From positions 4,845 to 68,844 of the forward strand of contig WQVF01000005.1 of the NCBI GenBank assembly GCA_009781725.1: 64,000 nucleotides of DNA, in the 5' to 3' direction. Below are positions 1 through 64,000 of the stretch, in pieces. Numbering within the stretch: position 1 is the first letter of the stretch; every line of letters starts with the position of its first letter. The notes beneath the pieces were generated by a model. That model made no database searches and was not told the origin of the DNA. It saw only the letters and a list, made by a program, of their open reading frames with translations. Source of the DNA: Defluviitaleaceae bacterium. Its GTDB lineage: Bacteria > Bacillota > Clostridia > Lachnospirales > WQUN01. The translations under genes were made by a program, and so were the position numbers.

Positions 1-191
1 GTATAGCCCGGGATATATATGAAGAAATGTTTTTCGGTGAGATTGATATCGAGTGAGTCTAATCAGGGATACTGCTACCTGTGTCTCATGCCTCAACTCT
101 CGCGTACCCATCCATCATCCCTAATCGTAACCGCAGCATGGATACGAGTATATATCAACGATATCTACATAAAAATTTGGTATAAAAAAAA

Positions 192-252
192 CTGTCTCGT
201 TAAGAATTCAGCAGACATCAGCTTTGCCATCCCGCGCTTGACACGGAATCCC
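192..252. repeat. Degenerate partial copy of intergenic palindromic repeat family 1
   Basis: ctgtctcgttaagaattc resembles the ctgtcacgttaagaatgc outer arm seen at 28214 and, reversed, at 54637-54655. It is followed by gccatcccgcgcttgacacggaatccc, which matches the GTCATCCCGCGCTTGACGCGGGATCCCC arm at 44938-44965. Confidence 0.4.
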
Positions 253-836
253 TAAACCTATGAATAATTATGCACATGCCTCGTCAACATAAAAGCATTG
301 AGGAGCGAAGCGACGAAGCAATCCAGCAAACCAAACCTTTTGGATTGCTTCGCTTTGCTCGCAATGACAGACTTTGCATAGATATTCATGGTGTTTGCAA
401 AGCAAACATACTGACGGCCAGCAAACGAAGTTTGCGAGAGGGAGTGGTCTCAGCTTGGCAACATTCTACATTTTGGATTGTAAATTAGACTGACGTGGCG
501 TTGGGTGAATTAAACCTTGCTTTTTAGCAAAATATGCTATAAAATCAAACAAGAAAGGTCAGCGGCAGGGAATATCCATTGCTAATGAAATAAGAGTGAA
601 ATAAAAGGAACTGCGGAACCATGGGGCTACCAAACACCCATGGCGCATGAAGGGATAAGGAAGCATCGCCTTCAAACACAGGTATACACCTGCTACCGCA
701 GCACATAGAGTATACAATATTACTCCCACCCTCACAAGCAAGCCTATTCATAATTAATGGCAGCTAATATTGTTGTACCCGGTGCATGATACGGCAGTTT
801 TGTATTTGTATTATCTGTAAATAGCTGAAACTAACA

Positions 837-892
837 GCGCGAAGGTGATGACGGTGTGCGTACGCACGACGTCTCCCTTCGCGCTTTTTCTT
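837..892 (+). terminator. Rho-independent terminator-like hairpin (possibly a leader attenuator of the following gene)
   Basis: GCGCGAAGG (837-845) pairs with CCTTCGCGC (876-884). The stem encloses the palindrome GTGCGTACGCAC and is followed by TTTTT (885-889). The reverse strand has no comparable T-run. Confidence 0.55.
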
Positions 893-933
893 GTCGCTGT
901 CCTTTACTACCAAACGTAAGGGAGCATAAGACA

Positions 934-1197
934 ATGAAGATTTCACATTCACACAAAATTGATGCACTAAACAGGGTACTCATTCCAAAAGAGCTACTGC
1001 GAAAACTAGGATGGAAAAGAGGTGATACCCTCTCCCTTTGCTATGACGAGGCGGCAGTCAAAACATTGTCCCTGCACCTACTAGCAGAGTATACAGAGCC
1101 AAAATGCTTCTATTGCAAAAGGGTAGATATAGAAATCACCATTAATCGCAAAGCTGTCTGCGCAGATTGCCTGGAAAAGGCTCTGGAAAAGTTGTAA
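934..1197 (+). CDS. AbrB/MazE/SpoVT-family DNA-binding protein with a C-terminal CxxC...CxxC zinc-ribbon-like tail
   Basis: The ATG at 934 is preceded by AGGGAG. The N-terminus, KIDALNRVLIPKELLRKLGWKRGDTLSL, fits the SpoVT/AbrB swapped-hairpin signature. The C-terminus has CFYC...CADC. The longer track ORF from 856 runs through the terminator hairpin. Confidence 0.6.
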   Translation: MKISHSHKIDALNRVLIPKELLRKLGWKRGDTLSLCYDEAAVKTLSLHLLAEYTEPKCFYCKRVDIEITINRKAVCADCLEKALEKL

Positions 1198-1213
1198 AAC
1201 CGGTAAAAACAAA

Positions 1214-1299
1214 CACCCCGTCATCCCGGCCTTGAGCCGGAATCCCCTGTGCTAGCCGGAAGACTAAGGGGCCCCAACTCAAGTCCGGGGTGACGGGGT
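1214..1299. repeat. Intergenic palindromic repeat family 1 (MITE/REP-like), full core copy
   Basis: CCCCGTCATCCCGGCCTTGAGCCGGAATCCCC, then a ~22-nt centre containing ...GAAGACTAAGG, then GGCCCCAACTCAAGTCCGGGGTGACGGGG. The termini are mutually complementary. It lies between convergent genes. Confidence 0.75.
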
Positions 1300-1309
1300 T
1301 TATGAATCC

Positions 1310-3364
1310 TTATTTACATAAATTCACCAACATAAAGGCATAGCAATCCGCTGCTTCGTCTATTATTTTGCTGATTGGCTTGCCATGGCCGTGGCCAGCG
1401 GATTTTTCTATTCTAATGAAAATTGGGTTATCTCCCCCATCTGCGGCTTGGAGCGTGGCCATAAACTTCCGGGCTTGGCTTGGTACAACCCTATCATCAG
1501 TATCTGCTGTCATTACCAAGGTTGCTGGGTAGACCGTGTTCATTTTCACATTATGCAGGGGTGAATATTTGTATATAAACGCAAATTCCTCCGAATTATC
1601 GGAGCAGCCATACTCTCCAACCCAAAAACGCCCTGCTGTAAAGCGATGATATCTGAGCATATCCAGCACAGGCACCGCTACAATTACCGCGCCAAAAAGG
1701 TCAGGACGCTGGGTAACGCAAGCCCCTGTAAGAAGCCCGCCGTTGGAACCGCCTCTGATAGCCAGCTTCCCGGAGGATGTAATCTTGCGCGCAATCAGAT
1801 GCTCTCCCGCAGCTATAAAATCATCGAATACATTTTGCTTACTTTCCAGCATCCCTGCACGATGCCAAGCTTCGCCGTATTCCGCACCGCCTCGCAAACA
1901 GGCGTCTACATAAACACCGCCTTTTTCCAACCATGCCAGCCGCTGGGGCGAGAAAGTGGGCGTAATGCTGATATTAAACCCGCCATAACCATATAACAAT
2001 GTAGGATGACTGCCATCTAAGGCAAGGCCTTTGCGCCGGGTGATAAACAAGGGCACCTGGGTCCCGTCCTTGGATGTGGCAAATTCCTGCACGGTCTCGT
2101 ATTCCCCAAATGGAAAGTCAATTTTGGGAGCAAACCATGTACTTGGCGCATTGCCGGAGAAATCGTAGCGCAATACCGTATCCGGATACAGATATCCGCA
2201 AATCTGAATAAAGAACTCCTCCCGGCGCTGCTTACAGGAAAGCCCCACAATAGAAGCCATTGCAGGCAGCTCGATATCCCTTACATATTTTCCAGTCAAG
2301 TCGTATAGCTTTAACTGATGAGTCGCATGATGAAGGAATGCGCACATTAGATGGTTATTGACCATGACTGTATATTCCAGCATTTCACCTTGGTCCGGAA
2401 TAACGGTTTGCCAGTCAGTGGCACCCTTTTCGGATAATTTAATGCTCACAACTTTGCCGAACGGGGCATTTTCTTGGGTAAATAAATATGCTTTGTCATC
2501 AGCTACACCAATCAAATCATAGCCTTCGTCAAAGGTATCGGCAATGGGTAGCCATGGGCTTTCCAGATTGGCCAAAGGCTTGTAAAAAAGCTTGTTCTTG
2601 AACAGAGTGCTATAGCTTACGCTCATAAACAACCACTTTTTATCTTCATCCGTATGGAGATAAAAACCCCAGTCAGGATTGGCTGGGTCCTTGTGGATAA
2701 GAGTATCCTGGCTTTGTTCCTGCCCTAAGAGATGCATATAGGCCATTGCATTGCGGGAATCTGCTTTAAGCACGGTATCCACATCGGGCTCCGGATATCG
2801 TGTATAGAAAAACCCACTACTGTCCGGGAGCCACGAAAAGCCACTGTATCTCATGAACTTTAAGGTATCGGTCAAGTCTTGCTTAGTTGCAAGGTCAAGC
2901 ACCTTACCCACCTTCCAGTCACTTCCACTGGCAGACAGACTATAGGCAAGATATTTTCCGTCTGGACTGAAAGAATAAGAGCTAACTGCAACAGTACCGT
3001 CATCACTCAGTTTATTGGGATCGAAAACTACTTCGCCAATCTCATCCAATTTGGATGAACCATAAAGTACAGACTGGTTTTGCAAGCCATCGTTACGCCA
3101 GGCGTAGTATACTCCCGACTCATATCGCGGTACTGTACAGCGAGGATACTTGATTAGCTCCGATAGTCGAGTTTTTAGCTCGTCGCGGATACTATGTTCG
3201 CCAATGTAATCTTGAAATGCATTGTTTTGCTCATCCATCCACTGCTGCACTTCCGGGGCAGTGTCATCCTCCAGCCAACGGTAGGGGTCGGCTACTGGTG
3301 TGCCGTGGTAGTTGTCGATAACAAGCTCCCGGCGTGTGATTGGTCGTTTTGTCATTTGTTTCAT
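1310..3364 (-). CDS. Prolyl oligopeptidase (S9A family serine peptidase)
   Basis: 684 aa. N-terminal DPYRWLED motif, a beta-propeller-length middle, and a C-terminal alpha/beta hydrolase with GGSNGGLL (nucleophile Ser) and downstream D and H (GHGHG). Confidence 0.9.
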   Translation of the reverse strand: MKQMTKRPITRRELVIDNYHGTPVADPYRWLEDDTAPEVQQWMDEQNNAFQDYIGEHSIRDELKTRLSELIKYPRCTVPRYESGVYYAWRNDGLQNQSVLYGSSKLDEIGEVVFDPNKLSDDGTVAVSSYSFSPDGKYLAYSLSASGSDWKVGKVLDLATKQDLTDTLKFMRYSGFSWLPDSSGFFYTRYPEPDVDTVLKADSRNAMAYMHLLGQEQSQDTLIHKDPANPDWGFYLHTDEDKKWLFMSVSYSTLFKNKLFYKPLANLESPWLPIADTFDEGYDLIGVADDKAYLFTQENAPFGKVVSIKLSEKGATDWQTVIPDQGEMLEYTVMVNNHLMCAFLHHATHQLKLYDLTGKYVRDIELPAMASIVGLSCKQRREEFFIQICGYLYPDTVLRYDFSGNAPSTWFAPKIDFPFGEYETVQEFATSKDGTQVPLFITRRKGLALDGSHPTLLYGYGGFNISITPTFSPQRLAWLEKGGVYVDACLRGGAEYGEAWHRAGMLESKQNVFDDFIAAGEHLIARKITSSGKLAIRGGSNGGLLTGACVTQRPDLFGAVIVAVPVLDMLRYHRFTAGRFWVGEYGCSDNSEEFAFIYKYSPLHNVKMNTVYPATLVMTADTDDRVVPSQARKFMATLQAADGGDNPIFIRIEKSAGHGHGKPISKIIDEAADCYAFMLVNLCK

Positions 3365-3388
3365 CTCCTTATCTGAGCACTTCGAGTA

Positions 3389-3407
3389 GGGGCGGCTACG
3401 CCGCCCC
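3389..3407. other. GC-rich hairpin between purC and the peptidase gene (weak terminator or RNA-stabilising stem)
   Basis: GGGGCGGC-tac-GCCGCCCC. There is no clear U-tract on the minus strand, so terminator function is uncertain. Confidence 0.3.
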
Positions 3408-3417
3408 CCTGCACTCC

Positions 3418-4089
3418 TTAAAAATACTTAGCCAGCTCCATAGGCGGCACGGGCTTACCTTCTTTGTATACTCGCATTACTCCGGCGGAGAACTCGTCTA
3501 TAAGGATTACCTTTCCGCCGCTAATACCAAACTCATACTTGATATCATATAGTTCCAAGCCCTTGGCTGCAAGTTCTTCCGCTATCAGCTTGGTTATTTT
3601 TATGGTTAAATCCTTACAGGTTTCATATTCATTTTCAGTCATGATTTTTAGGGCCAATAGAGCGTCCTTATTTATCGGGGGGTCTTTTCGCTCGTCGTCC
3701 TTTATTGTAACTTCAACAACGGAATCAAGCTTTGCACCGTGACATATGTAGGCTCCGTATCGCCTAACAAAGCTTCCGTCTGCTCGTAAGCGACAGATAA
3801 ATTCTATTCCATTGCCAAAAGCTGCCCCAGGTAGTACCGTCATAGTGGCGGCATTAATATCACTTTCCACATAGTGGTTAGGGATACCTGCGCGGTTTAT
3901 TATCTCAAAAAAATATTTTGAAAGCCGCAGAGACTCCCGTCCCAGCCCCTCTATTTCCAAACCCACGGCATTTTCTCCCGGGTCGAAGACGCCATCCTTA
4001 CCTGTGGCGGAATCTTTGAATTTTAGGGTGTATGTGCCGTTAGAGTTTTCGTATACATCCTTGGTTTTGCCTCGGTAGATTAGGGTCAT
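3418..4089 (-). CDS. purC: Phosphoribosylaminoimidazole-succinocarboxamide (SAICAR) synthase
   Basis: 223 aa. The N-terminus, YRGKTKDVYE...LKFKDSATG, is typical of PurC. GGAGG RBS. Last gene of the pur operon. Confidence 0.9.
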   Translation of the reverse strand: MTLIYRGKTKDVYENSNGTYTLKFKDSATGKDGVFDPGENAVGLEIEGLGRESLRLSKYFFEIINRAGIPNHYVESDINAATMTVLPGAAFGNGIEFICRLRADGSFVRRYGAYICHGAKLDSVVEVTIKDDERKDPPINKDALLALKIMTENEYETCKDLTIKITKLIAEELAAKGLELYDIKYEFGISGGKVILIDEFSAGVMRVYKEGKPVPPMELAKYF

Positions 4090-4100
4090 TGAGAGCCTCC

Positions 4101-4760
4101 TTATTTTACGATACTCAGGGTAAAGCCATCGTAGCCTTTAGCCCCGACGGTCTGAAGTGCAGTGGATTCTAATTGCGCTGATTTCCCCATATCCTCAACG
4201 AATTGCCTTGAGCCTATTACCTTTGGGTCAGGATTTTTATCGTTGCACAACTCGCCATCCCGGATTACATTGTCCCCATAGATTACTGTGCCAGATTTGG
4301 AGAGTTGCAAAGATAGTCGCAGGTAATTGGGATTATTGGGTTTGTCTGCGTCTATGAAAATCATATCGAAGGGTTCGATTTTTTCAGCAATCATTGTGTT
4401 CATAATATCCAGTGCCGCACCTGTAATTATTTTGATCTTGCTTTGCAAACCTGCATATTCGATGTTTTGTTGAGCGACTTTTGCGTAGTGGGAGTCATAT
4501 TCCAGACTGATGACTATGCCATCATCAGGGATTGCCCTTGCCAGCCAGATTGTGCTGTATCCGCCTAAGGTACCCAGTTCGAGAACTCGCTTTGATTTTG
4601 TCATTTTGACCAAAAGGGATAAGAACTGGCCTTGAGTTGGTGAGACCTCCCAGTCTGGGAGATTGTTAGTGCGGCTGTTTGCCAAGGCCTGCTTTAGCGC
4701 GTCATCTTCGGATATTAGATGGTGGCTAAGGTATTCATCATTTTTTGTCCAGATTTCCAT
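4101..4760 (-). CDS. Class I SAM-dependent O-methyltransferase (family 3, caffeoyl-CoA OMT/YrrM-like)
   Basis: LELGTLGGYSTIWLA (SAM motif I), FDMIFIDADKPNNPNYL. GGAGG RBS. The start overlaps the purD 3' end by 23 nt. Confidence 0.85.
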   Translation of the reverse strand: MEIWTKNDEYLSHHLISEDDALKQALANSRTNNLPDWEVSPTQGQFLSLLVKMTKSKRVLELGTLGGYSTIWLARAIPDDGIVISLEYDSHYAKVAQQNIEYAGLQSKIKIITGAALDIMNTMIAEKIEPFDMIFIDADKPNNPNYLRLSLQLSKSGTVIYGDNVIRDGELCNDKNPDPKVIGSRQFVEDMGKSAQLESTALQTVGAKGYDGFTLSIVK

Positions 4761-6000
4761 TCCGGCCTCCTATATCGTTACGGTAGAACAGGTTATCACA
4801 TTTAATTTTTTCGATTTCACGATAAAGCTCATCCCGGGCGTTTTGGCCTTTTCTGGCTATAAGAAGCACCCGGCCGCCATTGGTGGTCAGGTTTCCATTG
4901 CTGCGGTTTGTGGCGAAGTGGAATACCAAGGTCTCAGGACTTAGGTTCTCCAAACCATATATGGGAGCACCGGTTTCGTACTTACCAGGATAGCCTTTGG
5001 AGGCCATTACAACACCTGTGATATGTTCTTTGCTCCAGGCTAAATCCGGAGTTTTATCGGCTAGGATGTCAGTTATCACGGTGTAAAGATCACTCTCCAG
5101 TAGCGGCAGCACCACCTCCGTTTCCGGGTCACCAAAACGAGCGTTGAACTCAATGACCTTGGGGCCTGTGTCAGTGGCAATCAACCCCGCGTAAAGAATC
5201 CCTGTGAATGGACAGCCTTCTTGCACCATCCCTTTTGCGGCTTTTTCTAGGATATCTCGACGGGCTGCCGTAAGCATTGCCTTACTGATTTGAGGGACAG
5301 GGCTATAGGCACCCATTCCACCAGTGTTGGGGCCGGTGTCTCCATCAAAAGCGCGTTTATGGTCTTGTGCTATGACCATAGGATATACCTTCTCGCTTTT
5401 TACGAAGGCCATATAGGAAAATTCCTCACCTTCCAAAAATTCTTCGATTACAACGGTTTTTCCGGCTTCACCGAAGCGGATGTTTTGCATCATGTCTTTA
5501 AGGGCCTGGTCGGCTTCTTCCAAAGAATCTGTGATGACAACCCCTTTGCCTTCTGCCAGACCATCGGCTTTTAATACGAAGGGTGGGGTTTGAGTTTTGA
5601 GATAGGCCTTGGCTGCGGGATAATCAGAAAATGTGGCGTGAGCTGCTGTGGGGATATCGTATTTTTCCATTAGGTCTTTTGCGAAAGATTTACTGCCCTC
5701 AATCATCGCGGCATCCCGCGTCGGCCCGAAGATGGCAAGGCCCTCTTTTTGGAAGTGGTCAACAATGCCAGCAGCAAGAATTGCTTCCGGGCCGGGGATT
5801 GTGAGGCTTATGCCCTCAGTTTTTACGAAAGCAGCCAAGGCCGTAAAATCCATTTGGCTGATGGGTACCCTGGTTGCGATATCTTCCATCCCAGCATTGC
5901 CTGGGGCTACATATACTTTGCTTACTTTAGGGGACTGAGATATTTTCCACGCAATGGCGTGCTCACGGCCGCCGGAGCCTACTACCAGTACTTTGTGCAT
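4738..6000 (-). CDS. purD: Phosphoribosylamine-glycine ligase
   Basis: 420 aa. MKVLVVGSGGREHAIAWK start and ATP-grasp core, colinear with PurD. Confidence 0.95.
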   Translation of the reverse strand: MHKVLVVGSGGREHAIAWKISQSPKVSKVYVAPGNAGMEDIATRVPISQMDFTALAAFVKTEGISLTIPGPEAILAAGIVDHFQKEGLAIFGPTRDAAMIEGSKSFAKDLMEKYDIPTAAHATFSDYPAAKAYLKTQTPPFVLKADGLAEGKGVVITDSLEEADQALKDMMQNIRFGEAGKTVVIEEFLEGEEFSYMAFVKSEKVYPMVIAQDHKRAFDGDTGPNTGGMGAYSPVPQISKAMLTAARRDILEKAAKGMVQEGCPFTGILYAGLIATDTGPKVIEFNARFGDPETEVVLPLLESDLYTVITDILADKTPDLAWSKEHITGVVMASKGYPGKYETGAPIYGLENLSPETLVFHFATNRSNGNLTTNGGRVLLIARKGQNARDELYREIEKIKCDNLFYRNDIGGRNGNLDKK

Positions 6001-6010
6001 GAGTTCCTCC

Positions 6011-7522
6011 CTAATGTTTAAAATGCCGTACTCCGGTAAATATCATGGCGATTCCATGTCTATCACAGGCATCGATTGAGTCCTGGTCACGTAAACTGCC
6101 GCCTGTTTGTATGATTGTGGATATGCCTGCCTTTGCAGCTTCTTCTACTGTGTCCGGCATTGGGAACATTGCATCTGAAGCCAGCACTGCGCCTTTTGCT
6201 CTCTCCCCTGCCCCAGCTAAGGCAATTTTGGCGGCTCCTACCCGGTTGGTTTGGCCAGGGCCTATGCCTAGGGTCATGTTTTCTTTTGCGATTAGTATGC
6301 CGTTGGACTTAATATACTTGACTACCGTCCAGGCAAATCTTGCAGTTTTTAATTCAGCTTCTGTAGGTTTTTTTATTGTAGGGAAGGTGAGATTGGCGTT
6401 TTCGAAAGTATAATGGTCTTTTTCTTGAACCAGTAAACCGCCAGCTATTGAGACCACTTGTTGGCCTGTTACGGTTGATGATGGGGCTACCTGCAACAAG
6501 CGTAAGTTTTTCTTTTTCATCAAAATTTTAAGAGCATCGTCGGAAAAGCTTGGGGCTATTATTATTTCCAGGAAGATTTCGTTCATTTTCCTGGCACAAT
6601 ATTCATCCACTTCCCGGTTAAATGCCACAACCCCGCCGAAAATCGAAAGAGGGTCGGCTTCATATGCCCGGTCGTAGGCTTGGGCAATGTTTTCGCCTAT
6701 TCCTACACCACAGGGGCAGTAGTGCTTTATCGCTACAACTGCTGGGGTGTCAAACTCCCGTACCAAGGATAGGGCCGCGTCAGCGTCACCAATGTTGATA
6801 TAGGACAGCTCCTTTCCGTGGAGCTGTTTGGCCGTTAGTATGGAGCTTGTGGGGATAAAATCACTGTAAAGCGCAGCTTGCTGATGGGGATTTTCACCGT
6901 AGCGTAGGGTCTGTTTTTTCTCGTAAGTGAGGGTTAGATTTTCTGGATGGAGCTCCTTGGTGAAATAACTGGCGATTAGTGCATCGTAAGCGGCGGTATG
7001 GCGGAAGGCTTTGGCCATTAGAGATTTTTTCGTGTCAAGGCTTACCTCGCCAATGGATAATTCATTTAAAAGCCCATCATAATCCGCTGGGTCTACTACC
7101 ACCGCCACATGGGCGTGATTTTTTGCGGCAGAGCGAATCATTGCTGGGCCGCCTATATCTATGTTTTCCACAGCTTCTGCATATGTTACATCGGATTTTT
7201 GGATTGTGGTTTTGAATGGATAGAGGTTTACGGCTACTATATCAATTGTGTTGATGTCCAAACTCTCCAAGGTTGCCATATGAGATGGATTGTCCCGGAC
7301 AGCCAAAATGCCGCCATGTATGGCAGGATGTAGGGTTTTAACCCGGCCATCTAGGGCCTCGGGAAAGCCGGTGATTTCCGAAATCTGTATGGCACCATGG
7401 GGTTTTAGTAGCTCGTATGTGCCGCCTGTTGAGATAATTTCATAGCCTTGGGCGATTAGGCCCTTTGCAAAGGCCTCGATGCCGTTTTTGTCTGATACGC
7501 TTATTAGTGCTCGTTTTTTCAT
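6011..7522 (-). CDS. purH: Bifunctional AICAR transformylase / IMP cyclohydrolase
   Basis: 503 aa. N-terminal MGS-like domain (KRALISVSDK...GGT) and C-terminal AICARFT domain ending in FTGVRHFKH. Confidence 0.95.
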   Translation of the reverse strand: MKKRALISVSDKNGIEAFAKGLIAQGYEIISTGGTYELLKPHGAIQISEITGFPEALDGRVKTLHPAIHGGILAVRDNPSHMATLESLDINTIDIVAVNLYPFKTTIQKSDVTYAEAVENIDIGGPAMIRSAAKNHAHVAVVVDPADYDGLLNELSIGEVSLDTKKSLMAKAFRHTAAYDALIASYFTKELHPENLTLTYEKKQTLRYGENPHQQAALYSDFIPTSSILTAKQLHGKELSYINIGDADAALSLVREFDTPAVVAIKHYCPCGVGIGENIAQAYDRAYEADPLSIFGGVVAFNREVDEYCARKMNEIFLEIIIAPSFSDDALKILMKKKNLRLLQVAPSSTVTGQQVVSIAGGLLVQEKDHYTFENANLTFPTIKKPTEAELKTARFAWTVVKYIKSNGILIAKENMTLGIGPGQTNRVGAAKIALAGAGERAKGAVLASDAMFPMPDTVEEAAKAGISTIIQTGGSLRDQDSIDACDRHGIAMIFTGVRHFKH

Positions 7523-7534
7523 GATTTCTCCTTT

Positions 7535-9706
7535 CTACAAGTCTCGCTTGGTGGGTACAGGAACTGGGCCAAAATATGCCTCTATTTGCCGTAGATTTGC
7601 TCTTTTTATTATGCTACGGTTTTGCCAGGGTTCGTCGATATATTGCCAATAGTAGGCCACCAGCCGCCAGCGGATATCTGCTCGCAAACTATCGTTGCCG
7701 GTCAGATGGTAGATTTCTATTAGGCTACTTGCATTATCCGCATCCCAAAAATGGTCCCGCATAGTGAAGTGATATTCATTACTATTCCGATACAAATGGG
7801 CATTGAGCCTGCCGGATAAAAATCCCGACCCGGACACATTGGCCAGCACCAGAAACACCATCCCGATAATCAAATATGTTCGCATTACATCAAATTTTTC
7901 TTTGAAAAGGGCAATCAGAGTCACCATGCAAAGTAGCACCGACATTACCAGAAAAGTGATAACAGACATCCTAAGAGGAGTAAATCCAAAAACCCTCATA
8001 TACATATTCATTCTATAAAAAGAAGAAGCAATCAACATCCCGGTGAATAGCGTCAACAAAGTGAGCATCAACCGGACAGCTCCCACACGGGCGTGATGAG
8101 AAAAGACCTGTATAAAGATGATAATTACTGAAAAATTTATGACAATAATAAACAATAGCTGAAAGAATCCCTGACGGGCATAATCCGCAAATACAATATC
8201 CCCAGGCAAAGTGCCGAAACCACCCATAAAAAGATAGGCAAGCTGGATATAACAAAAAGCCAGAAACAGCAGATTGATGGCTGACAAAAAGGCCAATGCA
8301 ATGATTTTATCTAAGTTGAAGGGTTTAAAAGTCGCATCACTTGGGGCCATAAATTTGGCCTTATACACATATCCCGCAGCAAAAACCGAGGCAATTACCG
8401 TTACGATTATATGGCCAAAAAACCGTGCAAAGTCAAAATCCCCATCACCTTCGAAGAAATCCCGCAAAATTGTGGCAAAAACCTGGTCAGCACTTATCAT
8501 CAGGGCCATGATTATAGCAAGTAAGGGCAGGGCAATGGCAATGCCAAGAAGAAACCGCATGGCCGGGTGGTTTTTTGTGAGTTTATAGTTCTTGGAGGTG
8601 TCCATGACCAGGCAAATCCCCGCTGTCAAATGACCTCGGATAACCTTAGCAATATTTACCCAAAATGAAAGAGCCCCAAAGGGGTATTTTGCCCCATGGA
8701 TGGCTCCGTAGATAATAAATGCAAACAGCACCCATACCGCAACAACATTGATATAGGTAAAGGCCGAACGGCCAAAGACCAAATTAAAGCAGGCAAGAAT
8801 CATAAGGGGAATACCCCATAGGAAAGCCCGTGGATGTCGAATCCAACCAAGCCGCCGAAGCAATACATACAACAGAATAAGTGTCACGCTGCAAAACACG
8901 AAAAAAGACAACTGGGGATATACTCGAATCCCGGTAAAACTTATGGTATATAGCAATGCGGTTATAAATGCGAAGAGAGCAAACGTCGGAGCCAAAGATT
9001 TATCTGTTTCCAATACAAATCTCTTTTGTGGAGAGATAACTCTTTGCCAATCCTCGACTACCGGTTGAACTTTGGTTTCTGTTGGGAGCTCTAATGGGGT
9101 AACGCTAACCAGGCGCCATTCGTCATTTTCAAATTTAAAATGAGCGACATCGCAGTTATTAAACCTTGGGGCTTGGGCGATTGCGGTTACAACTTCTGAT
9201 ATGGATGCATTGTTATTTTTTTCAGTAATACAGGCGTGAAAGACTCGCATTGTATAGGCATGGGTCAGTACAAAAACCTTGTTATGTGCGGTGCAATCCT
9301 CCAAGAATGAGCTCACTCTGGCTACCATATCCGGCAGGGTTTCGCCGTTTGGAGGCGGGATATAGTCCACGGGGCTTAACTGACGGCTTGCGGCAGTTTC
9401 TGGGAAGGCTTCTGCGCCTTCCTGATATTGCATCCCTTCCATGTCACCCAGGCCAATTTCCACCAGGCGGGGGTCGAGGATAGGTTTTACGCCGAGGGCA
9501 ATTTCCGCTGTATCAGATGCCCGTTTTGCGGTGCTGGAATATACCGCGTCAAAGGCACCCTTTCTTTTAATCGCCTCCAGGGTCTTGCCCAGGGCTTGAG
9601 CTTGCGCCCGACCGCGGGTGGTAAGTGGCGAGTCCTTGCCTTGACCTTGCATCCGGCCTTCTACATTGAATTGAGTCTCTCCATGACGCGCAATGTATAA
9701 GTCCAT
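7535..9706 (-). CDS. Fusion protein: N-terminal histidine phosphatase (phosphoglycerate-mutase superfamily) plus C-terminal polytopic membrane domain (DUF4153/DUF4173-like)
   Basis: N-terminal LYIARHGETQFN (RHG catalytic motif), SSTAKRASDTA and LTHAYTMR. From about aa 240 there are at least 10 hydrophobic segments. RBS GGGGGAG. Sits between the cyclase gene and purH. Confidence 0.7.
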   Translation of the reverse strand: MDLYIARHGETQFNVEGRMQGQGKDSPLTTRGRAQAQALGKTLEAIKRKGAFDAVYSSTAKRASDTAEIALGVKPILDPRLVEIGLGDMEGMQYQEGAEAFPETAASRQLSPVDYIPPPNGETLPDMVARVSSFLEDCTAHNKVFVLTHAYTMRVFHACITEKNNNASISEVVTAIAQAPRFNNCDVAHFKFENDEWRLVSVTPLELPTETKVQPVVEDWQRVISPQKRFVLETDKSLAPTFALFAFITALLYTISFTGIRVYPQLSFFVFCSVTLILLYVLLRRLGWIRHPRAFLWGIPLMILACFNLVFGRSAFTYINVVAVWVLFAFIIYGAIHGAKYPFGALSFWVNIAKVIRGHLTAGICLVMDTSKNYKLTKNHPAMRFLLGIAIALPLLAIIMALMISADQVFATILRDFFEGDGDFDFARFFGHIIVTVIASVFAAGYVYKAKFMAPSDATFKPFNLDKIIALAFLSAINLLFLAFCYIQLAYLFMGGFGTLPGDIVFADYARQGFFQLLFIIVINFSVIIIFIQVFSHHARVGAVRLMLTLLTLFTGMLIASSFYRMNMYMRVFGFTPLRMSVITFLVMSVLLCMVTLIALFKEKFDVMRTYLIIGMVFLVLANVSGSGFLSGRLNAHLYRNSNEYHFTMRDHFWDADNASSLIEIYHLTGNDSLRADIRWRLVAYYWQYIDEPWQNRSIIKRANLRQIEAYFGPVPVPTKRDL

Positions 9707-9731
9707 ATTTCTCCCCCTTTATATCGAAAAA

Positions 9732-9769
9732 CGGCTTCCGCCAAAATGACAAAACTAGAGATGTAACGG
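9732..9769. repeat. CGGCTT-N4-CCAAAATGACAAAAC box, one of four copies in the window
   Basis: The core ccaaaatgacaaaac is at 9741-9755. The same core occurs at 52738-52752 and 54482-54496, and with one mismatch at 53631-53645. Each copy is preceded by cggctt and lies 5' of a minus-strand start codon. Confidence 0.6.
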
Positions 9770-9771
9770 TT

Positions 9772-10398
9772 TTATTGCTCGATTAAAATCGCCCGTACCG
9801 GGGAGCCGTCGCCGCCCGGATACTTCAGTGGCAACGCCGACAGGATGTATTCCCCATCGGGGACGCCATCCAGCACCAAGCCTTCCAATGCAGCGATACC
9901 ACTTCCTAACAAAAGTTTATGAGCGGGAAAACCTTCAGCACCATATGGGTCTAGGGATAAATAATCTATGCCTATGGTTTTGATTTTCTTGGAGACGAGA
10001 TATTCTGCGGCTTCCGGCGTAAGGGCGATAAAGTCTTCTTTAAAATCACCGCAACTCATATACTTGGATTGCCCTGTGTTAAACAGAATTATATCCCCTG
10101 CTTGGATATCCAGGCCCTCAATGTCAGCTTTAGTGATATGGCTAGTAACCGGGAGGGTCACAACCTTACACGGCCCATAAAAATGGTCTAGTGGAGTCGT
10201 AATACAGTCGGCTCCATCGGCAATAAAATGAAAAGGGGTGTCCGCATGGGTGCCGGTGTGAGAGGAAAATGACATTTTAGAGATATTATAGGCCTCACCG
10301 TCGGCCATTCGGGCCGGGTGGGTAATTACAGGGCGTAATCCGCCGCCGTATGGGGGTAGGTTATTGGAAATTGATGCTGTTATGTCATGGATTTTCAT
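9772..10398 (-). CDS. Cyclase-family protein (kynurenine formamidase-like, PF04199-type)
   Basis: The HTGTHADTPFHF motif (HxGTHxDxPxH) is present. I placed the start at MKIHD (10398) because GAGGAGG lies 8 nt upstream. The track ORF extends to 10437. Confidence 0.8.
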   Translation of the reverse strand: MKIHDITASISNNLPPYGGGLRPVITHPARMADGEAYNISKMSFSSHTGTHADTPFHFIADGADCITTPLDHFYGPCKVVTLPVTSHITKADIEGLDIQAGDIILFNTGQSKYMSCGDFKEDFIALTPEAAEYLVSKKIKTIGIDYLSLDPYGAEGFPAHKLLLGSGIAALEGLVLDGVPDGEYILSALPLKYPGGDGSPVRAILIEQ

Positions 10399-10482
10399 TT
10401 TGGGCCTCCTCATTTTTTCCATTAAAGGTACTATCAAAATGTGTGTTTTTAGGTGTAAAATGTCTAAGATTTTTCCAAGTTT

Positions 10483-11043
10483 TTAAAGCAAGTCCTTTAA
10501 CACCTTAACATAAAGCCGGTGTTCTACCTCATGCACCCGGGCCTCTAAACTCTCCAAAGTATCCTCAGGTAGGATATCTATCATTTCTTGCACAACAATC
10601 GGCCCGGTATCTACCCCGGAATCTATATAATGGATAGTCACTCCCGTTTGCTTGACATCTGCGCTAAATGCCTTTTCTATGGCGTCTAAGCCGGGGAAGT
10701 CAGGTAACATTGAGGGGTGAATGTTTATTATACGGCCTTCGAAGGTGTCTAGTAGGGTTTTACCTACTATACGCATATATCCCGCAAGTACAATAAACTC
10801 AACACCGGCATCTTCCAGTGCGGATAATATCCGACTTTCGTGGGCGGCACGGTTTGGATAGTCCTTTGAATCGCATACGAAAATTGGTACGCTCAGCCTG
10901 CCAGCTCGGGAGGTTACCTTAGCTTCGGGCTTGTCGCACACCAGCAGAGATATATTTGCATTAATCTCGCCGCTTTTTACGGCTTTGGCAATGGCTTCAA
11001 AATTGGAGCCATTGCCAGATGCAAAAATCGCGATATTTTTCAC
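10483..11043 (-). CDS. purN: Phosphoribosylglycinamide formyltransferase
   Basis: 186 aa. IAIFASGNGSNFEAI, NIHPSMLP and a catalytic-Asp context. GTG start in a GTGA overlap with the upstream HD gene. Confidence 0.9.
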   Translation of the reverse strand: MKNIAIFASGNGSNFEAIAKAVKSGEINANISLLVCDKPEAKVTSRAGRLSVPIFVCDSKDYPNRAAHESRILSALEDAGVEFIVLAGYMRIVGKTLLDTFEGRIINIHPSMLPDFPGLDAIEKAFSADVKQTGVTIHYIDSGVDTGPIVVQEMIDILPEDTLESLEARVHEVEHRLYVKVLKDLL

Positions 11044-11630
11044 GGGATAATATATCCTTTCTCGCAGCTATCTTTGATTATATATTCTACATATTCCCAT
11101 ACAATAGGCATAGCTGTCTTTATCGGAGCCATACGTTTGTATACCTTATCCGCAGTTGCGTCCCATTTTGTCCAAGCATGGCCTTCTGTCTGGTAATTAT
11201 TGAGATGGGGTTGAAGGCGGTCTACTGCCGCGGCATATTTGGCGTCGTTGGTATTCATTTCTTCGAATTCATCCCATAGGGCCCGATACTCGTCAGCCAA
11301 TGGCTTTGGCAACAGAGAAAACAGCTTATCTGCGGCTTCTTTTTCCTGCGTAAGTTTATCCTCAGGTACCCAATCGGAATATGCCGGGGTATCCCCAGCG
11401 TATAGTTCCACCAGGTCGTGGATTAAAGCCATTTTGATTACCCTATCCAGGTCTACATCAGGGAGTACGCAGTACTCGAATAGAGTCATTGCCATCAAGG
11501 CAAAATGCCAGGAGTGCTCTGCCGAGGTTTCTTCCCGATGTTTATCGGTGATTAGTGTTTGGCGGTAGACGGTCTTGAGCTTGTCGGCCTCGGATAGGAA
11601 CTTAAGCTGGTTGGTGAGTTTTTGAGTCAT
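11040..11630 (-). CDS. HD-domain phosphohydrolase (YfbR-like 5'-nucleotidase family)
   Basis: [12 protein letters not shown]...[14 protein letters not shown] (H...HD...D metal ligands). 4-nt overlaps with purM upstream and purN downstream. Confidence 0.8.
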
Positions 11631-12625
11631 AATGAAACTCCTTCTCCTGGGACTACTTTGCCGATGACTGTGGCACTTGCCTTAATTGCGTCTTCCGGGG
11701 ACACAACCGCCACCATGCCTATTCCCATATTGAATAGGTTGTACATCTCCATCTCATCAATGCCACCTTGTTCTTGTAGAAATGGGAAAATCGCCGGGAT
11801 ATCCCAGGTACCGCGGTTGATTACAGCCCCACGCCCCACCGGGAGCATCCTTGGGATATTCTCAATAAACCCGCCCCCTGTTATATGTGCCATGCCTTTA
11901 ACTGTGACAGTATCCATCAGAGCTTGCACTTCTTTAGCATAGATTTTTGTGGGAGTCATAAGGATTTCGCCCAGGGGTTTGTCAAAACCTGGGTAGGTTT
12001 TTTTTAAGCTTAAATTATTGTCGGCGATGATTTTTCTAATCAAAGAAAATCCATTGCTATGCACACCGCTGGAGGGCAAGCCGATTAGTACGTCTCCGGC
12101 TTGGACATTCTCACCGGTGATTAGCTTGGACTTATCCGCGATACCAACGCTAAAGCCCACTAGGTCATACTCACCGGGCTTGTACACACCGGGCATTTCC
12201 GCCATTTCGCCGCCGATTAGGGCCGAGCCTGACTGGACGCAGCCTTCACACACACCGGCAACAATAGCCTCGGCCTGAGCCGGATCCAGCTTGCCGCAGC
12301 CTATATAATCCAAGAAAAACAGGGGCTTCGCGCCTACGACTATTACATCATTGACACACATTGCCACGGCATCTATGCCGATTGTGTCGTGTTTATCCAT
12401 GGCAAAGGCCAGCATTACCTTGGTGCCGACACTGTCTGTACCGCTTACGGTCACGGGTTCTTTCATCCCAGCCATGTAGGATGTCAACTCGAAAAGACCA
12501 CCAAAACCACCCAATCCCCCCAGTACTCCGGGGATTTTGGTTTTATCCACATGCTTTTTTATACGGGAAACGGCTTCGTAGCCTGCTTCTATATTGACTC
12601 CGGCTTGCTTGTATTGATTAGACAT
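11627..12625 (-). CDS. purM: Phosphoribosylformylglycinamidine cyclo-ligase (AIR synthetase)
   Basis: 332 aa. [11 protein letters not shown] and DGVGTK-like SGTDSVGTK, colinear with PurM. Confidence 0.95.
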
Positions 12626-12656
12626 GTTCTTCTCCTTTGATACAAAATGAGCGGCT

Positions 12657-14036
12657 TTACCAGAAATGACAAAAGCTGTTGCCTGCCGGGTAGTCCCCGG
12701 TAAAGCAGGCCATACATAGGCCAGGCAGCCCTACAGCCCGATTTAGACCTTCTTCGCTTATATATGAAAGGGAATCCGCGCCGATAATATTGCAGATTTC
12801 TTCGGTGGTTTTGCTATGGGCTATCAACTCCTTGGTTGTGTGCAGGTCTACGCCGTAACAGCAAGCGTGGGTCAGACGAGGGGATGCTACTTTCATATGG
12901 ACTTCCTTGGCTCCTGCCTCTTTTAACAAGGTAACAATGCGTTTGCTGGTAGTGCCCCGGACTATTGAATCATCTACAAGCACCACAGATTTATCTTGGA
13001 CGATAGACCGGACGGCAGAGAGCTTCATTTTTACGCCCTGCTCCCTTAGTTCCTGGGAGGGAGTGATAAATGTACGGACGGCGTAGCGGTTTTTTATTAG
13101 ACCAATTTCATAGGGGATATTCATGGCTTCCGCATAGCCTATTGCCGCAGAAATCCCAGAATCAGGGACAGGTACAACCACATCCGCCTTGGTAGGAGAT
13201 TCCACGGCAAGGATTCGCCCCACATTTTTCCGTGAAGAATGGACATTTACCCCATCAATATCAGAGTCTGGTCTTGCAAAATATACAAACTCCATTGCGC
13301 AGGCTGCAAAGCTGGTTTTATCAGCATAAAACTCCGATTGGAGCCCATCATCATCGATAATAACAATCTCCCCAGGGGCAACATCCCGGACATATCTTGC
13401 CCCCAATGTGTCAAAAGCACAAGTTTCTGATGCCACCATGTATACATCCCCCAACAAGCCTATTACCAGGGGCCTGATGCCCATGGGGTCACGGGCGGCT
13501 ATCATTTTTTTCTGAGTCAGGATTAGGAATGTAAAGCTGCCCTTTATCTGGCGAAGTGCTGCCTTTAATTTCTCCAGCAACTTTTTTTCCTTGCTTTTTC
13601 TAATTAGGTGGGCAAGGGTTTCTGCGTCTGAGCTGGTTTGGAAGATACTTCCGTCTTCTTCCAGATCATGGCGTAGTTTTTCCGAGTTTATCAAGCTACC
13701 ATTATGACAGATTGCCATACTACTGTTTTCGAAATGAAAAAGCCTAGGCTGATAGCCGTCCTGGCTGTGTACCCCGGATAGGGCATAACGTACATGACCG
13801 GCGGCGGCAGTGCCTGTGAGCTTATCTAAGACTTCTTTGGGGAAGGCATCAGCAGCAAGGCCTGGGCCACGATGACGAATAAGGGTACCGTTATTTTTTA
13901 CCACCATTCCCGCTCCGTCTTGGCCCCTGTGTTGTAGAGCATGAAGACCATAATAGGCCATTTGCGCCGCCTCCGAGTGGCCCCATACCCCAAAAAGCCC
14001 GCAGGCTTCGTTGATGCCTCTTATTTCTGAAGGCAT
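12657..14036 (-). CDS. purF: Amidophosphoribosyltransferase
   Basis: 459 aa. N-terminal CGLFGVWG (Ntn Cys), the PRTase motif [13 protein letters not shown], and C-terminal Cys ligands. Confidence 0.95.
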
Positions 14037-16285
14037 TTTTCCAAGGCCCCTCTCCAGATTTCCGTTAATTTTGAGACAGGGATGTTGATTTTATCGTCGA
14101 TTTTTAGTTGGCCATCGGATGTGGTATGGCCGATTAATGTAGCACTGGCCCCAGCCAGATTCAAAAAGGCGGCTTGATTGGCTGGGGAACAGCTTACAAT
14201 AAACCGGGACTGACTTTCCCCAAACAAAAACCCGATAGCGTCCAAATCCGGTATATTCACTGTCGCGCCCAATCCTTGGGAGTCCATAAGGCATTCCGCA
14301 AGGCAAACTGCAATACCACCCTCGGAGACATCGTGGGCTGAGGTTACAAGCCCCTGCCGTATAGCGGTAAGGACAATATCCTGGCTACGCTTTTCTTCCG
14401 CCAAGTCAATGGCAGGCACCGGGCCGAAGATTGCCCCGTCGTTAATCATCTTTTGCAGCTCGCTGCCACCAAACTCATGGCGGTGATACGAGCCTATCAA
14501 ATATATAGCCTCCCCAGGATTTTTAAACTCCTGGGTCGTGATATAAGAAAGGTCCTCAATTAGCCCTACCATACCGATTGTAGGTGTTGGGTAAATTGCC
14601 ATAGCACCTCGCTCGTTGTACAGGGATACATTGCCCCCTATAACCGGGGTATCGAAGGCGACACATGCCTCGGAAATGCCCGTGGCAGATTGCTCCAACT
14701 GCCAAAATATTTCCGGATTTTCCGGAGAGCCGAAATTAAGATTATCGGTTACTGCAAGGGGGGTTGCCCCAGAGGCCACAATATTGCGAGCGGCTTCGGC
14801 CACGGCGATTTTCCCGCCTTGATATGGGTCAAGATATACATAACGGCTATTGCAATCCACGGTCATTGCCAGTGCCTTGTCTGTGCCGGGTACCCGGACT
14901 ATGCCGGCATCTGAGCCGGGAGGTACGAGGGTATCCTCGGTCTTATCAAACTGAGAATATACCCAGTGCTTACTTGCAATGGTGGGTTGTTCAAGGAGCC
15001 GCATAAGGGTTATTGTGTATGCGGCTATGTCTTTTGAGCCGAAGTCGGGGCATCCGGGTTCTTTGCACCAGGGACAGTGGAGGTCTTCTATTTTTATTGT
15101 TGCGTCTTTGGATTTAAGTTCCTTATAATATGCCGCTTCTCGTGAAGGCTTTTGATATTCCGGGGCTTCTTGAGCCAAAGCGTCGGCGGGGACATCGGCT
15201 GCGATTTTTCCTTTAAATAGGAGGCGAACTTGCTTATCATCGGTTACTTTGCCTATGGCTACAGCGTTTACGCCGTGTTTTGCAAATACATCTATGACCT
15301 CTTGCTGGGCACTATGTTTTATCACCAGTAGCATTCTTTCCTGAGATTCACTGAGCATCATCTCGTATGGAGTCATACCCGCTTCTCTTGTTGGCACCTT
15401 ATCCAGGTCAAGTTCAACACCCATTCCGCCTTTGGAGGCCATTTCTGATGAGGATGAAATCAAGCCGGCGGCACCCATGTCTTGGATGCCTACAAGGGCT
15501 GGGTTGTTCATGAGCTCCAGACAGGCCTCCATCAGCTTTTTTTGCATATGTGGGTCACCGTGGGGGATTATGGGCTTTTCATTTTCAGATTGCTCCTCGG
15601 CAAGTTCCTTGCTGGCAAAGCTTGCACCTTGTACCCCATCCCGGCCCGTTGCATGGCCTGCGTAGATTATAGTGTTGCCAACCCCAGCGACTATCCCTTT
15701 TTTGATGCCGTCATGACGGACAATACCGACACACATGGCGTTGACCAAAGGATTGGAAGCGTAGCAAGGGTCAAACTGAATTTCCCCGGCGGCGGTGGGT
15801 ATGCCCATACCATTGCCATAGTCGGCCATCCCAGCCACGGCTTCCTTGAGAAGGAAGCAAGTCCGCTCATTATCAAGCTCCCCAAATCGCAGAGAGTTTA
15901 CCACCGCAATAGGCCGCGCGCCCATGGAGAATACATCCCTGATAATCCCCCCTACCCCGGTAGCCGCCCCGTCAAAGGGCATGAGTGCGGACGGATGGTT
16001 ATGGGATTCCAGTTTGAAAACAGCTGCAAGCCCGTCGCCGATATCCACGACTCCGGCACCTTCGCCAGGGCCTTGTAGGACCCGAGAGCCTTTTGTGGGG
16101 AACTTTCGCAACACGAGTTTAGAATTTTTATAGGAACAATGCTCGGACCACATGACCGAGAATAGGCCCAGCTCGGTATAGTTGGGTAGTCGGCCCAGGA
16201 TTTCTTTGACCCGGGTATATTCCTGGTCAGTCATACCCATTTGGGTGTAGATGCGGGATTCCTTAATTTGATTTGGGGTTATCAT
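14021..16285 (-). CDS. purL: Phosphoribosylformylglycinamidine synthase subunit PurL (FGAM synthase II)
   Basis: 754 aa, with duplicated AIRS-like domains ([15 protein letters not shown]). No purQ or purS is adjacent. Overlaps purF by 16 nt. Confidence 0.93.
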
Positions 16286-16298
16286 AGATTTGCCTCCG

Positions 16299-16730
16299 TT
16301 AATCGATATCTAATATTTCAAAAACCGAATTGGTGGTATAGTCGCCTAAGACTTTCTCGGTTATACGTTCAATAACTTGAGCCTTGGTTGCCCATAAATA
16401 CTCGGTATGTTCGTCGGAAAGATTTACCTCAACAGAATCTGTTGAGCAAAGATACATCAGTCCAATTCCTTGTTTATGGGGATGAAGAATTGATGCGGCA
16501 TACAACAGCCTGTCTGTACTAACAGCAAGACCGGTCTCTTCTTTTACCTCACGATGAAGGCATTCTAGAGGCGTCTCACCAAAAATCAGACCCCCACCGG
16601 GGATATCCCATTCGCCCTTGCCGCTATTGCAATAATCTGACCGCTTGATAATTAGCATCTTTTTATTGAAGATAATGAACGCCTTTGTGAAAACACCTAT
16701 CTCACCCATATCGCACTCCTCTATTTTCAT
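16299..16730 (-). CDS. NUDIX hydrolase
   Basis: Nudix box [28 protein letters not shown] overlap with the upstream gene. Confidence 0.85.
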
Positions 16731-17188
16731 AGTATCCGCAACAAAACATGTAATAGTATAAATCCAAACATAACTATAAATATCAAACCGTTAACGATAG
16801 CTGCAATTACAACACTAACTTTAACGCATATCGAAGTAACACCCTTTATATTCGCTTTTGACGCCAGCCATATTCCGATTATGCCCACGACTGGGCCTAG
16901 GACAATGAGTAATAGCTCAAGGCGAGTACTGCTTCTCCAGTTTACTCGATTGTGAAATAGCCATATAAATCTCACTGCAATAAACCATGATATAAAGCCA
17001 CACACCAATGACTTTACCATAAGGTCAGGTCTTGTAATCAATGTTTCGGTACAGGTTTCCTTTAATTTGGTTTTACTCCTTGGTGGTGAGGTTAAGCGTT
17101 CACCACAACTGCCACAGTAGCAATTTAGATAATCGGCAATATTTTCATGTTTGCATTTCGAACATTTAATAGTGCTCATAGCATACAC
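16727..17188 (-). CDS. Zinc-ribbon membrane protein of unknown function
   Basis: N-terminal CSKCKHEN...CGSCGERL, then about 4 hydrophobic helices. The start may be the second ATG at 17179 (MSTIK), which has better spacing from GGGGAG. Confidence 0.55.
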   Translation of the reverse strand: MYAMSTIKCSKCKHENIADYLNCYCGSCGERLTSPPRSKTKLKETCTETLITRPDLMVKSLVCGFISWFIAVRFIWLFHNRVNWRSSTRLELLLIVLGPVVGIIGIWLASKANIKGVTSICVKVSVVIAAIVNGLIFIVMFGFILLHVLLRIL

Positions 17189-17198
17189 TCCCCTATGC

Positions 17199-17864
17199 CT
17201 ACAAACCCTTTATTAGCTGATAAAGCCCTTTCAGGCCAACAAATGCCATGGATATTTCACCAGCCAACTCACCACAAAAAACCCTCTCCCCTATTGAGCA
17301 ATCTTTACTTATATAGAAATGCCTGTGGTTTAACAGGTTTTTTATTGCATCATCCGATATTTCCGGGAATCGGTCTTTAGAATACATATCACCGTGAATC
17401 CTTATTCCCATCTTTTTATTAGCAGTTAACTCGTAAGCGAATGACTGTTGGTTGGCAATAATTCCGTCTCGGATTCGTGCCATACCCGCCGCAGTTTGCT
17501 TATATATCCGCAGACCATATGAATACTGCTCTCTCCCCATATCGAAGTAAAGCCCGGGAATGTCACGTTCACGATGAGACTCCCGGAATCTAATATACAT
17601 ATATTCCTTCATCGGCTTATCCCGGGAAAAACGCATGTCGCTGTACATGGTGGATATGCATTTGGATGGCTTGGTTATCAGCGATTCGCTTACATCCGTT
17701 ACCCCAGGTATCAGCGCGTGGTAAAGCTGTGTAAGGGGTTCGGTAATGAGCTGCTTGTAGGTAGCCTTGTTTTCCTCTATGGCAGACATGGTATTATGGA
17801 ATTGAAGCCGAAATAAAAAATCAACAAATTCCCGAGGAAAACCACTAAAATGCTCTATCCCCAT
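17199..17864 (-). CDS. DUF2461 (TIGR02453) family protein
   Basis: FFxxLxxxN-like N-terminus (DFLFRLQFHNT) and the MYSDMRFSRDKPMKEYMYIRF motif typical of DUF2461. The start overlaps the purK 3' end by 10 nt. Confidence 0.7.
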   Translation of the reverse strand: MGIEHFSGFPREFVDFLFRLQFHNTMSAIEENKATYKQLITEPLTQLYHALIPGVTDVSESLITKPSKCISTMYSDMRFSRDKPMKEYMYIRFRESHRERDIPGLYFDMGREQYSYGLRIYKQTAAGMARIRDGIIANQQSFAYELTANKKMGIRIHGDMYSKDRFPEISDDAIKNLLNHRHFYISKDCSIGERVFCGELAGEISMAFVGLKGLYQLIKGL

Positions 17865-18976
17865 ATTTTCGTGGTATCTATGACCATAAGATTTTCATTT
17901 ATATCCCCAAGCACATTTACATGCCCCATTTTGCGATTATCCACCGCCTGGGCTTTTCCATAAAGATGAATCTTGCCCCTCTCAATCAGAGGCATATACG
18001 GTGCGAGGTTATGCATATTTTCCTTATCCATGTGATTGCCAAGGATATTTACCATCACTACCGGGGTATGGAGTGATGTATCGCCCAAAGGCAATCCGCA
18101 AACTGCCCGTACATGCTGTTCAAATTGGCTTGTGACACAAGCATCTATTGTGTAATGTCCAGAATTGTGGGGGCGAGGGGCCAATTCATTGATATATATC
18201 GTATCCCCTACCACGAACATTTCTATTGCAAGGACACCAATCGCATCCAGATTCTCGGCAATTTTCTTACCATGGGCAATAGCCTGGGCCTCTACTTCCT
18301 TGGAAATCCTGGCCGGGACAATGCACTTATGGCAGATATTATTAACATGGATATTTTCTGCCACCGGGAAAACAGTCGTCTCCCCTGCGGTACTTCTTGC
18401 CACAATAACCGAAACCTCCAAATCGAAATTCATAAACTCCTCAAGGATGCATTCACTTTCCTTTGCGAGTTCCAGACCACGAGGCAGGTCAGCAATGGAT
18501 TTAAGCACCACTTGACCTTTGCCGTCATAACCGCCGGTGGTTGTTTTGAGTACACTAGGGTAAAAAACACATTTCTCCAGAGTCTCGGCACAGTCAATCA
18601 AGGTGAATTTTGGCACCGGGATTCCCATTTCCGCAATAGCCGACTTTTCTTTAAAACGGTGTTTAGTTGTCCCCAGCACCTGGCTGCCTTGGGGCAGGTA
18701 CGCATTAGTTTCCAACCATGTAAGGGCATCATAATCGATATTCTCAAATTCATAAGTAATAACATCGCTAATCTCTGCCAACTGCTTGATTGCATCTAAA
18801 TCATTGTAGGCAGCGGTAATTTCAATATCTGCAACCTGGCCACAGGGGCTGTTTGGCGTCGGCTCAAGCACGGCCACATAGTAGCCCATGGCCTTGGCGG
18901 CAAGGCACATCATACGGCCAAGCTGCCCGCCGCCTATTATGCCTATGGTTTGGTAGGGGGTGATTGTTTTTGTCAT
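17855..18976 (-). CDS. purK: 5-(carboxyamino)imidazole ribonucleotide synthase (N5-CAIR synthetase)
   Basis: 373 aa. IGIIGGGQLGRMM and an ATP-grasp core. AGGAG RBS. Confidence 0.93.
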   Translation of the reverse strand: MTKTITPYQTIGIIGGGQLGRMMCLAAKAMGYYVAVLEPTPNSPCGQVADIEITAAYNDLDAIKQLAEISDVITYEFENIDYDALTWLETNAYLPQGSQVLGTTKHRFKEKSAIAEMGIPVPKFTLIDCAETLEKCVFYPSVLKTTTGGYDGKGQVVLKSIADLPRGLELAKESECILEEFMNFDLEVSVIVARSTAGETTVFPVAENIHVNNICHKCIVPARISKEVEAQAIAHGKKIAENLDAIGVLAIEMFVVGDTIYINELAPRPHNSGHYTIDACVTSQFEQHVRAVCGLPLGDTSLHTPVVMVNILGNHMDKENMHNLAPYMPLIERGKIHLYGKAQAVDNRKMGHVNVLGDINENLMVIDTTKIWG

Positions 18977-19098
18977 GTGTATTCTCCTTTACAGAACAAA
19001 ATGCGGGTCGTGCACTTTTGTTTCCGACACGCCGCCTAGAAATTGCGAAGCAATTTCCTATAGCGAACGCGCTTCGAAATCACGATTACGCGTCGGGC

Positions 19099-19137
19099 AA
19101 AATCAACCCAATACGCCTATTTAGGCGTTTTGGGTTG
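19099..19137 (-). terminator. Intra-operon terminator-like hairpin between purE and purK
   Basis: CAACCCAATACGCCT (19104-19118) pairs with AGGCGTTTTGGGTTG (19123-19137), 14 of 15 bp. On the coding (minus) strand it is followed by ATTTTG. It lies in an unusually long 258-nt purE-purK spacer. Confidence 0.45.
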
Positions 19138-19234
19138 CCCTCCTTCAATCGTGTTTCTCAGGTGCATTCGCCATAGCTTATAAAAAAACCAACGCCACAA
19201 ACCAAAAAATCCTGTTTGCGTAGTTGGCTTATCT

Positions 19235-19732
19235 TCAACTATTAATTTCCAAGTTCCTAATACTATCCCGTATAGCAGCCCGGCGAGCCTCCAGTTTTTT
19301 ATACAGCTCACTGTCAGCCGTTGTCAAAATTCTTGCTGCCATCAATCCTGCATTTGTTGCTCCCGCTACACCTATTGCCATTGTAGCCACAGGAACCCCA
19401 GCGGGCATTTGCACAATAGACAACAATGAATCCATCCCACTAAGGGCCTTGGACTGCACCGGTACTCCAATTACTGGCAAGCTGGTACAGGATGCCACCA
19501 TCCCCGGCAGATGTGCCGCCCCTCCTGCCCCGGCTATAATTACCTTGAGCCCACGCTCCGCAGCCGTAGCGGCATATTCCACCATGTACTCCGGGGTACG
19601 GTGGGCGGAAACCACCCTTTTTTCAAAGGGTACCTCCAATTCCTCCAATACCTTGCTTGCATGGTCCATTGTTTCTAAATCCGAAGTACTGCCCATGATT
19701 ATCCCGACTAATGGCTTCGTTAATCGACTCAT
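19235..19732 (-). CDS. purE: 5-(carboxyamino)imidazole ribonucleotide mutase
   Basis: [10 protein letters not shown]...AHRTP...AGGAAHLPG motifs. I placed the start at MSRL (19732) because GGAGGG lies 4 nt upstream. The track ORF starts at 19744. Confidence 0.93.
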
Positions 19733-20052
19733 TTGGCCCTCCAAAGAACTTGTTCACAACAGCTCTAAGGATAATCCCGCAGGAGAGGGTTGTCAATTAT
19801 TTACACGTTTCGTGGTATATCCTGATGATGCTGTCTCTAAAAATCAAAGTAAAGCCTAAGTTGATACATAACACTTTTGACACCCGTATGCTCATTCATC
19901 ATAGCAACAAAGATTTATATGGAAAATTAACCAGTGGTATGATATAACATCTCTACAGCAACTATATCCAACTGACCATCATACATTGATTTGATTGAAA
20001 TAATTGCATTATGGGAATAGTTAGTAGGCAATCATTAATGGGAGGTTGCATT

Positions 20053-21330
20053 ATGTTTTTGAGCATAAAAAATCTGGGAAAGATATCATCTGCAGATATA
20101 GAAATTAATGGTATTACCGTTATTGCCGGTGAAAATAACACTGGAAAAAGTACTGTAGGAAAGACCCTGTACTTTATCTTTAATAGCTTCAGCAAGGTAA
20201 GTGATAAAATCGACTCAGAAAGATTATCCTCTATTAGCAGAGCAATAGAGTTATCATATGTCAATATGGATAATAGGCTTAGGGTTCGCAGATTTGAATT
20301 AAATGACTTGGCAGAGCTTATAATGGAAAAGTTGAGCTCGCATGAGAGCAGCGACACAAATACACAAAAAGAGTTGCTGCATTCTGTCCTGTTGAGCTCC
20401 CCTTTAATTCAGAATAGAGAGGAGAACATCGACTTTGATGACATAATTGACTACATTATAGAGGTTGCGAATATTTCTGATAATGAGGCACTAGTGAACA
20501 TATTAGTAAACAAAATGCAGGTTGATTTCGGTATGCAACTTAATAATGTATATTACCCAAACATACCATCAGAAATTACGCTAAGAATAAAAGATACAAC
20601 AGTACAAATATCAGTTATAGATGATGTCAGCATTAACGTAACTAACGGATTAAGCCTAAACACAGAGGCGATATTTATTGATGACCCATATGCCTTTGAT
20701 AATCTCCATTATATTACACCAATTCGAACGACACATCACCATATTCGCTATTTATCTCATCGCGAGCACCTCAAATCATGCTTAACACGTACTGAGACAT
20801 TATCATCTATAGATGAAATAGTTACTACAAAAAAACTTGGCAAAGCTCTTGATAAAATCAACTCAATATGTGCAGGTGATATTGTAAGAAAGGGTCCTCG
20901 TTCCTATGTATATAAAGAAAGCAACTCAGAAGTTGCACTCAACGTAATAAACATATCACCTGGGTTAAAGACATTTGCAATAATTAAGACATTACTTCAA
21001 AATGGTTGCATTGAGACTAATGGGACAATTATCCTAGATGAACCAGAAATACACTTACACCCAGAGTGGCAATTAGTATTTGTAGAGTTAATTGTCTTGT
21101 TGCAAAAAGAGTTTAACCTGCATGTTCTTCTTACCACCCATAGCCCATATTTTCTATTCGCAATAGAGGTATACTCTCGCAAATACGGAATCACCAATAA
21201 ATGCAAATACTATCTGGCTGAAAACACTGACGCCAAAGCCACAATTAGTGATGTATCAGATAACATTGACTTAATATATGCAAAGCTAGCAAGACCATTG
21301 CAAGACCTGGAGAATGAGAGGTACAAATGA
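20053..21330 (+). CDS. ABC-type AAA ATPase (AAA_15/AAA_21-like; no fused effector domain)
   Basis: Walker A GENNTGKST, Walker B/D-loop IILDEPEIHLHP, and TTHSPYF. The start at 20053 has GGAGG 7 nt upstream. The gene lies in an AT-rich islet. Confidence 0.8.
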   Translation: MFLSIKNLGKISSADIEINGITVIAGENNTGKSTVGKTLYFIFNSFSKVSDKIDSERLSSISRAIELSYVNMDNRLRVRRFELNDLAELIMEKLSSHESSDTNTQKELLHSVLLSSPLIQNREENIDFDDIIDYIIEVANISDNEALVNILVNKMQVDFGMQLNNVYYPNIPSEITLRIKDTTVQISVIDDVSINVTNGLSLNTEAIFIDDPYAFDNLHYITPIRTTHHHIRYLSHREHLKSCLTRTETLSSIDEIVTTKKLGKALDKINSICAGDIVRKGPRSYVYKESNSEVALNVINISPGLKTFAIIKTLLQNGCIETNGTIILDEPEIHLHPEWQLVFVELIVLLQKEFNLHVLLTTHSPYFLFAIEVYSRKYGITNKCKYYLAENTDAKATISDVSDNIDLIYAKLARPLQDLENERYK

Positions 21331-21515
21331 TTAGCTATGGTGACATTTCGTCGAATGCAATTACATCACTGAAAGAAACATCAAAAGATAATAGCGGCGA
21401 GAAAAATGAGTACATGACTATGTCCCTATTATTTGCGATTAATTTTGATATTGTCAAAGATGAATATATACATCTATTGTCTTTGTCAAAACAACAAGTA
21501 CCCCACTCATCATGA
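21327..21515 (+). CDS. Small hypothetical ORF coupled to the ATPase (possibly the 5' part of a frameshifted partner gene)
   Basis: ATGA overlap with the ATPase stop, and GAGAGG 5 nt upstream. A second ORF at 21433-21690 overlaps it in another frame. No recognisable domain. Confidence 0.35.
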   Translation: MISYGDISSNAITSLKETSKDNSGEKNEYMTMSLLFAINFDIVKDEYIHLLSLSKQQVPHSS

Positions 21516-21707
21516 TGTTCAAGTATCTCAATCAAGAGAAAAAATAGGGAGAATTACATCGAAGAAAGGGATGAAGAATCATATTCGTTTCGATTTAGAA
21601 AAGTACAAGAATATCTATTTTAAGAATGTTTATACAGTCACGAAAGACGAGTTTCAAAACGATTTTGTCCAAAAATGGGAAGCTTTATAACAATGATTAT
21701 TCTAAAG

Positions 21708-21745
21708 TGCCTGTTCCTACGATATGTGTGGAACAGGCATTTTAC
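21708..21745. terminator. Bidirectional terminator between the ATPase islet and the LacI gene
   Basis: TGCCTGTTCC (21708-21717) pairs with GGAACAGGCA (21730-21739). It is flanked by AAA on the left and TTTTA on the right. Confidence 0.65.
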
Positions 21746-22753
21746 TTAACCGGGCAACCCTCGGTACAAAACTTTGGACGTAACATAACACACTTCTGAG
21801 GTTGTATTGGGATGATTGACCGCAAACATAATCTTATTTGCAAGTCTTTCCCCCATTGATTTTGTGAGTACATCCACCGTTGTAATCCTGTTGGCAACAT
21901 TTACATATTCAGCATTATTATCAAAGCCTGTGAGGGCCACATCTTTGATTCCATACTCGGTAAAATATCGCTGGATAAAATGAGCGATATAGTCACTGGC
22001 GCATACAAAACCATCGGGCATTCTTCCTGACTTTATTAACGATGATAAAAATACACTGATTTGCTCATAATGTTTATTGAGCTGAAGATGCCCCGTCAAG
22101 GTTAAGCTTTCATCGTAAACAAGGCCTCGCTGGATATGAGCATCCTGAAAACCATGGAATCGATCCATATTGGTTTGAGCATAGTTCACATCGCCAACGA
22201 ATCCTAAGCATTTTTTTCCGTTATCCAAGAGAGCCCCGGCAATCTGCCTGATTGCGGCCCGTCCCTCTATAAGCACAAGGTCCCCATTAAGGGAGTTGTA
22301 AGGCATCGAAGGGATGGAATCTAAAAACACCTTAGGCACCGGCAACTCTGAAAGCATTTTAAGATGTGGCTGACAATATATGTTAAGTACTATAATCCCG
22401 GAAACAGAGCCGTCGTTTAATACCGCAGGCAAAGCATCTCCTCCCTCATAGGAAGGAGGCAGATGGGTATACAACATGTTAACACCTTGGGTCGATAGCT
22501 CTTCTGCAATCTGATGGATAATCTGCATCCAAAATATCGAAGATTCCGGCCTGGAAACAACCGTGGCAATGGTACGTGCTGGGGGCTTTATCTCCAGGTC
22601 TGCCTCTTTCACATATCCTATCTCTTGAGCCTTGCTTAGAATTTTCCCTCTCAACTCTTCGGAAATACCTGGTCGGTCGGTCAGAGCCTTCCAGACGCTG
22701 ACCCTGGATACAGACAAGGAGGATGCAATATCTTGCATGATGGGTTTGCTCAT
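21746..22753 (-). CDS. LacI-family transcriptional regulator
   Basis: N-terminal HTH IMQDIASSLSVSRVSVWKALTDRPGIS and a periplasmic-binding-protein-like C-terminal domain. 335 aa. Confidence 0.9.
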   Translation of the reverse strand: MSKPIMQDIASSLSVSRVSVWKALTDRPGISEELRGKILSKAQEIGYVKEADLEIKPPARTIATVVSRPESSIFWMQIIHQIAEELSTQGVNMLYTHLPPSYEGGDALPAVLNDGSVSGIIVLNIYCQPHLKMLSELPVPKVFLDSIPSMPYNSLNGDLVLIEGRAAIRQIAGALLDNGKKCLGFVGDVNYAQTNMDRFHGFQDAHIQRGLVYDESLTLTGHLQLNKHYEQISVFLSSLIKSGRMPDGFVCASDYIAHFIQRYFTEYGIKDVALTGFDNNAEYVNVANRITTVDVLTKSMGERLANKIMFAVNHPNTTSEVCYVTSKVLYRGLPG

Positions 22754-22914
22754 ACCAATCTCCTTAACATTGCATTAACAAAATACAAATATTTTATTTA
22801 CATTTGCGGCTCAATGTTAACATGCGAAAATTGTTTTGTATATAGCCATACCAATCTATTTTTATGAAATATGTTCGAATCCATCGAAACAATGCCCTAT
22901 TGCACAAAATAATC

Positions 22915-22943
22915 TTGACAATGGCAAGTCTGTTGTCTAATAT
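22915..22943 (+). promoter_or_regulatory. Sigma-70-type promoter candidate for the ABC transporter operon
   Basis: TTGACA (22915-22920), 17 nt, TAATAT (22938-22943). A second candidate is TTGACA (22948-22953), 17 nt, TAATGT. Confidence 0.45.
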
Positions 22944-22989
22944 TCATATTGACAGTAATATTTTTATGGGTTAATGTTATAGTAACAAG

Positions 22990-23008
22990 AGTTAATTCGA
23001 AGTTAACT
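22990..23008. promoter_or_regulatory. Candidate LacI-family operator
   Basis: AGTTAA-ttcgaag-TTAACT inverted repeat 29 nt upstream of the permease ATG. Related TTAAC-containing palindromes occur at 22814-22823 (ATGTTAACAT) and 22764-22780. Confidence 0.35.
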
Positions 23009-23036
23009 GCATTCACATAATGGAGGAGGGCAATTC

Positions 23037-23954
23037 ATGAAGATTTTCAGTAGCAAAAACCGAAGAAAGCTTGCCCTCTTACTCATGATGTTGCCTGGTG
23101 CCGCTTGGCTTTTGTTGCTGCGCTATGTGCCAATGGCCGGGATTGTTATGGCCTTTCAGGAATATCGCCCCCACCCTCCCAATCCTACTATTTTCAATAA
23201 TATTCGTCATAGTCGCTTTATCGGGCTGGATAATTTTCGCTTTATCTTCTTTGGAGATAGGGCATGGAATATGATTCGTAATACCCTCGTCTATAATGCA
23301 GTATTTATCGTGCTTACAACGGTTTTTGCCATCGCTTTAGCTATTTGCGTCAGTGAGCTTGGCAAGAAATTTATTTCCAAGCTATACCAAACTCTTATGT
23401 TCTTCCCATTCTTCATTAGTTGGGTTGTGGCAAGTTATTTTGTATTTGCTTTCTTAGACCCTACCTTCGGGGTGCTTTCCGATGTACGCATGTGGTACTT
23501 GGACCCTACAGGCTGGCCGGTAATCCTTACCGCTTCCCATCTTTGGAAAAATCTTGGCTTTACCTGCATCATCTATGTAGCGGCCATTGCCGGGATTGAC
23601 CAAGGTATGTACGAGGCCGCAGCAATAGATGGGGCACCCAAGTGGCGACAGGTCTGGTCTATTACTATCCCTAGCATCAAGCCTATGATTATTATTATGT
23701 TTATTATGGCAGTAGGGCGGATTTTCAACGCGGACTTCGGGCTGTTCTGGCAGATTCCTATGAACATGGGCCCACTGCAGCGAGTCACAGAAGTTTTTGA
23801 TACCTATGTATTTAGGATTATGCAATTACCGGTTCCCGGAGCTGTTGGTATAGCTACCGCGGCAGGGTTGTTCCAGGGAGTTATCGGGTTTATCTGCATA
23901 ATGATTGCCAACACCATCGTGCGCAAAGTCGATAATGAGAATGCGATGTTCTAG
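23037..23954 (+). CDS. Sugar ABC transporter permease (LplB-like)
   Basis: 305 aa, 6 predicted TM segments and an EAA-loop region (YEAAAIDGAPKWRQ). GGAGGAGGG RBS. Confidence 0.88.
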   Translation: MKIFSSKNRRKLALLLMMLPGAAWLLLLRYVPMAGIVMAFQEYRPHPPNPTIFNNIRHSRFIGLDNFRFIFFGDRAWNMIRNTLVYNAVFIVLTTVFAIALAICVSELGKKFISKLYQTLMFFPFFISWVVASYFVFAFLDPTFGVLSDVRMWYLDPTGWPVILTASHLWKNLGFTCIIYVAAIAGIDQGMYEAAAIDGAPKWRQVWSITIPSIKPMIIIMFIMAVGRIFNADFGLFWQIPMNMGPLQRVTEVFDTYVFRIMQLPVPGAVGIATAAGLFQGVIGFICIMIANTIVRKVDNENAMF

Positions 23955-23970
23955 TTAAAGGGGTGAAGAC

Positions 23971-24894
23971 ATGGTCAAATCAATGAGAATCCGTAGCAAA
24001 CTCCGCATCAACAGAGTCAGTCGTTTTGCTGAAGTCTGCATTCATTTGATAGTAGGCGGCTTTGCTCTTGCTTGCATCATTCCTTTCATCTTTATCACTA
24101 TTATAGCCTTTACCAGTGCAGACAGCCTTCGCCTCGTCGGGTATTCATTCTTCCCTGTGGAATGGTCCCTTACATCTTTTCAGGCTGCATTTGACTTAGG
24201 AGACACCTTATGGCGCAGCTTTCTTAACAGCATCATTGTAACTGGGGTTGGCACATTTATATCAGTGCTTATCACCATTTTATATGCCTATGGCCTTTTT
24301 CGACGGGATTTGCCTTTTAAGAAGTTCTTCGCGTTCTTTATATTTTTCACCATGCTCTTTGGCGGCGGACTGGTACCTACCGTGGTTACAATCCGCAATC
24401 TGCTAAACCTTGGCGATACCTATGCCGCCATGATTGTGCCTATGCTCCTTGCGCCCTTCCATGTCATTATAATGCGCACATTTTTTAAGACTTCCATCCC
24501 TGAATCCCTAATCGAATGTGCTTCTTTGGATGGCAGCAGCGAGTTCCGCACTTTGTTTACCATTGTTATACCCCTTGCCAAGCCGGGCATTGCCACAGTG
24601 GCACTCCTTACTGCCATAGGGTACTGGAATGACTGGTTTAACGCAATGCTCTTTGTTCGGGAACGCACTCTATTCCCTTTACAATACCTATTGATGGAAA
24701 TGCAGCTAAACATAGAATTCCTGCGGCGCAACATTGCAACGATTGGTGCCGCCAATATTAATTTAGCAAATCTTCCAAGCGAAGGACTGCGCATGGCTCT
24801 TGCAGTAATTATTGTGGTTCCCATTGCTTTGGCATACCCGTTCTTCCAGCGGTTTATCATTTCCGGATTAACCATTGGCGCAATCAAAGAATAG
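23971..24894 (+). CDS. Carbohydrate ABC transporter permease (LplC-like)
   Basis: 307 aa. EAA-loop ECASLDGSSEFRTLFTIVIPLAKP. Confidence 0.88.
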   Translation: MVKSMRIRSKLRINRVSRFAEVCIHLIVGGFALACIIPFIFITIIAFTSADSLRLVGYSFFPVEWSLTSFQAAFDLGDTLWRSFLNSIIVTGVGTFISVLITILYAYGLFRRDLPFKKFFAFFIFFTMLFGGGLVPTVVTIRNLLNLGDTYAAMIVPMLLAPFHVIIMRTFFKTSIPESLIECASLDGSSEFRTLFTIVIPLAKPGIATVALLTAIGYWNDWFNAMLFVRERTLFPLQYLLMEMQLNIEFLRRNIATIGAANINLANLPSEGLRMALAVIIVVPIALAYPFFQRFIISGLTIGAIKE

Positions 24895-24943
24895 GAATGC
24901 CCAAGCGTTTTATAAATCTTTATTCAAAGAAAGGAAGAGAGAA

Positions 24944-26602
24944 ATGAAAAAGTTCTTACTTACAGTAGTATGTCTGGCACTTGCACTTGCAATGTTTGCC
25001 GCATGTAGCAGAAACGGCGAAGAAGAAACCGCCCCGGATCCAACCCCGGAGCCCGAGCATCAAGAAACTGTAGATCCGCCACCAGATGAGCCCGATGATG
25101 AAGATGACGGCCCGCAGTTTGACGAGCCTCCTACCACCGTTTCCATCTGGTTTATGGGCGGTGGCGTAGACAATGACGACACCTTGGTAGTAGAAGCAGC
25201 CAACGCCCGCCTTGCGGAGCTTGGGCTAAATATCAACATCCGGCCAATATGGACCGGTGGCTGGGCCATGGGTGAGCCTGCTCAGATGGCTCTGGACACT
25301 ATGGACACCTCCGTAGATATTGTTTGGACCGGGTCATGGGGCCTTAACTATTTTAACAATGCCCGTATTGGTAACTATGTCCGCCTAGATGACCCCAATA
25401 ACAATTTATTAGAACGCTATGGCCAAGATATGATGGCTGCAGTACCGACCGCACTGTGGGATGCATTTGTAACAGACGGACCTCTGGGTTTTGGCGTCTA
25501 TGGCGTACCCGGATACAAGGATTATGCAGCATGGTTCAAGATGGACGTAAACAACACCCGTCTTGCAGAACTGGGTTTTGAGTTTGACGAAATCTTTGAT
25601 ATGGACGGCTCCAACCATGAAATTATCTTTGAAGATGTGTTTGTAGACATCCTACAAGCCTCCAAAGATATGTGGGGCGACAGCTTCTTCCCGCTTAACC
25701 TGGAAGCCGGTAACTTTGTACAGCATTTTGCCAGCACAGACGGCGACCTTACAGGGATTCATGCATTTATGTTCTCCTTTGACCCATTAAACCCCGCCAA
25801 CCCTGTGTATCCCCTGGTTGAATTGCAAGTGGAAAATGAGCTTTTCCTGCGTGTGCTGGATAGAGTTCGTTATTTCTGGGAGCGAGGCTTTATTGACCCA
25901 CGTCTGGCAATCGCCGGTGAAGCCGGTGACATTATCAGTCAAATGCACAGAGAAGGCCAATATCTCTTCTCCACTGGCCAATATGCATATGGCCACACCG
26001 CCTCAATGCAGGCAGAACGCGAAATTGATGTGCGCTATGTACCTCTAAGCGCAAGACCCATTATCTCAACAATGTCTGCCGCAGGTTCCGGCTTTGCTGT
26101 ATCTATTTATTCTCAAAACCCAGCCGCTGCAGTGCAATTCTTAAACGCTTGGTACACCGATAATGAGCTTGCCGTAATCCTTAACGAAGGTATCGAGGGC
26201 ATTCACTGGCAATGGTATACCGACGATGACGGCAACCAGCTGGTACAACTTATTCCAGAGGGCCGCGAAACCTATGCCACCTGGCGTTTTGGTATGGGTA
26301 ATATCTTTGCCCTTACCCCAAGAAACACAGATGGTTACGGCTACTTTGCAAGATTTAACGCATACAATGCCCTAGGCGTAGGCACACCGATTCTAGGCTT
26401 CAATTTTGACAACACCGCAGTAGCAATGGAACATGCGGCCCTAATTGCCGTAGTAGATGAATTCCGGGATGTACTGACCATAGGTGCAGTAGACCCCGCT
26501 GTAGCGGTGCCTCAATATCTGGCCGCATTAATGGCCAATGGTGCCGAAGCAGTACTTGAGGAAATCAACAGGCAGCTTGAGGAGTTCCTGGCTGCGAGAT
26601 AA
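24944..26602 (+). CDS. Extracellular solute-binding lipoprotein (LplA-like large SBP)
   Basis: I placed the start at MKKFLL (24944, RBS AAGGAAG). Lipobox LAMFAAC, followed by a Pro/Glu/Asp-rich linker. Mature part about 530 aa. Confidence 0.85.
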   Translation: MKKFLLTVVCLALALAMFAACSRNGEEETAPDPTPEPEHQETVDPPPDEPDDEDDGPQFDEPPTTVSIWFMGGGVDNDDTLVVEAANARLAELGLNINIRPIWTGGWAMGEPAQMALDTMDTSVDIVWTGSWGLNYFNNARIGNYVRLDDPNNNLLERYGQDMMAAVPTALWDAFVTDGPLGFGVYGVPGYKDYAAWFKMDVNNTRLAELGFEFDEIFDMDGSNHEIIFEDVFVDILQASKDMWGDSFFPLNLEAGNFVQHFASTDGDLTGIHAFMFSFDPLNPANPVYPLVELQVENELFLRVLDRVRYFWERGFIDPRLAIAGEAGDIISQMHREGQYLFSTGQYAYGHTASMQAEREIDVRYVPLSARPIISTMSAAGSGFAVSIYSQNPAAAVQFLNAWYTDNELAVILNEGIEGIHWQWYTDDDGNQLVQLIPEGRETYATWRFGMGNIFALTPRNTDGYGYFARFNAYNALGVGTPILGFNFDNTAVAMEHAALIAVVDEFRDVLTIGAVDPAVAVPQYLAALMANGAEAVLEEINRQLEEFLAAR

Positions 26603-26608
26603 ATATTA

Positions 26609-26683
26609 ATATAGCGAAAAAAGCGAAAGACGCGAAAGAGATTGCAAGTTATCTTTTTCGCGTCTTTTGTGTCTTTCGCTATA
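26609..26683 (+). terminator. Long compound hairpin downstream of the SBP gene
   Basis: ATATAGCGAAA...GAAAGACGCGAAA pairs with TTTCGCGTCTTTT...TTTCGCTATAT. The descending arm is T-rich. Confidence 0.5.
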
Positions 26684-26761
26684 TCGTTAAAATCGTCGAG
26701 ACGATATAATCCATGCATGATAACATGTACATAATTCGCGAAGAAAAGGGAGTCTGGAACC

Positions 26762-27166
26762 GTGAACCATACCTTGGTTATATGGGCCGCTATCGTATTC
26801 ATAGAAAACCGTATTCATACAAAAATCCAGTATTCAGCCTTGGCAGAGGATGTTGGGTTTTCTTTGTCACACCTACGAACAGTTTTCATGAGTCACACCG
26901 GGAAATCCTTAGCTCAATACATTACAGAACGTAAGATATCCCGAGCAGCATTTGATGCCATCCATAGTAACGATAATTTTTCCACCATAGCCGAAAGATA
27001 CGGCTTTACAAATCCAGACACCTTCACCCGGGCATTCAGGCGGGTTACATGCCTTAACCCAAAGGATTTCCGCAAAATCAAGCCACCCCTTAAGCGTGTG
27101 ATACTATGCGCTGGGGTATTTGGTTTCACAGTACAAAAATACATCACAAAGGATGATTATAAATGA
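26762..27166 (+). CDS. AraC-family DNA-binding protein consisting of the dual-HTH domain only
   Basis: 134 aa. LAEDVGFSLSHLRTVFMSHTGKSLAQYITERKI...IAERYGFTNPDTFTRAFRR. Apparent GTG start after AAGGGAG. No sensor domain. Confidence 0.75.
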   Translation: MNHTLVIWAAIVFIENRIHTKIQYSALAEDVGFSLSHLRTVFMSHTGKSLAQYITERKISRAAFDAIHSNDNFSTIAERYGFTNPDTFTRAFRRVTCLNPKDFRKIKPPLKRVILCAGVFGFTVQKYITKDDYK

Positions 27167-28200
27167 GCGCAGTTTTATACGGTGTCCCAAAGGTCCATTA
27201 CGGTGCCTTCGGCGGCTGTACACCCCTACCCATAAGCATGAAATCAGCAGCCAATTTTTTAGGTGTGGAGCTGAGCTATGAAGAGGCAATAGTCTATTGT
27301 GGTGCCGCATTCCGCATAACTTGGAACGAAACCTGCTGGGATGGCGGCAATGTGGACGCTATATTTGCATTTGACGCCCCATGGAAAGTATTTCGCTTAG
27401 GCCTGGAGTCATTAGGCTACGAATCCAACCTTCTGGTGAGAACTGCAAACACGCATAAATCCGAGTTTATTGATTTCATCAAAGAAAAGATTAATAAGGG
27501 CATTCCCATAATAGCATGTGGAATCATCGGTCCCCCTGAAGCCGGGGTAATCACTGGCTATCGTAACAATGGCGAGACATTACTGGGCTGGAATGTTTTC
27601 CAGGAATACCAGGATGTCGCTGGTGTCGTAAACTTGGATGACTCCGGTTACTATATTACAGATAAATGGTGGGAAAACCCTGATACCAAGGCGGTTATGT
27701 CCTATGGCGAAACAACAGGCCAACGCTTCACCCTCAAGACAATTATCGAAAACGCCATAGAAGTAATGACCCCCCGTAAACATGGGGATTATGCCAAAGC
27801 CGGATATGCCTATGATACATGGAAAAAGGCATTACTGGACGAAAGAGAATTCTCTGAAAATATGATTTCACCATTGTTGGTAGAGAGGTTGATGTGCCAA
27901 GGAGATGCTATGGATTGCATTTCGGATGGACGTAGCAGTGCCAGTAAATTTTTCAAGAGGCTGGCTGATAATGATTCCATGCAACCGCTTTTGTACCAAA
28001 TTTCAGACCAATTTGCTCTGGCAGCATCAAGCATATATAAGATGTATGAGATCCTAGGCGGATATGAACGAGGTGAAGCCCAGATGAAGGCCATGGTAAA
28101 ACCGGAAGTGCGTCTGAAGCTTGCCAATCTAATCGACGAATGCAAGGTAGCCGATACAAAGGCATTGGAATTGCTAACAGACTTGGCAGGTATCCTTTAA
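27163..28200 (+). CDS. Hypothetical protein (tentatively BtrH-N/DUF4872-like papain-fold protein)
   Basis: 345 aa, uninterrupted, with an ATGA overlap onto the AraC gene. The N-terminal GGCTPLPISM could carry a nucleophile Cys. The family assignment is from memory only. Confidence 0.5.
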   Translation: MSAVLYGVPKVHYGAFGGCTPLPISMKSAANFLGVELSYEEAIVYCGAAFRITWNETCWDGGNVDAIFAFDAPWKVFRLGLESLGYESNLLVRTANTHKSEFIDFIKEKINKGIPIIACGIIGPPEAGVITGYRNNGETLLGWNVFQEYQDVAGVVNLDDSGYYITDKWWENPDTKAVMSYGETTGQRFTLKTIIENAIEVMTPRKHGDYAKAGYAYDTWKKALLDEREFSENMISPLLVERLMCQGDAMDCISDGRSSASKFFKRLADNDSMQPLLYQISDQFALAASSIYKMYEILGGYERGEAQMKAMVKPEVRLKLANLIDECKVADTKALELLTDLAGIL

Positions 28201-28210
28201 ACAAAAAAAT

Positions 28211-28322
28211 GGGGCTGTCACGTTAAAAATGCCATAACCTCGAGGCCTGTCATCCCGAATTTAATCCGGGATTCCATAACCATTGGACTAAAGGGATCCC
28301 GGGTCAAGCCCGGGATGACGGG
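28211..28322. repeat. Intergenic palindromic repeat family 1, copy with one outer arm
   Basis: GGGGCTGTCACGTTAAAAATGCCATAAC... then GTCATCCCGAATTTAATCCGGGATTCC, a centre containing GGACTAA, then GGGATCCCGGGTCAAGCCCGGGATGACGGG. Confidence 0.8.
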
Positions 28323-28327
28323 TTTTT

Positions 28328-28430
28328 ATAGCGAATTAAATGAGAAACAGTCTTGACCGAGCCAAAAATCGCGAACGCTTCAACGCGTTTTCGGCGACAG
28401 GCAGGACTGATTTCGAATTAATTTGCTATA
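28328..28430. repeat. Intergenic palindromic repeat family 2 (~105 bp)
   Basis: ATAGCGAATTAAATGAGAAACAGTC...CCAAAAATCGCGAACGCTTCAACGCGTTTTCGG...GACTGATTTCGAATTAATTTGCTAT. A near-identical copy is at 62861-62966. Confidence 0.85.
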
Positions 28431-28489
28431 TTACGATTTTATTACGACTTAACCAGCCCCACTGTTATGCTCCGAGTGAGTCATCCAAT

Positions 28490-31400
28490 CTACTCATCCA
28501 ACCCTTTACGCACCAGTAACATAGACGGCTTCCGCCACTTTTTCTTTACTATAACCATATAAGCAACAAGCCCGCCGGCGGCAATCATGGCAACCCCTAC
28601 AGATGCGAGGGCAATAATTCCGCCATGTTGACCCAAGCCTCCGGTCATTGGCAAGTTAAAATCTACCCGGTTACCTACAGCAAATACATACCCGGTTTCG
28701 CCGGTAAGGCGTATAAAATGAGGCGTACTTCTATCACCTTGTAACTCCCATGATATCGTCGTAAGCTCTATTACATGGTCGATAATATCCATTCTGATTC
28801 GCCATTGACCCAAAGGTGCCGAATAGTTAGGCGGCGGCACAATTTCTACAAGCTGATAGTATGTGTGATCTTGCCCGTCTGCCCTAAAGCTCAGATTAAT
28901 CACAATGGGATAATCCGGGTCGCCGGAGCTGGTGTGGTCTAAGCCTACCCTTACCCAGCCCGGAGCAGGCACTAGAGTATCCGTCGGGGTTCCTACTCCC
29001 GTATAACGGTATAGTCTAAAGATTGCGCCTTCAACAAGGATATCTTCTATTTGAGCAAGCTGTGTCGGCGAAGCCATCTCGAATAAGTCCTGTCCCGTCT
29101 TATGGAGATGCAAAGCAGCTCTCGGGGGTGCATTACCCACATGCCAGCGCAGCCGCTCCGCTTGTGATCCTTCGCAGTTGGGGGTACCATAGGTTTCCCT
29201 ATCAAGCTGTACAAAGAAGAATTCTGTATTAAGAGGACAAGTCGCAGGGGGGGGATTTACTATATACAGCAAGTCGTCCCATACACCAGGGGCACCTTCA
29301 AATGCCTCAAGTGCCATTTCCAAGTACCAATGTCCAGGAGGCAGCCGGTACCAAGGGCCGGGAGGTGGTGCTACTTCTCTAAGCCTAAAGTTCCCGGTAT
29401 GGAAAACAAACAACGCAATCCGTCCATTGGCCTGGCTTGTAGCAGTTGTGTACAGTTCCCATATATAATCGTTCGCATTATCGCACCACACTTCCATATC
29501 CAACTCAAACACAGCACCGCCACGGTTATTGATAGTGGCAGGGAAGGAGTAAACCTCCATATCGGTTTTATAGAAATACACCGGTCGTACATAGTTGATG
29601 TCATAGTTGTTGAGTGGGTGCAGGTGAAGGCTCAAATGCTCGTATGGATTGGTATCCCATAGTGCCCACTTGATATTGGTCAACAAATACGCATTATAAG
29701 GCTTATGGAAAGGCGCAATTGCAGTATTCTCATCAAAGCGCACCAATTCCGTGGTGACTATATTATCGAAGGCATTAAATACCTCGTTGGGGTCAGGAGG
29801 TGTTGGGAATAGGATATCGTGTGGTACATCCTCACCGGATAGAAGGTATCCGTAGTCTACCAGTTCTGTAAATATTGCCCCGCCCATTCGCTCGGCGTGG
29901 TTGTCATAGAATAGTACATCATCTGCGAATAGATGTGCACGGTACATCAGGTACACTGCACCGCCGTAAATGGCCCGATTTCCTAAGAGAGTGCCGCCGT
30001 ATGCATGGAACCTGGCTGTGTAGTACGTACCTGGGTTGAATACATATACCCCGCCTCCGAAAATCTCAGATGTGTTTTCCTGAATATATCCGTCATGCAT
30101 AAAGAACGCACCGTCTCGGTAAATATAGACACCACCACCGCTGGTATGAGAATGGTTTTGATAGAATCTGCCGCCGTGCATTGTAAGATGCCCCGGCCCT
30201 CTAAGGTGATGCCATGTGCCTGTATTGCCCCATGGTGTTGCATCGCCATGGATAAATACTCCGCCGCCCCTAGTTGCACTATTTCCATCAATCCTCCATT
30301 CTCCAAACATTTCCAATTCCTTGTATGAGAGGAAAATCCCGCCGCCATCTTCTTTAGCTTCATTACCCTCAAATACAACCGGTTGATTACGCTCATCTGT
30401 TTCCCAAATACCTACTTCATAGAAAACGCCACCACCGTGTCTGTCGGCAATATTGTGACTGATATGGATTTCGTTTGGCAAGTTTCCAAAGACAGGGTTT
30501 GCCATTGTGAAAATACCACTTTCTGTGATGAAAACACCGCCTCCATCCTTGTTATTGGGGAATGCGGGATGGTGTACCGCAGGGTCAATATGATCAAGTG
30601 AAGCATGGTTGCCGATTAGGTTACCGCCGCGCATAACAAATACCGCAGAATGCTCAACTCCTCCTATTGTCTGAGAGTGAGACAGATGCACACCGCCCCC
30701 ATGACGTCCTGTATTATAGGAAATAGTGCCGTCATGCATGAACAGTCGCCCTCCACAACATACTCTAATTGCGCCGCCTCCGCCATGGGTATTGCTCTCA
30801 AAGGGTGATTGAGTGCCTATGATTCCGGCGTAATTACCGGTGATGACGCCGCCGTACATGTTGACAACACCGGCCATCAGCCAGATACCCCCACCCCAGG
30901 ATGCATGATTGTTGCTTATTGTGCCGCCATGCATATTTAGAATTGGGGTTAATCCCATGGACGAGAACCCTATGCCCCCGCCACCGTTGGTTGCAAAATT
31001 TTCTGTGATGAGAACCCCATCGTACATATTGACTATGGATGTGCCTTCTAGTGACACACCGCCACCGGTACCAGTAGCACCACCGGTACCGACACGACGA
31101 TTATTTCTTATAATTGTGCCTGACAGCAAGTTTAGTACCGGACCAGCTCCAGATACACTTATCCCGCCGCGGGTTACCGCCACAGCGTCCCCGTTACCAT
31201 CCAGTGTAAGTGTACCTGTACCAATACCGCCTAAGGAGAGATTACCATTTGCAATAACGGTAAAATGGCGGGTTGAGGCACTTGCGGTGGTTATCCATGG
31301 TACCAAAGCGGGGGTATTGGGAGCACCCGGCAGTGGCATACGAATCACAATATGTTCATCATCTGCTGCCATAATCGATACCATGCGGTTGGTTATATTA

Positions 31401-34400
31401 ATATTGGAAGCCGTTGTTCCCCCTTGCAGGTGAATCGTAGTAATGGTTCTTCCCGCGTAAAAAGGGTCGGGATGAGGGTCTGTTATTACAAAGTTATAAG
31501 TCGTGCCCAATATATCTAGCCCTGGGGTCACCCCGGACCAAGACGGATGGATAATAATATTCGGTATTGTTGTTGTACTAATCAATCTATCCAACCGTGC
31601 CCAGTCAGCACTTAGGAAGAAAAAGTTAATATCTAAGTTGTTGAGCGCATGGCTAAACCCGCCGGAGCTTGGCGTGTATTCAACATGCGTATGTGATGCC
31701 GCATTTGGAGGAGGAACGGCGGCCCCGTTTGCGGTATTACCACTAAAGACTGCGTTACCCGAAACCGTCAACTGCGGAAAATGCGGTACACCTGCATCCG
31801 GTAATGGGTTTTGGTAGGTATGCATTGAGGCAAAGATACCGCCGCCATTACCTGCGGAATGGTTATTGATTATTGAGCCGCTTTCGAAGGTAAAATGGCT
31901 GAGAGTATTGGCAGCACCGGCAATAAATACACCTCCGCCGCCTTGAGTCGCGGCGGTACCTGTAGCAAAGTTTCCGCTGATAGTCCCGCCATCCAATGTA
32001 AATGTAGCACCATTAATGCTCAATTCTACACCACCGCCACTTATAGCGCGGCCACCCTGTATTACCCCGCCTTGCGACAGTTCAAGGTTACCACCAGCGT
32101 TGTTTACAGTTACTCCTCCCCGGTTACCCTCACGTGTACCAGCATTACCATTAAGGGTAAGGGTTCCGGAAGTCGGGCCGCCACCAAGTATAAGATTACC
32201 TCCATTGCCTACATGGAAATGCCTCCCGATATTTGCTCCACCTACCGGTGTTGCAGCGGCTGTCATATCCAACACAATGTTAGCACCGGGAGCAGCTTCT
32301 ATTATTACCGGGCGCAATACATTAATCCTATGAGGATCTGTTGCCGAGACGCCCACATTAACAATAGGCACCGTGGTAATAGTACTACCATTACCTGGAT
32401 CGGTTATTATAAAGTTATAGGTAATGCCATCCGGTGCCAAGCCGGAATCTACGCCGGGGACACCTGTGGGATGGATAATAATCCGCCCTGGGTTAGGCAA
32501 GTTGGATGTATCAATTAGAACATTGAGCCTATTCCAGTCATTGGGCAGAAAGTTTATGTCTAAGTTATTAAGAGGATGCGAAAATCCGCCAGAAGCCGGC
32601 ACCGCGCCAGATATCTGTGTAACAGCTGCCGCATTGGGAGGAGGCGCAAAGCCGCCGTTACCTGCGGAGTTATTGTTAAATGCCGCAGGAGGTTGAATAT
32701 TAAGCTGTGGAAAGTGCGCTCCAGTGGGTAATGGAGAACCATATGTGAAGGCTGCCGTAAACACACCGCCACCATCTGCCGCGGCATGGTTATCACGTAT
32801 CATACCGCCAGTGAAATTGAAGTTTATGTCACCGCCGACTACCAGATGCACCCCACCCCCTGCTCCGGTTACGATGTTATTATTAATAGTACCGCCGTTC
32901 ATATTAAACTGGCCACCATTGACTGTAATAGCTACACCGCCGCCGGTACCAGCGTTATTATGCGAAATATAACCGCCAGACATATTCAAGTGGGCGTTGG
33001 CTGCAGTAAGAGCCACACCGCCGCCGCTTGTAGCGGCATAGTTATCAGTAATTCTACCACCTGACATAGTTACCGTTCCGGCAAGACCGGCAGCACCCAA
33101 TACACTAACACCGCCGCCGTTAGCCATACGGCCATTGGTAATGGCACCACGGTTTTGTAATACCAGGGTACCCCCTGCATTAACCCCTACACCGCCTCTA
33201 TTTCCTGTTGTGAGATCCGCATTGCCGTCCAGGATTAGACTGCCAGTACCGGAACCGCCACCAATCGTCAGGGTATGGCCTTCTAGGACTATAAAATGCC
33301 TGTTTAATGTCGCAGTGGTTGTCAGCCACGGAGCTTCGTTGGGGGTGTTAGGGGCACCTGATACAGGCATCCTAAGCACTATTTCGGTATTTGGTGCGGC
33401 CTGCACGTTAACCGAACGTAGCACATTAATATTATGATTGACCACCATCCCATCCAAGGGAACAGTTGTAATAGTGTATCCATCACCAGGGTCGGTGATG
33501 TTAAAATTATAGGTTGTGCCTTGCAGACCAGGGCTTAAGCTCGGTGCATGTGTTGGGAAGATAACAATAGTTGTAGCAGTCGTGCCGTTCATTACACTGC
33601 TTAACCTAAACCAATCCGCTTCTATAGATTGGAAGTTGATGTCAAGGTTATTGAGGGGATGGGCATAGCCACCAGAAACCTGGTTGGTTTCCTCAATTTG
33701 GGTTGCGGCCACCGCATTGAATGGCGGGGTAAAGCTGCCACTATTGGCGGTATTGCCGTAGAAGTTAGCTGCCCCTTCAATGGTCAACTGAGGATACGCT
33801 CCCATAGGCAAAGGATTGGCAAGAGTAAACATTGATGTAAAAATACCGCCGCCATGTGTGTTGGAATGGTTGCCAACGATATGACCGCCGCTCATATTAA
33901 ATTGATTACCAATTCCCGTGTTTATAAATATGCCGCCACCACCGTTGCCTACTACGGTGCTATTGGATTTATTGCCTTGATCTGGGGCCAAGCTCCCTAT
34001 TCTACCGCCTGTCATCGAAAGGATGGTGGAGGCTCCTAGTATTGCTATACCTCCGCCTCTGGTTGTGGCCGTATTGTCATAGATATACCCCCCAGAGATT
34101 GTGTGGGGGAAACCGACTACGGTGCTACCGTGGAGGAGTACCCCACCGCCATTGTTGGCTGTGTTGCTAGAGACAATACCACCGGTCATATTGAGGCGGG
34201 AGTTGGTTGCACCATTGGTAAAGGCCACACCACCGCCACCGCCGTCAACATTAGTGCTGGTAGAAGTATTGCCGGTTATGCTGCCTTCGTTCAAATTGAA
34301 ATGCGAATTGGTTGCGCTAAGTGCCACACCACCACCGCTGTTGGCAACACCTGTACCGTTAGTGAAATTATTTGTAATGCTACCGCCGTGCATTGTAAAA

Positions 34401-37400
34401 GTAGCTGGATGAGTGGCATTACCAGCTATCTGAACCCCACCACCAGTCGCAGCACGATTGTTGAATATTCTCCCACCTTCGTTAAGTGTAAGGCTTGCGG
34501 GGCCTGCCGCAGCAGCAGTTACCGAAATACCGCCTCTGTTTATGTTTGTTGCCACCAGATTGGCATTACCATCAAGAGTGAGTAATCCAGAGCCTAGGCC
34601 TCCGCCTACTGTAAGGTGTCCACCTGCTGCCACAGTAAAATGTCTAGCTAGGGCTGTCTGGATAGTAGCCCAAGGTGGAATATCTGGTGTGTTGGTAGCA
34701 CTAGCTGTCGGCATTCTCACAATAATATCGGCACCAGGAGCCGCTTGAATTGTCACGGTGCGATTCGCAGGTACGTTGATATTATGAGCAGTTACTGTAG
34801 CTGTAAGTGGAATCGTAGTGATTACCCTACCTTCGCCATACGGACATGGGTCGGAGATTATCAAGTTATAAACAGAACCATCAATACCTTCATTTACACC
34901 TGTTGTTCCCGTTGGGTGAATGATTACGGTATCTACGGTAGTGCTGTTTACGACTGCGTTTAATATAGTCCAGTCCGCGATAATAAGACCGCCCGCCGGG
35001 AAGTTGATATCCAGGTTATTTATCGGATGCCAATGTGTGCCGGAGCTTGATGCCGTTATAGCAACATTGGTTGAAAGATGGGCGTTGCCTGGTGGATTAA
35101 ACCCGCCTTGGCCGGAAGTATTGCCGTTAAATGATGCATCTTCATGAATATTAAGCTGCGGGAATGACCCCGGCGCAATATACAACCCAAATGCATACGT
35201 TCGGGTATGGATACCGCCGCCGTGGGATACGGCGTGATTATTGTGAATGGATCCATTTTCCATAGTGAAGTTGCTGTTTGCGCCAGCTATAAGGAATACA
35301 CCGCCGCCGCCAACAGTTGCCAGTGTACCGTTTGCAGTGTTGCCTGAAATACTACCATTTTCCATGGTAAACCTTGCGCCATTGGTAATAAGTGCGACAC
35401 CCCCACCACTGGAGGCTGCAATATTGCCGGCTATACTACCGCTTTCCATAGTAAAGAGACCGGTATTATTAATCGCTACACCGGCACCACCAGCAGTGGC
35501 GGCAGTACCGTTAGCAAAGTTGCCGGAGATGCTGGTGGTAGCACCTGACATATTTAACAAAGCATTGGCACCAGCAAGCATCACACCGCCTCCGCTTGTA
35601 TTAGCAGTGTTGCCAGTGATACTACCGCCGGAAAAATTATGGGGATTGTTTGCAAGATGTACATTGAGCAATACACCTCCGCCAATGTTGCCTGTGTTAC
35701 CGGAGATAGTGCCGTTGGTCATATTAAAACGGCCACCTGCGGCAGTGAAGGCTACCCCACCACCACCTGCCGTTGTTGCCGTCCCATTGGCGAAATTACC
35801 AGAAATGACACTGGACTCTGACATATTAAGCTGACCATTGCTAGTAAAGGCAACTCCTCCACCACTGGTGTTGGCAGTATTACCAATGATATTACCGCCA
35901 GAGAGATTGAGCGTTCCCCCCGCTGTAATCGCAATGCCACCGCCATTTGTGTTGGAATGATTGTTGTCGCCTGTTACCAGACTGCCAATGGTACCACCAG
36001 ACATATTAAGCGTAGTGACACCCGCTACCGCAACACCGCCGCCGTTATTGTTTGCGTGGTTGTCATAGATATATCCACCAGAAAAGATATGAGGATAATC
36101 AACATGGTTGGGATGGAGCAATACACCACCGCCATGACCAGCCGCAAAGTTATTTCGGATTCTGCCACCGGTCATTGTAAAACGAGAGTTGGTTGCAGAT
36201 GATGTAAGTGCCACACCGCCACCGCCTGGTAGGGTACCGCTGCTGGCTGTGGCATGATTATTTTCAATAATACCGCCAGACATAGTGAAATGAGTATTGG
36301 TAGAGTGAAGAGCGACCCCACCGCCACTGTTGGCAACCGCAGTACCGGTAGTGAAGTTGTTGGTAATGCTGCCACCAGTCATGGTAAAAGTACCAGGATG
36401 GGCTGCGACAGCATTGACTTGAACTCCGCCGCCGGTTGCTGCACGGTTATTGTGTATTATACCGCCTTCTCTTAGCGTAAGGCTCGCAGGTCCTGCAGCT
36501 GTCGCCGCAACCGAAATACCGCCCCTAATAATGGTGCCTCCTACAAGGCTGGCATTGCCGTCCAAGGTGAGATTACCTGAGCCAGGGCCACCGCCTATTG
36601 TCAGATGCCCGTTGGCTAGAACGGTAAAGTGCCTAACCAAAGTTGTCTGAGTAGTTGCCCAGGGAGGAATATTCGGGGTATTGGAAGCACCCGCTGTCGG
36701 CATTCTGATAATAATGTTAGAGCCGGGAGCCGCTTCGATCGCCACAGTACGGTTAGCAGGGATATTGATATTGTGAGCAGTAGTTGTCCCCGTTACGGGA
36801 ACCGTTGTGATTACTCTGCCGTCGCCGTATGGGCAGGGGTCAGAGATTACCAAGTTGAAGGTCGTACCGGATATACCATGGGTTACGCCAAGGGCACCTG
36901 TCGGGTGTATAACGATGGTATCTATAGTTGATGTAGAAATTATGCTGTTTATTAATAACCAATCAGAGGCAACTCTTGAGAAGTTGATATCTAGATTGTT
37001 AAGAGCATGAGGATGCCCTCCTGAACGTGACATAGTTACAGCAATATTTGTGGCATCCACGGCATTATATGGTGGAGCAAAATTCCCGCCCCCTGCTGTA
37101 TTGCCCGAAAATGACGCCGCAGGGTAAACATTAAGCTGAGGATATGCGCCCACTGGTAAAATGGGCGAATGAGTAAAGGTCGATGTAAAGATACCGCCGC
37201 CGTTCATTACGGCGGTATTATTATGAATAGTTCCGTTTTCAAATGTAAAATTACTACCGGCACCCACCGCAAGAAATACGCCACCGCCACCGTTGGCCGC
37301 TGCTGTACCGTTGGCAAAGTTGCCGGAAATATTACCGTTTTCCATGGCAAGCCTTGTATTATCTACATTAAGAGCCACGCCGCCACCGCTGGTATTGGCT

Positions 37401-40400
37401 GTATTCCCTGTAATATTACCGGCAGTCATTAGATGGTTAACACCTGCAGCATTCGAGTGAAGGAGTACACCGCCACCAATATTACCGGTATTGCCGGAGA
37501 TAGTACCACCTTCCATTACAAAGCGACCGCTCGCTGCAGTAAATGCTACACCGCCACCACCTGCGGTTGTTGCAGTGCCAAGCGCAATGTTACCGGAAAT
37601 AATTGCAGTATTGTTCATATTGAAAAACCCGGCACCAAGGAACGCAACTCCGCCACCGCTAACAGTTGCGGTGTTACCAATAATACTACCCGTACCGGAT
37701 ATATTTAATATACCGTTTGCGGTAACGGATACCCCACCACCATTTTGATTGGCATGGTTATTAAGTCCTATAGTAGCACTGCCTATGGTGCCGCCGAACA
37801 TATTGAGTGTAGTAGCACCCATAACCGAAATACCGCCACCGTTGTTATTTGCATGATTGTCATAGATGTAACCCCCGGAAATTATGTGGGGATATAGAGC
37901 TGGGTTGGGGTGGAGCATTATCCCCCCGCCGTTATGACCGGTATTGTTAACGATTCTGCCGCCTGTCATGGTAAAACGAGCAGGGTTAGCTGCCGTGACA
38001 GTAGAGGTAAGTGCAACACCTCCACCACCAGAGGTAGCTGCGGCAGTACCTGTTGCAATGTTGTCGGAAATAACTCCACCCGACATTACAAAATTAGAAT
38101 TAACGGAATGCAATGCCACGCCGCCGCCGCTGTTGGCGGCAGCTGTACCTACGGTAGTGTTGTGAGTAATGCTACCACCTGTCATGTGAAAAGTACCAGG
38201 TTGCGCTGCAACAGCGGTTACTATAACCCCACCACCGGTTGCAGCACGACTGTTTGTTATATGGCCGCCTTGTGCAAGCGTAAGTGTAGAGGGACCGGCA
38301 GCAGTAGCGGCAACCGATATCCCACCCCGGATATCCGTACCAGAAGTCGGCGGAGCTGTCCCACCATCAAGACGGAGATTGCCGGAGCCTGCTCCGCCGA
38401 TAGTAAGATTACCGTTTACACCCACAACAAAGTGCCGTCCCAGGTTTACCGGCGTGGTTGCAGTCATGGCAAGTATAATATTTGCACCGGGGGCCGCCTG
38501 TATTGTTACAGTTCTCAGTACATTGATGCCGTGCACTGTTCCAACGACTGGTACCGTGGTGATTGTATTACCGTCACCGAGGTCAGAAATAACCAAGTTA
38601 AAGGTCGTGCCAGATATCCCGTGGGTTATACCTAGAGCACCTGTCGGATGTATAACTATGTTCTCTATAGTCGAGCTATTTATCAAGCTGTTTATTAATG
38701 CCCAATCCGAAACAACCCTTGAGAAATTGATATCCAAGTTGTTAAGAGCATGGGGATGCCCTCCCGAACGAGATGCGGTTATTGCGATATTGGTAGCATC
38801 CACGGCATTATATGGTGGGGCAAAACTTCCACCCCCTGCTATGTTGCCCATAAAGGATGCCGCTGGATAAATATTAAGCTGGGGATACGAGCCTGCCGGT
38901 AAAATGACTAAGCTAGAAGAGGGGGTAGTAAAGATACCGCCACCATTCATAACGGCGGCATTATCATGGATAGCTCCGCCTTCAAAGGTAAAATTACTGC
39001 CTGCACCAGCCACCAGGAATACGCCACCACCGCCATTTGCGGCTGCTGTACCGTTGGCAAAGTTGCCAGATATATTACCACTTTCCATAGTAAGTCTTGA
39101 ATTGTTGGCATTGAGAGCTACACCGCCGCCGTTGGTAGAGGCTGTGTTACCGATTATGTTACCACCAGATATTATGTGAGGATTATCCGCCGGACTTGCA
39201 TTGAGTAATACACCCCCACCGATGGTAGCTGTGTTACCAATAATAGTACCACTGGTCATATTAAAACGAGAGTTGGCAGCAGAAAAAGCTACACCGCCAC
39301 CATTGACGTTTGCGTGGTTATTATCACCAGGAACGGCACTGCCAATGGTGCCGCCGCTCATATTGAGAGTAGTGGCGCCCATAACATTTATCCCGCCGCC
39401 GCTTCCGTTGGCATGGTTATCGTAGATATAACCTCCGGAGATACTATGAGGAAGATTGACAGGATGAGGATGTAGAAGAACCCCACCGCCATGCAGAGCG
39501 GTGTTATCGGAAATAAAGCCGCCGGTCATAATGAACCGTGCGCCGGCAGCAGTAAGTGCAATACCACCTCCACCGCCTGATGCGTTGGTGCTGCTGGCTG
39601 TGTTGCCGGCAATTCTGCCTCCAGACATGGTGAAGTGGGAATTGGTAGCATTAAGTGCTACACCGCCGCCGCTATTGGCAGCCCCGGTACCCGTTGTGAC
39701 GTTGTCCATGATGCTGCCGCCGGTCATGGCAAGATTAGCGGCATTGGCGGCAGAACCAGTTACCTGAACCCCTCCGCCGGTTGCGGCACGATTGTTATGG
39801 ATATGCCCACCGGCAGCAAGGGTTAGAGCACCACCGGCGGCAACAGAGACACCGCCGCGGATTATTGTCGCCGCCACTTCGTTTGCATTGCCGTTAAGGA
39901 CAAGATTGCCCGTGCCGGGCCCGCCGCCTATGGTGAGGTTACCGCCGTTGGCTACATTAAAATGCCTGACCAAAGTCGGAAGGGTTGTTATCCATGGGAA
40001 TTGATTTGGTGTATTAGGGGCACCCGGTGCCGGCATACGAATGGTTATGTTTGCACCGAGAGCAGCTTCAATTGTTACGTTGCGGCCTGCAGGTACAGTT
40101 ATCATGTGGGCATTGCTGTCCGCTGCCCCGTTGGCAAATGCCAATGTAGTTATGGTAGATCCGTTGCCAGGGTCTGTGATTACCAAATGATAATCCGTAC
40201 CATCTAATCCAGGGGTCACTCCCAGAGCACCTGTCGGATGAATGATAATCCTGTCAGGTGTCGGCTGTGTTGCGGTGCCTATTAAATTATTGAGCCTGAC
40301 CCAGTCCCCTGGGACGAAGTTTATATCCAGATTATTAAGGGGATGAGAACGCCCGTCCGAGATTTGGTTTGTTACTGATATATTGGTGTATGTTGTTGCG

Positions 40401-42436
40401 TTAATCGGAGGAATAACGCCTCCTAGATTCGAGGTATTATTAATAAAGTTTGCAGCCAATGCGATATTTAGTTGTGGAAAGTGGACCGCCGGTGCTGCTA
40501 CAGTGGGTAATGCAGAGCCACTGGTAAAGGTTGATGCAAATATACCGCCGCCTTTTGATACCGCGTGGTTATCATTGATAGTTCCTCCATTAAAATTAAA
40601 ACGAGAGTTTGCGCCAGCGGCAAGAAACACACCACCGCCACCTGCCGTAATAGCTGTGCCGTTTGCGGTATTATGGGAGATGCTACCGCCATTCATTGTA
40701 ACAATTGCACCATTGGCACCTATATTGATACCACCACCGCTGGTAGCTGCAATATTATTATGAATACTTGCATTATCCGAGATAGTAAGCTGAGGATTCC
40801 CTCCTGATGCTGCCGCAGTTATAGAAACCCCGGCCCCCAAAGGAGCCTGGTTATGAGAAATGGTAGCGTTGTCCAATATTGTAGACTGGCGTGCACCCGT
40901 TATCACAATACCGCCACCGCTCGCAGTTGCCGAGTTGTTGGTTATACTTGCGTTACCCCTCATGGTAAAGTTACCACCAGCACCAGCGAGTGATACTGCA
41001 CCACCACTTGCAAGTCGGCTATTCCTTATTATACTGCCTGACAACAAGTTTAAATGGGTATTATTAGCAACAGTAATCCCACCGCGAAGATAGGTTGTCG
41101 TGGGGGGATGTACATTGCCATCCAATACAATATGGCTCAAGGATAATATATTCCCTGTGGTTGATTGGGTGAAATGCCGGGTATTGCCGGTATGTGTAAT
41201 CACAAAAGGTGTACCTGTGAGGCTGTGATTATATAAGTGGAAGTTAAGGTCTGTGCCATAAGAGGTAACAATAATGTGGCGATTTCCTGAAAAGGTAAAA
41301 TTAGCTGCCATATCGATGTCATGGGGTACAGTGATAACGATATTGCCACCGATATTATTGGCGTTAATCCAACCTTGGTTGCCTAAGGATGCATCAAGGG
41401 GTACGATGGTGAATGTGGCAGGGGGATCATCGGCAAATGGCATAAATCCCCCTCTGTCCAAAGACCCGCCTGCATGTAGATAAATTGTTTCGTGGTTAAA
41501 TTCATAAGGGTTAAAGTTATCCAATAAAGTATGTCTGATTGTAACCCTGGTAGAGAGTTCGATTTCAGGCACCAGATGCGCAAGATCCTCTTGCTCTCTA
41601 AGTCGCTCTAACGCTTCAAGCTCATATTCGTCAAATTCCTGGCTTATGTGCTCTATTGTATAACTCCAGCCTTCCGGCAAGACAACACCAATCAGGTCAA
41701 AATCTACTACCTGTGGGAAACAGACAAAAATATAATGCCCATATATAGTGACCATGTGCATTTCATTACGGTCAAGGCTAATATTGGCATGGGCGTCACT
41801 GATAATTGTCAAGCGGTCAAAAGAAGCAGTGCCGATATAGCTGTCATTATAATCGTAATCAACGGCGTATGGAGCTTCGCCTATATAACTGTCATAATAA
41901 TCATACTCATCATTATCATAGTCAGCTTCGTTGTGATAATTATATATTTCATCGTCAATTTCCTCAGTCCGCTCACGACCGCCTCGATTCCATATGAATA
42001 TGACGGTGATGGCATCATCATCGCTGAAATAATCCTCGTAGGAAGAGTTGTTGTCATATTCGTAACCATATTCATACTCGTAATCGTAACCAGTTTCATA
42101 AGCCCGCCAAATCGCATAAAAAACCGCATCTTCGTATAATCGTTGCCCCAAATCAATAGGAGCACCGTCAGGTGTTGTGGACCAATGCGAGAATATGTAG
42201 TCAGCGAGTTGGGGTTCTATGGGTAGGGAGTTCTCTAGGGGCTGCCCCTTTGCTATGGTTATAGATACATAGGTATCATCGTCGTAATAGTGATTGCCTT
42301 CACTGTCGTTGGTTGTGAATGCGAAAACAGCGGCGGCGGCTATCACAAGAGTAAAGACAAAGGCTATAACGTATTTTGCGCGGTTGCGTACCGCTTTCCT
42401 AAATTTTTCTTTCTTCATATTCTTATATTGAATCAT
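28490..42436 (-). CDS. Giant LPXTG-anchored surface protein (4648 aa) built mainly of right-handed beta-helix / Pmp-like GGG[VI] repeats
   Basis: Uninterrupted 13,947-nt ORF with an AGGAGG RBS. From N to C: a hydrophobic segment (aa 22-40); a Listeria-Bacteroides (Flg_new) repeat; a Tyr/Asp/Glu-rich tract; seven supermodules of GGG[VI]-containing ~22-25-aa turns; two prealbumin/SpaA-like domains (GAVFEL..., GAIFRLY...); then LPMTGG, a TM segment and KKKWRK. Confidence 0.9.
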   Translation of the reverse strand: MIQYKNMKKEKFRKAVRNRAKYVIAFVFTLVIAAAAVFAFTTNDSEGNHYYDDDTYVSITIAKGQPLENSLPIEPQLADYIFSHWSTTPDGAPIDLGQRLYEDAVFYAIWRAYETGYDYEYEYGYEYDNNSSYEDYFSDDDAITVIFIWNRGGRERTEEIDDEIYNYHNEADYDNDEYDYYDSYIGEAPYAVDYDYNDSYIGTASFDRLTIISDAHANISLDRNEMHMVTIYGHYIFVCFPQVVDFDLIGVVLPEGWSYTIEHISQEFDEYELEALERLREQEDLAHLVPEIELSTRVTIRHTLLDNFNPYEFNHETIYLHAGGSLDRGGFMPFADDPPATFTIVPLDASLGNQGWINANNIGGNIVITVPHDIDMAANFTFSGNRHIIVTSYGTDLNFHLYNHSLTGTPFVITHTGNTRHFTQSTTGNILSLSHIVLDGNVHPPTTTYLRGGITVANNTHLNLLSGSIIRNSRLASGGAVSLAGAGGNFTMRGNASITNNSATASGGGIVITGARQSTILDNATISHNQAPLGAGVSITAAASGGNPQLTISDNASIHNNIAATSGGGINIGANGAIVTMNGGSISHNTANGTAITAGGGGVFLAAGANSRFNFNGGTINDNHAVSKGGGIFASTFTSGSALPTVAAPAVHFPQLNIALAANFINNTSNLGGVIPPINATTYTNISVTNQISDGRSHPLNNLDINFVPGDWVRLNNLIGTATQPTPDRIIIHPTGALGVTPGLDGTDYHLVITDPGNGSTITTLAFANGAADSNAHMITVPAGRNVTIEAALGANITIRMPAPGAPNTPNQFPWITTLPTLVRHFNVANGGNLTIGGGPGTGNLVLNGNANEVAATIIRGGVSVAAGGALTLAAGGHIHNNRAATGGGVQVTGSAANAANLAMTGGSIMDNVTTGTGAANSGGGVALNATNSHFTMSGGRIAGNTASSTNASGGGGGIALTAAGARFIMTGGFISDNTALHGGGVLLHPHPVNLPHSISGGYIYDNHANGSGGGINVMGATTLNMSGGTIGSAVPGDNNHANVNGGGVAFSAANSRFNMTSGTIIGNTATIGGGVLLNASPADNPHIISGGNIIGNTASTNGGGVALNANNSRLTMESGNISGNFANGTAAANGGGGVFLVAGAGSNFTFEGGAIHDNAAVMNGGGIFTTPSSSLVILPAGSYPQLNIYPAASFMGNIAGGGSFAPPYNAVDATNIAITASRSGGHPHALNNLDINFSRVVSDWALINSLINSSTIENIVIHPTGALGITHGISGTTFNLVISDLGDGNTITTVPVVGTVHGINVLRTVTIQAAPGANIILAMTATTPVNLGRHFVVGVNGNLTIGGAGSGNLRLDGGTAPPTSGTDIRGGISVAATAAGPSTLTLAQGGHITNSRAATGGGVIVTAVAAQPGTFHMTGGSITHNTTVGTAAANSGGGVALHSVNSNFVMSGGVISDNIATGTAAATSGGGGVALTSTVTAANPARFTMTGGRIVNNTGHNGGGIMLHPNPALYPHIISGGYIYDNHANNNGGGISVMGATTLNMFGGTIGSATIGLNNHANQNGGGVSVTANGILNISGTGSIIGNTATVSGGGVAFLGAGFFNMNNTAIISGNIALGTATTAGGGGVAFTAASGRFVMEGGTISGNTGNIGGGVLLHSNAAGVNHLMTAGNITGNTANTSGGGVALNVDNTRLAMENGNISGNFANGTAAANGGGGVFLAVGAGSNFTFENGTIHNNTAVMNGGGIFTSTFTHSPILPVGAYPQLNVYPAASFSGNTAGGGNFAPPYNAVDATNIAVTMSRSGGHPHALNNLDINFSRVASDWLLINSIISTSTIDTIVIHPTGALGVTHGISGTTFNLVISDPCPYGDGRVITTVPVTGTTTAHNINIPANRTVAIEAAPGSNIIIRMPTAGASNTPNIPPWATTQTTLVRHFTVLANGHLTIGGGPGSGNLTLDGNASLVGGTIIRGGISVAATAAGPASLTLREGGIIHNNRAATGGGVQVNAVAAHPGTFTMTGGSITNNFTTGTAVANSGGGVALHSTNTHFTMSGGIIENNHATASSGTLPGGGGVALTSSATNSRFTMTGGRIRNNFAAGHGGGVLLHPNHVDYPHIFSGGYIYDNHANNNGGGVAVAGVTTLNMSGGTIGSLVTGDNNHSNTNGGGIAITAGGTLNLSGGNIIGNTANTSGGGVAFTSNGQLNMSESSVISGNFANGTATTAGGGGVAFTAAGGRFNMTNGTISGNTGNIGGGVLLNVHLANNPHNFSGGSITGNTANTSGGGVMLAGANALLNMSGATTSISGNFANGTAATAGGAGVAINNTGLFTMESGSIAGNIAASSGGGVALITNGARFTMENGSISGNTANGTLATVGGGGVFLIAGANSNFTMENGSIHNNHAVSHGGGIHTRTYAFGLYIAPGSFPQLNIHEDASFNGNTSGQGGFNPPGNAHLSTNVAITASSSGTHWHPINNLDINFPAGGLIIADWTILNAVVNSTTVDTVIIHPTGTTGVNEGIDGSVYNLIISDPCPYGEGRVITTIPLTATVTAHNINVPANRTVTIQAAPGADIIVRMPTASATNTPDIPPWATIQTALARHFTVAAGGHLTVGGGLGSGLLTLDGNANLVATNINRGGISVTAAAAGPASLTLNEGGRIFNNRAATGGGVQIAGNATHPATFTMHGGSITNNFTNGTGVANSGGGVALSATNSHFNLNEGSITGNTSTSTNVDGGGGGVAFTNGATNSRLNMTGGIVSSNTANNGGGVLLHGSTVVGFPHTISGGYIYDNTATTRGGGIAILGASTILSMTGGRIGSLAPDQGNKSNSTVVGNGGGGIFINTGIGNQFNMSGGHIVGNHSNTHGGGIFTSMFTLANPLPMGAYPQLTIEGAANFYGNTANSGSFTPPFNAVAATQIEETNQVSGGYAHPLNNLDINFQSIEADWFRLSSVMNGTTATTIVIFPTHAPSLSPGLQGTTYNFNITDPGDGYTITTVPLDGMVVNHNINVLRSVNVQAAPNTEIVLRMPVSGAPNTPNEAPWLTTTATLNRHFIVLEGHTLTIGGGSGTGSLILDGNADLTTGNRGGVGVNAGGTLVLQNRGAITNGRMANGGGVSVLGAAGLAGTVTMSGGRITDNYAATSGGGVALTAANAHLNMSGGYISHNNAGTGGGVAITVNGGQFNMNGGTINNNIVTGAGGGVHLVVGGDINFNFTGGMIRDNHAAADGGGVFTAAFTYGSPLPTGAHFPQLNIQPPAAFNNNSAGNGGFAPPPNAAAVTQISGAVPASGGFSHPLNNLDINFLPNDWNRLNVLIDTSNLPNPGRIIIHPTGVPGVDSGLAPDGITYNFIITDPGNGSTITTVPIVNVGVSATDPHRINVLRPVIIEAAPGANIVLDMTAAATPVGGANIGRHFHVGNGGNLILGGGPTSGTLTLNGNAGTREGNRGGVTVNNAGGNLELSQGGVIQGGRAISGGGVELSINGATFTLDGGTISGNFATGTAATQGGGGVFIAGAANTLSHFTFESGSIINNHSAGNGGGIFASMHTYQNPLPDAGVPHFPQLTVSGNAVFSGNTANGAAVPPPNAASHTHVEYTPSSGGFSHALNNLDINFFFLSADWARLDRLISTTTIPNIIIHPSWSGVTPGLDILGTTYNFVITDPHPDPFYAGRTITTIHLQGGTTASNINITNRMVSIMAADDEHIVIRMPLPGAPNTPALVPWITTASASTRHFTVIANGNLSLGGIGTGTLTLDGNGDAVAVTRGGISVSGAGPVLNLLSGTIIRNNRRVGTGGATGTGGGVSLEGTSIVNMYDGVLITENFATNGGGGIGFSSMGLTPILNMHGGTISNNHASWGGGIWLMAGVVNMYGGVITGNYAGIIGTQSPFESNTHGGGGAIRVCCGGRLFMHDGTISYNTGRHGGGVHLSHSQTIGGVEHSAVFVMRGGNLIGNHASLDHIDPAVHHPAFPNNKDGGGVFITESGIFTMANPVFGNLPNEIHISHNIADRHGGGVFYEVGIWETDERNQPVVFEGNEAKEDGGGIFLSYKELEMFGEWRIDGNSATRGGGVFIHGDATPWGNTGTWHHLRGPGHLTMHGGRFYQNHSHTSGGGVYIYRDGAFFMHDGYIQENTSEIFGGGVYVFNPGTYYTARFHAYGGTLLGNRAIYGGAVYLMYRAHLFADDVLFYDNHAERMGGAIFTELVDYGYLLSGEDVPHDILFPTPPDPNEVFNAFDNIVTTELVRFDENTAIAPFHKPYNAYLLTNIKWALWDTNPYEHLSLHLHPLNNYDINYVRPVYFYKTDMEVYSFPATINNRGGAVFELDMEVWCDNANDYIWELYTTATSQANGRIALFVFHTGNFRLREVAPPPGPWYRLPPGHWYLEMALEAFEGAPGVWDDLLYIVNPPPATCPLNTEFFFVQLDRETYGTPNCEGSQAERLRWHVGNAPPRAALHLHKTGQDLFEMASPTQLAQIEDILVEGAIFRLYRYTGVGTPTDTLVPAPGWVRVGLDHTSSGDPDYPIVINLSFRADGQDHTYYQLVEIVPPPNYSAPLGQWRIRMDIIDHVIELTTISWELQGDRSTPHFIRLTGETGYVFAVGNRVDFNLPMTGGLGQHGGIIALASVGVAMIAAGGLVAYMVIVKKKWRKPSMLLVRKGLDE
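28637..28654 (-). other. LPXTG sortase recognition motif (LPMTGG) of the 4648-aa protein
   Basis: The reverse complement, ttgccaatgaccggaggc, encodes LPMTGG. It is followed by a hydrophobic stretch and a KKKWRK tail. Confidence 0.85.
29591..40336 (-). repeat. Seven intragenic supermodules (about 0.9-2.0 kb each) delimited by eight copies of the NN[LY]DIN[FY] junction motif
   Basis: Motif codons are at 40316-40336, 38723-38743, 36980-37000, 35000-35020, 33632-33652, 32549-32569, 31621-31641 and 29591-29611. Confidence 0.85.
41834..42106 (-). other. Tyr/Asp/Glu-rich low-complexity tract of the 4648-aa protein
   Basis: aa 111-141 read RAYETGYDYEYEYGYEYDNNSSYEDYFSDDD. aa 160-201 read IDDEIYNYHNEADYDNDEYDYYDSYIGEAPYAVDYDYNDSYI. 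Confidence 0.85.
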
Positions 42437-42517
42437 AATGTCACGCCTCCTAACAAAAAAAGAATTTCTACCGCAAGAAAAGATAAAAATCTATCCTAAT
42501 ATCGTTAATGTGTCATA

Positions 42518-42547
42518 ATTATATTCCATTAATGTGTTATATGTAAA
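42518..42547 (-). promoter_or_regulatory. Sigma-70-type promoter candidate for the 4648-aa gene
   Basis: On the minus strand: TTTACA (42547-42542), 18 nt, TATAAT (42523-42518). Flanked by direct repeats TTAATGTGT(C/T)ATA at 42504-42517 and 42528-42541. Confidence 0.4.
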
Positions 42548-42607
42548 CCAAACAGGAGCTTAAATTTATGTTACATAATGAAAATACTGACATCACTCCT
42601 GCCAACT

Positions 42608-42648
42608 TGCACAAAAAACCCGTATGGCACCATACGGGTTTTTTGTGC
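42608..42648. terminator. Bidirectional rho-independent terminator downstream of the helicase gene
   Basis: Near-perfect palindrome TGCACAAAAAACCCGTATGG-ca-CCATACGGGTTTTTTGTGCA. Confidence 0.8.
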
Positions 42649-42680
42649 AAAGCATATAAACATCACTTGCAAGCCATAAA

Positions 42681-44894
42681 TTACATAATGCCGGCCTTCA
42701 ACCCATCAAAATCCAAGTAATCCTCCACAAATTGTTTGCGCAACAAGTCCAGGGGGATAAATTCATTGTACTTTCCATTTACCTGTACTTTTTCCGGTAG
42801 ATGCAGGGAATACATATCGGGGTTGGATTTCATGATATCGGCGACTATATCCTCAAGCTCCTTGGCAGAGCCTTCGAATATTACCTCTATATATAGACAG
42901 GTGGGCCATGGCAGCTTGTTTTTTATTCGCCGCTGCCCCAGCAAATAATGCAAGGTCACTAGCTGACGGGTGCCTACCCATGGGAATAGTGCAAACTTCT
43001 TATCAGAAATAGGGGTTGCCCGATTTGTAAGAATACCGCTGTTGCGGGCGATATAACGTATCTCGGTGAGGCGTTCCCGGCAGCGGTCGCTAAGGTACGG
43101 ATACATTGTATCGTCAAGGAGAACGCTGCGTATTTTTTTCACAAGAATTGTGTGTATATTCGCTTCGAAGTCTACATTCCAGTCTACCAGGGATATTCCA
43201 GGGACTTTTTTTACGAAGATTACCTTAGACTTTTCGTTTACATCCACGGTTTCCCAGGTAAGGCCCGCCAGTGCAAAGCGGGTGCCTATTGGATAGACCT
43301 TGTCCACTGTGCCTATGGTACGATTCTCGTCTTTTACAAGGAGATACTCTGGTGCAAGGAAAACCGTAAGGAATTTATGGCTGTTAACCACTTTCTCCCC
43401 TTCCCTCCCGATTATTAGACCGCCTCGCTCTGTACGCTCCAACTGGTTTATATGAATTAAATGGCTGAGTAGCTGTTTATAGTCCTCCTGAGGGACTTGG
43501 TTAAAGCAGCCCAGGGTCAAAACCGTTTGGGCAAGGGCCGCAGGGGATACCTCGCCGCAGCCCTTAAGATGGCTCATTGTTTGGTGATACAGCAGGTTGT
43601 ATGCATATTTATGAGGAGGGATTGGCTCAAGCCAATGCTCTTTGGTATATGCTTCGATTATGGCCAAAGTGCGGATAAATTCCCAGTTTATAGGCCCCAG
43701 GGTATCAGCCGAGTTGATTTGCAGGCTCTCCACAAAGGTGAAGAGCAATTGGGGCACTTGTCCCCGCCTGCCGCAACGGCCCAGCCGCTGTGCAAAGCTG
43801 GATACATTAAGGGGTGCGCCGACTTGCACCGCCTGATCCAAAGAGCCGATATCAATGCCTAGCTCCAAGGTCACCGTGGCCCCGGTGACTATTTTTTCGT
43901 CTTCAGCTTTCATTTCATCTTCCGTGGTTTCCCGTATCAGTGCCGCGATATTACCGTGATGTACCCTGTAGATATCCGGAGCCTTATTTTTTGCGGCTAT
44001 ATCCCGTAGGTTGGCGATTACAAACTCCGTTTCTTCCCGGCTGTTGGTGAAGATTATTGTCTTCTTGTCCAAAGTCATTTTGAAAAGATATTCGTAGTGC
44101 TCCCGGGTGCCCATGACGCCGGCGTCGGATTTATTAACGATTTGCCCATCGGCGTTGCGCTCTACCAGGTCACGTTCGTCGGCGTAATTTACAAAGCGTT
44201 CTATGTGTAAGCGGATTTTCTTTTTGCCTCCCTCGGTTACAGGAGCGGCGCAGCCTGACCTGCCCATTCGTCCTGTGCCGGTGTTAAGCCATGTTTGGGC
44301 TAATGATAAATCCCCCAGGGTTGCGGAGAGGCCGATACGGCGGGGGATATTCCCAGTGAGTTTTTGCATCCTTTCAAGCACGCATAAGAGCTGCACCCCG
44401 CGAGCATCCCGCATAAAATGATGCACTTCATCTATAATCACATAGCGTAAATCAGAGAACATTTTATGGCTGGCACCCCGCTTGTTTGTGAGTAGGCTTT
44501 CCAGGGACTCCGGGGTGATTTGTAATATGCCCTCAGGGTTTTTCATCAGGTCGTTTTTCTTGACTTGGGAAGCATCCCCATGCCACTTATACACGGGAAT
44601 ATTGGAGTCTAAAAGCAACTGCTCCAGACGTATGAATTGGTCGTTGATTAAGGCCTTGAGGGGGGAGATATACAGTACGCCTACGGATTTTGAGGGATTG
44701 TTATAAAGCTCTGTAAGAACAGGAAGGAAGGCCGCCTCTGTTTTGCCGGAAGCAGTGCCGGAAGATAACAAGAGGTTGTCGGTGGTGTTAAAAATAACCT
44801 CGCAAGCGGCAACCTGGATGCTGCGCAGCTCCTCCCATTTGTTGAGATAAATAAAGTCTTGGATAAATGGTGCCAGTTTAGTGAAAATATCCAT
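42681..44894 (-). CDS. Lhr-like (COG1201-type) DEAD/DEAH-box superfamily 2 helicase
   Basis: 737 aa counted from MDIFTK (44894). Motifs: I SSGTASGKTEAA, Ia ISPLKALINDQ, II IIDEVHH, III IGLSATLG, VI QRLGRCGRRG. About 300 aa of C-terminal extension. The track ORF's extra 36 N-terminal codons run into a family-1 repeat. Confidence 0.8.
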   Translation of the reverse strand: MDIFTKLAPFIQDFIYLNKWEELRSIQVAACEVIFNTTDNLLLSSGTASGKTEAAFLPVLTELYNNPSKSVGVLYISPLKALINDQFIRLEQLLLDSNIPVYKWHGDASQVKKNDLMKNPEGILQITPESLESLLTNKRGASHKMFSDLRYVIIDEVHHFMRDARGVQLLCVLERMQKLTGNIPRRIGLSATLGDLSLAQTWLNTGTGRMGRSGCAAPVTEGGKKKIRLHIERFVNYADERDLVERNADGQIVNKSDAGVMGTREHYEYLFKMTLDKKTIIFTNSREETEFVIANLRDIAAKNKAPDIYRVHHGNIAALIRETTEDEMKAEDEKIVTGATVTLELGIDIGSLDQAVQVGAPLNVSSFAQRLGRCGRRGQVPQLLFTFVESLQINSADTLGPINWEFIRTLAIIEAYTKEHWLEPIPPHKYAYNLLYHQTMSHLKGCGEVSPAALAQTVLTLGCFNQVPQEDYKQLLSHLIHINQLERTERGGLIIGREGEKVVNSHKFLTVFLAPEYLLVKDENRTIGTVDKVYPIGTRFALAGLTWETVDVNEKSKVIFVKKVPGISLVDWNVDFEANIHTILVKKIRSVLLDDTMYPYLSDRCRERLTEIRYIARNSGILTNRATPISDKKFALFPWVGTRQLVTLHYLLGQRRIKNKLPWPTCLYIEVIFEGSAKELEDIVADIMKSNPDMYSLHLPEKVQVNGKYNEFIPLDLLRKQFVEDYLDFDGLKAGIM

Positions 44895-44933
44895 GGTATA
44901 CCGCCTTTCAAATACAAATAAGAAGGGTTGCCA

Positions 44934-45015
44934 CCCCGTCATCCCGCGCTTGACGCGGGATCCCCTGTCCTTTGTCGAAAGACTAATAGGCTCCCGGCTC
45001 AAGGCCGGGATGACG
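44934..45015. repeat. Intergenic palindromic repeat family 1, core copy
   Basis: CCCCGTCATCCCGCGCTTGACGCGGGATCCCC-tgtcctTTGTCGAAAGACTAAtag-GCTCCCGGCTCAAGGCCGGGATGACG. The centre is inverted relative to the copy at 54515-54655. Confidence 0.8.
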
Positions 45016-45030
45016 TGTGGTTTTGTCTTT

Positions 45031-45080
45031 GCTTAATAAAATAAGCCCCTGGACGTGAGTTTATCACGGCTCAGGGGCTT
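45031..45080 (-). terminator. Rho-independent terminator of the 2412-aa gene
   Basis: AAGCCCCTGG pairs with TCAGGGGCTT (45043-45080). On the minus strand it is followed by ATTTTATTAAGC. Confidence 0.55.
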
Positions 45081-45103
45081 TGTTCAAATTACAATGGATT
45101 TTT

Positions 45104-45255
45104 CAAAAGCCCCCTTCCGAGGAAGGGGGAAATGTCGCGAAGCGACGAGGGGGTTGTGTAGGCAGGCCGAGATTGTTGGCTTTTGGTGATTGCGCTACGC
45201 AGGCCAGCAACCCCCGGCCCTTCGGGCCACCCCCTTCTAAAGAAGGGGGCTTTTG
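45104..45255. repeat. Palindromic repeat family 3: ~150-bp element bounded by 26-nt inverted hairpin termini
   Basis: The left end is CAAAAGCCCCCTTCcgagGAAGGGGG (45104-45129) and the right end is CCCCCTTCtaaaGAAGGGGGCTTTTG (45230-45255). Internal hairpins are GTCGCGAAGCGAC and GGCCCTTCGGGCC. Confidence 0.6.
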
Positions 45256-45281
45256 TCCGATACCAAGGTGGACTAACGGAG

Positions 45282-48200
45282 TTAAGCTTTCCTTTTCTTG
45301 ATAACCAACCGCCTGCGCTTACTCTCGGCTATGGCTAAGACAAGACACATCCCGATGAAAACCACTGTCGTTCCGGCTAAGGTAACCTCCCACATTCCGT
45401 ATCCTCCCGTCATGGGCAAATCAATTCCCGGCATATTTGGTACAAAGAAATATCCGTCAACATGCATAAAACCAGGAATGGGGCTGCCTATGGGAGTGAT
45501 TATGAATCCTGTGGGGGCATTGGCATCTACAACTATACGCCATTGTCCGATAGGGGTCATAAAACCTGAGGGCGCAACGGTTTCTACCAAGTGGTAGATT
45601 CCGTCCTCCGTGAGGTCAAAGGTGATTGGGGAATTTAACAGCCCGGTGCTGGGGATTCCGTGGTGCAATCTTACCCAATTGGCAGAGGGTATATATGCAT
45701 GGTTGGGTACCGTGCCGGTGCCAGTAAAGGCGTATAGTGAGAAGTATGCATCAGGCAGTAAAAACGGTGCGATATCGGCAATAACCGTGGGTGTTATGGT
45801 GAGTACGCCTGCTGTGGTTTTGTGGAAGCTGAATTCTTCCGTTGGCATGTAGAAGTTAATGTCGTAGTTGTTTAGTGGGTGGGTGCGTACTATTGGTGGT
45901 GGAGTGGTTTGGCTGGTGCCGGAGAATGTGGTCGCAGGCAAAACAACCAAGGCATTAGACGGAGGCACATGGAGCTGGTTAGCTCTGTTACCGGTAAAGG
46001 CTACTCCGCTTAGAACCAAGTTGCTGTATGCCACATTGACAGGCAGGACACCTATTGCGCCTGGATAGCGGGATATGGGACTTCTGTATTCCAGCCGCTC
46101 TGTATAGATACCGCCGCCCATGTAAGCTGCCCTGTTATACGTTACAGATACGCCGGTTGCGCCTGTTGTGGTCATATTTGAGTTTGTAGCAACCCATACG
46201 CCGCCGCCATAGTCGGCAGAGTTACCGATTATGGACTTAGTGTTGGCACCGGATAGGACAAAGCCCGCGCCGCCGCCCACCCATAAGCCGCCGCCATTAT
46301 TTGCCGCAAGATTTCTATTGGGATTAGGCGCACCGGGTGCAAGCCCGCCTGGGGCTGCTCCGCCGATTGTACCACCTGACATGGTAAAGTTGAGGTTTGC
46401 GGCATTAATAAAGACGCCACCGCCATTACCGGTCATAGCTTGTGCTGTATTACCTGTTGCAGTATTGCTCCTGATGGTGCCGCCGGTCATGGTAGCGTTG
46501 TTGTGGGAAATAGCCACACCGCCGCCATTGGTGTGAGAAGTATTATTGCGAATATATCCGCCGTTCATTATAAATTGGGCATTGGGATTATACACACGCA
46601 AACCGCCGCCGCCTGTACCCACAAACATTTCGTTATTATGAATATGGCCGCCGTGCATATGGAACATGGCAAGAGGGACGCTTCCGGGGGCACTTCCTGT
46701 TATGCCCTGAAGATTTACCCCTGCACCACTGCCATTATTTATATTGCCGTGTATTTCTCCGCCATACATGAAGAACCTGCCGGACAAACGTACGCCAACG
46801 CCGGAGGCACCGCCTTGAGCCGCGCCCTCTGGGAAAATTACATGATAACGGATTTCTCCGCCGCGCATTTCAAACTCGGCTTCATTTTGTACAAGCACGC
46901 CGCCGCCCCACACAGGTTCTGCATTGCGCTCAATTATGCCGTCGTACATATTGAAAGTACTGTCTTCACCTGTTACCAGTACGCCGCCGCCGCCGTGGCT
47001 TGCGGTGGTCTGGTTACCGACTATTGTGGGTATGGTTGGGCTGGCAATCGTGCCGCCCGCCTCCATAATAAAGGTACCACTCTCGGTTACCGCCACGCCG
47101 CCGCCTCGTGTTGCTACATTGGCGTCTGGGCTAGGTGATGGTGTTGGTTGCCCTGGTGCCCCCGTGGGGGGTGGGCCGCCAGTTATACCGCCTATTGTAC
47201 CGCCTGTCATGGTAAATATCGAAGACTCGGCAAAACCAACATGCACACCGCCGCCTTCTATAGCGCGATTGCGGCGGATGGTGCCGCCAGTCATATAGAA
47301 CTCCGAGTTACGGTTTGTCATACCTACTCTTACACCACCACCATGGCGGACAAGGCCGCCGGAGGGATTGTACCAATGGTCTTGGATAAAGCCGCCGTGC
47401 ATATTAAAGTAGCCGTCTTCTACAAATATACCGCCGCCGGTGTAAGCAAAGTTGTTTTCTATTGTGCCGTCGTACATATTCATTGTTGCATTCCATATTT
47501 CAACCGCACCACCGCCGCGGGCGTGGGTTGCGTGGTCGTAATAAGCTGTGTTGCCGACAATACGGGCTGTGCCAGACATGTTGAATATGCCGCCGCTTTG
47601 TAGTTCCAAACCGCCACCTTGGGATGCACGGTTACCGTAATCAGGGTTATCATGACCGATTACACCGCCGCTAAAATTAAACACACTGTATTCCCCGATT
47701 ACCCGCACACCGCCGCCATGGGAAGCTAAAGCGGGAGCCGGTGGAAGGGGTTGAGGGGATGGATGCGCCACATTGTAATAAATTTGCGCATTACCGGACA
47801 TATGGAAGGTAGAGCCCCTACCATGGTCGTCACCGAACTCTCCGCTGGTAAATACAGCAACGCCACCAGCACCGCCATGGAGAGTGGCTGGACTTGTGGC
47901 CCGGTTACCAACTATCCGGCCATGGGTTGGAGCACCTACGGCTGTGGTACCGTTTTCCATTGTGAATACAGAGCCGTTGCCGACCCATACGCCGCCGCCT
48001 TGTTGGGCGGTGTTGGCATGGGCGGGTAAAGTACCGCCTATTGTACCGCCGGTCATGGTGAGTGTAGCATTAGAAAGAGATATGCCACCGCCATTGATAC
48101 CAGCTGTATTTCCTCTTATCGTCCATAGATAGTTAATGTAAAGAACGTGGTTGTCGGGGGGATTAGCAGGGAGGTTTGTCATGGCTATGCCGCCACCGTA

Positions 48201-51200
48201 CTCTGTGGCAGAGTTGCCGCTGAAACTTATGGGTCCCGTATTGGCACCATAATTCCATATTCCATGGAAGTAATGCACACCGCCGCCTATACGAGCGTTG
48301 TTATTATTGATATTTATCGCACCGCCAGGGATGCTGACTGATACATTGTTGGTATTTGGCAAGGCGACATTTGGGACATTATAGGTATAGCTATAATCAT
48401 GAGCATCATCCATGATAAAGCTCGAATTTGGGTTACCCAAGTGAACTCCGCCGCCGTAACCTTGCAAACCACCGGCACCCAAAGCGTGGTTTCCGGTTAT
48501 GTCGCCGCGCAACATTGTAAATGTACCATTGAGCACATGTACACCGCCGCCGTTATGAGTGTTGATATCAATGGTAGCCCCTGCTGCATTGGTTATAAGC
48601 GTTGCTGGCCCACCGTTATTGGTAATTTCGCCGCCGGTCATAAGTACACGTCTATTGGCGTGGTTAATTGCAATGCCGCCGCCATAGCGACCTGCGGAAT
48701 TGTTGGTTATGGTTACGTTATCGCATACTACGAAATAGGCAAGAACCCCTTCCGCAGCAGCAGAAACCAGGTTAACCCCACCGCCATCGTTTCTAGCTCT
48801 GTTTCCGGATATTGTAAGATGGGCATTTGGGTTAGGGTTAGGTACAAGGGGTGGATGGCCAGGCACAGTTGTATCATTGGGGGAATGATTCCAAATCATT
48901 GCCCTATTCATATCCATGGTAATCCTGCCAAACTGGGTGGTAGTGTCGGTAGAATGAATACCACCACCATTGTTATTAGCATGATTATCTATGATAGTAC
49001 CACCGAACAAGTTTAACTGCCCTGCATGGTGGAAAATACCGCCCCCATTGCCACCAGCTCCTGTACCAGTCGCCCTATTTTCGCGGAAAATGCCGCCGGT
49101 TATTGTGGTGTGGGTAATCGTCATATCACCCGTATGAAGGCCTCCGCCATTAGTAGTGGCGATATTTCTATAAAATTCACCGCCATGCACATAAATATGG
49201 TTATATGGAGTATTCATCCCAACATAAAGACCGCCGCCGCTTAATGCAGTATTGCCGTATATATAGCCATCCCATATCCATACCCTTGTGCCGCAGCAAA
49301 CTCCTATGCCACCGCCGTTACCAGCATCATTACCGTAAATCCGTCCGGAATACATGTGGAAATGGACACGGCCATTGCCGCCGGTATCAAGCCCTACGCC
49401 CCCCCCCCTGCCATTATTCCAGCCAACACCAGTCGTAGGGACAAAATTTTGTATAACATACCCTCCGTCTATGATAATGGTAATCGGATTTGTAGCGGAT
49501 GAAAATACGCTTGCGCTTGAGACGTTTATACCGCCGCCAACAGTGGCGCGGTTGTTATAAATTATACCTCCTGTCTCGAGAATCAGTGTTGCGGAAGTAC
49601 CGCTGCCACCGATTAAATTGATGCCACCACGATTGCCAGGTTGAGCACTCCCGCTTAACATAGCGTTGCCGTCTAGGGTAATAGTGCCTGTACCACCGCC
49701 GCTCCCCAATGTAAGATGCCCATTTGCGCTTATTGTGAAATGGCGATCTAGAGTTGCAACAGTGGTTGTCCATGGTGGTATGCTAGGCGTGTTTACGGCG
49801 GATATCAGTGGCATTCGAATCACAATGTTGGCACCTGACGCCGGTGAAATCGTTACCGTACGAGATATGTCTATTGTATGGGAGGTTGTTCCGCCTTGAA
49901 GGTGTACCGTTGTGATAGTACTCCCGTCACCTGAGTCGCTGATGACCAAATGATAGGTACCTGCAGGCGGAGCCGGTGGTGTAGACCCATTTGGGAAAAT
50001 AATAATGTTTTGCACAGTTGTTGAGTTAATCAAGTTATTTAAGCGAAACCAGTCTGCATCTATGAACTCGAAATTTATATCTAAGTTATTTATCGGATGG
50101 TTAAACGCGCCGGAACTTGGTCGATTGGCAATGCCGGTGACAGCTACCACATTGGATGGCGGAGTAACACCGCCGCGAGCCGATGTGTTGCCAGAAAATC
50201 CTACGGCTGCTGCAATTGTTAATTGGGAGTATGCGCCTGCGGGTAATGGGTCTAAATTTACAGCCGATGTTGTAAATATACCGCCACCGGCTCCCGCAGC
50301 ATGGTTGTTTGAAATTGTACCGCTGTTTAATGTTACATGACTGCTGGCCCCAGCCGCTACAAATATACCGCCGCCGCCGGCAATGGTTACAGTTCCGTTG
50401 GCATGGTTTTCGGTAATGCTGCCACCATTCATGGTAAATAAAGAACCGTTTGATTGGAGGTTTACCCCTCCGCCGCTTGAAGTAGCGATATTACCACTGA
50501 TGCTGGCACTGCCCTCCATAATAAGCTGAGCACCAATTGAGCCAATATTTACCCCGGCACCATTTAGTGCCCTATTTCCAGTTATACTACTGTTTCCCGA
50601 CATGCTAAGGGTACGTGAGCCGCTGATATGCACCCCACCGCCGTTTCCGCTGGCAGAGTTATTAGCGATACTTGCATTACCCGTCATTATAAATTGCCCG
50701 ACATTACCGGCTGCACTTACCGCACCACCGCTTGTAATCCGGCAATTGCGTATTACACTGCCTTGACGCATGTTTAGGTTACTACCGGCAACAACAGAAA
50801 CCCCGCCCCGGTTTGGTGTTGTTGCTGGGTGTGGAACGCCCCCGTCAAGTATAATGTGACTGAGTGTCAAGGTAACATTGGCACCCAGAGTAAAATGCCG
50901 CCCGCCGCCTGTGGCTGTATGGGTGACAACATAGGGAGGCAATGTCCGGGTGTGGTTATCCGGGCTGTTATTTAGGTTAGTACCATAGCTGGTTATTATG
51001 ATATGGCGATTGCCTGATATATTCACATTAGCATTTAGCTCTACATTATGCGGTACGGCTATAACACGATTGCCGTCTGCGGCAGTCCCAATAGCGGTTT
51101 GCCATGATTCATTATCAATTACGCCGCTAATGGGGTCAGGTGCTAGTATATGCACAGGGTAGGGTGCCCCTATAATAAGAGGCATAATACCTATATAACT

Positions 51201-52520
51201 TGGACGGTCAAATATATCGTGGCGTATCGTTACGATTGTGTATGTGTTGTATCCGACATGGTCGTTTATATAATAATGCATGTGCAGATGTGTATGATGA
51301 CAGCAGCCTTCCCCGCTGTATCGAGTTTCATGTTCTTTCATTTCAAAACCTTCAATTTCAGGCTCTTCGGTTTCGAAATCTACAATTTCCACTTCCTCGT
51401 GACGAATCGTATATGTCCACCCTAATGGTAGATTAAGGCCGATGTCACTGTAATGCAACCAAGTCGGGAACTCTACGTGTACATATTCTCCATCCAGGGT
51501 AACAATGTACTCCACAGCAGGGTAAACGGCGACATTGGCGCGATAATCCAACTCAATAAACACATTTGGCCCTGCCCACATACCGCCATGGTTCCACATA
51601 AAGTAGACCGTGATAGTTTCCTCAAATGAGGAGCCAAGAGAAACCGGAAGCCCATAGACACCGCGACCATGCTCGTTATAGCCGTATTCATACCAATGGT
51701 CTTCGATGTATTCATATGAGGGATAGTCATCGCTATACCAATAATCTACTGCATATCCATAATCGGGATTGTCATAGCTATGCTGATAATCTTCGGCATA
51801 TCCGTAAACAGGGTAATCATAGTCATACCAATAATCTCCGGCATACTCGTAATCGGGATAGCCATAGTTATACCAATAATCTTCTACATATCCATAATAG
51901 TAATCGTTGTAATAACCATAGCCTCCGACACCTTCGTACCCATGATACTCGTAGTCGTACTCATAATCCTCAGCATATCCATAGCCATAAGCTCCAGCAT
52001 ACTCATACTCAGGACTATACTCGTCATAATAATAACTCGGCACATACGATGTATAATCATATCCATAATAATCGTAACCATAATCATATGTACCAGCATA
52101 ATCATACCCATAACTATAATACTCGTACTCATAATATTCCGGGGCCTCACCAACATAGTCGGTATCAGCCTCATACTCATTGGCATATCGCCATATAGCA
52201 TAAAATGTCGCTGATTCATACAAAGGCTGCCTAAAATCAAAAGCTCCCCCATCAGCTGCATGTGACCAATGAGAGAACATATACCCGGCAATTTCCGGTG
52301 ACTCCGGCAACACATCTGCCAATGACTGTCCTCTAGGGATTGTCACAGAAATATACAGATACTCATCCTGGGGCTGATAGCCATATTCACCATTATCTGT
52401 GGCAGCAAAGATTACAGCAGCAGTAACGACAAAGAGGCAAATCGCAGCCAGGATATATCTAACGCGCCCCCGCCCCGCTTTGCCAAAACTGTTTCTTATT
52501 CTTTTTACTATGTACTCCAC
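45282..52520 (-). CDS. Giant LPXTG-anchored beta-helix surface protein (2412 aa), paralogous in architecture to the 4648-aa protein
   Basis: GTG start with AGGAG 8 nt upstream. The N-terminal 110 aa are colinear with the larger protein (hydrophobic segment plus Flg_new repeat). Then about 180 aa of Tyr-rich tract; GGG[VI] beta-helix repeats; motifs HPINNLDINF (50070-50090) and HPLNNYDINF (45853-45873); a SpaA-like domain; and LPMTGG plus a TM segment plus KRRR. Confidence 0.9.
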   Translation of the reverse strand: MEYIVKRIRNSFGKAGRGRVRYILAAICLFVVTAAVIFAATDNGEYGYQPQDEYLYISVTIPRGQSLADVLPESPEIAGYMFSHWSHAADGGAFDFRQPLYESATFYAIWRYANEYEADTDYVGEAPEYYEYEYYSYGYDYAGTYDYGYDYYGYDYTSYVPSYYYDEYSPEYEYAGAYGYGYAEDYEYDYEYHGYEGVGGYGYYNDYYYGYVEDYWYNYGYPDYEYAGDYWYDYDYPVYGYAEDYQHSYDNPDYGYAVDYWYSDDYPSYEYIEDHWYEYGYNEHGRGVYGLPVSLGSSFEETITVYFMWNHGGMWAGPNVFIELDYRANVAVYPAVEYIVTLDGEYVHVEFPTWLHYSDIGLNLPLGWTYTIRHEEVEIVDFETEEPEIEGFEMKEHETRYSGEGCCHHTHLHMHYYINDHVGYNTYTIVTIRHDIFDRPSYIGIMPLIIGAPYPVHILAPDPISGVIDNESWQTAIGTAADGNRVIAVPHNVELNANVNISGNRHIIITSYGTNLNNSPDNHTRTLPPYVVTHTATGGGRHFTLGANVTLTLSHIILDGGVPHPATTPNRGGVSVVAGSNLNMRQGSVIRNCRITSGGAVSAAGNVGQFIMTGNASIANNSASGNGGGVHISGSRTLSMSGNSSITGNRALNGAGVNIGSIGAQLIMEGSASISGNIATSSGGGVNLQSNGSLFTMNGGSITENHANGTVTIAGGGGIFVAAGASSHVTLNSGTISNNHAAGAGGGIFTTSAVNLDPLPAGAYSQLTIAAAVGFSGNTSARGGVTPPSNVVAVTGIANRPSSGAFNHPINNLDINFEFIDADWFRLNNLINSTTVQNIIIFPNGSTPPAPPAGTYHLVISDSGDGSTITTVHLQGGTTSHTIDISRTVTISPASGANIVIRMPLISAVNTPSIPPWTTTVATLDRHFTISANGHLTLGSGGGTGTITLDGNAMLSGSAQPGNRGGINLIGGSGTSATLILETGGIIYNNRATVGGGINVSSASVFSSATNPITIIIDGGYVIQNFVPTTGVGWNNGRGGGVGLDTGGNGRVHFHMYSGRIYGNDAGNGGGIGVCCGTRVWIWDGYIYGNTALSGGGLYVGMNTPYNHIYVHGGEFYRNIATTNGGGLHTGDMTITHTTITGGIFRENRATGTGAGGNGGGIFHHAGQLNLFGGTIIDNHANNNGGGIHSTDTTTQFGRITMDMNRAMIWNHSPNDTTVPGHPPLVPNPNPNAHLTISGNRARNDGGGVNLVSAAAEGVLAYFVVCDNVTITNNSAGRYGGGIAINHANRRVLMTGGEITNNGGPATLITNAAGATIDINTHNGGGVHVLNGTFTMLRGDITGNHALGAGGLQGYGGGVHLGNPNSSFIMDDAHDYSYTYNVPNVALPNTNNVSVSIPGGAININNNNARIGGGVHYFHGIWNYGANTGPISFSGNSATEYGGGIAMTNLPANPPDNHVLYINYLWTIRGNTAGINGGGISLSNATLTMTGGTIGGTLPAHANTAQQGGGVWVGNGSVFTMENGTTAVGAPTHGRIVGNRATSPATLHGGAGGVAVFTSGEFGDDHGRGSTFHMSGNAQIYYNVAHPSPQPLPPAPALASHGGGVRVIGEYSVFNFSGGVIGHDNPDYGNRASQGGGLELQSGGIFNMSGTARIVGNTAYYDHATHARGGGAVEIWNATMNMYDGTIENNFAYTGGGIFVEDGYFNMHGGFIQDHWYNPSGGLVRHGGGVRVGMTNRNSEFYMTGGTIRRNRAIEGGGVHVGFAESSIFTMTGGTIGGITGGPPPTGAPGQPTPSPSPDANVATRGGGVAVTESGTFIMEAGGTIASPTIPTIVGNQTTASHGGGGVLVTGEDSTFNMYDGIIERNAEPVWGGGVLVQNEAEFEMRGGEIRYHVIFPEGAAQGGASGVGVRLSGRFFMYGGEIHGNINNGSGAGVNLQGITGSAPGSVPLAMFHMHGGHIHNNEMFVGTGGGGLRVYNPNAQFIMNGGYIRNNTSHTNGGGVAISHNNATMTGGTIRSNTATGNTAQAMTGNGGGVFINAANLNFTMSGGTIGGAAPGGLAPGAPNPNRNLAANNGGGLWVGGGAGFVLSGANTKSIIGNSADYGGGVWVATNSNMTTTGATGVSVTYNRAAYMGGGIYTERLEYRSPISRYPGAIGVLPVNVAYSNLVLSGVAFTGNRANQLHVPPSNALVVLPATTFSGTSQTTPPPIVRTHPLNNYDINFYMPTEEFSFHKTTAGVLTITPTVIADIAPFLLPDAYFSLYAFTGTGTVPNHAYIPSANWVRLHHGIPSTGLLNSPITFDLTEDGIYHLVETVAPSGFMTPIGQWRIVVDANAPTGFIITPIGSPIPGFMHVDGYFFVPNMPGIDLPMTGGYGMWEVTLAGTTVVFIGMCLVLAIAESKRRRLVIKKRKA
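45402..45419 (-). other. LPXTG sortase recognition motif (LPMTGG) of the 2412-aa protein
   Basis: The reverse complement, ttgcccatgacgggagga, encodes LPMTGG. Confidence 0.85.
51657..51881 (-). repeat. Five phased 45-nt (15-aa) tandem repeats inside the Tyr-rich tract
   Basis: Units start at 51881, 51836, 51791, 51746 and 51701. They encode DYWYNYGYPDYEYAG / DYWYDYDYPVYGYAE / DYQHSYDNPDYGYAV / DYWYSDDYPSYEYIE / DHWYEYGYNEHGRGV. The string TACCAATAATC recurs at 51736, 51826 and 51871. Confidence 0.9.
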
Positions 52521-52727
52521 ACTATCAACTCCTATGTATGCATTATTACAGTTGTATTACTTTTACATACTATAACAATCCACATTAAAAGTAAATAGTT
52601 GGCTTAATATTTTAACAAAATAATTAGCTTTTATGTACAACAAGGGCTCCTTGTTGCCATTATATGTTAAGCGTCAACAACATGTGGATGGCTCTACTGT
52701 TGCTATGTTGAGTTGCCGCCGGTAAAA

Positions 52728-52796
52728 GCGGCTTTGACCAAAATGACAAAACAAGAAAGGTAACAGGGCTGTCACGTTAGGAATGCCGTAATTTCG
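52728..52796. repeat. Composite repeat: CGGCTT/CCAAAATGACAAAAC box plus the outer arm of family 1
   Basis: gcggctttgaccaaaatgacaaaacaagaaaggtaacagggctgtcacgttaggaatgccgtaatttc. It closely matches 54470-54535. Confidence 0.75.
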
Positions 52797-52817
52797 CTTA
52801 ATATAAAACACAGATGT

Positions 52818-53222
52818 TCAATAACACTCAAAGGAAATATTATTCACCTGGCAATAATCTAAAATATCTTGTACTGCCGCCTGTGCTAATTTCAAAGCTT
52901 CTTTTGCGCCATCTTCTTCAATAAATAAAATAGGGTCGTACTCACATTCTAATCTGAGTCTGAACAATGCGGTCAAAGAACGGAAGCTAATGCTGCTTAT
53001 AAGCCCCGTATGAATAATTTCCTCATTATACTTATTTATGACTGTCTTATGCTTGCTAAACTCCATATCTTTACTTGCCAACAGCGCACTGACAGCATGA
53101 AAAACAGCGTAGTATGATGAAGATACAGCAACCTCATACATACCATTATCGAATAACATTTGCGCACTTTCCAAGTTGCTATGTGCCTTTTTCATGTGTC
53201 CGAAAACTGCTTTGCTACCCAT
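52818..53222 (-). CDS. HEPN-domain protein (toxin component of a HEPN-MNT pair)
   Basis: HEPN-like helices (AQMLFDNGMYEVAVSSSYYAVFHAVSALL). The ATG at 53222 forms an ATGGGTAG overlap with the MNT stop. The track ORF begins at a GTG at 53234. Confidence 0.75.
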   Translation of the reverse strand: MGSKAVFGHMKKAHSNLESAQMLFDNGMYEVAVSSSYYAVFHAVSALLASKDMEFSKHKTVINKYNEEIIHTGLISSISFRSLTALFRLRLECEYDPILFIEEDGAKEALKLAQAAVQDILDYCQVNNISFECY

Positions 53223-53547
53223 AAACCAGCACACCTTCTTTTTTTACGTTTTTATATAATTGAGTCGGTTCCTCAATAAAATTAACCTCATGGGTGATAA
53301 AAACAGAAGGAAACTCGCCATATCGGTTTATGATATCCACGGTAAAATCATTGTACACCGTACAAATATATTTCCATGTTTCTACCGGCTCAGATAAGAC
53401 AACCATAAAATCAACATCGGAATCACTGTTGGCTTCCCCTCTGGCATAAGAACCAAATAGCCACACTTGCCTTAAGATATCTCCAAAAGCCTTATGCGAA
53501 ACCTCTACCGCTTCTTGCATTATGTTTTTTATTGATTGCTCATTCAT
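53215..53547 (-). CDS. Minimal nucleotidyltransferase (MNT, antitoxin component of a HEPN-MNT pair)
   Basis: LFGSYARGEANSDSDVDFMVVL (GS...DxD NTase motif). I placed the start at MNEQS (53547), with GGAGG 5 nt upstream. Confidence 0.8.
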   Translation of the reverse strand: MNEQSIKNIMQEAVEVSHKAFGDILRQVWLFGSYARGEANSDSDVDFMVVLSEPVETWKYICTVYNDFTVDIINRYGEFPSVFITHEVNFIEEPTQLYKNVKKEGVLVYG

Positions 53548-53582
53548 ACTAACCTCCATCGTTATCTGTTGCCAACAGTTGA

Positions 53583-53645
53583 TATAGTATGCCTGTTGCG
53601 GCTTGGATTTTCAAGAGGTAGCGGCTTTATCCAAAATGATAAAAC
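53583..53645. repeat. 63-nt duplicated upstream module (copy 1) carrying a candidate outward promoter and the CCAAAATGA(T/C)AAAAC box
   Basis: It matches 54434-54496 with 2 mismatches by eye. On the minus strand it reads TTGAAA (53614-53609), 17 nt, CATACT (53591-53586). It lies 36 nt upstream of the MNT start. Confidence 0.7.
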
Positions 53646-53730
53646 CGGAAAAGTAAATAGGACGACATGGAAATTATTTCCATGCTGCTCTGTTTAATAC
53701 ATCGCATAAGATTAGTGCGACACAAAATTA

Positions 53731-53904
53731 TTACGTCTGCACCTCCGCATTTTCTATTACTTTGAAGCCATATTTCTTTGCTGTAGTTTCGCCACTTTTA
53801 CGGTAATACTCTGTTAGCTGCGATGGGGTCATGTCTTTCGTTTTTTCGTAAATCGCAATCCGAATTTGGTCTACTTCCTGCTCTATTCGGTTAACCAACT
53901 TCAT
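53731..53904 (-). CDS. 57-aa ORF absent from the ORF track, coupled to the PIN gene (candidate antitoxin or partner)
   Basis: My hand translation is MKLVNRIEQEVDQIRIAIYEKTKDMTPSQLTEYYRKSGETTAKKYGFKVIENAEVQT. GGAGGTG lies 7 nt upstream of the ATG. The ORF overlaps the PIN 3' end by 14 nt. Confidence 0.55.
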   Translation of the reverse strand: MKLVNRIEQEVDQIRIAIYEKTKDMTPSQLTEYYRKSGETTAKKYGFKVIENAEVQT

Positions 53905-54370
53905 TTTCTATCACCTCCATAGGCGTATAGATTTCCACGGCGCGATAGCCGTTTAAAGTGTTTATGCTTCCTGTACCTATTTTTGTTTTACGTTTTACAA
54001 TATGCTGAAAATTCATGCTGATTATCATGTCCAAATCGTTTACCGTGGCTATCGCAATATGCAAACCATCTGTGCGATATTTTTGCGGGATTATATTTTC
54101 TGTAACATACAAATCCGAAATCCTTACGGTTTCTTCTGTGGGTGCAAGCACTGCAATGTTATATTTTGAGATAAGTCCAAGCATTTTTTCACGTTTTCCT
54201 ACCGGTGCGTTTTCCAACTCGTCAGTTGCATAGGTTGATGTAAACGCTTTATGTTTTCCTGCCGCAATCTCTTTGAAAAGAGCGACCGTACATTCATGCG
54301 CCATGCCCCTATCCTCATCAAAATAAAAATTAAACAGAGTTGTCTCCAGATATATCTTTTGCTTTCTCAT
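53891..54370 (-). CDS. PIN-domain protein (VapC-like putative ribonuclease)
   Basis: IYLETTLFNFYFDED (first acidic residue region), TDELE, DGLHIAIA, and MNFQHI near the C-terminus. I placed the start at MRKQK (54370). The track ORF begins at 54388. Confidence 0.7.
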   Translation of the reverse strand: MRKQKIYLETTLFNFYFDEDRGMAHECTVALFKEIAAGKHKAFTSTYATDELENAPVGKREKMLGLISKYNIAVLAPTEETVRISDLYVTENIIPQKYRTDGLHIAIATVNDLDMIISMNFQHIVKRKTKIGTGSINTLNGYRAVEIYTPMEVIENEVG

Positions 54371-54433
54371 ACGTGATTGTCCTCTCAACAGTTACATTGT
54401 CCATTGAATGGTAAAGCTACACCATCCGCTGTC

Positions 54434-54510
54434 TATAGTATGCCTGTTGTGGCTTGGATTTTCAAGAGGTAGCGGCTTTATCCAAAATGACAAAACAAGA
54501 AAGGTAACAG
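54434..54510. repeat. 63-nt duplicated upstream module (copy 2) extended by AAGAAAGGTAACAGG
   Basis: tatagtatgcctgttgtggcttggattttcaagaggtagcggctttatccaaaatgacaaaacaagaaaggtaacagg. It lies 64 nt upstream of the PIN start. Confidence 0.7.
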
Positions 54511-54514
54511 GTGT

Positions 54515-54655
54515 GTCACGTTAAGACGTAATAAAAGCCCGTCATCCCGGGCTTGACCCGGGATCCCCTTAGTCTTTCGACAATGATAATGGGATCCCGG
54601 ATTAAATCCGGGATGACGAGCCTTGAAATTACGGCATTCTTAACGTGACAGCCCC
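54515..54655. repeat. Intergenic palindromic repeat family 1, most complete copy (~140 bp with outer and inner inverted arms)
   Basis: GTCACGTTAAGAcgtaat...CGTCATCCCGGGCTTGACCCGGGATCCCC-ttagtctttcgacaatgataatg-GGATCCCGGATTAAATCCGGGATGACG...ATTACGGCATTCTTAACGTGACAGCCCC. Confidence 0.85.
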
Positions 54656-54669
54656 GCAATAATTCAAAC

Positions 54670-57600
54670 TTACACACCTTGCATATAGTAAACCTCAAAC
54701 TCAAAAACAACTATCGGTGTAGCACCTGTGCTATTGCCGCTGACCAACCGTACATACCTGGCTTGGATGGTGGTATGGTGCGTAAACTCATAGTAGTTGG
54801 GCGTTGCCTCCATAATACGTGTGCCTGAGCGGATGGTGGTCCACGTAATTCCATCGTTAGAGTATTGGAAGCTATAGTTCATAATCCTATTGCCCCCCTG
54901 GTAAATCCTTATATGGTTGAAGTTGCGTACTTCCCCAAAGTCAACCTGTAGCCATTCCTGACCTATGCCGGTTGCAGACCAGCTTTGAGTGGCAGCTCCA
55001 TCGCGGATGCCGTTATTGGCTCTAGTGTGTGGGCGAGCAGGCATGTAGCTTGATGCGCTCATTACTGCGCCATGGATGTCACGGGCTAGGTTTGTGGTTG
55101 GGCAGGGGAGGTTGCCTTGGGAGGTGGGTTCCCAGATGGCTCTGTACTCCCACACAAATGGATACCCCTCTTTCAACAAAAAGTCAATCCAAGATAGTTC
55201 GCATATATGCAAAAAGGGCAACTCATAAGTGGCCAAAATACGACCAGTCTGGACTTCATACCATCCGATAAGAATATGGTCGTCTAGCTGAGGGTCAGGC
55301 ACACCATGCCAGTGCCATTGCATTGCTACGAAAATGTCGTTACCACATGAGTATGGCTTATCGCAATAAATCCAAGCATGAGCAAGTACGCTCTCCCCTG
55401 TCAGATGGCATGTACCTCCATTAAAGTCAATCATGATGTTAGAACGCCTTGATATTTGGGTGAAAATACGTGGAGCGTAGATTGGCATTTGTTTAATATA
55501 CCATGCAAAATAATATTCCGATGTTATCGCATCTCGCCACAATGGGGTACCAAACGAGTAACGATCAACATAAAACACTTCCTGTAACGAATTGCCGTGT
55601 GGGACATGGAAACTTCGTTGAGCTCTCTCCCGAGCAAATTGCCATTTATCATCACCACGGAAACAGCAACAGTCTAAATAGAAAGGCATAAGATGTATCT
55701 CATGAGTATTTTCAGTAGTTATAGTTACACGCGCAGTTCCAGAGATATTCGTGTCAACTGTTGAAGTGGCTCTTACAGTAATTTGAGTGCCTGACGTCTC
55801 GCCATGACATATAACAAGTCCCAGACCTTGCCATGTCATCGCAAGGTGTGTCAAAAATGAGTTGTTGCCTTCAATAGTCCACGTAACAGTTTGCGGAGGA
55901 TTAATGCCATCAACAACTGTTGCAGTAATGCCTGCTACCTGTGTTCCTGGTAGTGCATAAGCTGTAGGCAGATTCACAATGATGCGCATTGCTTTTTCCC
56001 AGCGCGCATAAAGCCTAGTATCATTATTATTAGGCATGTTGGTAGCTGGAGTCAAAGCCTGCGTAAATCCAGGATTAAGATACCATCCAGCAAAGGTATA
56101 CCCAACCCGAGTCGGGTCGGCAGGGAAACTCGGGGCTTGCATTATTAGTGTGTTTATAAAAACCCGTATGGTATCAATGCTTTGGGGAGTTGTTGGGTTG
56201 GACTCTGTACCGCCTAGTACAAAATTAATCGGCCGAGCATTACCTCCAGTCCCCGCCCAATATTGTATATCAAAATTATTAAAACCTTGTGTAAAGGGAC
56301 AAGTCCACTGAGTCCCATGTATATTAGCCGCATACCGGGCAGCGTCCTCTGGGGCGTGATATCGTATACCGGAACCGGTAATTGTATTGTTATTCGCAAA
56401 CACAGCATTTGCACCTATAGTGAAGCGGCCTGTGTCTAATGCATCACGCAAAACAGTGATTGAAGCAACTGAGGGGCCACCGACAGACAGTGGGCCACTG
56501 CTAATCCCTATACCTCCTACCACGATAGCTGAGTTGCCGGAGATTTCCCCGCCTGTCATATGAAAGCTAAAGGTATGACCTCCAATTAATCCAATTCCAC
56601 CACCATTTTGACCTGTACTATTATTACGGATATAACCACCGCTCATGGTAAAGGCACTGCTATTAGACACACCTCCTGACCAATTGGATGAACTGTTATA
56701 TGAAATTGTACCGCCTTCCATTATAAAGGTGCCTGCCGACATGTTAAGCACACCACCGCCACTGCCAGTGACAATGTTGTGGTATATGTCACCCCCTGCC
56801 ATGGTAAACACAGCAGTAGAAACCATATTTGTAACACCGCCGCCACCTTGGCCTGTAGCTGTATTGTGAGAAATCATGCCGTCATTCATATTGAAAATAG
56901 CTGTATTGCTTACTCCTCCACCACCATTTGGACCTGTGGCCGTGTTATTGGTAATTACACCGCCCTCCATGGTAAATGTCCCATAAACACGGACACTATT
57001 GACTGTCACAACAGAGTTCCTTACACCACCGGAAAAGGCTCCTGTGTTGCCGGAGATAGTTCCGCCATACATAGTAAAGACATTCCAATTTGTCACTCCA
57101 CCAGCTGGGTTGCCTATGGCTGTATTACCTGATATTTCTCCGCCTTCCATCACAAAAACACCCTGATTCTCGACCGCGCCGCGGTTATGCCCGGTAATAA
57201 TACCGCTATCCAATGTCAGGTGTCCGTTACGAGATACAAAAATACCGTTGCCTGTCGTATTCGGGGTACGTGTCACACCGATATTTTCTAATGTCAGGTA
57301 TGCGTATGGGTCGTTGAGTATATTTTCTCCGACTTGGATAGCATTGAAATTACCGCCGGCACTGATATAACGCCTAACCCCGCCTGCGCCTCGCAATATT
57401 ACATTGGCCCCATTCGGAATAAGCAACGGTGCTTGGACCTCGGAAAGAGTAATATCCTGAGTCAGGTAAATAACCGTCGGCGTACCTCCCGCACTTGCCA
57501 CTGCTGCACGCAGAGCCATTTCAGGCGATAGCGATGTTATATTTGACGCACCTAAATATACGCTGAATGAAATTGTATTCCCCGCTACACTGACATTGTA

Positions 57601-59274
57601 AATCTCAATCCCGGTGTTATAGCCTTCGTGTGTATAAATAATCCCTAAATATCCTGTGCCTTGAGCATCGCCAAACGCAGTGCGGCCGGTAGTTGCCGAT
57701 AATGATGCCAATGCAACATTGCTGGTTGCCGCATTTCTGACTGTTGTACCGGGGCGGAATATATATACCTCATCCCCAAAATCAGGGCTCGCAGAGTCTG
57801 CATTGCCCCTGAACCCTGTATTTATTCTTGTGATTACAAGCCCCGCCCGATAATCTCCCGATGACGCTACCTGGAAACGGTCATATGCCGTTGGGTTCAC
57901 GCTACTTCTGTATTCAAGCAACATAAACTCATTGGGCCTGTTCTCAATAGGGATTACAAATGCCGTATCTCCGCTGGATGCACCCAAGGGATGGAGAGTA
58001 AATGTGCCGCTGTTGGTTATCTCTACCGGCGGGTCGCCCCAGCCTACATAACGGCGCATTGCGTGAGTATTGGAAAACTGAAATAAGTCATCACTGTTAT
58101 GGGACATGATGTCCCAATGTCCTACCGGCCTGCCAACATGAGCGTATCTGTAGAAATCAGGCATTCCAAAGACATGCAATTGTTCATGGACGATTACACT
58201 CCGCCTTAGTGTCGAGAATGGGTAGCTTGCTCCTAGCATCAACAGGCTATAATCACTGACAGCTACACCATTAAGAGATGCAGATGCATGTTGCAAACTC
58301 CACGCATGAGGCCACAAGAAACTTGCCCATGCACCAGGGTCGCCGGTAAGGACAAATGTAACGCTGTCTACACGGGACGAATGAATAGTATTAAGCACTC
58401 TCCCTGCCAAAAGAGCACTGCCATCTATTGCCTCAATAGCGCGGGCTAACAAATGCTGGCCACGGATATGACCCTCTGTTATGCCATTTACCGGAGTGGG
58501 GTTATATCCAATAGGGTTAGATGCAGAGACGGGCATAAAATAGCCCCTTGGCTGGGTATCCCGGTACATAATAACTGTGTTGTTGTTCATGCCAACGAGA
58601 GTTGAGTTGAGGGTGAGCACACCGTCAGAAGCGGCATACATATAACTCCTCAAGGAAGATTGAGGCCCGTTGAACCTGTCCTCTATTACCCCTGCAAGTG
58701 TGGGTGAAATTGTGTATGGCTCTCCGTCAAATGTAATCAAAATTACAATATTCTCAATTGTGCCACTTATCGGGTTTCCGCGAACCATACCAACGCCAAA
58801 CGTAGCAGGTTCGATTCCCTGTGATTCAAGGGGAGTTATTTCTTCCGATGTGTCCATACTGCGCACAAGATGCGAGTTTATCCCAAAGTCGATATCCGCA
58901 GTAGTTATGCCATGGGCGGAAATAGGCTGAGCCATCCGCGCCAGGCTATTGGCATCGTAGAACCGGCCATCATTAATCGCAACTCGGCTTGATGGACTAA
59001 GTATGCCGTTTCCATCCAATGTGGCATAGACCCAAAATCCCGTTTCGGGATGCTGGATTATTATCCTGCCCTCACTGTCATGTAAATAGTTAAAAAACTC
59101 ATCGCCGCTAACAAAGGCATCAAGAGTTGTACCATCAGGCTGCTCCACCGTCATTGGAATATTGAACAATGGGGCTGCCATTACACTTACGGATATTGCG
59201 GCAAACATCACTATCAGTGAAGCTATTGCTGCCAGAAACACTTTTGGAGCGAGTGGTCTTTGTCGATTTTTCAT
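54670..59274 (-). CDS. Secreted mosaic protein: M6-family (immune inhibitor A-like) metalloprotease, beta-helix GGG[VI] repeats, Flg_new repeat, Big_2-like domain and a C-terminal F5/8 type C (discoidin) domain
   Basis: I placed the start at MKNRQ (59274, GAGGAGG 9 nt upstream). Signal peptide ...SVSVMAAP. HEQLH zinc motif at 58174-58188 (VHEQLHVFGMPDFY). GGGVSN/GGGVTN/GGGVLN turns. NNFDIQY at 56260-56280. GYTFAGWYLNP...LYARW. The C-terminus, WLQVDFGEVRNFNHIRIYQ...ARYVRLV, is typical of discoidin domains. Confidence 0.85.
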   Translation of the reverse strand: MKNRQRPLAPKVFLAAIASLIVMFAAISVSVMAAPLFNIPMTVEQPDGTTLDAFVSGDEFFNYLHDSEGRIIIQHPETGFWVYATLDGNGILSPSSRVAINDGRFYDANSLARMAQPISAHGITTADIDFGINSHLVRSMDTSEEITPLESQGIEPATFGVGMVRGNPISGTIENIVILITFDGEPYTISPTLAGVIEDRFNGPQSSLRSYMYAASDGVLTLNSTLVGMNNNTVIMYRDTQPRGYFMPVSASNPIGYNPTPVNGITEGHIRGQHLLARAIEAIDGSALLAGRVLNTIHSSRVDSVTFVLTGDPGAWASFLWPHAWSLQHASASLNGVAVSDYSLLMLGASYPFSTLRRSVIVHEQLHVFGMPDFYRYAHVGRPVGHWDIMSHNSDDLFQFSNTHAMRRYVGWGDPPVEITNSGTFTLHPLGASSGDTAFVIPIENRPNEFMLLEYRSSVNPTAYDRFQVASSGDYRAGLVITRINTGFRGNADSASPDFGDEVYIFRPGTTVRNAATSNVALASLSATTGRTAFGDAQGTGYLGIIYTHEGYNTGIEIYNVSVAGNTISFSVYLGASNITSLSPEMALRAAVASAGGTPTVIYLTQDITLSEVQAPLLIPNGANVILRGAGGVRRYISAGGNFNAIQVGENILNDPYAYLTLENIGVTRTPNTTGNGIFVSRNGHLTLDSGIITGHNRGAVENQGVFVMEGGEISGNTAIGNPAGGVTNWNVFTMYGGTISGNTGAFSGGVRNSVVTVNSVRVYGTFTMEGGVITNNTATGPNGGGGVSNTAIFNMNDGMISHNTATGQGGGGVTNMVSTAVFTMAGGDIYHNIVTGSGGGVLNMSAGTFIMEGGTISYNSSSNWSGGVSNSSAFTMSGGYIRNNSTGQNGGGIGLIGGHTFSFHMTGGEISGNSAIVVGGIGISSGPLSVGGPSVASITVLRDALDTGRFTIGANAVFANNNTITGSGIRYHAPEDAARYAANIHGTQWTCPFTQGFNNFDIQYWAGTGGNARPINFVLGGTESNPTTPQSIDTIRVFINTLIMQAPSFPADPTRVGYTFAGWYLNPGFTQALTPATNMPNNNDTRLYARWEKAMRIIVNLPTAYALPGTQVAGITATVVDGINPPQTVTWTIEGNNSFLTHLAMTWQGLGLVICHGETSGTQITVRATSTVDTNISGTARVTITTENTHEIHLMPFYLDCCCFRGDDKWQFARERAQRSFHVPHGNSLQEVFYVDRYSFGTPLWRDAITSEYYFAWYIKQMPIYAPRIFTQISRRSNIMIDFNGGTCHLTGESVLAHAWIYCDKPYSCGNDIFVAMQWHWHGVPDPQLDDHILIGWYEVQTGRILATYELPFLHICELSWIDFLLKEGYPFVWEYRAIWEPTSQGNLPCPTTNLARDIHGAVMSASSYMPARPHTRANNGIRDGAATQSWSATGIGQEWLQVDFGEVRNFNHIRIYQGGNRIMNYSFQYSNDGITWTTIRSGTRIMEATPNYYEFTHHTTIQARYVRLVSGNSTGATPIVVFEFEVYYMQGV

Positions 59275-59319
59275 TGTGCATTGCCTCCTCATTCTACGCA
59301 TAACGAGATATTTTACGTA

Positions 59320-59348
59320 AAATTACCATGAGCACTATGCAATGTCAA
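59320..59348 (-). promoter_or_regulatory. Sigma-70-type promoter candidate for the M6-protease gene
   Basis: On the minus strand: TTGACA (59348-59343), 17 nt, TAATTT (59325-59320). It lies about 45 nt upstream of the ATG. Confidence 0.45.
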
Positions 59349-59443
59349 CAATGTTCGGCAATATTTTTCGTCACAATCATCCATTTTCACAATTGCAATA
59401 ATATGATGTGCCTGCATCCAGCTTGCATCACCTAGGAAATACA

Positions 59444-59479
59444 TTAAAAAAAGTGTCTACGTTTTGCATGTAGACACTT
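59444..59479 (-). terminator. Orphan minus-strand intrinsic terminator in the divergent intergenic region
   Basis: AAGTGTCTAC (59451-59460) pairs with GTAGACACTT (59470-59479). On the minus strand it is followed by TTTTTTTAATG. No minus-strand ORF lies upstream of it. Confidence 0.5.
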
Positions 59480-59603
59480 AGAACCCATATCCAATTTACA
59501 TCTATACCAACAATGCGACAGATGTAACAGTATTGGCGGTTAATAATTCTTTCATGCGTTTGCCCTAAGCATATTGCCACGTCAATCTAATATGCAGATT
59601 ATG

Positions 59604-59632
59604 TTGACAATTGAATAAATCTAGAATATATT
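59604..59632 (+). promoter_or_regulatory. Sigma-70-type promoter of the arsR-type/P-type ATPase operon
   Basis: TTGACA (59604-59609), 17 nt, TATATT (59627-59632). Confidence 0.6.
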
Positions 59633-59657
59633 ATAGTTGAACAATCGTTCAACTATA
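59632..59657. promoter_or_regulatory. ArsR/SmtB-type operator: perfect 11-4-11 inverted repeat overlapping the -10 region
   Basis: TATAGTTGAAC-aatc-GTTCAACTATA. It sits directly between the -10 hexamer and the RBS of the ArsR-family gene. Confidence 0.65.
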
Positions 59658-59673
59658 GCAAGGAGATGAAAAT

Positions 59674-60036
59674 ATGCCTATAACCAAAGTTTCCTGCGAT
59701 GTGGATGCTATTCACGAAGAGGTAGTCACCCGGATTAGTGCCACAATGCCAGAGGGCAAATATTTCTATGACCTGGCGAATCTATATAAGATGTTCGCCG
59801 ACCCAACTAGGCTTAAGGTCCTATGGGCACTTTCCCAAGAGGATATGTGTGTCTGTGACCTTGCTGCCCTGCTGGGGATGACAAAATCTGCGATATCCCA
59901 CCAGCTTAAATCTCTACGAATGTCTAATCTTGTGAAATACGATAAGCAGGGCAAGGTTGTGTATTACTCACTGGCGGATGAACGAGTGAGATTTATCCTT
60001 GAAAATGAATCGAAGGGAATAGAACATAATGAATGA
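59674..60036 (+). CDS. ArsR/SmtB-family metal-responsive transcriptional repressor (CadC/CzrA-like)
   Basis: FADPTRLKVLWALSQEDMCVCDLAALLGMTKSAISHQLKSLR (winged HTH with a CVC metal site). AGGAG RBS. Confidence 0.88.
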   Translation: MPITKVSCDVDAIHEEVVTRISATMPEGKYFYDLANLYKMFADPTRLKVLWALSQEDMCVCDLAALLGMTKSAISHQLKSLRMSNLVKYDKQGKVVYYSLADERVRFILENESKGIEHNE

Positions 60037-61963
60037 AGATGTACTAAAAAGCATAGGCTGCTCCCAGTGCTCCTGCAGCGGCGGGAAACATCATGATGAA
60101 AAATCCGAAAAGATAAGATTAATCCGGCTGATAATAGGAGCCGCAACCTTTGTCGCAGGCATATTGTCAGGGCGGCTGATGGATTGGGATTATGTTACGG
60201 CTATTTTATTTGTAATAGGCTATCTAGTCCTTGGCGCGGACGTAATATGGAAAGCAGTCCGAAATATTGTCCGAGGCAAAGTCTTTGACGAGAATTTTCT
60301 TATAGCCACTGCAACTATCGGAGCCTTTGTTCTTGGGGAATACGCCGAGGCTGTTGCCGTAATGTTATTCTATGGTGTGGGCAAGTTTTTCGAAGAGCGG
60401 GCGGTAGGCAAGTCCAAGAAATCTATTGGGGCACTTATGGATATACGACCGGACTTTGCACGGGTAAAAAAAGATGGCCAATTAATGAAGGTTGACCCGG
60501 AAACAGTAAAAATCGGTGACATAATCCTTGTAAAAGCCGGAGAAAAAATCCCCCTGGACGGTGTTGTACTGGAAGGCCAAGCCCTTCTTGACACAGCAGC
60601 CCTTACCGGGGAATCCGTGCCCCGCTCTGCTCGGATTGATAACACCGTGCTCTCAGGTTGCGTCAATAAGGACGGCCTGCTGACAATCCAGGTGACCAAG
60701 CACTATGGTCAATCCACTGTGGCCAGAATCATCGACCTGGTGGAAAACGCCGCAAGCAAAAAGGCTCCAACAGAGAAGTTTATCACCAAGTTTGCCAGGT
60801 ACTACACCCCGGTAGTCGTGATTCTTGCGGCATTTATTGCAATCATTCCACCCCTTCTACTGGGGGCGGAATGGAGCCAATGGATTCATAGGAGCCTGGT
60901 TTTCCTGGTGATATCCTGCCCATGCGCGCTGGTAATCTCCATTCCTTTGGGGTTTTTTGGAGGAATCGGAGGTGCGGCCCGGCGAGGAATTTTGTTCAAG
61001 GGAGGCAACTATTTACAGGCCCTTAACAGCTTGGATATTGCAGTTTTTGATAAGACCGGTACCCTTACAAAGGGAGCCTTTGAGGTAACAAAAGTTGAAC
61101 CGGTAACTCCTTTCACCAGAGAAAATCTACTGGAAGCCGCGGCAAAGGCCGAGGTATTTTCTAATCACCCTATAGCCCTGTCCATTTTGCGGGAATATGG
61201 CAAGGAAGTTGACAAAGGGGCTCTTTCCCAGTACAAAGAAATTGCAGGCCATGGAATTAGCGTGGTAGACGGCTCCACAGAAATATTGGCCGGAAACATA
61301 AAACTGATGAATCAAATAAATATCTCCACTCAAGAAATCGATGCCCTGGGCACAAAAGTCTATGTGGCAATAGACGGCCATTATGCCGGCTGCATAATAA
61401 TCTCCGATGAAATAAAAAAAGACAGCCGTGACGCAATAGCTGTCTTAAAATCAATGGGTGTACGCAAAACAGTGATGCTATCCGGTGATAACCATCCCAC
61501 CGCAACCGCAGTAGCCACCGAAATAGGCCTAGATGAGGTCTATGCCGACTTGCTGCCGGAGCAAAAAGTAGAAAAGCTGGAGCTGCTAAGCCAGGAAAAA
61601 CGCTCCAAAGGCAAGTTGGCCTTCGTCGGTGACGGCATCAACGATGCTCCTGTGCTTGCAATGGCAGACATAGGCGTAGCAATGGGTGGCCTAGGCTCCG
61701 ACGCCGCAATAGAAGCCGCCGATGTTGTGCTAATGACCGACGAACCCTCCAAGCTGGCAGAGGCAGTAAACATTGCCAAGTTTACCAATCGGATTGTATG
61801 GCAGAATATTATCTTTGCCTTGGGGGTAAAGGGCCTGTTCCTAGGGCTGGGGGCATTTGGCGTCGCCAGTATGTGGGAGGCAGTGTTTGCGGATGTTGGA
61901 GTCACTGTCCTTGCGGTTTTCAACGCTATGCGGGTGCTACGAGGCACGTCGAAAACTAAATAG
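60029..61963 (+). CDS. Heavy-metal-translocating P1B-type ATPase (Cd/Zn/Co-type, CPC motif)
   Basis: 644 aa. SCPCALV (TM6 CPC), DKTGTLT and GDGINDAP. The Cys/His-rich N-terminus (CSQCSCSGGKHHDEK) replaces a classical HMA domain. 8-nt overlap with the repressor gene. Confidence 0.9.
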   Translation: MNEDVLKSIGCSQCSCSGGKHHDEKSEKIRLIRLIIGAATFVAGILSGRLMDWDYVTAILFVIGYLVLGADVIWKAVRNIVRGKVFDENFLIATATIGAFVLGEYAEAVAVMLFYGVGKFFEERAVGKSKKSIGALMDIRPDFARVKKDGQLMKVDPETVKIGDIILVKAGEKIPLDGVVLEGQALLDTAALTGESVPRSARIDNTVLSGCVNKDGLLTIQVTKHYGQSTVARIIDLVENAASKKAPTEKFITKFARYYTPVVVILAAFIAIIPPLLLGAEWSQWIHRSLVFLVISCPCALVISIPLGFFGGIGGAARRGILFKGGNYLQALNSLDIAVFDKTGTLTKGAFEVTKVEPVTPFTRENLLEAAAKAEVFSNHPIALSILREYGKEVDKGALSQYKEIAGHGISVVDGSTEILAGNIKLMNQINISTQEIDALGTKVYVAIDGHYAGCIIISDEIKKDSRDAIAVLKSMGVRKTVMLSGDNHPTATAVATEIGLDEVYADLLPEQKVEKLELLSQEKRSKGKLAFVGDGINDAPVLAMADIGVAMGGLGSDAAIEAADVVLMTDEPSKLAEAVNIAKFTNRIVWQNIIFALGVKGLFLGLGAFGVASMWEAVFADVGVTVLAVFNAMRVLRGTSKTK

Positions 61964-62726
61964 CAGTCCAGCCACCGTCAACCAACACCATCTGACCCGT
62001 TGTATAGCTTGAAGCATCAGAAGCAAGATAAACCAAAGCTCCATCCAGTTCTCCGTCCCGGCCAGAACGCCCCATGGGGCAATAAGTCTTTATCGCACCT
62101 TGGAACTCCGCGCCTTCAAGCAAATCCCCTGTCATCTCGCTTGGGAAAAAGCCCGGGCCAATTGCATTGACAGTGATATTATGCTTCGCCCACTCATTGG
62201 CCATGGACCGAGTAAGTATTTCAACAGCACCTTTGGATGTGTTGTATGCGGTAATAGGCATACCAGCGATAGCTACACGGGAACAAATCGAGCCAATATT
62301 TATGATTTTCCCATATTGTTGCTTAATCATATGCTTGCCAACTTCCCTAGAGAGATAGTAGACAGCATTGAGATTGATATTCATTACATGGAGCCATTCC
62401 TCATCTGTTTGTGTTTCTGCAGGGGCAATGACAGATACGCCGGCATTATTGACCAAGATATCTATTTTGCCAAAATGCCTCACAACCTCGGCAACCATTG
62501 ATGTGAGGTCTTCTATGTTACCAACATCACATTTTACAGCCAGGCACTTAGTGCCCATGGCTTCAAGCTCTTTTTTAAGGCTTTCAAGCCTATCCACCCG
62601 CCGGGCACTAATGGCGACACTTGCCCCTTGAATGGCAAGTGCTTTGGCAAATTGCACCCCAAGGCCGGAAGAAGCACCTGTTACCAGTGCTACTTTACCG
62701 GTTAAGTCAAATATGTTCTTCATCAT
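61956..62726 (-). CDS. SDR-family oxidoreductase (gluconate 5-dehydrogenase / 3-oxoacyl-ACP reductase-like)
   Basis: TGASSGLG (TGxxxGxG), NNAG, and YxxxK (YNTSKGAV). Its stop overlaps the convergent ATPase gene by 8 nt. Confidence 0.88.
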   Translation of the reverse strand: MMKNIFDLTGKVALVTGASSGLGVQFAKALAIQGASVAISARRVDRLESLKKELEAMGTKCLAVKCDVGNIEDLTSMVAEVVRHFGKIDILVNNAGVSVIAPAETQTDEEWLHVMNINLNAVYYLSREVGKHMIKQQYGKIINIGSICSRVAIAGMPITAYNTSKGAVEILTRSMANEWAKHNITVNAIGPGFFPSEMTGDLLEGAEFQGAIKTYCPMGRSGRDGELDGALVYLASDASSYTTGQMVLVDGGWTAI

Positions 62727-62860
62727 TTCTTCCTCCTTCTAATCCAACAAGTTATGTTTGTAGCAGAAAATATTATACATATGAAATTGTCGGATATCAA
62801 ATATGCCCTACTCAACATTAAATAACCCTATTTCTGAGATTATTTTATCATTGATGTAAT

Positions 62861-62966
62861 ATATAGCGAATTAAATGAGAAACAGTCCAGGCCGAGCCGA
62901 AAATCGCGAACGCTTCTACGCGTTTTCGGCGACAGACTGGACTGATTTCGAATTAATTCGCTATAT
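62861..62966. repeat. Intergenic palindromic repeat family 2, second copy
   Basis: ATATAGCGAATTAAATGAGAAACAGTCCAGGCCGAGCCGAAAATCGCGAACGCTTCTACGCGTTTTCGGCGACAGACTGGACTGATTTCGAATTAATTCGCTATAT. See also 28328-28430. Confidence 0.85.
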
Positions 62967-63001
62967 TTCTTGATGGTGGGGCTATATAGTCGTTCGCTAT
63001 A

Positions 63002-64000
63002 TTATCTCACAATTATCCTTCTGGGCATCAAATACCCCTCAACCATAGGATTATAATAATCAAACACTCGCACATGACCTCCTATTACATCAACAGGGAA
63101 GGCTGGGCGATATGCAACTACTATGTCAATCACTTCTCCTGCCATGGTATCACGGAGATACAGGTTGATATTATCAAATCGCATTTCATACCTCTCGATA
63201 ATACCCATATGTCTAAGGCGCGCCAGACTCCCTCGCTCTACCCTAAACCCTTGGGGTATGGAAACCGCAATCAACCCGTTATTTACAATATCCCCTGAGG
63301 TATTAACAATCCTTATCTCCTGCTCCACCAACTCGTGTACAGCAAATTCGGTATTCATCCGGGATGTTACATAAAAACCCCTATCCAACTCTACAGCGTC
63401 ATATGGTGCAAAAAACTCCTGTACGACTTTATATACCATCCTGCCTAAGTTGGGGAAATCAATTTCAATGATATTCTCCTCTTCAAGACCAGTGAAAACA
63501 ACTTGATAAAAATCCATGGTATTGTCACTGGCGATATCAATAAATTGCACTTCATTACCGATAGTAATGGTAATCCGCCCGTCTTGCAGCGGCCCCGCAG
63601 CTACATGCTGGGTCAACGCCTTTAGGGATAAAATCGTGGCCTGGGTACTATGCCATGTCCCCCAGGAATCCCGCTGGCTTACAATATAGTTTATCAGCCT
63701 ATTGTTGAGTGCTTCATGGGAGCCATGCCGTGACAGTGCAAGAGATGTAAGCCCGGTAGCCTGCAAGTATTGTATGCGCCCAAAGGCACCAAAATAATCT
63801 CGAGTGGTCGATGTAATATAGGCGGCATCACCAGTTATTACAGCACTATCTGCAAGCCGATTGACCACATCACGGGCCATATAATGCTGGGTATTTACCA
63901 AGACATTAGCGATTAGTGCCAAGGTATAATAATCATCTACGACATTAAGCTGGGAAACCAAGTACTCCACAGACCTATCCAGCCGCCAGTCCCGCGGAAA
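63002..64000 (-). CDS. Alpha-2-macroglobulin-family protein, C-terminal part (the gene continues beyond the window edge)
   Basis: An alpha/alpha-toroid thioester-domain-like region (RDSWGTWHSTQATILSLKAL) followed by a receptor-binding-like beta domain. The reading frame stays open to position 64000, so the ATG at 63970 is probably internal. Confidence 0.65.
   Translation of the reverse strand, partial: FPRDWRLDRSVEYLVSQLNVVDDYYTLALIANVLVNTQHYMARDVVNRLADSAVITGDAAYITSTTRDYFGAFGRIQYLQATGLTSLALSRHGSHEALNNRLINYIVSQRDSWGTWHSTQATILSLKALTQHVAAGPLQDGRITITIGNEVQFIDIASDNTMDFYQVVFTGLEEENIIEIDFPNLGRMVYKVVQEFFAPYDAVELDRGFYVTSRMNTEFAVHELVEQEIRIVNTSGDIVNNGLIAVSIPQGFRVERGSLARLRHMGIIERYEMRFDNINLYLRDTMAGEVIDIVVAYRPAFPVDVIGGHVRVFDYYNPMVEGYLMPRRIIVR

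What the first reader, a model, noticed from the sequence alone, without database searches (positions are those of the whole stretch)
28490..59274. 31-kb locus dominated by three related beta-helix surface/secreted proteins, interleaved with a helicase and two toxin-antitoxin cassettes
**Size.** The three genes are 13,947, 7,239 and 4,605 nt, together 25,791 nt or about 40% of the window.

**Shared building blocks**
- Flg_new (Listeria-Bacteroides) repeats
- long runs of ~22-25-aa turns, each ending in GGG[VI], like Pmp/right-handed beta-helix repeats
- the NN[LYF]DI[NQ][FY] junction motif

**Differences.** The two giants also have a colinear 110-aa N-terminus, Tyr/Asp/Glu-rich tracts, SpaA-like domains and LPMTGG anchors. 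The third protein swaps these for an M6 metalloprotease head and a discoidin tail.

**Context.** All three are on the same strand. They are separated by an Lhr-like helicase, HEPN-MNT, a PIN module and palindromic repeats. No sortase, secretion accessory gene or glycosyltransferase is in the window.

**Interpretation.** This looks like an expanding, recombining adhesin or surface-coat gene family stabilised by addiction modules. Whether the family is already described needs database work.
Basis: partly seen in the sequence, partly recalled or inferred. Interest (0 to 1): 0.75.

Follow-up and report, generated by a model that had tools for sequence, protein, structure and literature searches.

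The report
Giant segmented beta-helix wall-anchored surface proteins
A termite-gut-type Clostridia genome carries three neighbouring paralogous genes for very large surface or secreted proteins made of chains of Pmp-like beta-helix rods; they belong to a large, unnamed metagenomic family, and the helicase and toxin-antitoxin genes between them look like unrelated insertions.

Summary
Three same-strand ORFs of 4648, 2412 and 1543 aa are real, related and intact. The source is a Defluviitaleaceae MAG, and gene A is MCL2360570.1, annotated "hypothetical protein".

A and B are probable sortase substrates. Each has a signal peptide, a Flg_new-like domain, a Tyr/Asp/Glu tract, then 8 (A) or 2 (B) independently capped right-handed beta-helices. 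The helices are built from ~30-aa Pmp-type coils. One or two SpaA/CnaB-like domains and an LPMTGG sorting signal follow.

Each helix starts with a DW..LN / RHF cap and ends in a near-universal LNNxDIN[FY] motif. Pfam, NCBIfam and PDB do not describe these caps.

C is an M6 metalloprotease fused to one such helix, a Flg_new repeat and a discoidin domain, with no anchor.

The module profile hits 97,788 cluster representatives, including many multi-module giants. A Defluviitaleaceae subfamily shares the whole N-terminal layout.

The paralogues are old: DNA identity is at most 76% and there are no gene-conversion tracts. Relatives elsewhere lack the helicase and HEPN-MNT neighbours. "Recombining" and "stabilised by addiction modules" are therefore unsupported.

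Verdict: an undescribed architectural variant of known Pmp-like beta-helix surface proteins. Function (adhesion or coat) is inferred. Interest is moderate to low.

The parts
28490..42436 (-). Gene A, 4648 aa: signal peptide, Flg_new-like domain, Y/D/E tract, eight capped beta-helix modules, two SpaA-like domains, LPMTGG anchor. It is MCL2360570.1, annotated 'hypothetical protein', from a Defluviitaleaceae MAG.
42314..42436 (-). A residues 1-41: basic n-region plus a 19-aa hydrophobic core ending VFA/FT. This is a predicted Sec signal peptide or N-terminal anchor, judged by eye only.
   Evidence: The layout is conserved in 10 or more subfamily members.
42104..42274 (-). A residues 55-111: Flg_new-like (Listeria-Bacteroides repeat-like) domain, ...ADYIFSHWS..PDG..FYAIWR.
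   Evidence: B equivalent E 0.002, sub-threshold; A not detected; weak BLASTP match to C's Flg_new; conserved in the subfamily.
41837..42103 (-). A residues 112-200: Tyr/Asp/Glu-rich acidic tract.
40316..41419 (-). A module M1 (aa 340-707): beta-helix with the short N-cap type shared with B M1 (50% identity over 370 aa).
   Evidence: (Beta_helix 19.8 bits, sub-threshold)
31622..40315 (-). A modules M2-M7 (aa 708-3605): six units of 309-660 aa. Each has an alpha-helical DW..LN cap and RHF N-cap, 3-14 GGG[VI] coils, and a C-cap ending HPLNNLDINF.
   Evidence: no Pfam hit in any of them
29591..31621 (-). A module M8 (aa 3606-4282): the only module that passes Pfam Chlam_PMP (51.6 bits against a cut-off of 20.6) and TIGR01376.
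28655..29590 (-). A residues 4283-4594: two SpaA/CnaB-like (prealbumin-fold) stalk domains.
   Evidence: SpaA E 0.008, sub-threshold; sequence pattern read.
28493..28654 (-). A residues 4595-4648: LPMTGG, a hydrophobic segment and a KKKWRK tail, forming a cell-wall sorting signal.
42681..45002 (-). Orphan SF2 helicase, 773 aa. Full-length match to PADLOC SngC (1.5e-219) and BrxHI (2e-113). Matches to Lhr-like NCBIfam models are sub-threshold. No SngA/SngB or BREX partner is adjacent.
45282..52520 (-). Gene B, 2412 aa: same N-terminal layout as A, two beta-helix modules, one SpaA-like domain, LPMTGG anchor.
   Evidence: (P0164)
51621..52187 (-). B residues 112-300: long Tyr/Asp/Glu/Gly tract that includes four tandem copies of a 45-nt (15-aa) unit.
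50070..51143 (-). B module 1 (aa 460-817).
45852..50069 (-). B module 2 (aa 818-2223): a single uninterrupted 1406-aa beta-helix unit with 32 GGG[VIAL] coils.
   Evidence: (Chlam_PMP 14.8 bits, sub-threshold).
45285..45851 (-). B tail: SpaA/pilin-type C-terminal domain plus LPMTGG sorting signal.
   Evidence: SpaH/EbpB pilin C-terminus, 2.6e-6.
52818..53559 (-). MNT (53215-53559) and HEPN (52818-53234) pair, overlapping by 20 nt. This is a type VII-like TA or defence cassette.
   Evidence: HEPN 5e-17; NTP_transf_2 5e-11; PDC-S09 1.7e-26; MntA-like, sub-threshold.
53731..54388 (-). ORF165 (53891-54388) with an overlapping downstream ORF57 (53731-53904). This is a putative VapC/PIN-like two-gene cassette that is not recognised by any profile.
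   Evidence: homologue annotation
53583..53675 (-). Leader repeat upstream of MNT. A copy at 54434-54526 lies upstream of ORF165 (93% over 74 nt). A partial copy is at 52727-52782.
52766..52795 (.). 30-nt inverted-repeat arm. Its partner is at 54625-54654 (97% complementary). Together they bracket both TA cassettes.
54534..54624 (.). REP-like palindromic element (CGTCATCCCGGGCTTGA units). Other copies are at 44937-45015, 28304, 1219-1295 and 225.
54670..59301 (-). Gene C, 1543 aa: signal peptide, M6 metalloprotease, one beta-helix module, Flg_new, a Cys-rich region of unknown type, and an F5/8 type C domain. It has no anchor.
57895..58740 (-). C residues 188-469: M6 (immune inhibitor A-type) catalytic domain with the motif HEQLHVFGMPD.
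   Evidence: TIGR03296 4e-20, below cut-off; homologues named M6 family metalloprotease / immune inhibitor A, carrying PF05547.
56260..57534 (-). C residues 590-1014: beta-helix module ending FNNFDIQY.
56005..56127 (-). C residues 1059-1099: Flg_new repeat.
54733..55059 (-). C residues 1415-1523: F5/8 type C (discoidin) domain.
   Evidence: 1.5e-18

Best explanation
**What A and B are.** They are secreted by Sec and covalently attached to peptidoglycan by a sortase encoded elsewhere, through LPMTGG. Each is a segmented rod. One or two SpaA/CnaB-like stalk domains sit at the wall. A chain of independently capped right-handed parallel beta-helices follows: 8 in A and 2 in B, one of them 1406 aa long. 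The distal tip carries a small beta domain, an acidic Tyr-rich tract and a Flg_new-like domain.

**How the helices are built.** The coils are about 30 aa long and of the Pmp type (..I/F..N.A...GGG[VI]..). Each helix begins with an amphipathic alpha-helix (DW..LN.LI) plus an RHF-containing cap. Each ends with PP.NA...H.LNNxDIN[FY].

**Size (inferred).** About 68 coils at roughly 0.48 nm each, plus caps, gives A a length of several tens of nanometres.

**Function (inferred).** The most likely role is surface display for adhesion or a protective coat in the termite-type gut. Candidate targets are plant fibre, host cuticle or other cells. This rests on analogy with chlamydial Pmps, archaeal adhesin-like proteins and other beta-helix adhesins.

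**What C is.** It is a soluble, unanchored M6 zinc protease that uses the same helix type, a Flg_new repeat and a discoidin domain as a targeting arm.

**How the family arose.** It grew by old tandem duplication of whole capped modules and of whole genes.

**The neighbours.** The helicase and the two small cassettes are independent defence or selfish elements that landed in the intergenic gaps.

**Shown versus inferred.** Shown: the ORFs, the module anatomy, homology, the sorting signals, family size, the age of the duplicates and the non-conserved context. Inferred: the fold details, the length, anchoring and the adhesive function.
For: **ORFs and motifs.**

**Module anatomy.**

**Pmp membership signal.**
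- Module M8 passes PF02415 (51.6 bits against 20.6) and TIGR01376.
- The other modules are 30-60% identical to one another.
- Homologues carry PF02415, PF13229, Flg_new and SLH.
- The coil consensus is sgG.i..N.Aa..GGGVal.

**Fold.**
- The AF2 model of M7 has pLDDT 69.9 and pTM 0.76, with periodic short strands. All top PDB Foldseek hits are right-handed beta-helices (TibA, rhombotarget A, pectate lyases, Ag43, PfbA), although none is significant.
- The AF2 model of the cap-junction-cap construct has pLDDT 85.4 and pTM 0.73. It shows an alpha-helix at DW..LN.

**C-cap motif, tested independently of the motif.** 133 of 168 pre-motif cap hits are followed by the strict motif. The 25 exceptions listed are all one-residue variants.

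**Anchor.** LPMTGG with tails and the SpaH/EbpB pilin C-terminal match.

**C head.** Its homologues are M6 / immune inhibitor A proteins. The discoidin domain scores 1.5e-18.

**Integrity.**
- An identical 4648-aa product is found in the NCBI MAG, in an ENA MEGAHIT-style contig and in a Logan contig.
- Intragenic DNA repeats are at most 76-81% identical.

**Family.**
- 97,788 representatives at E <= 1e-3 and 8,347 at E <= 1e-30, including many giants.
- 32 of the top 147 have two or more junction motifs. P0127, from another Defluviitaleaceae MAG, also has 8.
- The N-terminal layout is shared by 10 or more relatives.

**Context.** It is not conserved in related loci.

**Literature.**
- Pmp FxxN/GGA motifs are structural parts of beta-helix coils, and PF02415 is widespread outside Chlamydia (PMC11166332).
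- Parallel beta-helix repeat proteins are classed as 'adhesin-like proteins' in gut archaea (PMC7883539).
Against: - No binding or localisation data exist. 'Adhesin' is analogy only.
- Seven of A's eight modules and both B modules do not pass any Pfam model.
- Foldseek matches are all non-significant, and there is no sequence relative in PDB.
- AF2 can produce confident but unrealistic beta-solenoids for repeat proteins (bioRxiv 10.1101/2024.10.30.621056).
- The signal peptide was judged by eye. No predictor was available.
- No sortase is in the window, so anchoring is inferred from the motif alone.
- The source is a MAG from short reads. All three assemblies may come from the same or related read sets.
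Confidence: 0.65

Rival explanations
1. The beta-helix modules are enzymes of the pectate-lyase or glycoside-hydrolase-like fold. A and B would then be giant multi-catalytic, wall-tethered polysaccharide-degrading proteins for lignocellulose breakdown in the termite gut.
For: - Foldseek's (non-significant) hit list is dominated by pectate and pectin lyases, polygalacturonases, alginate lyases and epimerases.
- C combines the helix with a carbohydrate-binding discoidin domain.
- Defluviitaleaceae are abundant in termite guts (PMC7024585).
Against: - No lyase or glycoside-hydrolase Pfam or NCBIfam family is hit, even at E <= 1 per module.
- The conserved positions are core and coil positions (GGG[VI], N, A) and cap motifs, not a surface catalytic groove.
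- Sequence relatives carry Chlam_PMP, Flg_new and SLH rather than CAZy domains.
Confidence: 0.1
2. The three genes, the helicase and the TA cassettes form one functional island. The addiction modules would maintain a recombining, phase- or antigen-variable adhesin array.
For: - Same strand and tight spacing.
- TA genes also occur within a few kb of relatives in L006 (ParE, MazEF) and L008 (BrnT).
- A 30-nt inverted repeat brackets the cassettes.
Against: - There are no near-identical tracts among the paralogues: at most 76% DNA identity, and the longest exact repeat is 40 nt, outside the giant genes.
- No recombinase or invertase was found among the window ORFs scanned.
- The TA types differ between loci, and L004 and L007 have none adjacent.
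- The TA segment has deviant GC.
- Each giant gene has its own terminator and promoter-like sites.
Confidence: 0.08
3. The giant ORFs are assembly artefacts: collapsed or chimeric repeats in a short-read MAG.
For: The sequence comes from a MAG, and the proteins are highly repetitive.
Against: - The repeats are only 65-81% identical at the DNA level, which short reads resolve easily.
- The identical 4648-aa ORF was recovered on three differently assembled contigs.
- Reading frames of 14 kb and 7 kb remain open.
- Colinear relatives of 2.5-4.3 kaa exist in other samples.
Confidence: 0.03
4. The invariant LNNxDIN[FY] junctions are processing or functional sites. They could be autoproteolytic, or targets of the co-located secreted metalloprotease. 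A would then be a polyprotein releasing individual beta-helix units, or a rod whose length is trimmed after export.
For: - The motif is far more conserved than the surrounding sequence and sits exactly at every module boundary.
- Secreted metalloproteases lie next to giant relatives at two other loci as well as here.
Against: - The motif is also present where nothing follows except an LPXTG anchor or a Flg_new/SLH region. This fits a simple structural C-cap.
- AF2 models it as ordered, with pLDDT of about 87-89.
- No similarity to a known self-cleaving module was found.
- The proteases at the other loci belong to a different, weakly assigned family.
Confidence: 0.07

Closest known systems
Chlamydial polymorphic membrane proteins (Pmp; Pfam PF02415 Chlam_PMP, TIGR01376 POMP_repeat)
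   Same: - Long right-handed parallel beta-helices built from repeated coils carrying an [F/I]xxN ... GG[A/G][I/L/V] signature.
- Multi-paralogue surface families.
- Module M8 passes both profiles.
- The motifs are structural core elements (PMC11166332).
   Different: - Pmps are Gram-negative type V autotransporters with a C-terminal beta-barrel and a Pmp_M middle domain, and with one helix per protein.
- Here there is no barrel. There is an LPXTG anchor instead, and up to eight separately capped helices per chain.
- The signature is GGG rather than GGA.
- Most modules are not recognised by PF02415.
Archaeal and gut-microbe 'adhesin-like proteins' (parallel beta-helix repeat proteins, often with Listeria-Bacteroides/Flg_new repeats)
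   Same: - Beta-helix repeats combined with Flg_new in gut-associated organisms.
- Assumed to have an adhesion role (PMC7883539).
- PF02415 is common next to isopeptide stalk domains in archaeal surface proteins (bioRxiv 10.1101/2025.04.25.650565).
   Different: - The organism here is bacterial, and attachment is by sortase.
- The tandem capped-module architecture has specific RHF and LNNxDIN[FY] caps.
- The N-terminus carries a Tyr/acid-rich tract.
Gram-positive LPXTG fibrillar adhesins with SpaA/CnaB stalk domains (for example SpaH/EbpB-type pilins, and the beta-helix adhesins PfbA and SRRP-BR)
   Same: - Signal peptide, a distal functional region, a CnaB/SpaA-like stalk and an LPXTG sorting signal.
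- PfbA and the L. reuteri SRRP binding region are beta-helix adhesins and appear in the Foldseek lists.
   Different: - The stalk domains number only one or two. The bulk of the 'stalk' is itself made of beta-helices.
- There is no significant structural or sequence match to PfbA or SRRP.
- No pilin motif or pilus-specific sortase is nearby.
M6 family metalloproteases (immune inhibitor A, InhA)
   Same: C's head has the HExxHxxGxxD motif, matches TIGR03296 and PF05547, and has homologues with those names.
   Different: - It scores below the NCBIfam cut-off (72.8 against 110.8 bits).
- It is fused to a Pmp-type beta-helix, a Flg_new repeat and a discoidin domain.

Membership tests
Pmp-repeat beta-helix proteins (PF02415 / TIGR01376) | Profile match above the curated cut-off | tested here: met
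   - A module M8: PF02415 51.6 bits against a cut-off of 20.6; TIGR01376 18.5 bits against 15.
- Not met by A M1-M7 or B M1.
- B M2 scores 14.8 bits, which is sub-threshold.
- For most of the protein, membership is by internal homology to M8 only.
Pmp-repeat beta-helix proteins (PF02415 / TIGR01376) | Alternating FxxN and GGA[ILV] tetrapeptides at regular spacing, one pair per coil | tested here: inconclusive
   - The coil consensus is sgG.i..N.Aa..GGGVal, with spacing of 27-36 aa.
- The signature is GGG, not GGA.
- Position -9 is mostly I rather than F.
- This is the same type of signature, but degenerate.
Chlamydial Pmp autotransporters (type V secretion) | C-terminal autotransporter beta-barrel and Pmp_M middle domain | tested here: not met
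   There are no Autotransporter or Pmp_M hits. The C-termini are SpaA-like domains plus LPMTGG.
Right-handed parallel beta-helix fold (pectin-lyase-like) | Predicted or solved structure superposes on known beta-helices | tested here: inconclusive
   - AF2 gives periodic short strands, with pLDDT 69.9 and 85.4 for the two models.
- All top Foldseek hits are beta-helices, but the best E-value is 0.067 and TM is at most 0.38.
- Pfam Beta_helix scores 19.7-19.8 bits, below its cut-off of 25.9.
Sortase-anchored (LPXTG) cell-wall proteins | C-terminal LPXTG, hydrophobic span and positively charged tail, plus an N-terminal signal peptide | tested here: met
   - A: LPMTGG at 4595, followed by a hydrophobic stretch and KKKWRK.
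- B: LPMTGG at 2368, followed by a hydrophobic stretch and KRRRLVIKKRKA.
- C lacks it.
- The signal peptide was judged by eye only.
Sortase-anchored (LPXTG) cell-wall proteins | A cognate sortase in the genome | not testable with these tools
   None of the ORFs scanned in the 64-kb window is a sortase. The rest of the MAG was not available.
SpaA/CnaB-type isopeptide stalk domains (PF17802) | Profile match above cut-off and a Lys-Asn/Asp isopeptide triad | tested here: inconclusive
   - PF17802 E 0.008, 16.7 bits against a cut-off of 23.1.
- NF033902 pilin C-terminal region 2.6e-6 for B, far below its whole-protein cut-off.
- The triad was not examined structurally.
Flg_new / Listeria-Bacteroides repeat (PF09479, TIGR02543) | Profile match above cut-off | tested here: met
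   - Met in C: 40-43.5 bits against 27, and TIGR02543 27.8 bits against 20.95.
- Sub-threshold in B's N-terminus: 18.7 bits.
- Not detected in A's N-terminus.
M6 metalloprotease (InhA; PF05547, TIGR03296) | HExxHxxGxxD zinc site and a profile match | tested here: met
   - The HEQLHVFGMPD motif is present.
- TIGR03296 gives E 4e-20, but 72.8 bits against a cut-off of 110.8.
- Homologues with E down to 1e-295 carry PF05547 and the names 'M6 family metalloprotease' or 'immune inhibitor A'.
F5/8 type C (discoidin) domain | Profile match above cut-off | tested here: met
   PF00754 67.6 bits against 28.2; PF22633 52.5 bits against 27.8.
HEPN-MNT toxin-antitoxin (type VII-like) | Adjacent or overlapping MNT and HEPN genes with profile matches | tested here: met
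   - HEPN PF05168 at 5e-17 and NTP_transf_2 at 5e-11.
- The genes overlap by 20 nt.
- PADLOC PDC-S09 at 1.7e-26.
- MntA NF047752 scores only 34.5 bits against a cut-off of 60.
- Toxicity was not tested.
PIN/VapC toxin | PIN-domain profile match with four conserved acidic residues | tested here: not met
   - No Pfam, NCBIfam, PADLOC, PHROG or PDB match.
- The only support is a 31%-identical Leptospira plasmid homologue that PGAP annotates as a VapC family toxin, with the same overlapping small downstream ORF.
Shango defence system (SngABC) | SngC helicase together with SngA and SngB | tested here: not met
   SngC matches full-length at 1.5e-219. However, the helicase is flanked directly by genes A and B, and there is no SngA or SngB.

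The most novel reading that the evidence does not exclude
The LNNxDIN[FY] C-cap, paired with the alpha-helix and RHF N-cap, may define an undescribed 'stackable' beta-helix cassette whose junction is a functional site. It could be an autoprocessing site or a protease-recognition site. It could equally be a metal-dependent hinge that sets rod length or releases helix units. The neighbouring secreted metalloproteases (C here, and the HEISH proteins next to relatives) would be the maturases. The giant proteins would then be processed polyproteins or length-tunable fibres rather than static adhesins.
Probability: 0.07. Interest if true: 0.7.

Novelty: new variant of a known kind. Interest (0 to 1): 0.35.

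Why it matters
**Coverage gap.** Pmp-like beta-helix surface proteins are known, but most of these proteins are invisible to Pfam and NCBIfam. That includes seven of the eight modules of A and both modules of B. Yet the module profile finds about 98,000 cluster representatives, many of them giants.

**A usable definition.** A capped unit can now be stated: an alpha-helix and RHF N-cap, ~30-aa GGG[VI] coils, and an LNNxDIN[FY] C-cap. With it, one could:
- annotate a large block of 'hypothetical' giant proteins in gut metagenomes;
- count modules correctly;
- obtain a natural, concatenable beta-solenoid building block for structural and protein-design work.

**Biology.** For termite-gut Defluviitaleaceae, which are abundant and uncultured, the genes are candidate determinants of attachment to fibre or host.

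**Limits.** The interest is tempered. The kind of protein is expected, its function is only inferred, and the gene neighbourhood has no demonstrated meaning.

Tried and rejected
- **Whole-protein Pfam scan.** It is almost blank for A and B because of composition and length. The proteins had to be scanned by segment and by module.
- **The search for homologous proteins with A's N-terminal 460 aa.** It found nothing. Neither that search nor the search with the module returned A itself. The longest hit was 1011 aa and 1069 aa. Giants therefore appear invisible to this tool, and its negative result is uninformative. The exhaustive representative search solved the problem.
- **The search for related loci.** The single N-cap against GTDB genome contigs gave 243 pattern hits but no confirmed relative. 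No species-representative genome with a close relative was found by that route.
- **phmmer of M7 against homologues.** The matches fragmented into coils and could not be used to build an MSA. Motif-anchored extraction was used instead.
- **PDB searches.** Sequence searches with the module profile, A's tail, C's head and ORF165 all returned nothing. Foldseek on both models returned no significant match.
- **Rfam on the whole window.** No family was found. There is no conserved leader upstream of A, B and C.
- **Length polymorphism within 90% clusters.** The differences of 11, 31 and 60 aa are only alternative start calls. The sequences are otherwise 100% identical. Gene A's own 90% cluster has a single member. 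Strain-level polymorphism therefore could not be assessed.
- **Synteny through the A2M-like gene** seen near both this locus and L004. It was rejected because orientation and order differ.
- **Model coordinates.** They could not be retrieved, so helix handedness, coil count, inter-module geometry and the packing of the NNxDIN residues were not inspected directly.

Full report
**1. The observation**

The window holds three long minus-strand ORFs at the stated places:
- A: 28490-42436, 4648 aa.
- B: 45282-52520, 2412 aa, GTG start.
- C: 54670-59301, 1543 aa from the first ATG.

Between them lie:
- a 773-aa helicase (42681-45002);
- an MNT/HEPN pair (53215-53559 and 52818-53234);
- a 165-aa ORF (53891-54388) with an overlapping 57-aa ORF (53731-53904).

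| Feature | A | B | C |
|---|---|---|---|
| NN[LYF]DI[NQ][FY] junctions | 8 | 2 | 1 |
| GGG[VI] | 64 | 28 | 4 |
| LPMTGG + hydrophobic span + basic tail | yes | yes | no |

The three proteins are clearly homologous. BLASTP gives E = 0 for A vs B, 4e-33 for A vs C and 2e-23 for B vs C.

**2. Source and integrity**

Gene A is an exact match to MCL2360570.1, 'hypothetical protein FWC73_02010', from a Defluviitaleaceae MAG on an 86.9-kb contig.

The identical 4648-aa product is also encoded on an ENA contig of 84.9 kb and on a Logan contig of 14.2 kb.

The internal repeats are old at the DNA level:
- The best self-match in the 31 kb is 76% over 722 nt.
- Between A and B it is 72% over 122 nt.
- The longest exact repeat is 40 nt and lies in the TA leaders.

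Collapse or chimerism in a short-read assembly is therefore unlikely. There is also no sign of recent gene conversion.

Defluviitaleaceae are abundant, mostly uncultured members of termite guts (PMC7024585). Many homologues come from taxa typical of that habitat: Treponema, Oscillospiraceae, Saccharibacteria and Coriobacteriales MAGs.

**3. Anatomy**

Aligning the stretches between junction motifs shows a repeated supermodule. It has three parts:
- an N-cap: DW..LN.LI ... IIIHPTG ... TYNL.I.D..TITT ... R.V.I.AAPGANI..RMP..NTP..PW.TT..L.RHF.V..G.L..GGG.G.G.L.LDGN ... RGG;
- a variable number of coils;
- a C-cap: FPQLNI..A.F.GN....PP.NA....H.LNNLDINF.

Module sizes:

| Protein | Modules | Size (aa) | GGG coils |
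|---|---|---|---|
| A | 8 | 309-677 | 3-14 each |
| B | 2 | 358 and 1406 | 5 and 32 |
| C | 1 | 425 | 4 |

The coil period, measured between GGG motifs, is 27-36 aa with a median of about 30. The anchored coil consensus is sgG.i..N.Aa..GGGVal. Pairwise module identity is 27-62%.

The layout upstream of the first helix is colinear in A and B:
- a basic and hydrophobic leader;
- a Flg_new-like domain (..G[YF].F[ST]HWS..PDG..F.....FYAIW);
- a Tyr/Asp/Glu-rich tract, which in B contains four tandem 45-nt units;
- a small beta domain.

The same layout recurs in at least ten relatives.

Downstream of the last junction come the stalk and anchor. A has about 310 aa and B about 145 aa with the SpaA/CnaB sequence pattern, followed by the sorting signal.

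**4. Domain evidence**

Whole-protein Pfam scans are almost blank for A and B. Scanning module by module gives the following:
- Only A's M8 passes Chlam_PMP (51.6 bits against 20.6) and TIGR01376.
- B's M2 (14.8 bits) and A's M1 (Beta_helix, 19.8 bits) are sub-threshold.
- The other modules hit nothing, even at E <= 1.

Assignment to the Pmp type therefore rests on three things: M8, internal homology among modules, and homologues that carry PF02415, PF13229, Flg_new and SLH.

C is better covered:
- M6 domain: TIGR03296 at 4e-20, with the motif HEQLHVFGMPD. Homologues with E down to 1e-295 are named M6 family metalloprotease or immune inhibitor A and carry PF05547.
- Flg_new at 4e-10.
- F5/8 type C at 1.5e-18.

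**5. Structure**

An AF2 model of module M7, built with a 13-sequence alignment, is of moderate quality. It has pLDDT 69.9 and pTM 0.76, shows periodic short strands, and has a poorly defined C-cap. Every top Foldseek match in PDB is a right-handed beta-helix: TibA, rhombotarget A, pectate and pectin lyases, AlgG, PfbA, Ag43 and tailspikes. None is significant; the best E-value is 0.067 and TM is at most 0.38.

A second model spans a junction (A 3180-3440) and used 36 junction-centred sequences. It is better, with pLDDT 85.4 and pTM 0.73. The motif region scores about 87-89. It places an alpha-helix on DW..LN.LI directly after the junction, followed by the strands of the next cap. It has no PDB analogue; the best E-value is 0.79.

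Sequence searches of PDB found nothing.

Three caveats apply:
- AF2 is known to over-predict beta-solenoids for repeats (bioRxiv 10.1101/2024.10.30.621056).
- I could not inspect coordinates.
- The second alignment was selected using the motifs.

**6. Is the junction motif really conserved?**

My alignments were selected by the motif, so their 'invariant' columns are circular. I therefore built an HMM from the pre-motif part of the C-cap only.

Of 168 non-truncated hits, 133 are followed within 45 aa by the strict motif. The 25 exceptions listed are all single-residue variants, such as NNHDINF, NNNDINF and NNYDI[SVAG]Y. L-N-N-x-D-I is therefore effectively universal at the end of this helix type. 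Whatever follows can be another module, a Flg_new/SLH region, or an LPXTG anchor a few residues later.

**7. Family size and relatives**

An exhaustive profile search with the module alignment gave 97,788 cluster representatives at E <= 1e-3 and 8,347 at E <= 1e-30. A ranked top and B was also present, as P0164. Many hits are giants of 2-6.9 kaa with up to 23 matched stretches.

Among the top 147:
- 55 have at least one strict junction motif and 32 have two or more.
- P0127 has eight. It is 3690 aa, is MCL2572498.1, and comes from another Defluviitaleaceae MAG.
- 29 end in an LPXTG-like signal.
- 13 have a tract that is at least 60% Y/D/E.

A fourth paralogue from the same MAG lies on another contig (P0275, MCL2362343.1, FWC73_11100, 2573 aa).

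All named members are annotated 'hypothetical protein'. I found no paper describing the capped tandem architecture. The literature searches returned only two relevant lines of work:
- The chlamydial Pmp work shows that PF02415 is widespread outside Chlamydia and that the motifs are structural. It cites a 43-coil Akkermansia helix as a record (PMC11166332).
- General gut-microbe work discusses 'adhesin-like' beta-helix and Listeria-Bacteroides repeat proteins (PMC7883539; bioRxiv 10.1101/2025.04.25.650565).

**8. The neighbours**

*Helicase.* It matches PADLOC SngC full-length (1.5e-219) and BrxHI (2e-113). It matches Lhr-type NCBIfam models only below threshold. It is flanked directly by A and B, so it is an orphan: no SngA/SngB or BREX genes are present.

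*MNT/HEPN.* This is a typical overlapping pair.

*ORF165 and ORF57.* They hit no profile library or PDB entry. A 31%-identical homologue on Leptospira plasmids is annotated as a VapC family toxin. It has the same overlapping small downstream ORF. 'PIN' is therefore plausible but unverified.

*Signs that the cassettes are insertions:*
- The TA segment has GC 0.39 against about 0.47 elsewhere.
- Each cassette is preceded by the same 74-110-nt leader, 93% identical, with a promoter-like TTGAAA-17-CATACT.
- A 30-nt inverted repeat (97% complementary) brackets both cassettes.

*Palindromic repeats.* They are a REP-like element found throughout the window: 8 copies against 0.17 expected.

*Related loci.* Giant relatives at four other loci sit among housekeeping genes such as NlpC/P60, BipA, HflX, ribosomal proteins and RNase R. 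(Five locus ids were fetched; L004 and L005 are the same place.) None has this helicase or HEPN-MNT. Two have unrelated TA types within a few kb (ParE and MazEF; BrnT).

I conclude that the interleaved genes are independent insertions. The 'addiction-stabilised' idea has no support.

**9. Most likely mechanism**

A and B are Sec-exported, sortase-anchored, segmented beta-helical rods. The C-terminus is at the wall. The Flg_new-like domain and the acidic Tyr-rich tract are at the distal end.

With about 68 coils, A should extend several tens of nanometres. This is an inference from the usual rise of about 0.48 nm per coil.

C is an unanchored M6 protease with the same helix type, plus Flg_new and discoidin domains as a probable targeting arm.

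By analogy with Pmps, archaeal adhesin-like proteins and Gram-positive beta-helix adhesins, the probable role is adhesion or a surface coat in the gut. This is inferred, not shown.

The rivals are weighed in the structured fields. They are an enzymatic polysaccharide lyase or hydrolase role, a functional TA-linked variable island, an assembly artefact, and junction processing.

**10. Verdict**

This is a real feature and a well-defined paralogous family. It is a new architectural variant of a known kind of protein. The variant is tandem, independently capped Pmp-like beta-helices on an LPXTG anchor. Their conserved caps are not described by Pfam, NCBIfam or PDB.

It is not categorically new. 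Its function is inferred, and the surrounding helicase and TA genes are incidental.

Interest is 0.35.

Noticed in passing
window 225-241, 1219-1295, 28304-28320, 44937-45015, 54540-54618: A REP-like palindromic intergenic element with units CGTCATCCCGGGCTTGA, often as inverted pairs. There are 8 copies in 64 kb against 0.17 expected. It is scattered across the window rather than specific to the locus.
   Followed up: partly
window 52727-52795, 53583-53675, 54434-54526, 54625-54654: The two small cassettes share a 74-110-nt upstream leader (93% identical) with a promoter-like site. A partial copy sits upstream of gene B. A 30-nt inverted repeat (97% complementary) brackets the whole 1.9-kb AT-rich TA segment. 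This suggests cassette-wise insertion or duplication. No recombinase was found among the window ORFs scanned.
   Followed up: partly
window 42681-45002: An orphan helicase with a full-length PADLOC SngC match (1.5e-219) but no SngA or SngB. It is wedged between two giant surface-protein genes and is followed by a perfect 21-bp-arm bidirectional terminator at 42607-42650.
   Followed up: partly
window 20011-21330 (and 19224-19859): An AAA_15/AAA_21 ATPase (PtuA- / retron-effector-like, sub-threshold) lies in the lowest-GC stretch of the window (GC 0.355 at 20-22 kb). It sits beside a 211-aa ORF with no family hit. This may be another defence cassette.
   Followed up: no
L006 7342-9246 (-) and L007 6909-9725 (+); compare window 54670-59301: Two giant relatives are each adjacent to a secreted protein of 634 or 938 aa. 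Each of those has Flg_new repeats, Cys clusters and a C-terminal HEISH zinc-protease-like motif (weak M54 hit, E 0.01). Their signal peptides are 32-42% identical to that of protein C. Pairing of a protease with a giant helix protein therefore recurs at three loci.
   Followed up: partly
window 45852-50069 (B module 2): A single uninterrupted capped beta-helix unit of 1406 aa with 32 GGG[VIAL] coils. At about 30 aa per coil it would rival the 43-coil Akkermansia helix that PMC11166332 calls record-breaking.
   Followed up: no
L003 2-4966: In a JGI metagenome (3300009826), the relative P0067 (880 aa) is preceded in frame by a 760-aa ORF. The two are separated by a single stop codon (…NRAT*GGGVWVG…). 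This is either a pseudogene, a sequencing error, or a protein of at least 1650 aa split by the gene caller.
   Followed up: partly
window 63002-63970; L004 26825-30784: An alpha-2-macroglobulin-like gene lies a few kb from the giant-protein genes both here and next to the closest relative P0127. Order and orientation differ, so this is probably coincidence.
   Followed up: partly
window 55072-56001 (C residues 1101-1410): A region of about 310 aa in C, between Flg_new and the discoidin domain, has Cys clusters (LDCCCFRGDD) and no Pfam hit. Its domain type is unknown.
   Followed up: partly
tool behaviour: the search for homologous proteins listed no protein longer than 1069 aa and did not return protein A for its own fragments. 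Its negative results say nothing about giant homologues.
   Followed up: yes

Follow-up and report, generated by a model that had tools for sequence, protein, structure and literature searches.

The staphylococcal Clf/Sdr proteins, with their Ser-Asp "R region," and the serine-rich repeat adhesins are LPXTG anchored and carry long, acidic, dipeptide-like repeats arising by tandem duplication, which are predicted to be unstructured and serve as spacers rather than as enzymes or folds. A tract that appears to share these properties is present in p1, a protein of 2412 aa encoded in the window (the whole 64,000-nucleotide stretch of DNA analyzed), and in p2, a paralogue of 4648 aa. The staphylococcal and serine-rich stalks, however, adjoin the C-terminal wall anchor, carry a ligand-binding domain outwards, and are built from glycosylated Ser, whereas the tract would lie at the opposite, distal end and is built from Tyr (4% Ser). 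No glycosyltransferase genes were found among the window neighbors of the giant genes. The tract is thus not an MSCRAMM/SRR stalk, which is wall adjacent, Ser based, and served by dedicated glycosyltransferases.

Three other systems invite comparison. The Bacillus spore coat proteins CotC and CotU, with roughly 30% Tyr together with Asp, likewise place these residues in an extracellular structure of a Firmicute, and Tyr-based multimerization or cross-linking has been proposed for them. They are, however, small, Lys rich, assembled by the mother cell, and devoid of a signal peptide or LPXTG motif, whereas the tract is Lys free and belongs to secreted fibers of 2400 to 4600 aa. Low-complexity domains with Tyr "stickers" (FUS/EWS-type [G/S]Y[G/S] regions and resilin) also space Tyr regularly in disordered, Gly-containing sequence, with possible weak multivalent aromatic contacts, but they are nearly uncharged and Gln/Ser rich, whereas the tract has 24% Asp+Glu and is extracellular and bacterial. 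The anionic wall polymers and acidic S-layer protein SlpA of alkaliphilic Bacillus, like the tract, combine dense negative surface charge at pH 10 or above with exposed protein depleted in basic residues (PMC8153356, PMC5938343). These components are embedded in the wall or form a two-dimensional lattice near the membrane, whereas the tract would be a short segment at the tip of a long fiber. To our knowledge, Tyr has not been described as an ionizable group in either the wall polymers or SlpA. We found no description of such a module in the literature on Tyr-rich LPXTG proteins and Tyr-rich alkaliphile surfaces; the "tyrosine-rich" region of staphylococcal Sbi is a different thing, being a C-terminal region that binds lipoteichoic acid.

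The N terminus of p1, read by eye, has a K/R-rich n-region, a 19-aa hydrophobic core, and the ending VIFA/A (the slash marks the putative cleavage site); a core ending in [VI][FIL]A is common to about 17 paralogues. The segment looks like a cleavable signal peptide, and we infer that it is cleaved. The Flg_new-like repeat that follows is, by profile comparison, a divergent relative lying outside the Tyr tract: PF09479 matched residues 61-108 at 18.7 bits, under the 27-bit Pfam gathering threshold, and an HMMER search with residues 58-112 matched hundreds of multirepeat proteins. The first-pass annotation had placed the Tyr tract between the hydrophobic segment plus Flg_new repeat and the first beta-helix. 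Its upstream neighbors stand, the Flg_new assignment through the HMMER matches rather than the subthreshold Pfam score, but the beta-helix is not directly next, since a beta-rich domain of roughly 150-190 aa and a linker intervene.

This head domain starts with ITVYFMWNHGG, includes a GCCHHTHLHMH cluster, and has strands predicted by AF2 at a pLDDT of about 50. Its occurrence is limited to the genus; no Pfam or NCBIfam family matched it, and when genome contigs were searched with a profile of the aligned heads, the matches were confined to three remote Flg_new repeats in unrelated organisms. The junction motif beyond it is SYIGIMPL, of which alignments A1 and A2 show no variation at G444 or P447. 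We considered this motif as the first strand of the beta-helix and rejected the idea, as AF2 leaves it in a low-confidence linker. The body of p1 is predicted with confidence to be a beta-helix (pLDDT 85-95 in a second AF2 run). The C terminus has the layout of an LPXTG signal, with LPMTG, 28 mostly hydrophobic residues, and KRRRLVIKKRKA, and gives a weak NCBIfam match to the C terminus of an LPXTG-anchored pilin; p2 ends in LPMTG, a hydrophobic segment, and a KKKWRK tail. Nine sortase-domain (PF04203) matches in the genome lie above the cutoff. Because LPMTG is followed in both giants by a hydrophobic segment and K/R residues at the tail, sortase would fix the C terminus to the wall, and this anchorage would put the tract at the wall-distal end of the fiber.

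Table 1. Features of p1, p2, and the Tyr-rich tract, in window positions.
Feature	Position	Strand	Basis
p1 gene, sortase-anchored beta-helix surface protein (predicted), 2412 aa	45282..52520	-	ORF and translation
p1 N-terminal signal peptide (putative), residues 1-40	52401..52520	-	sequence, AF2 helix at residues 16-41
Flg_new-like (Listeria-Bacteroides) repeat, single, p1 residues 55-111	52188..52358	-	Pfam PF09479, HMMER
Tyr/Asp/Glu/Gly-rich low-complexity tract, p1 residues 111-288	51657..52190	-	composition, AF2, Pfam
Y-[IVL]-G-x-A-P motif copy YVGEAP, p1 residues 122-127	52140..52157	-	motif statistics
Four well-formed 45-nt/15-aa tandem units	51702..51881	-	TRF, orthologue alignment, dN/dS
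Fifth, degenerate unit DHWYEYGYNEHGRGV, end of tract	51657..51701	-	22-26 of 45 nt identical to other units
Beta-rich head domain, p1 residues 289-440, between tract and beta-helix	51201..51656	-	alignment A1, AF2
Junction motif SYIGIMPL, p1 residues 441-448, directly before beta-helix cap	51177..51200	-	alignments A1 and A2
p1 C-terminal cell wall sorting signal: LPMTG, hydrophobic segment, KRRRLVIKKRKA tail	45285..45419	-	sequence
p2 gene, 4648 aa, head architecture as in p1	28490..42436	-	ORF and translation
p2 tract A, residues 112-141, site homologous to p1 tract	42014..42103	-	alignment A1
p2 tract B, residues 153-200, second Tyr/Asp/Glu insertion, inside next domain	41837..41980	-	sequence, alignment A1
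p2 LPMTG sorting signal	28493-28654	-	sequence
Shadow ORF, 190 aa, His/Asn/Arg rich, not a gene	51626..52198	+	antisense to conserved coding tract

The tract of p1 contains 64 Tyr (36%, versus 3.9% in the genome; binomial P = 2e-43), 22 Asp, 20 Glu, 21 Gly (12%), 2 Arg, and no Lys, for a net charge of -40. The first-pass description of aa 111-288 as dominated by Y, D, E, and G was correct, these residues mapping exactly to the nucleotide interval given for them; the string quoted as an example, YEYEYYSYGYDYAGTYDYGYDYYGYDY, is present, and the composition is indeed unusual, both giants having a genuine acidic, Tyr-rich low-complexity region. Searches with residues 111-288 matched no Pfam family at E values up to 1 and no NCBIfam family. 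Five 15-aa units, DYWYNYGYPDYEYAG, DYWYDYDYPVYGYAE, DYQHSYDNPDYGYAV, DYWYSDDYPSYEYIE, and DHWYEYGYNEHGRGV, start at 51881, 51836, 51791, 51746, and 51701, spaced by exactly 45 nt. The starts and phase reported earlier for five phased repeats were exact, but the fifth unit is degenerate; the four well-formed units have the consensus D-Y-w-Y-x-x-n-Y-p-d-Y-G-Y-x-x. TRF reported a period of 45 at 51720-51898 (4.0 copies, 75% matches, no indels), and the 15-residue phase could be traced about three units farther upstream. The units are 49-80% identical at the DNA level, and the longest exact repeat is 14 nt, so that change in copy number by slippage, as had been proposed, is doubtful at best. Nor does the array resemble a simple-sequence contingency locus, with its long runs of near-identical short units.

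P0004, the only orthologue, carries the 15-aa unit of p1 at the same position and in similar number. Across eight units, D1, Y2, Y11, and Y13 are invariant, and the invariant Tyr columns show synonymous TAT/TAC changes. The dN/dS ratio was 0.21 in the tract versus 0.115 in the folded Flg_new repeat, and the identity between the orthologues was 45-48% in the tract versus 38% in the next domain. Judged by these codon and residue comparisons, the tract is under purifying selection. Absence from orthologues, which would have marked it as a neutral expansion, was not seen: no homologue found lacks the tract, and between orthologues its conservation is similar to that of the remaining protein (dN/dS about 0.2). 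All 14 homologues measured have it between the "YAIW" end of Flg_new and an "ITIxFxWNxGG" strand, with a length of 32-250 aa and contents of 12-35% Tyr (13 of the 14 at 23-35%), 16-34% Asp+Glu, and 0-4% Lys+Arg.

Scoring as a tract at least 10 Tyr in some 40-aa window, and as giants the LPXTG ORFs of at least 1000 aa, we found tracts in 17 of 20 giants versus 5 of 1491 other ORFs of at least 300 aa (Fisher P = 1e-32). The giants' tracts are nearly always in the first few hundred residues, after the signal peptide, and in five giants a single Flg_new repeat precedes the tract. A DNA pattern of six alternating Tyr codons proved unspecific in 41 genomes, in which the reversed control gave similar counts and AT-rich repeats matched, and is uninformative on Tyr tracts of other genera. 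In the paralogue on contig C40, about 15 (NYYY[AT]R) units contain Arg; acidity is therefore not universal, and Tyr rather than charge is the constant feature.

Structure and disorder prediction, proposed earlier as a check, gave a pLDDT of 20-30 and no secondary structure for p1 residues 114-300, with flanks at 50-70; the AF2 alignment comprised only six sequences, so this low pLDDT is weak evidence for disorder. Taken together, these results describe a real, conserved, apparently unstructured module common to about 17 giant proteins.

Defluviitaleaceae of termite guts, which are abundant and uncultivated, have their main occurrence in a gut section more alkaline than any other known from animals. 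Three homologues could be traced to their samples: metagenome Emb289P1 is the source of P0004 and P0014, and Lab288P1 is that of P0005, which lies in a genome of the same genus (G002); both samples are P1 gut compartments of soil- and humus-feeding termites (sample table, PMC7024585). The P1 compartment is highly alkaline (PMC7024585, PMC10018900). The giants contain 0.27% Lys (4.15% elsewhere); their Arg is maintained, their Asp+Glu is reduced, and their His and Asn are increased. Secreted enzymes adapted to alkaline conditions have been reported to shift in composition in the same way (PMC8153356), and anionic wall polymers are a recognized adaptation of alkaliphiles (PMC8153356, PMC5938343). 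On the basis of the three homologues and this composition, the tract of p1 may be tuned to the strongly alkaline compartment inhabited by relatives of the lineage. Since Tyr has a pKa of about 10, it would there join Asp and Glu as an acidic residue; by calculation, the p1 tract has a charge of about -39 at pH 7 and about -93 at pH 11.

The reading that we prefer, with a probability of roughly 40%, is that the tract is maintained by selection as a polyanionic linker or brush, disordered and free of Lys, with Tyr residues that ionize above pH 10. On sortase-anchored beta-helix fibers it would sit close to the N terminus, the free end and the one distal to the wall, placed in p1 and p2 between the small Flg_new cap and the head domain. 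It grew through in-frame tandem duplication, the unit being 15 aa in p1 and of other lengths in paralogues, and selection would keep composition and short motifs (alternate Tyr, DY...YGY, and Y-I/V-G-x-A-P) rather than a fold. At the fiber tip the tract would be a polyanion, flexible and strongly hydrated, that acts as a linker or brush; below pH 10 its tyrosines would be neutral and sticky. We infer this linker, brush, or pH-switch role, as well as ionization in situ. One point against it is that a distal brush would be of little use for pH homeostasis at the membrane. The genome appears to invest in about 20 giant sortase-anchored fibers that are almost without Lys, and the 17 with a Tyr-acid module and a private short motif point to a common lineage-specific surface function. 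With its 180 residues, the tract would also be a simple system in which to test whether a Tyr side chain can tune a low-complexity sequence to extreme pH. Even if it is only a linker, the topology is corrected, and the feature belongs to a set of proteins rather than being an oddity of two genes.

A tip made for sticky recognition seems to us unlikely. On such a tip, Tyr would bind lignocellulose or humic particles, cuticle, or cells through aromatic stacking and hydrogen bonds, and repeat turnover would diversify about 17 tips. The distal position on C-terminally anchored fibers would suit this role, as would a habitat rich in particles and polyphenols (PMC7024585), and tract length, unit, and sequence do vary among paralogues while Tyr content stays high. 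Above pH 10.5, however, ionized Tyr plus the Asp and Glu would repel most anionic surfaces; moreover, the extreme N terminus of p1 is the Flg_new repeat and not the tract, and in the orthologues the unit has been constrained by purifying selection instead of being diversified.

The preferred reading can be carried further, into territory that we regard as speculative and rather unlikely. The Tyr pKa would be matched to the habitat, and the tracts on about 17 fibers would form a phenolate-based, pH-titratable brush, extended and repulsive at pH 10-12 in P1 and collapsing and adhesive where the pH drops, on the way to the posterior gut or close to surfaces, or, alternatively, binding Fe(III), other cations, or humic material; G-Y-I-G-x-A-P would be a docking or processing site for the whole set. 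If this were true, the phenolate brush would be a previously undescribed means by which a bacterial surface senses or exploits extreme alkalinity.

The short motif raises a separate possibility. It was matched 34 times versus 8.75 in shuffles, and its DNA pattern occurs in 17, 3, and 4 copies in the three genomes of the genus versus 0 or 1 elsewhere (reversed control, 0 in these three and at most 1 elsewhere). Its positions are conserved in orthologues of a second subfamily at 49-66% identity. The junction motif is related to the in-tract GYIGxAP motif and, as a short linear motif should, belongs to a linker that stays off the beta-helix in the AF2 model. The tract could then be a substrate for processing or modification, with G-Y-I-G-x-A-P and [YF][IV]G[IF]xP[LF] as protease or docking sites, Tyr O-glycosylated (as in some Firmicute S-layer proteins [PMC2943079]) or oxidatively cross-linked, and the tract itself a pro-region or cross-linking handle. 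We consider this quite unlikely: the adjoining genes in the window include no candidate enzyme, the motif stands at the start of the tract in p1 and not at its end, so that its position is not fixed, and the junction motif is preceded by two folded domains, the Flg_new repeat and the head domain, an unusual arrangement for a discarded pro-region. The likeness of Y-I-G-E-A-P to the pilin E-box (ETxAPxGY) is a chance one, without the Lys-containing pilin motif, as is that to laminin YIGSR, without SR.

Were the lineage simply prone to TAT/GAT/GAA-type repeat growth, the tracts could be tolerated junk. This genome also has Tyr/Glu/Asp tracts in a DD-carboxypeptidase and in NusA, a cytoplasmic protein, which hints at a lineage-wide mutational propensity; the p1 tract has a lower GC content (40% versus 50%) and favors TAT over TAC (52:12), and the homologous tracts differ in length and in repeat period (units of 6, 12, 13, and 16 residues in paralogues). 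Such neutral expansion is nevertheless very unlikely, given the concentration of tracts in the giants, their presence at the same site in all homologues measured, the dN/dS of 0.21 with synonymous changes at invariant Tyr columns, and conservation at least equal to that of the adjoining folded domain. In addition, Tyr in the p1 tract is followed by Tyr at +2 in 52% of cases (35% in shuffles) and at +1 in 12.5% (35% in shuffles), an alternation 3-5 SD off the shuffles.

This alternation, an autocorrelation peak at lag 15, and the occurrence of Pro or His at unit position 9 and Gly at position 12 are what a structured element might show. Y-x-Y and a 15-residue unit with Pro 9 could make amphipathic beta-hairpins, a small solenoid, or a cross-beta zipper that stacks Tyr and associates fibers, perhaps when cations or a lower pH neutralize the acidic face. 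That is most improbable. From its shallow alignment, AF2 gave no regular beta-structure over the 15-residue repeats, which do not resemble a beta-solenoid of 15 residues per coil; the paralogue units have other lengths, and the net charge of the tract opposes self-association without counterions.

Hardly credible is the first-pass placement of the tract as an acidic spacer that spans the wall beside an N-terminal membrane anchor left uncleaved: the hydrophobic core is long (about 19-20 residues), but both giants have a canonical C-terminal LPMTG, the genome has sortases, the [VI][FIL]A ending fits the -3/-1 rule in about 17 paralogues, and LPXTG substrates have cleaved signal peptides.

In p2, the counterpart annotated at 41834-42106 is real but is split into two parts. 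Tract A (32 aa) has 28% Tyr and 34% Asp+Glu. Tract B is inserted after the conserved strand AITVIFIWNRGG and includes SYIGEAP (41870-41887) and SYIGTAS; P0014, P0017, P0026, and P0027 have an insertion at this site as well. On the plus strand opposite the p1 tract, the ORF listed in Table 1 is a shadow, as had been surmised for the ORFs there, because it reads the complement of a coding tract that is rich in TAT and GAT and is conserved on the minus strand.

The tract of the 2412-aa giant surface protein (p1) contains 64 Tyr residues (36%), 22 Asp, 20 Glu, 21 Gly and 2 Arg but no Lys, giving a net charge of -40. Its Tyr content compares with a mean of 3.9% in the long ORFs of the genome (binomial P = 2e-43). 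The Tyr residues alternate along the tract: in 52% of cases (35% in shuffles) the residue at +2 from a Tyr is again Tyr, compared with 12.5% (35%) for the residue at +1. The five 15-aa units described in the first-pass annotation do start exactly 45 nt apart, and Tandem Repeats Finder returned a period of 45 with 4.0 indel-free copies at 75% matches. DNA identity among the units is only 49 to 80%, the fifth is degenerate, and the longest exact repeat within the whole tract is 14 nt. The plus-strand ORF opposite the tract, which is His/Asn/Arg-rich, is an antisense shadow, as had been proposed. The 4648-aa paralogue (p2; window 28490-42436) does have a counterpart tract, although it is not the single piece first described but two pieces with a conserved strand between them.

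Features of p1 and of the opposite strand, in window coordinates
Feature	Position	Strand	Remark
p1 gene	45282-52520	-	ORF encoding 2412 aa (translation)
Tyr/Asp/Glu/Gly-rich tract	51657-52190	-	p1 residues 111-288; exact mapping from translation
YVGEAP	52140-52157		within DYVGEAPEYY, p1 residues 121-130
Cys-Cys/His cluster	51273-51314		p1 residues 403-416
SYIGIMPL	51177-51200		p1 copy of [YF][IV]G[IF]xP[LF]
Block of high identity to P0004	~46221-47120		p1 residues 1801-2100
Antisense ORF	51626-52198	+	

Both p1 and p2 end in LPMTG, then a hydrophobic stretch with a Lys/Arg tail behind it, and nine matches to sortase domains in the genome exceed the Pfam cut-off. The covalent wall anchor is thus at the C-terminus, and the tract lies at the wall-distal end. 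The N-terminal segment of p1, in which a basic n-region precedes a hydrophobic core of 19 residues that ends in VIFA|A, was read as a probable cleavable signal peptide; the [VI][FIL]A ending recurs across the paralogues. It is followed by a single divergent Flg_new repeat (18.7 bits versus Pfam's 27, with hundreds of HMMER matches), the tract, a head domain, the SYIGIMPL linker and the first beta-helix. The head domain, which lies C-terminal to the tract, is beta-rich, spans ~150 aa and starts with ITVYFMWNHGG. It also carries a vicinal Cys-Cys pair with a His cluster (GEGCCHHTHLHMH), which may be a metal site; similar elements in paralogues and homologues are DGCCHYED in C60, HGCCHTAE in P0048 and KSCDCHGYVR, conserved in the C4/C21 subfamily.

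A scan covering every ORF of the window's genome (3.35 Mb, 109 contigs) counted as a Tyr tract at least 10 Tyr within one 40-residue window. Of the 20 LPXTG-type ORFs that reach 1000 aa (the giants), 17 have such a tract, compared with only 5 of the 1491 remaining ORFs that reach 300 aa (Fisher P = 1e-32). The tract nearly always occupies the first few hundred residues of a giant, right behind the signal peptide, and in five giants it is preceded by one Flg_new repeat. One giant, a 4044-aa LPXTG ORF on contig C40, has ~15 tandem NYYY[AT]R hexapeptides at residues ~200 to 300; unlike the other tracts, this one contains Arg and is non-acidic, implying that Tyr, not charge, is the constant feature.

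A search of 5.8 billion clustered proteins with the p1 head yielded a single relative, the orthologue P0004 (2474 aa), and HMMER, run over the full set of 1.8 billion representatives, gave 317 matches, most to Flg_new only, with ~15 true head homologues. In all 14 homologues that could be measured, a tract of 32 to 250 aa separates the "YAIW" end of Flg_new from the "ITIxFxWNxGG" strand, with 16 to 34% Asp plus Glu and 0 to 4% Lys plus Arg. Tyr makes up 12 to 35% of these tracts (23 to 35% in 13 of them; 12% in the 40-aa tract of P0036). The repeat period is 15 in p1 and P0004, 6 in C40, 6/12 in P0020, 13 in P0005 and 16 in P0021, so the expansions were independent and composition is what is kept. 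Conservation goes further between the orthologues p1 and P0004. They share the 15-residue unit D-Y-w-Y-x-x-n-Y-p-d-Y-G-Y-x-x, which begins at residue 214 (p1) or 212 (P0004); D1, Y2, Y11 and Y13 are invariant across eight units, with synonymous TAT/TAC differences at these positions. Over 60 codons, dN/dS between p1 and P0004 was 0.21 at a dS of ~1.9, which is near saturation, compared with 0.115 for the folded Flg_new repeat. Identity between the two proteins was 45 to 48% in the tract versus 38% in the following domain.

The contigs that carry P0004 and P0014 belong to JGI metagenome 3300009826 (Emb289P1, from the humus feeder Embiratermes neotenicus) and that of P0005 to 3300010162 (Lab288P1, from the soil feeder Labiotermes labralis), both from the P1 hindgut compartment (sample table, PMC7024585). 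NCBI assigns P0005 to a Defluviitaleaceae MAG, and we located it in the same-genus genome G002. P1 is described as highly alkaline (PMC7024585, PMC10018900), and 79% of the Defluviitaleaceae MAGs of PMC7024585 were recovered from it. Lys makes up 0.27% of the 20 giants versus 4.15% of other long ORFs, a depletion of ~15-fold, whereas Arg is kept (3.9 versus 5.0%), Asp plus Glu is reduced, and His and Asn are raised; this composition fits the shift described for secreted enzymes adapted to alkaline conditions (PMC8153356). Calculated from textbook pKa values, the charge of the tract is -39 at pH 7, -79 at pH 10.5 and -93 at pH 11. Tyr, Asp and Glu would all act as one acid class at P1 pH, and this would explain their otherwise odd combination. 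For alkaliphilic Gram-positives, anionic polymers on the cell surface are a recognised adaptation (PMC8153356, PMC5938343).

Our preferred reading, to which we assign a probability of about 0.4, takes the tract to be a disordered polyanionic linker or brush, free of Lys and maintained by selection, which sits at the distal fibre end and whose Tyr residues ionise in situ. Its alkaline component uses the habitat of P0004, P0005 and P0014 rather than that of the window's own sample, and pH-titratable tyrosine is a testable, unproven extension. An adhesive Tyr tip seems to us rather unlikely. Low-complexity stalks are well known in sortase-anchored adhesins, which the tract resembles in this respect, so this kind of feature is familiar. 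In the literature on Tyr-rich LPXTG proteins and alkaliphile surfaces, we found no description of a Tyr-based composition or distal position, of the private motif G-Y-I-G-x-A-P, or of a tract common to nearly all giants of one termite-gut genus.

That short motif, G-Y-[IVL]-G-x-A-P, often with D/E-Y directly after it, punctuates the tracts (for example, GGYIGYAPDYYY, and GGYIGIAPLS at a tract end); p1 has DYVGEAPEYY and p2 SYIGEAPY. The pattern Y[IVL]G.[AT]P occurred 34 times in the ORFs versus 8.75 ± 2.4 in shuffles. At the DNA level, a degenerate pattern of the motif was found 17 times in the window's genome, 3 and 4 times in two same-genus genomes and 0 to 1 times in each of 38 further genomes from the family and order; a reversed control gave no match in any of the three genus genomes and no more than 1 in the others. 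Homologue tracts have a Y-I-G-type motif whenever they reach ~40 aa or more, and in a second subfamily, retrieved with the C21 query, the three motif copies hold their position at 49 to 66% identity. The same-genus genomes repeat the order of signal peptide, Tyr-acid tract, GGYIGxAP and beta-helix or Flg_new body. A related motif, [YF][IV]G[IF]xP[LF], stands immediately upstream of the beta-helix in every member; AlphaFold placed it in a low-confidence linker that does not fold onto the helix, as would be expected of a short linear motif. Head domain and motif are confined to the window's genus among the 19 genera of the family. These genus-specific motifs may be docking or processing sites, and we consider it unlikely that the tract as a whole is a processing or modification substrate centred on them. 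The metagenomic protein P0020 (545 aa) has a second Tyr tract at residues ~260 to 440, made of GYY[AT]H-type units with a period of 6/12; it lies behind the head domain, not ahead of it, and FGYLGIVPLS again forms its end.

Tyr/Glu/Asp tracts were seen as well in the C-terminal 70 aa of a NusA-like ORF on contig C16 (EEYYEEEYYDEYDD...), NusA being cytoplasmic, and behind the signal peptide (residues ~28 to 97) of a 561-aa DD-carboxypeptidase-like ORF on C15, a membrane-anchored penicillin-binding-type peptidase. The lineage thus seems prone to such tracts outside the LPXTG set, suggesting a mutational propensity, as neutral expansion would have it. The first-pass annotation had tied that explanation to loss or lack of conservation in orthologues; the presence of the tract in every measured homologue and its dN/dS point the other way, making neutral expansion improbable.

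No Pfam or NCBIfam family covers the tract. AlphaFold2, run on a six-sequence alignment of heads, predicted residues 114 to 300 without secondary structure at a pLDDT of 20 to 30, compared with 50 to 70 for the signal helix, Flg_new repeat and head domain. With so shallow an alignment, the low values agree with disorder but do not prove it. A structured Tyr ladder, despite the alternation of Tyr, is very doubtful. The original proposal, in which the tract spans the wall as a spacer next to a membrane anchor, is contradicted by the C-terminal LPMTG anchor and is extremely improbable. The first beta-helix was predicted at a pLDDT of 85 to 95. Within the beta-helix body, p1 residues 1801 to 2100 are 81 to 90% identical to P0004, compared with 38 to 65% for the rest of the protein, which suggests recent recombination or gene conversion.
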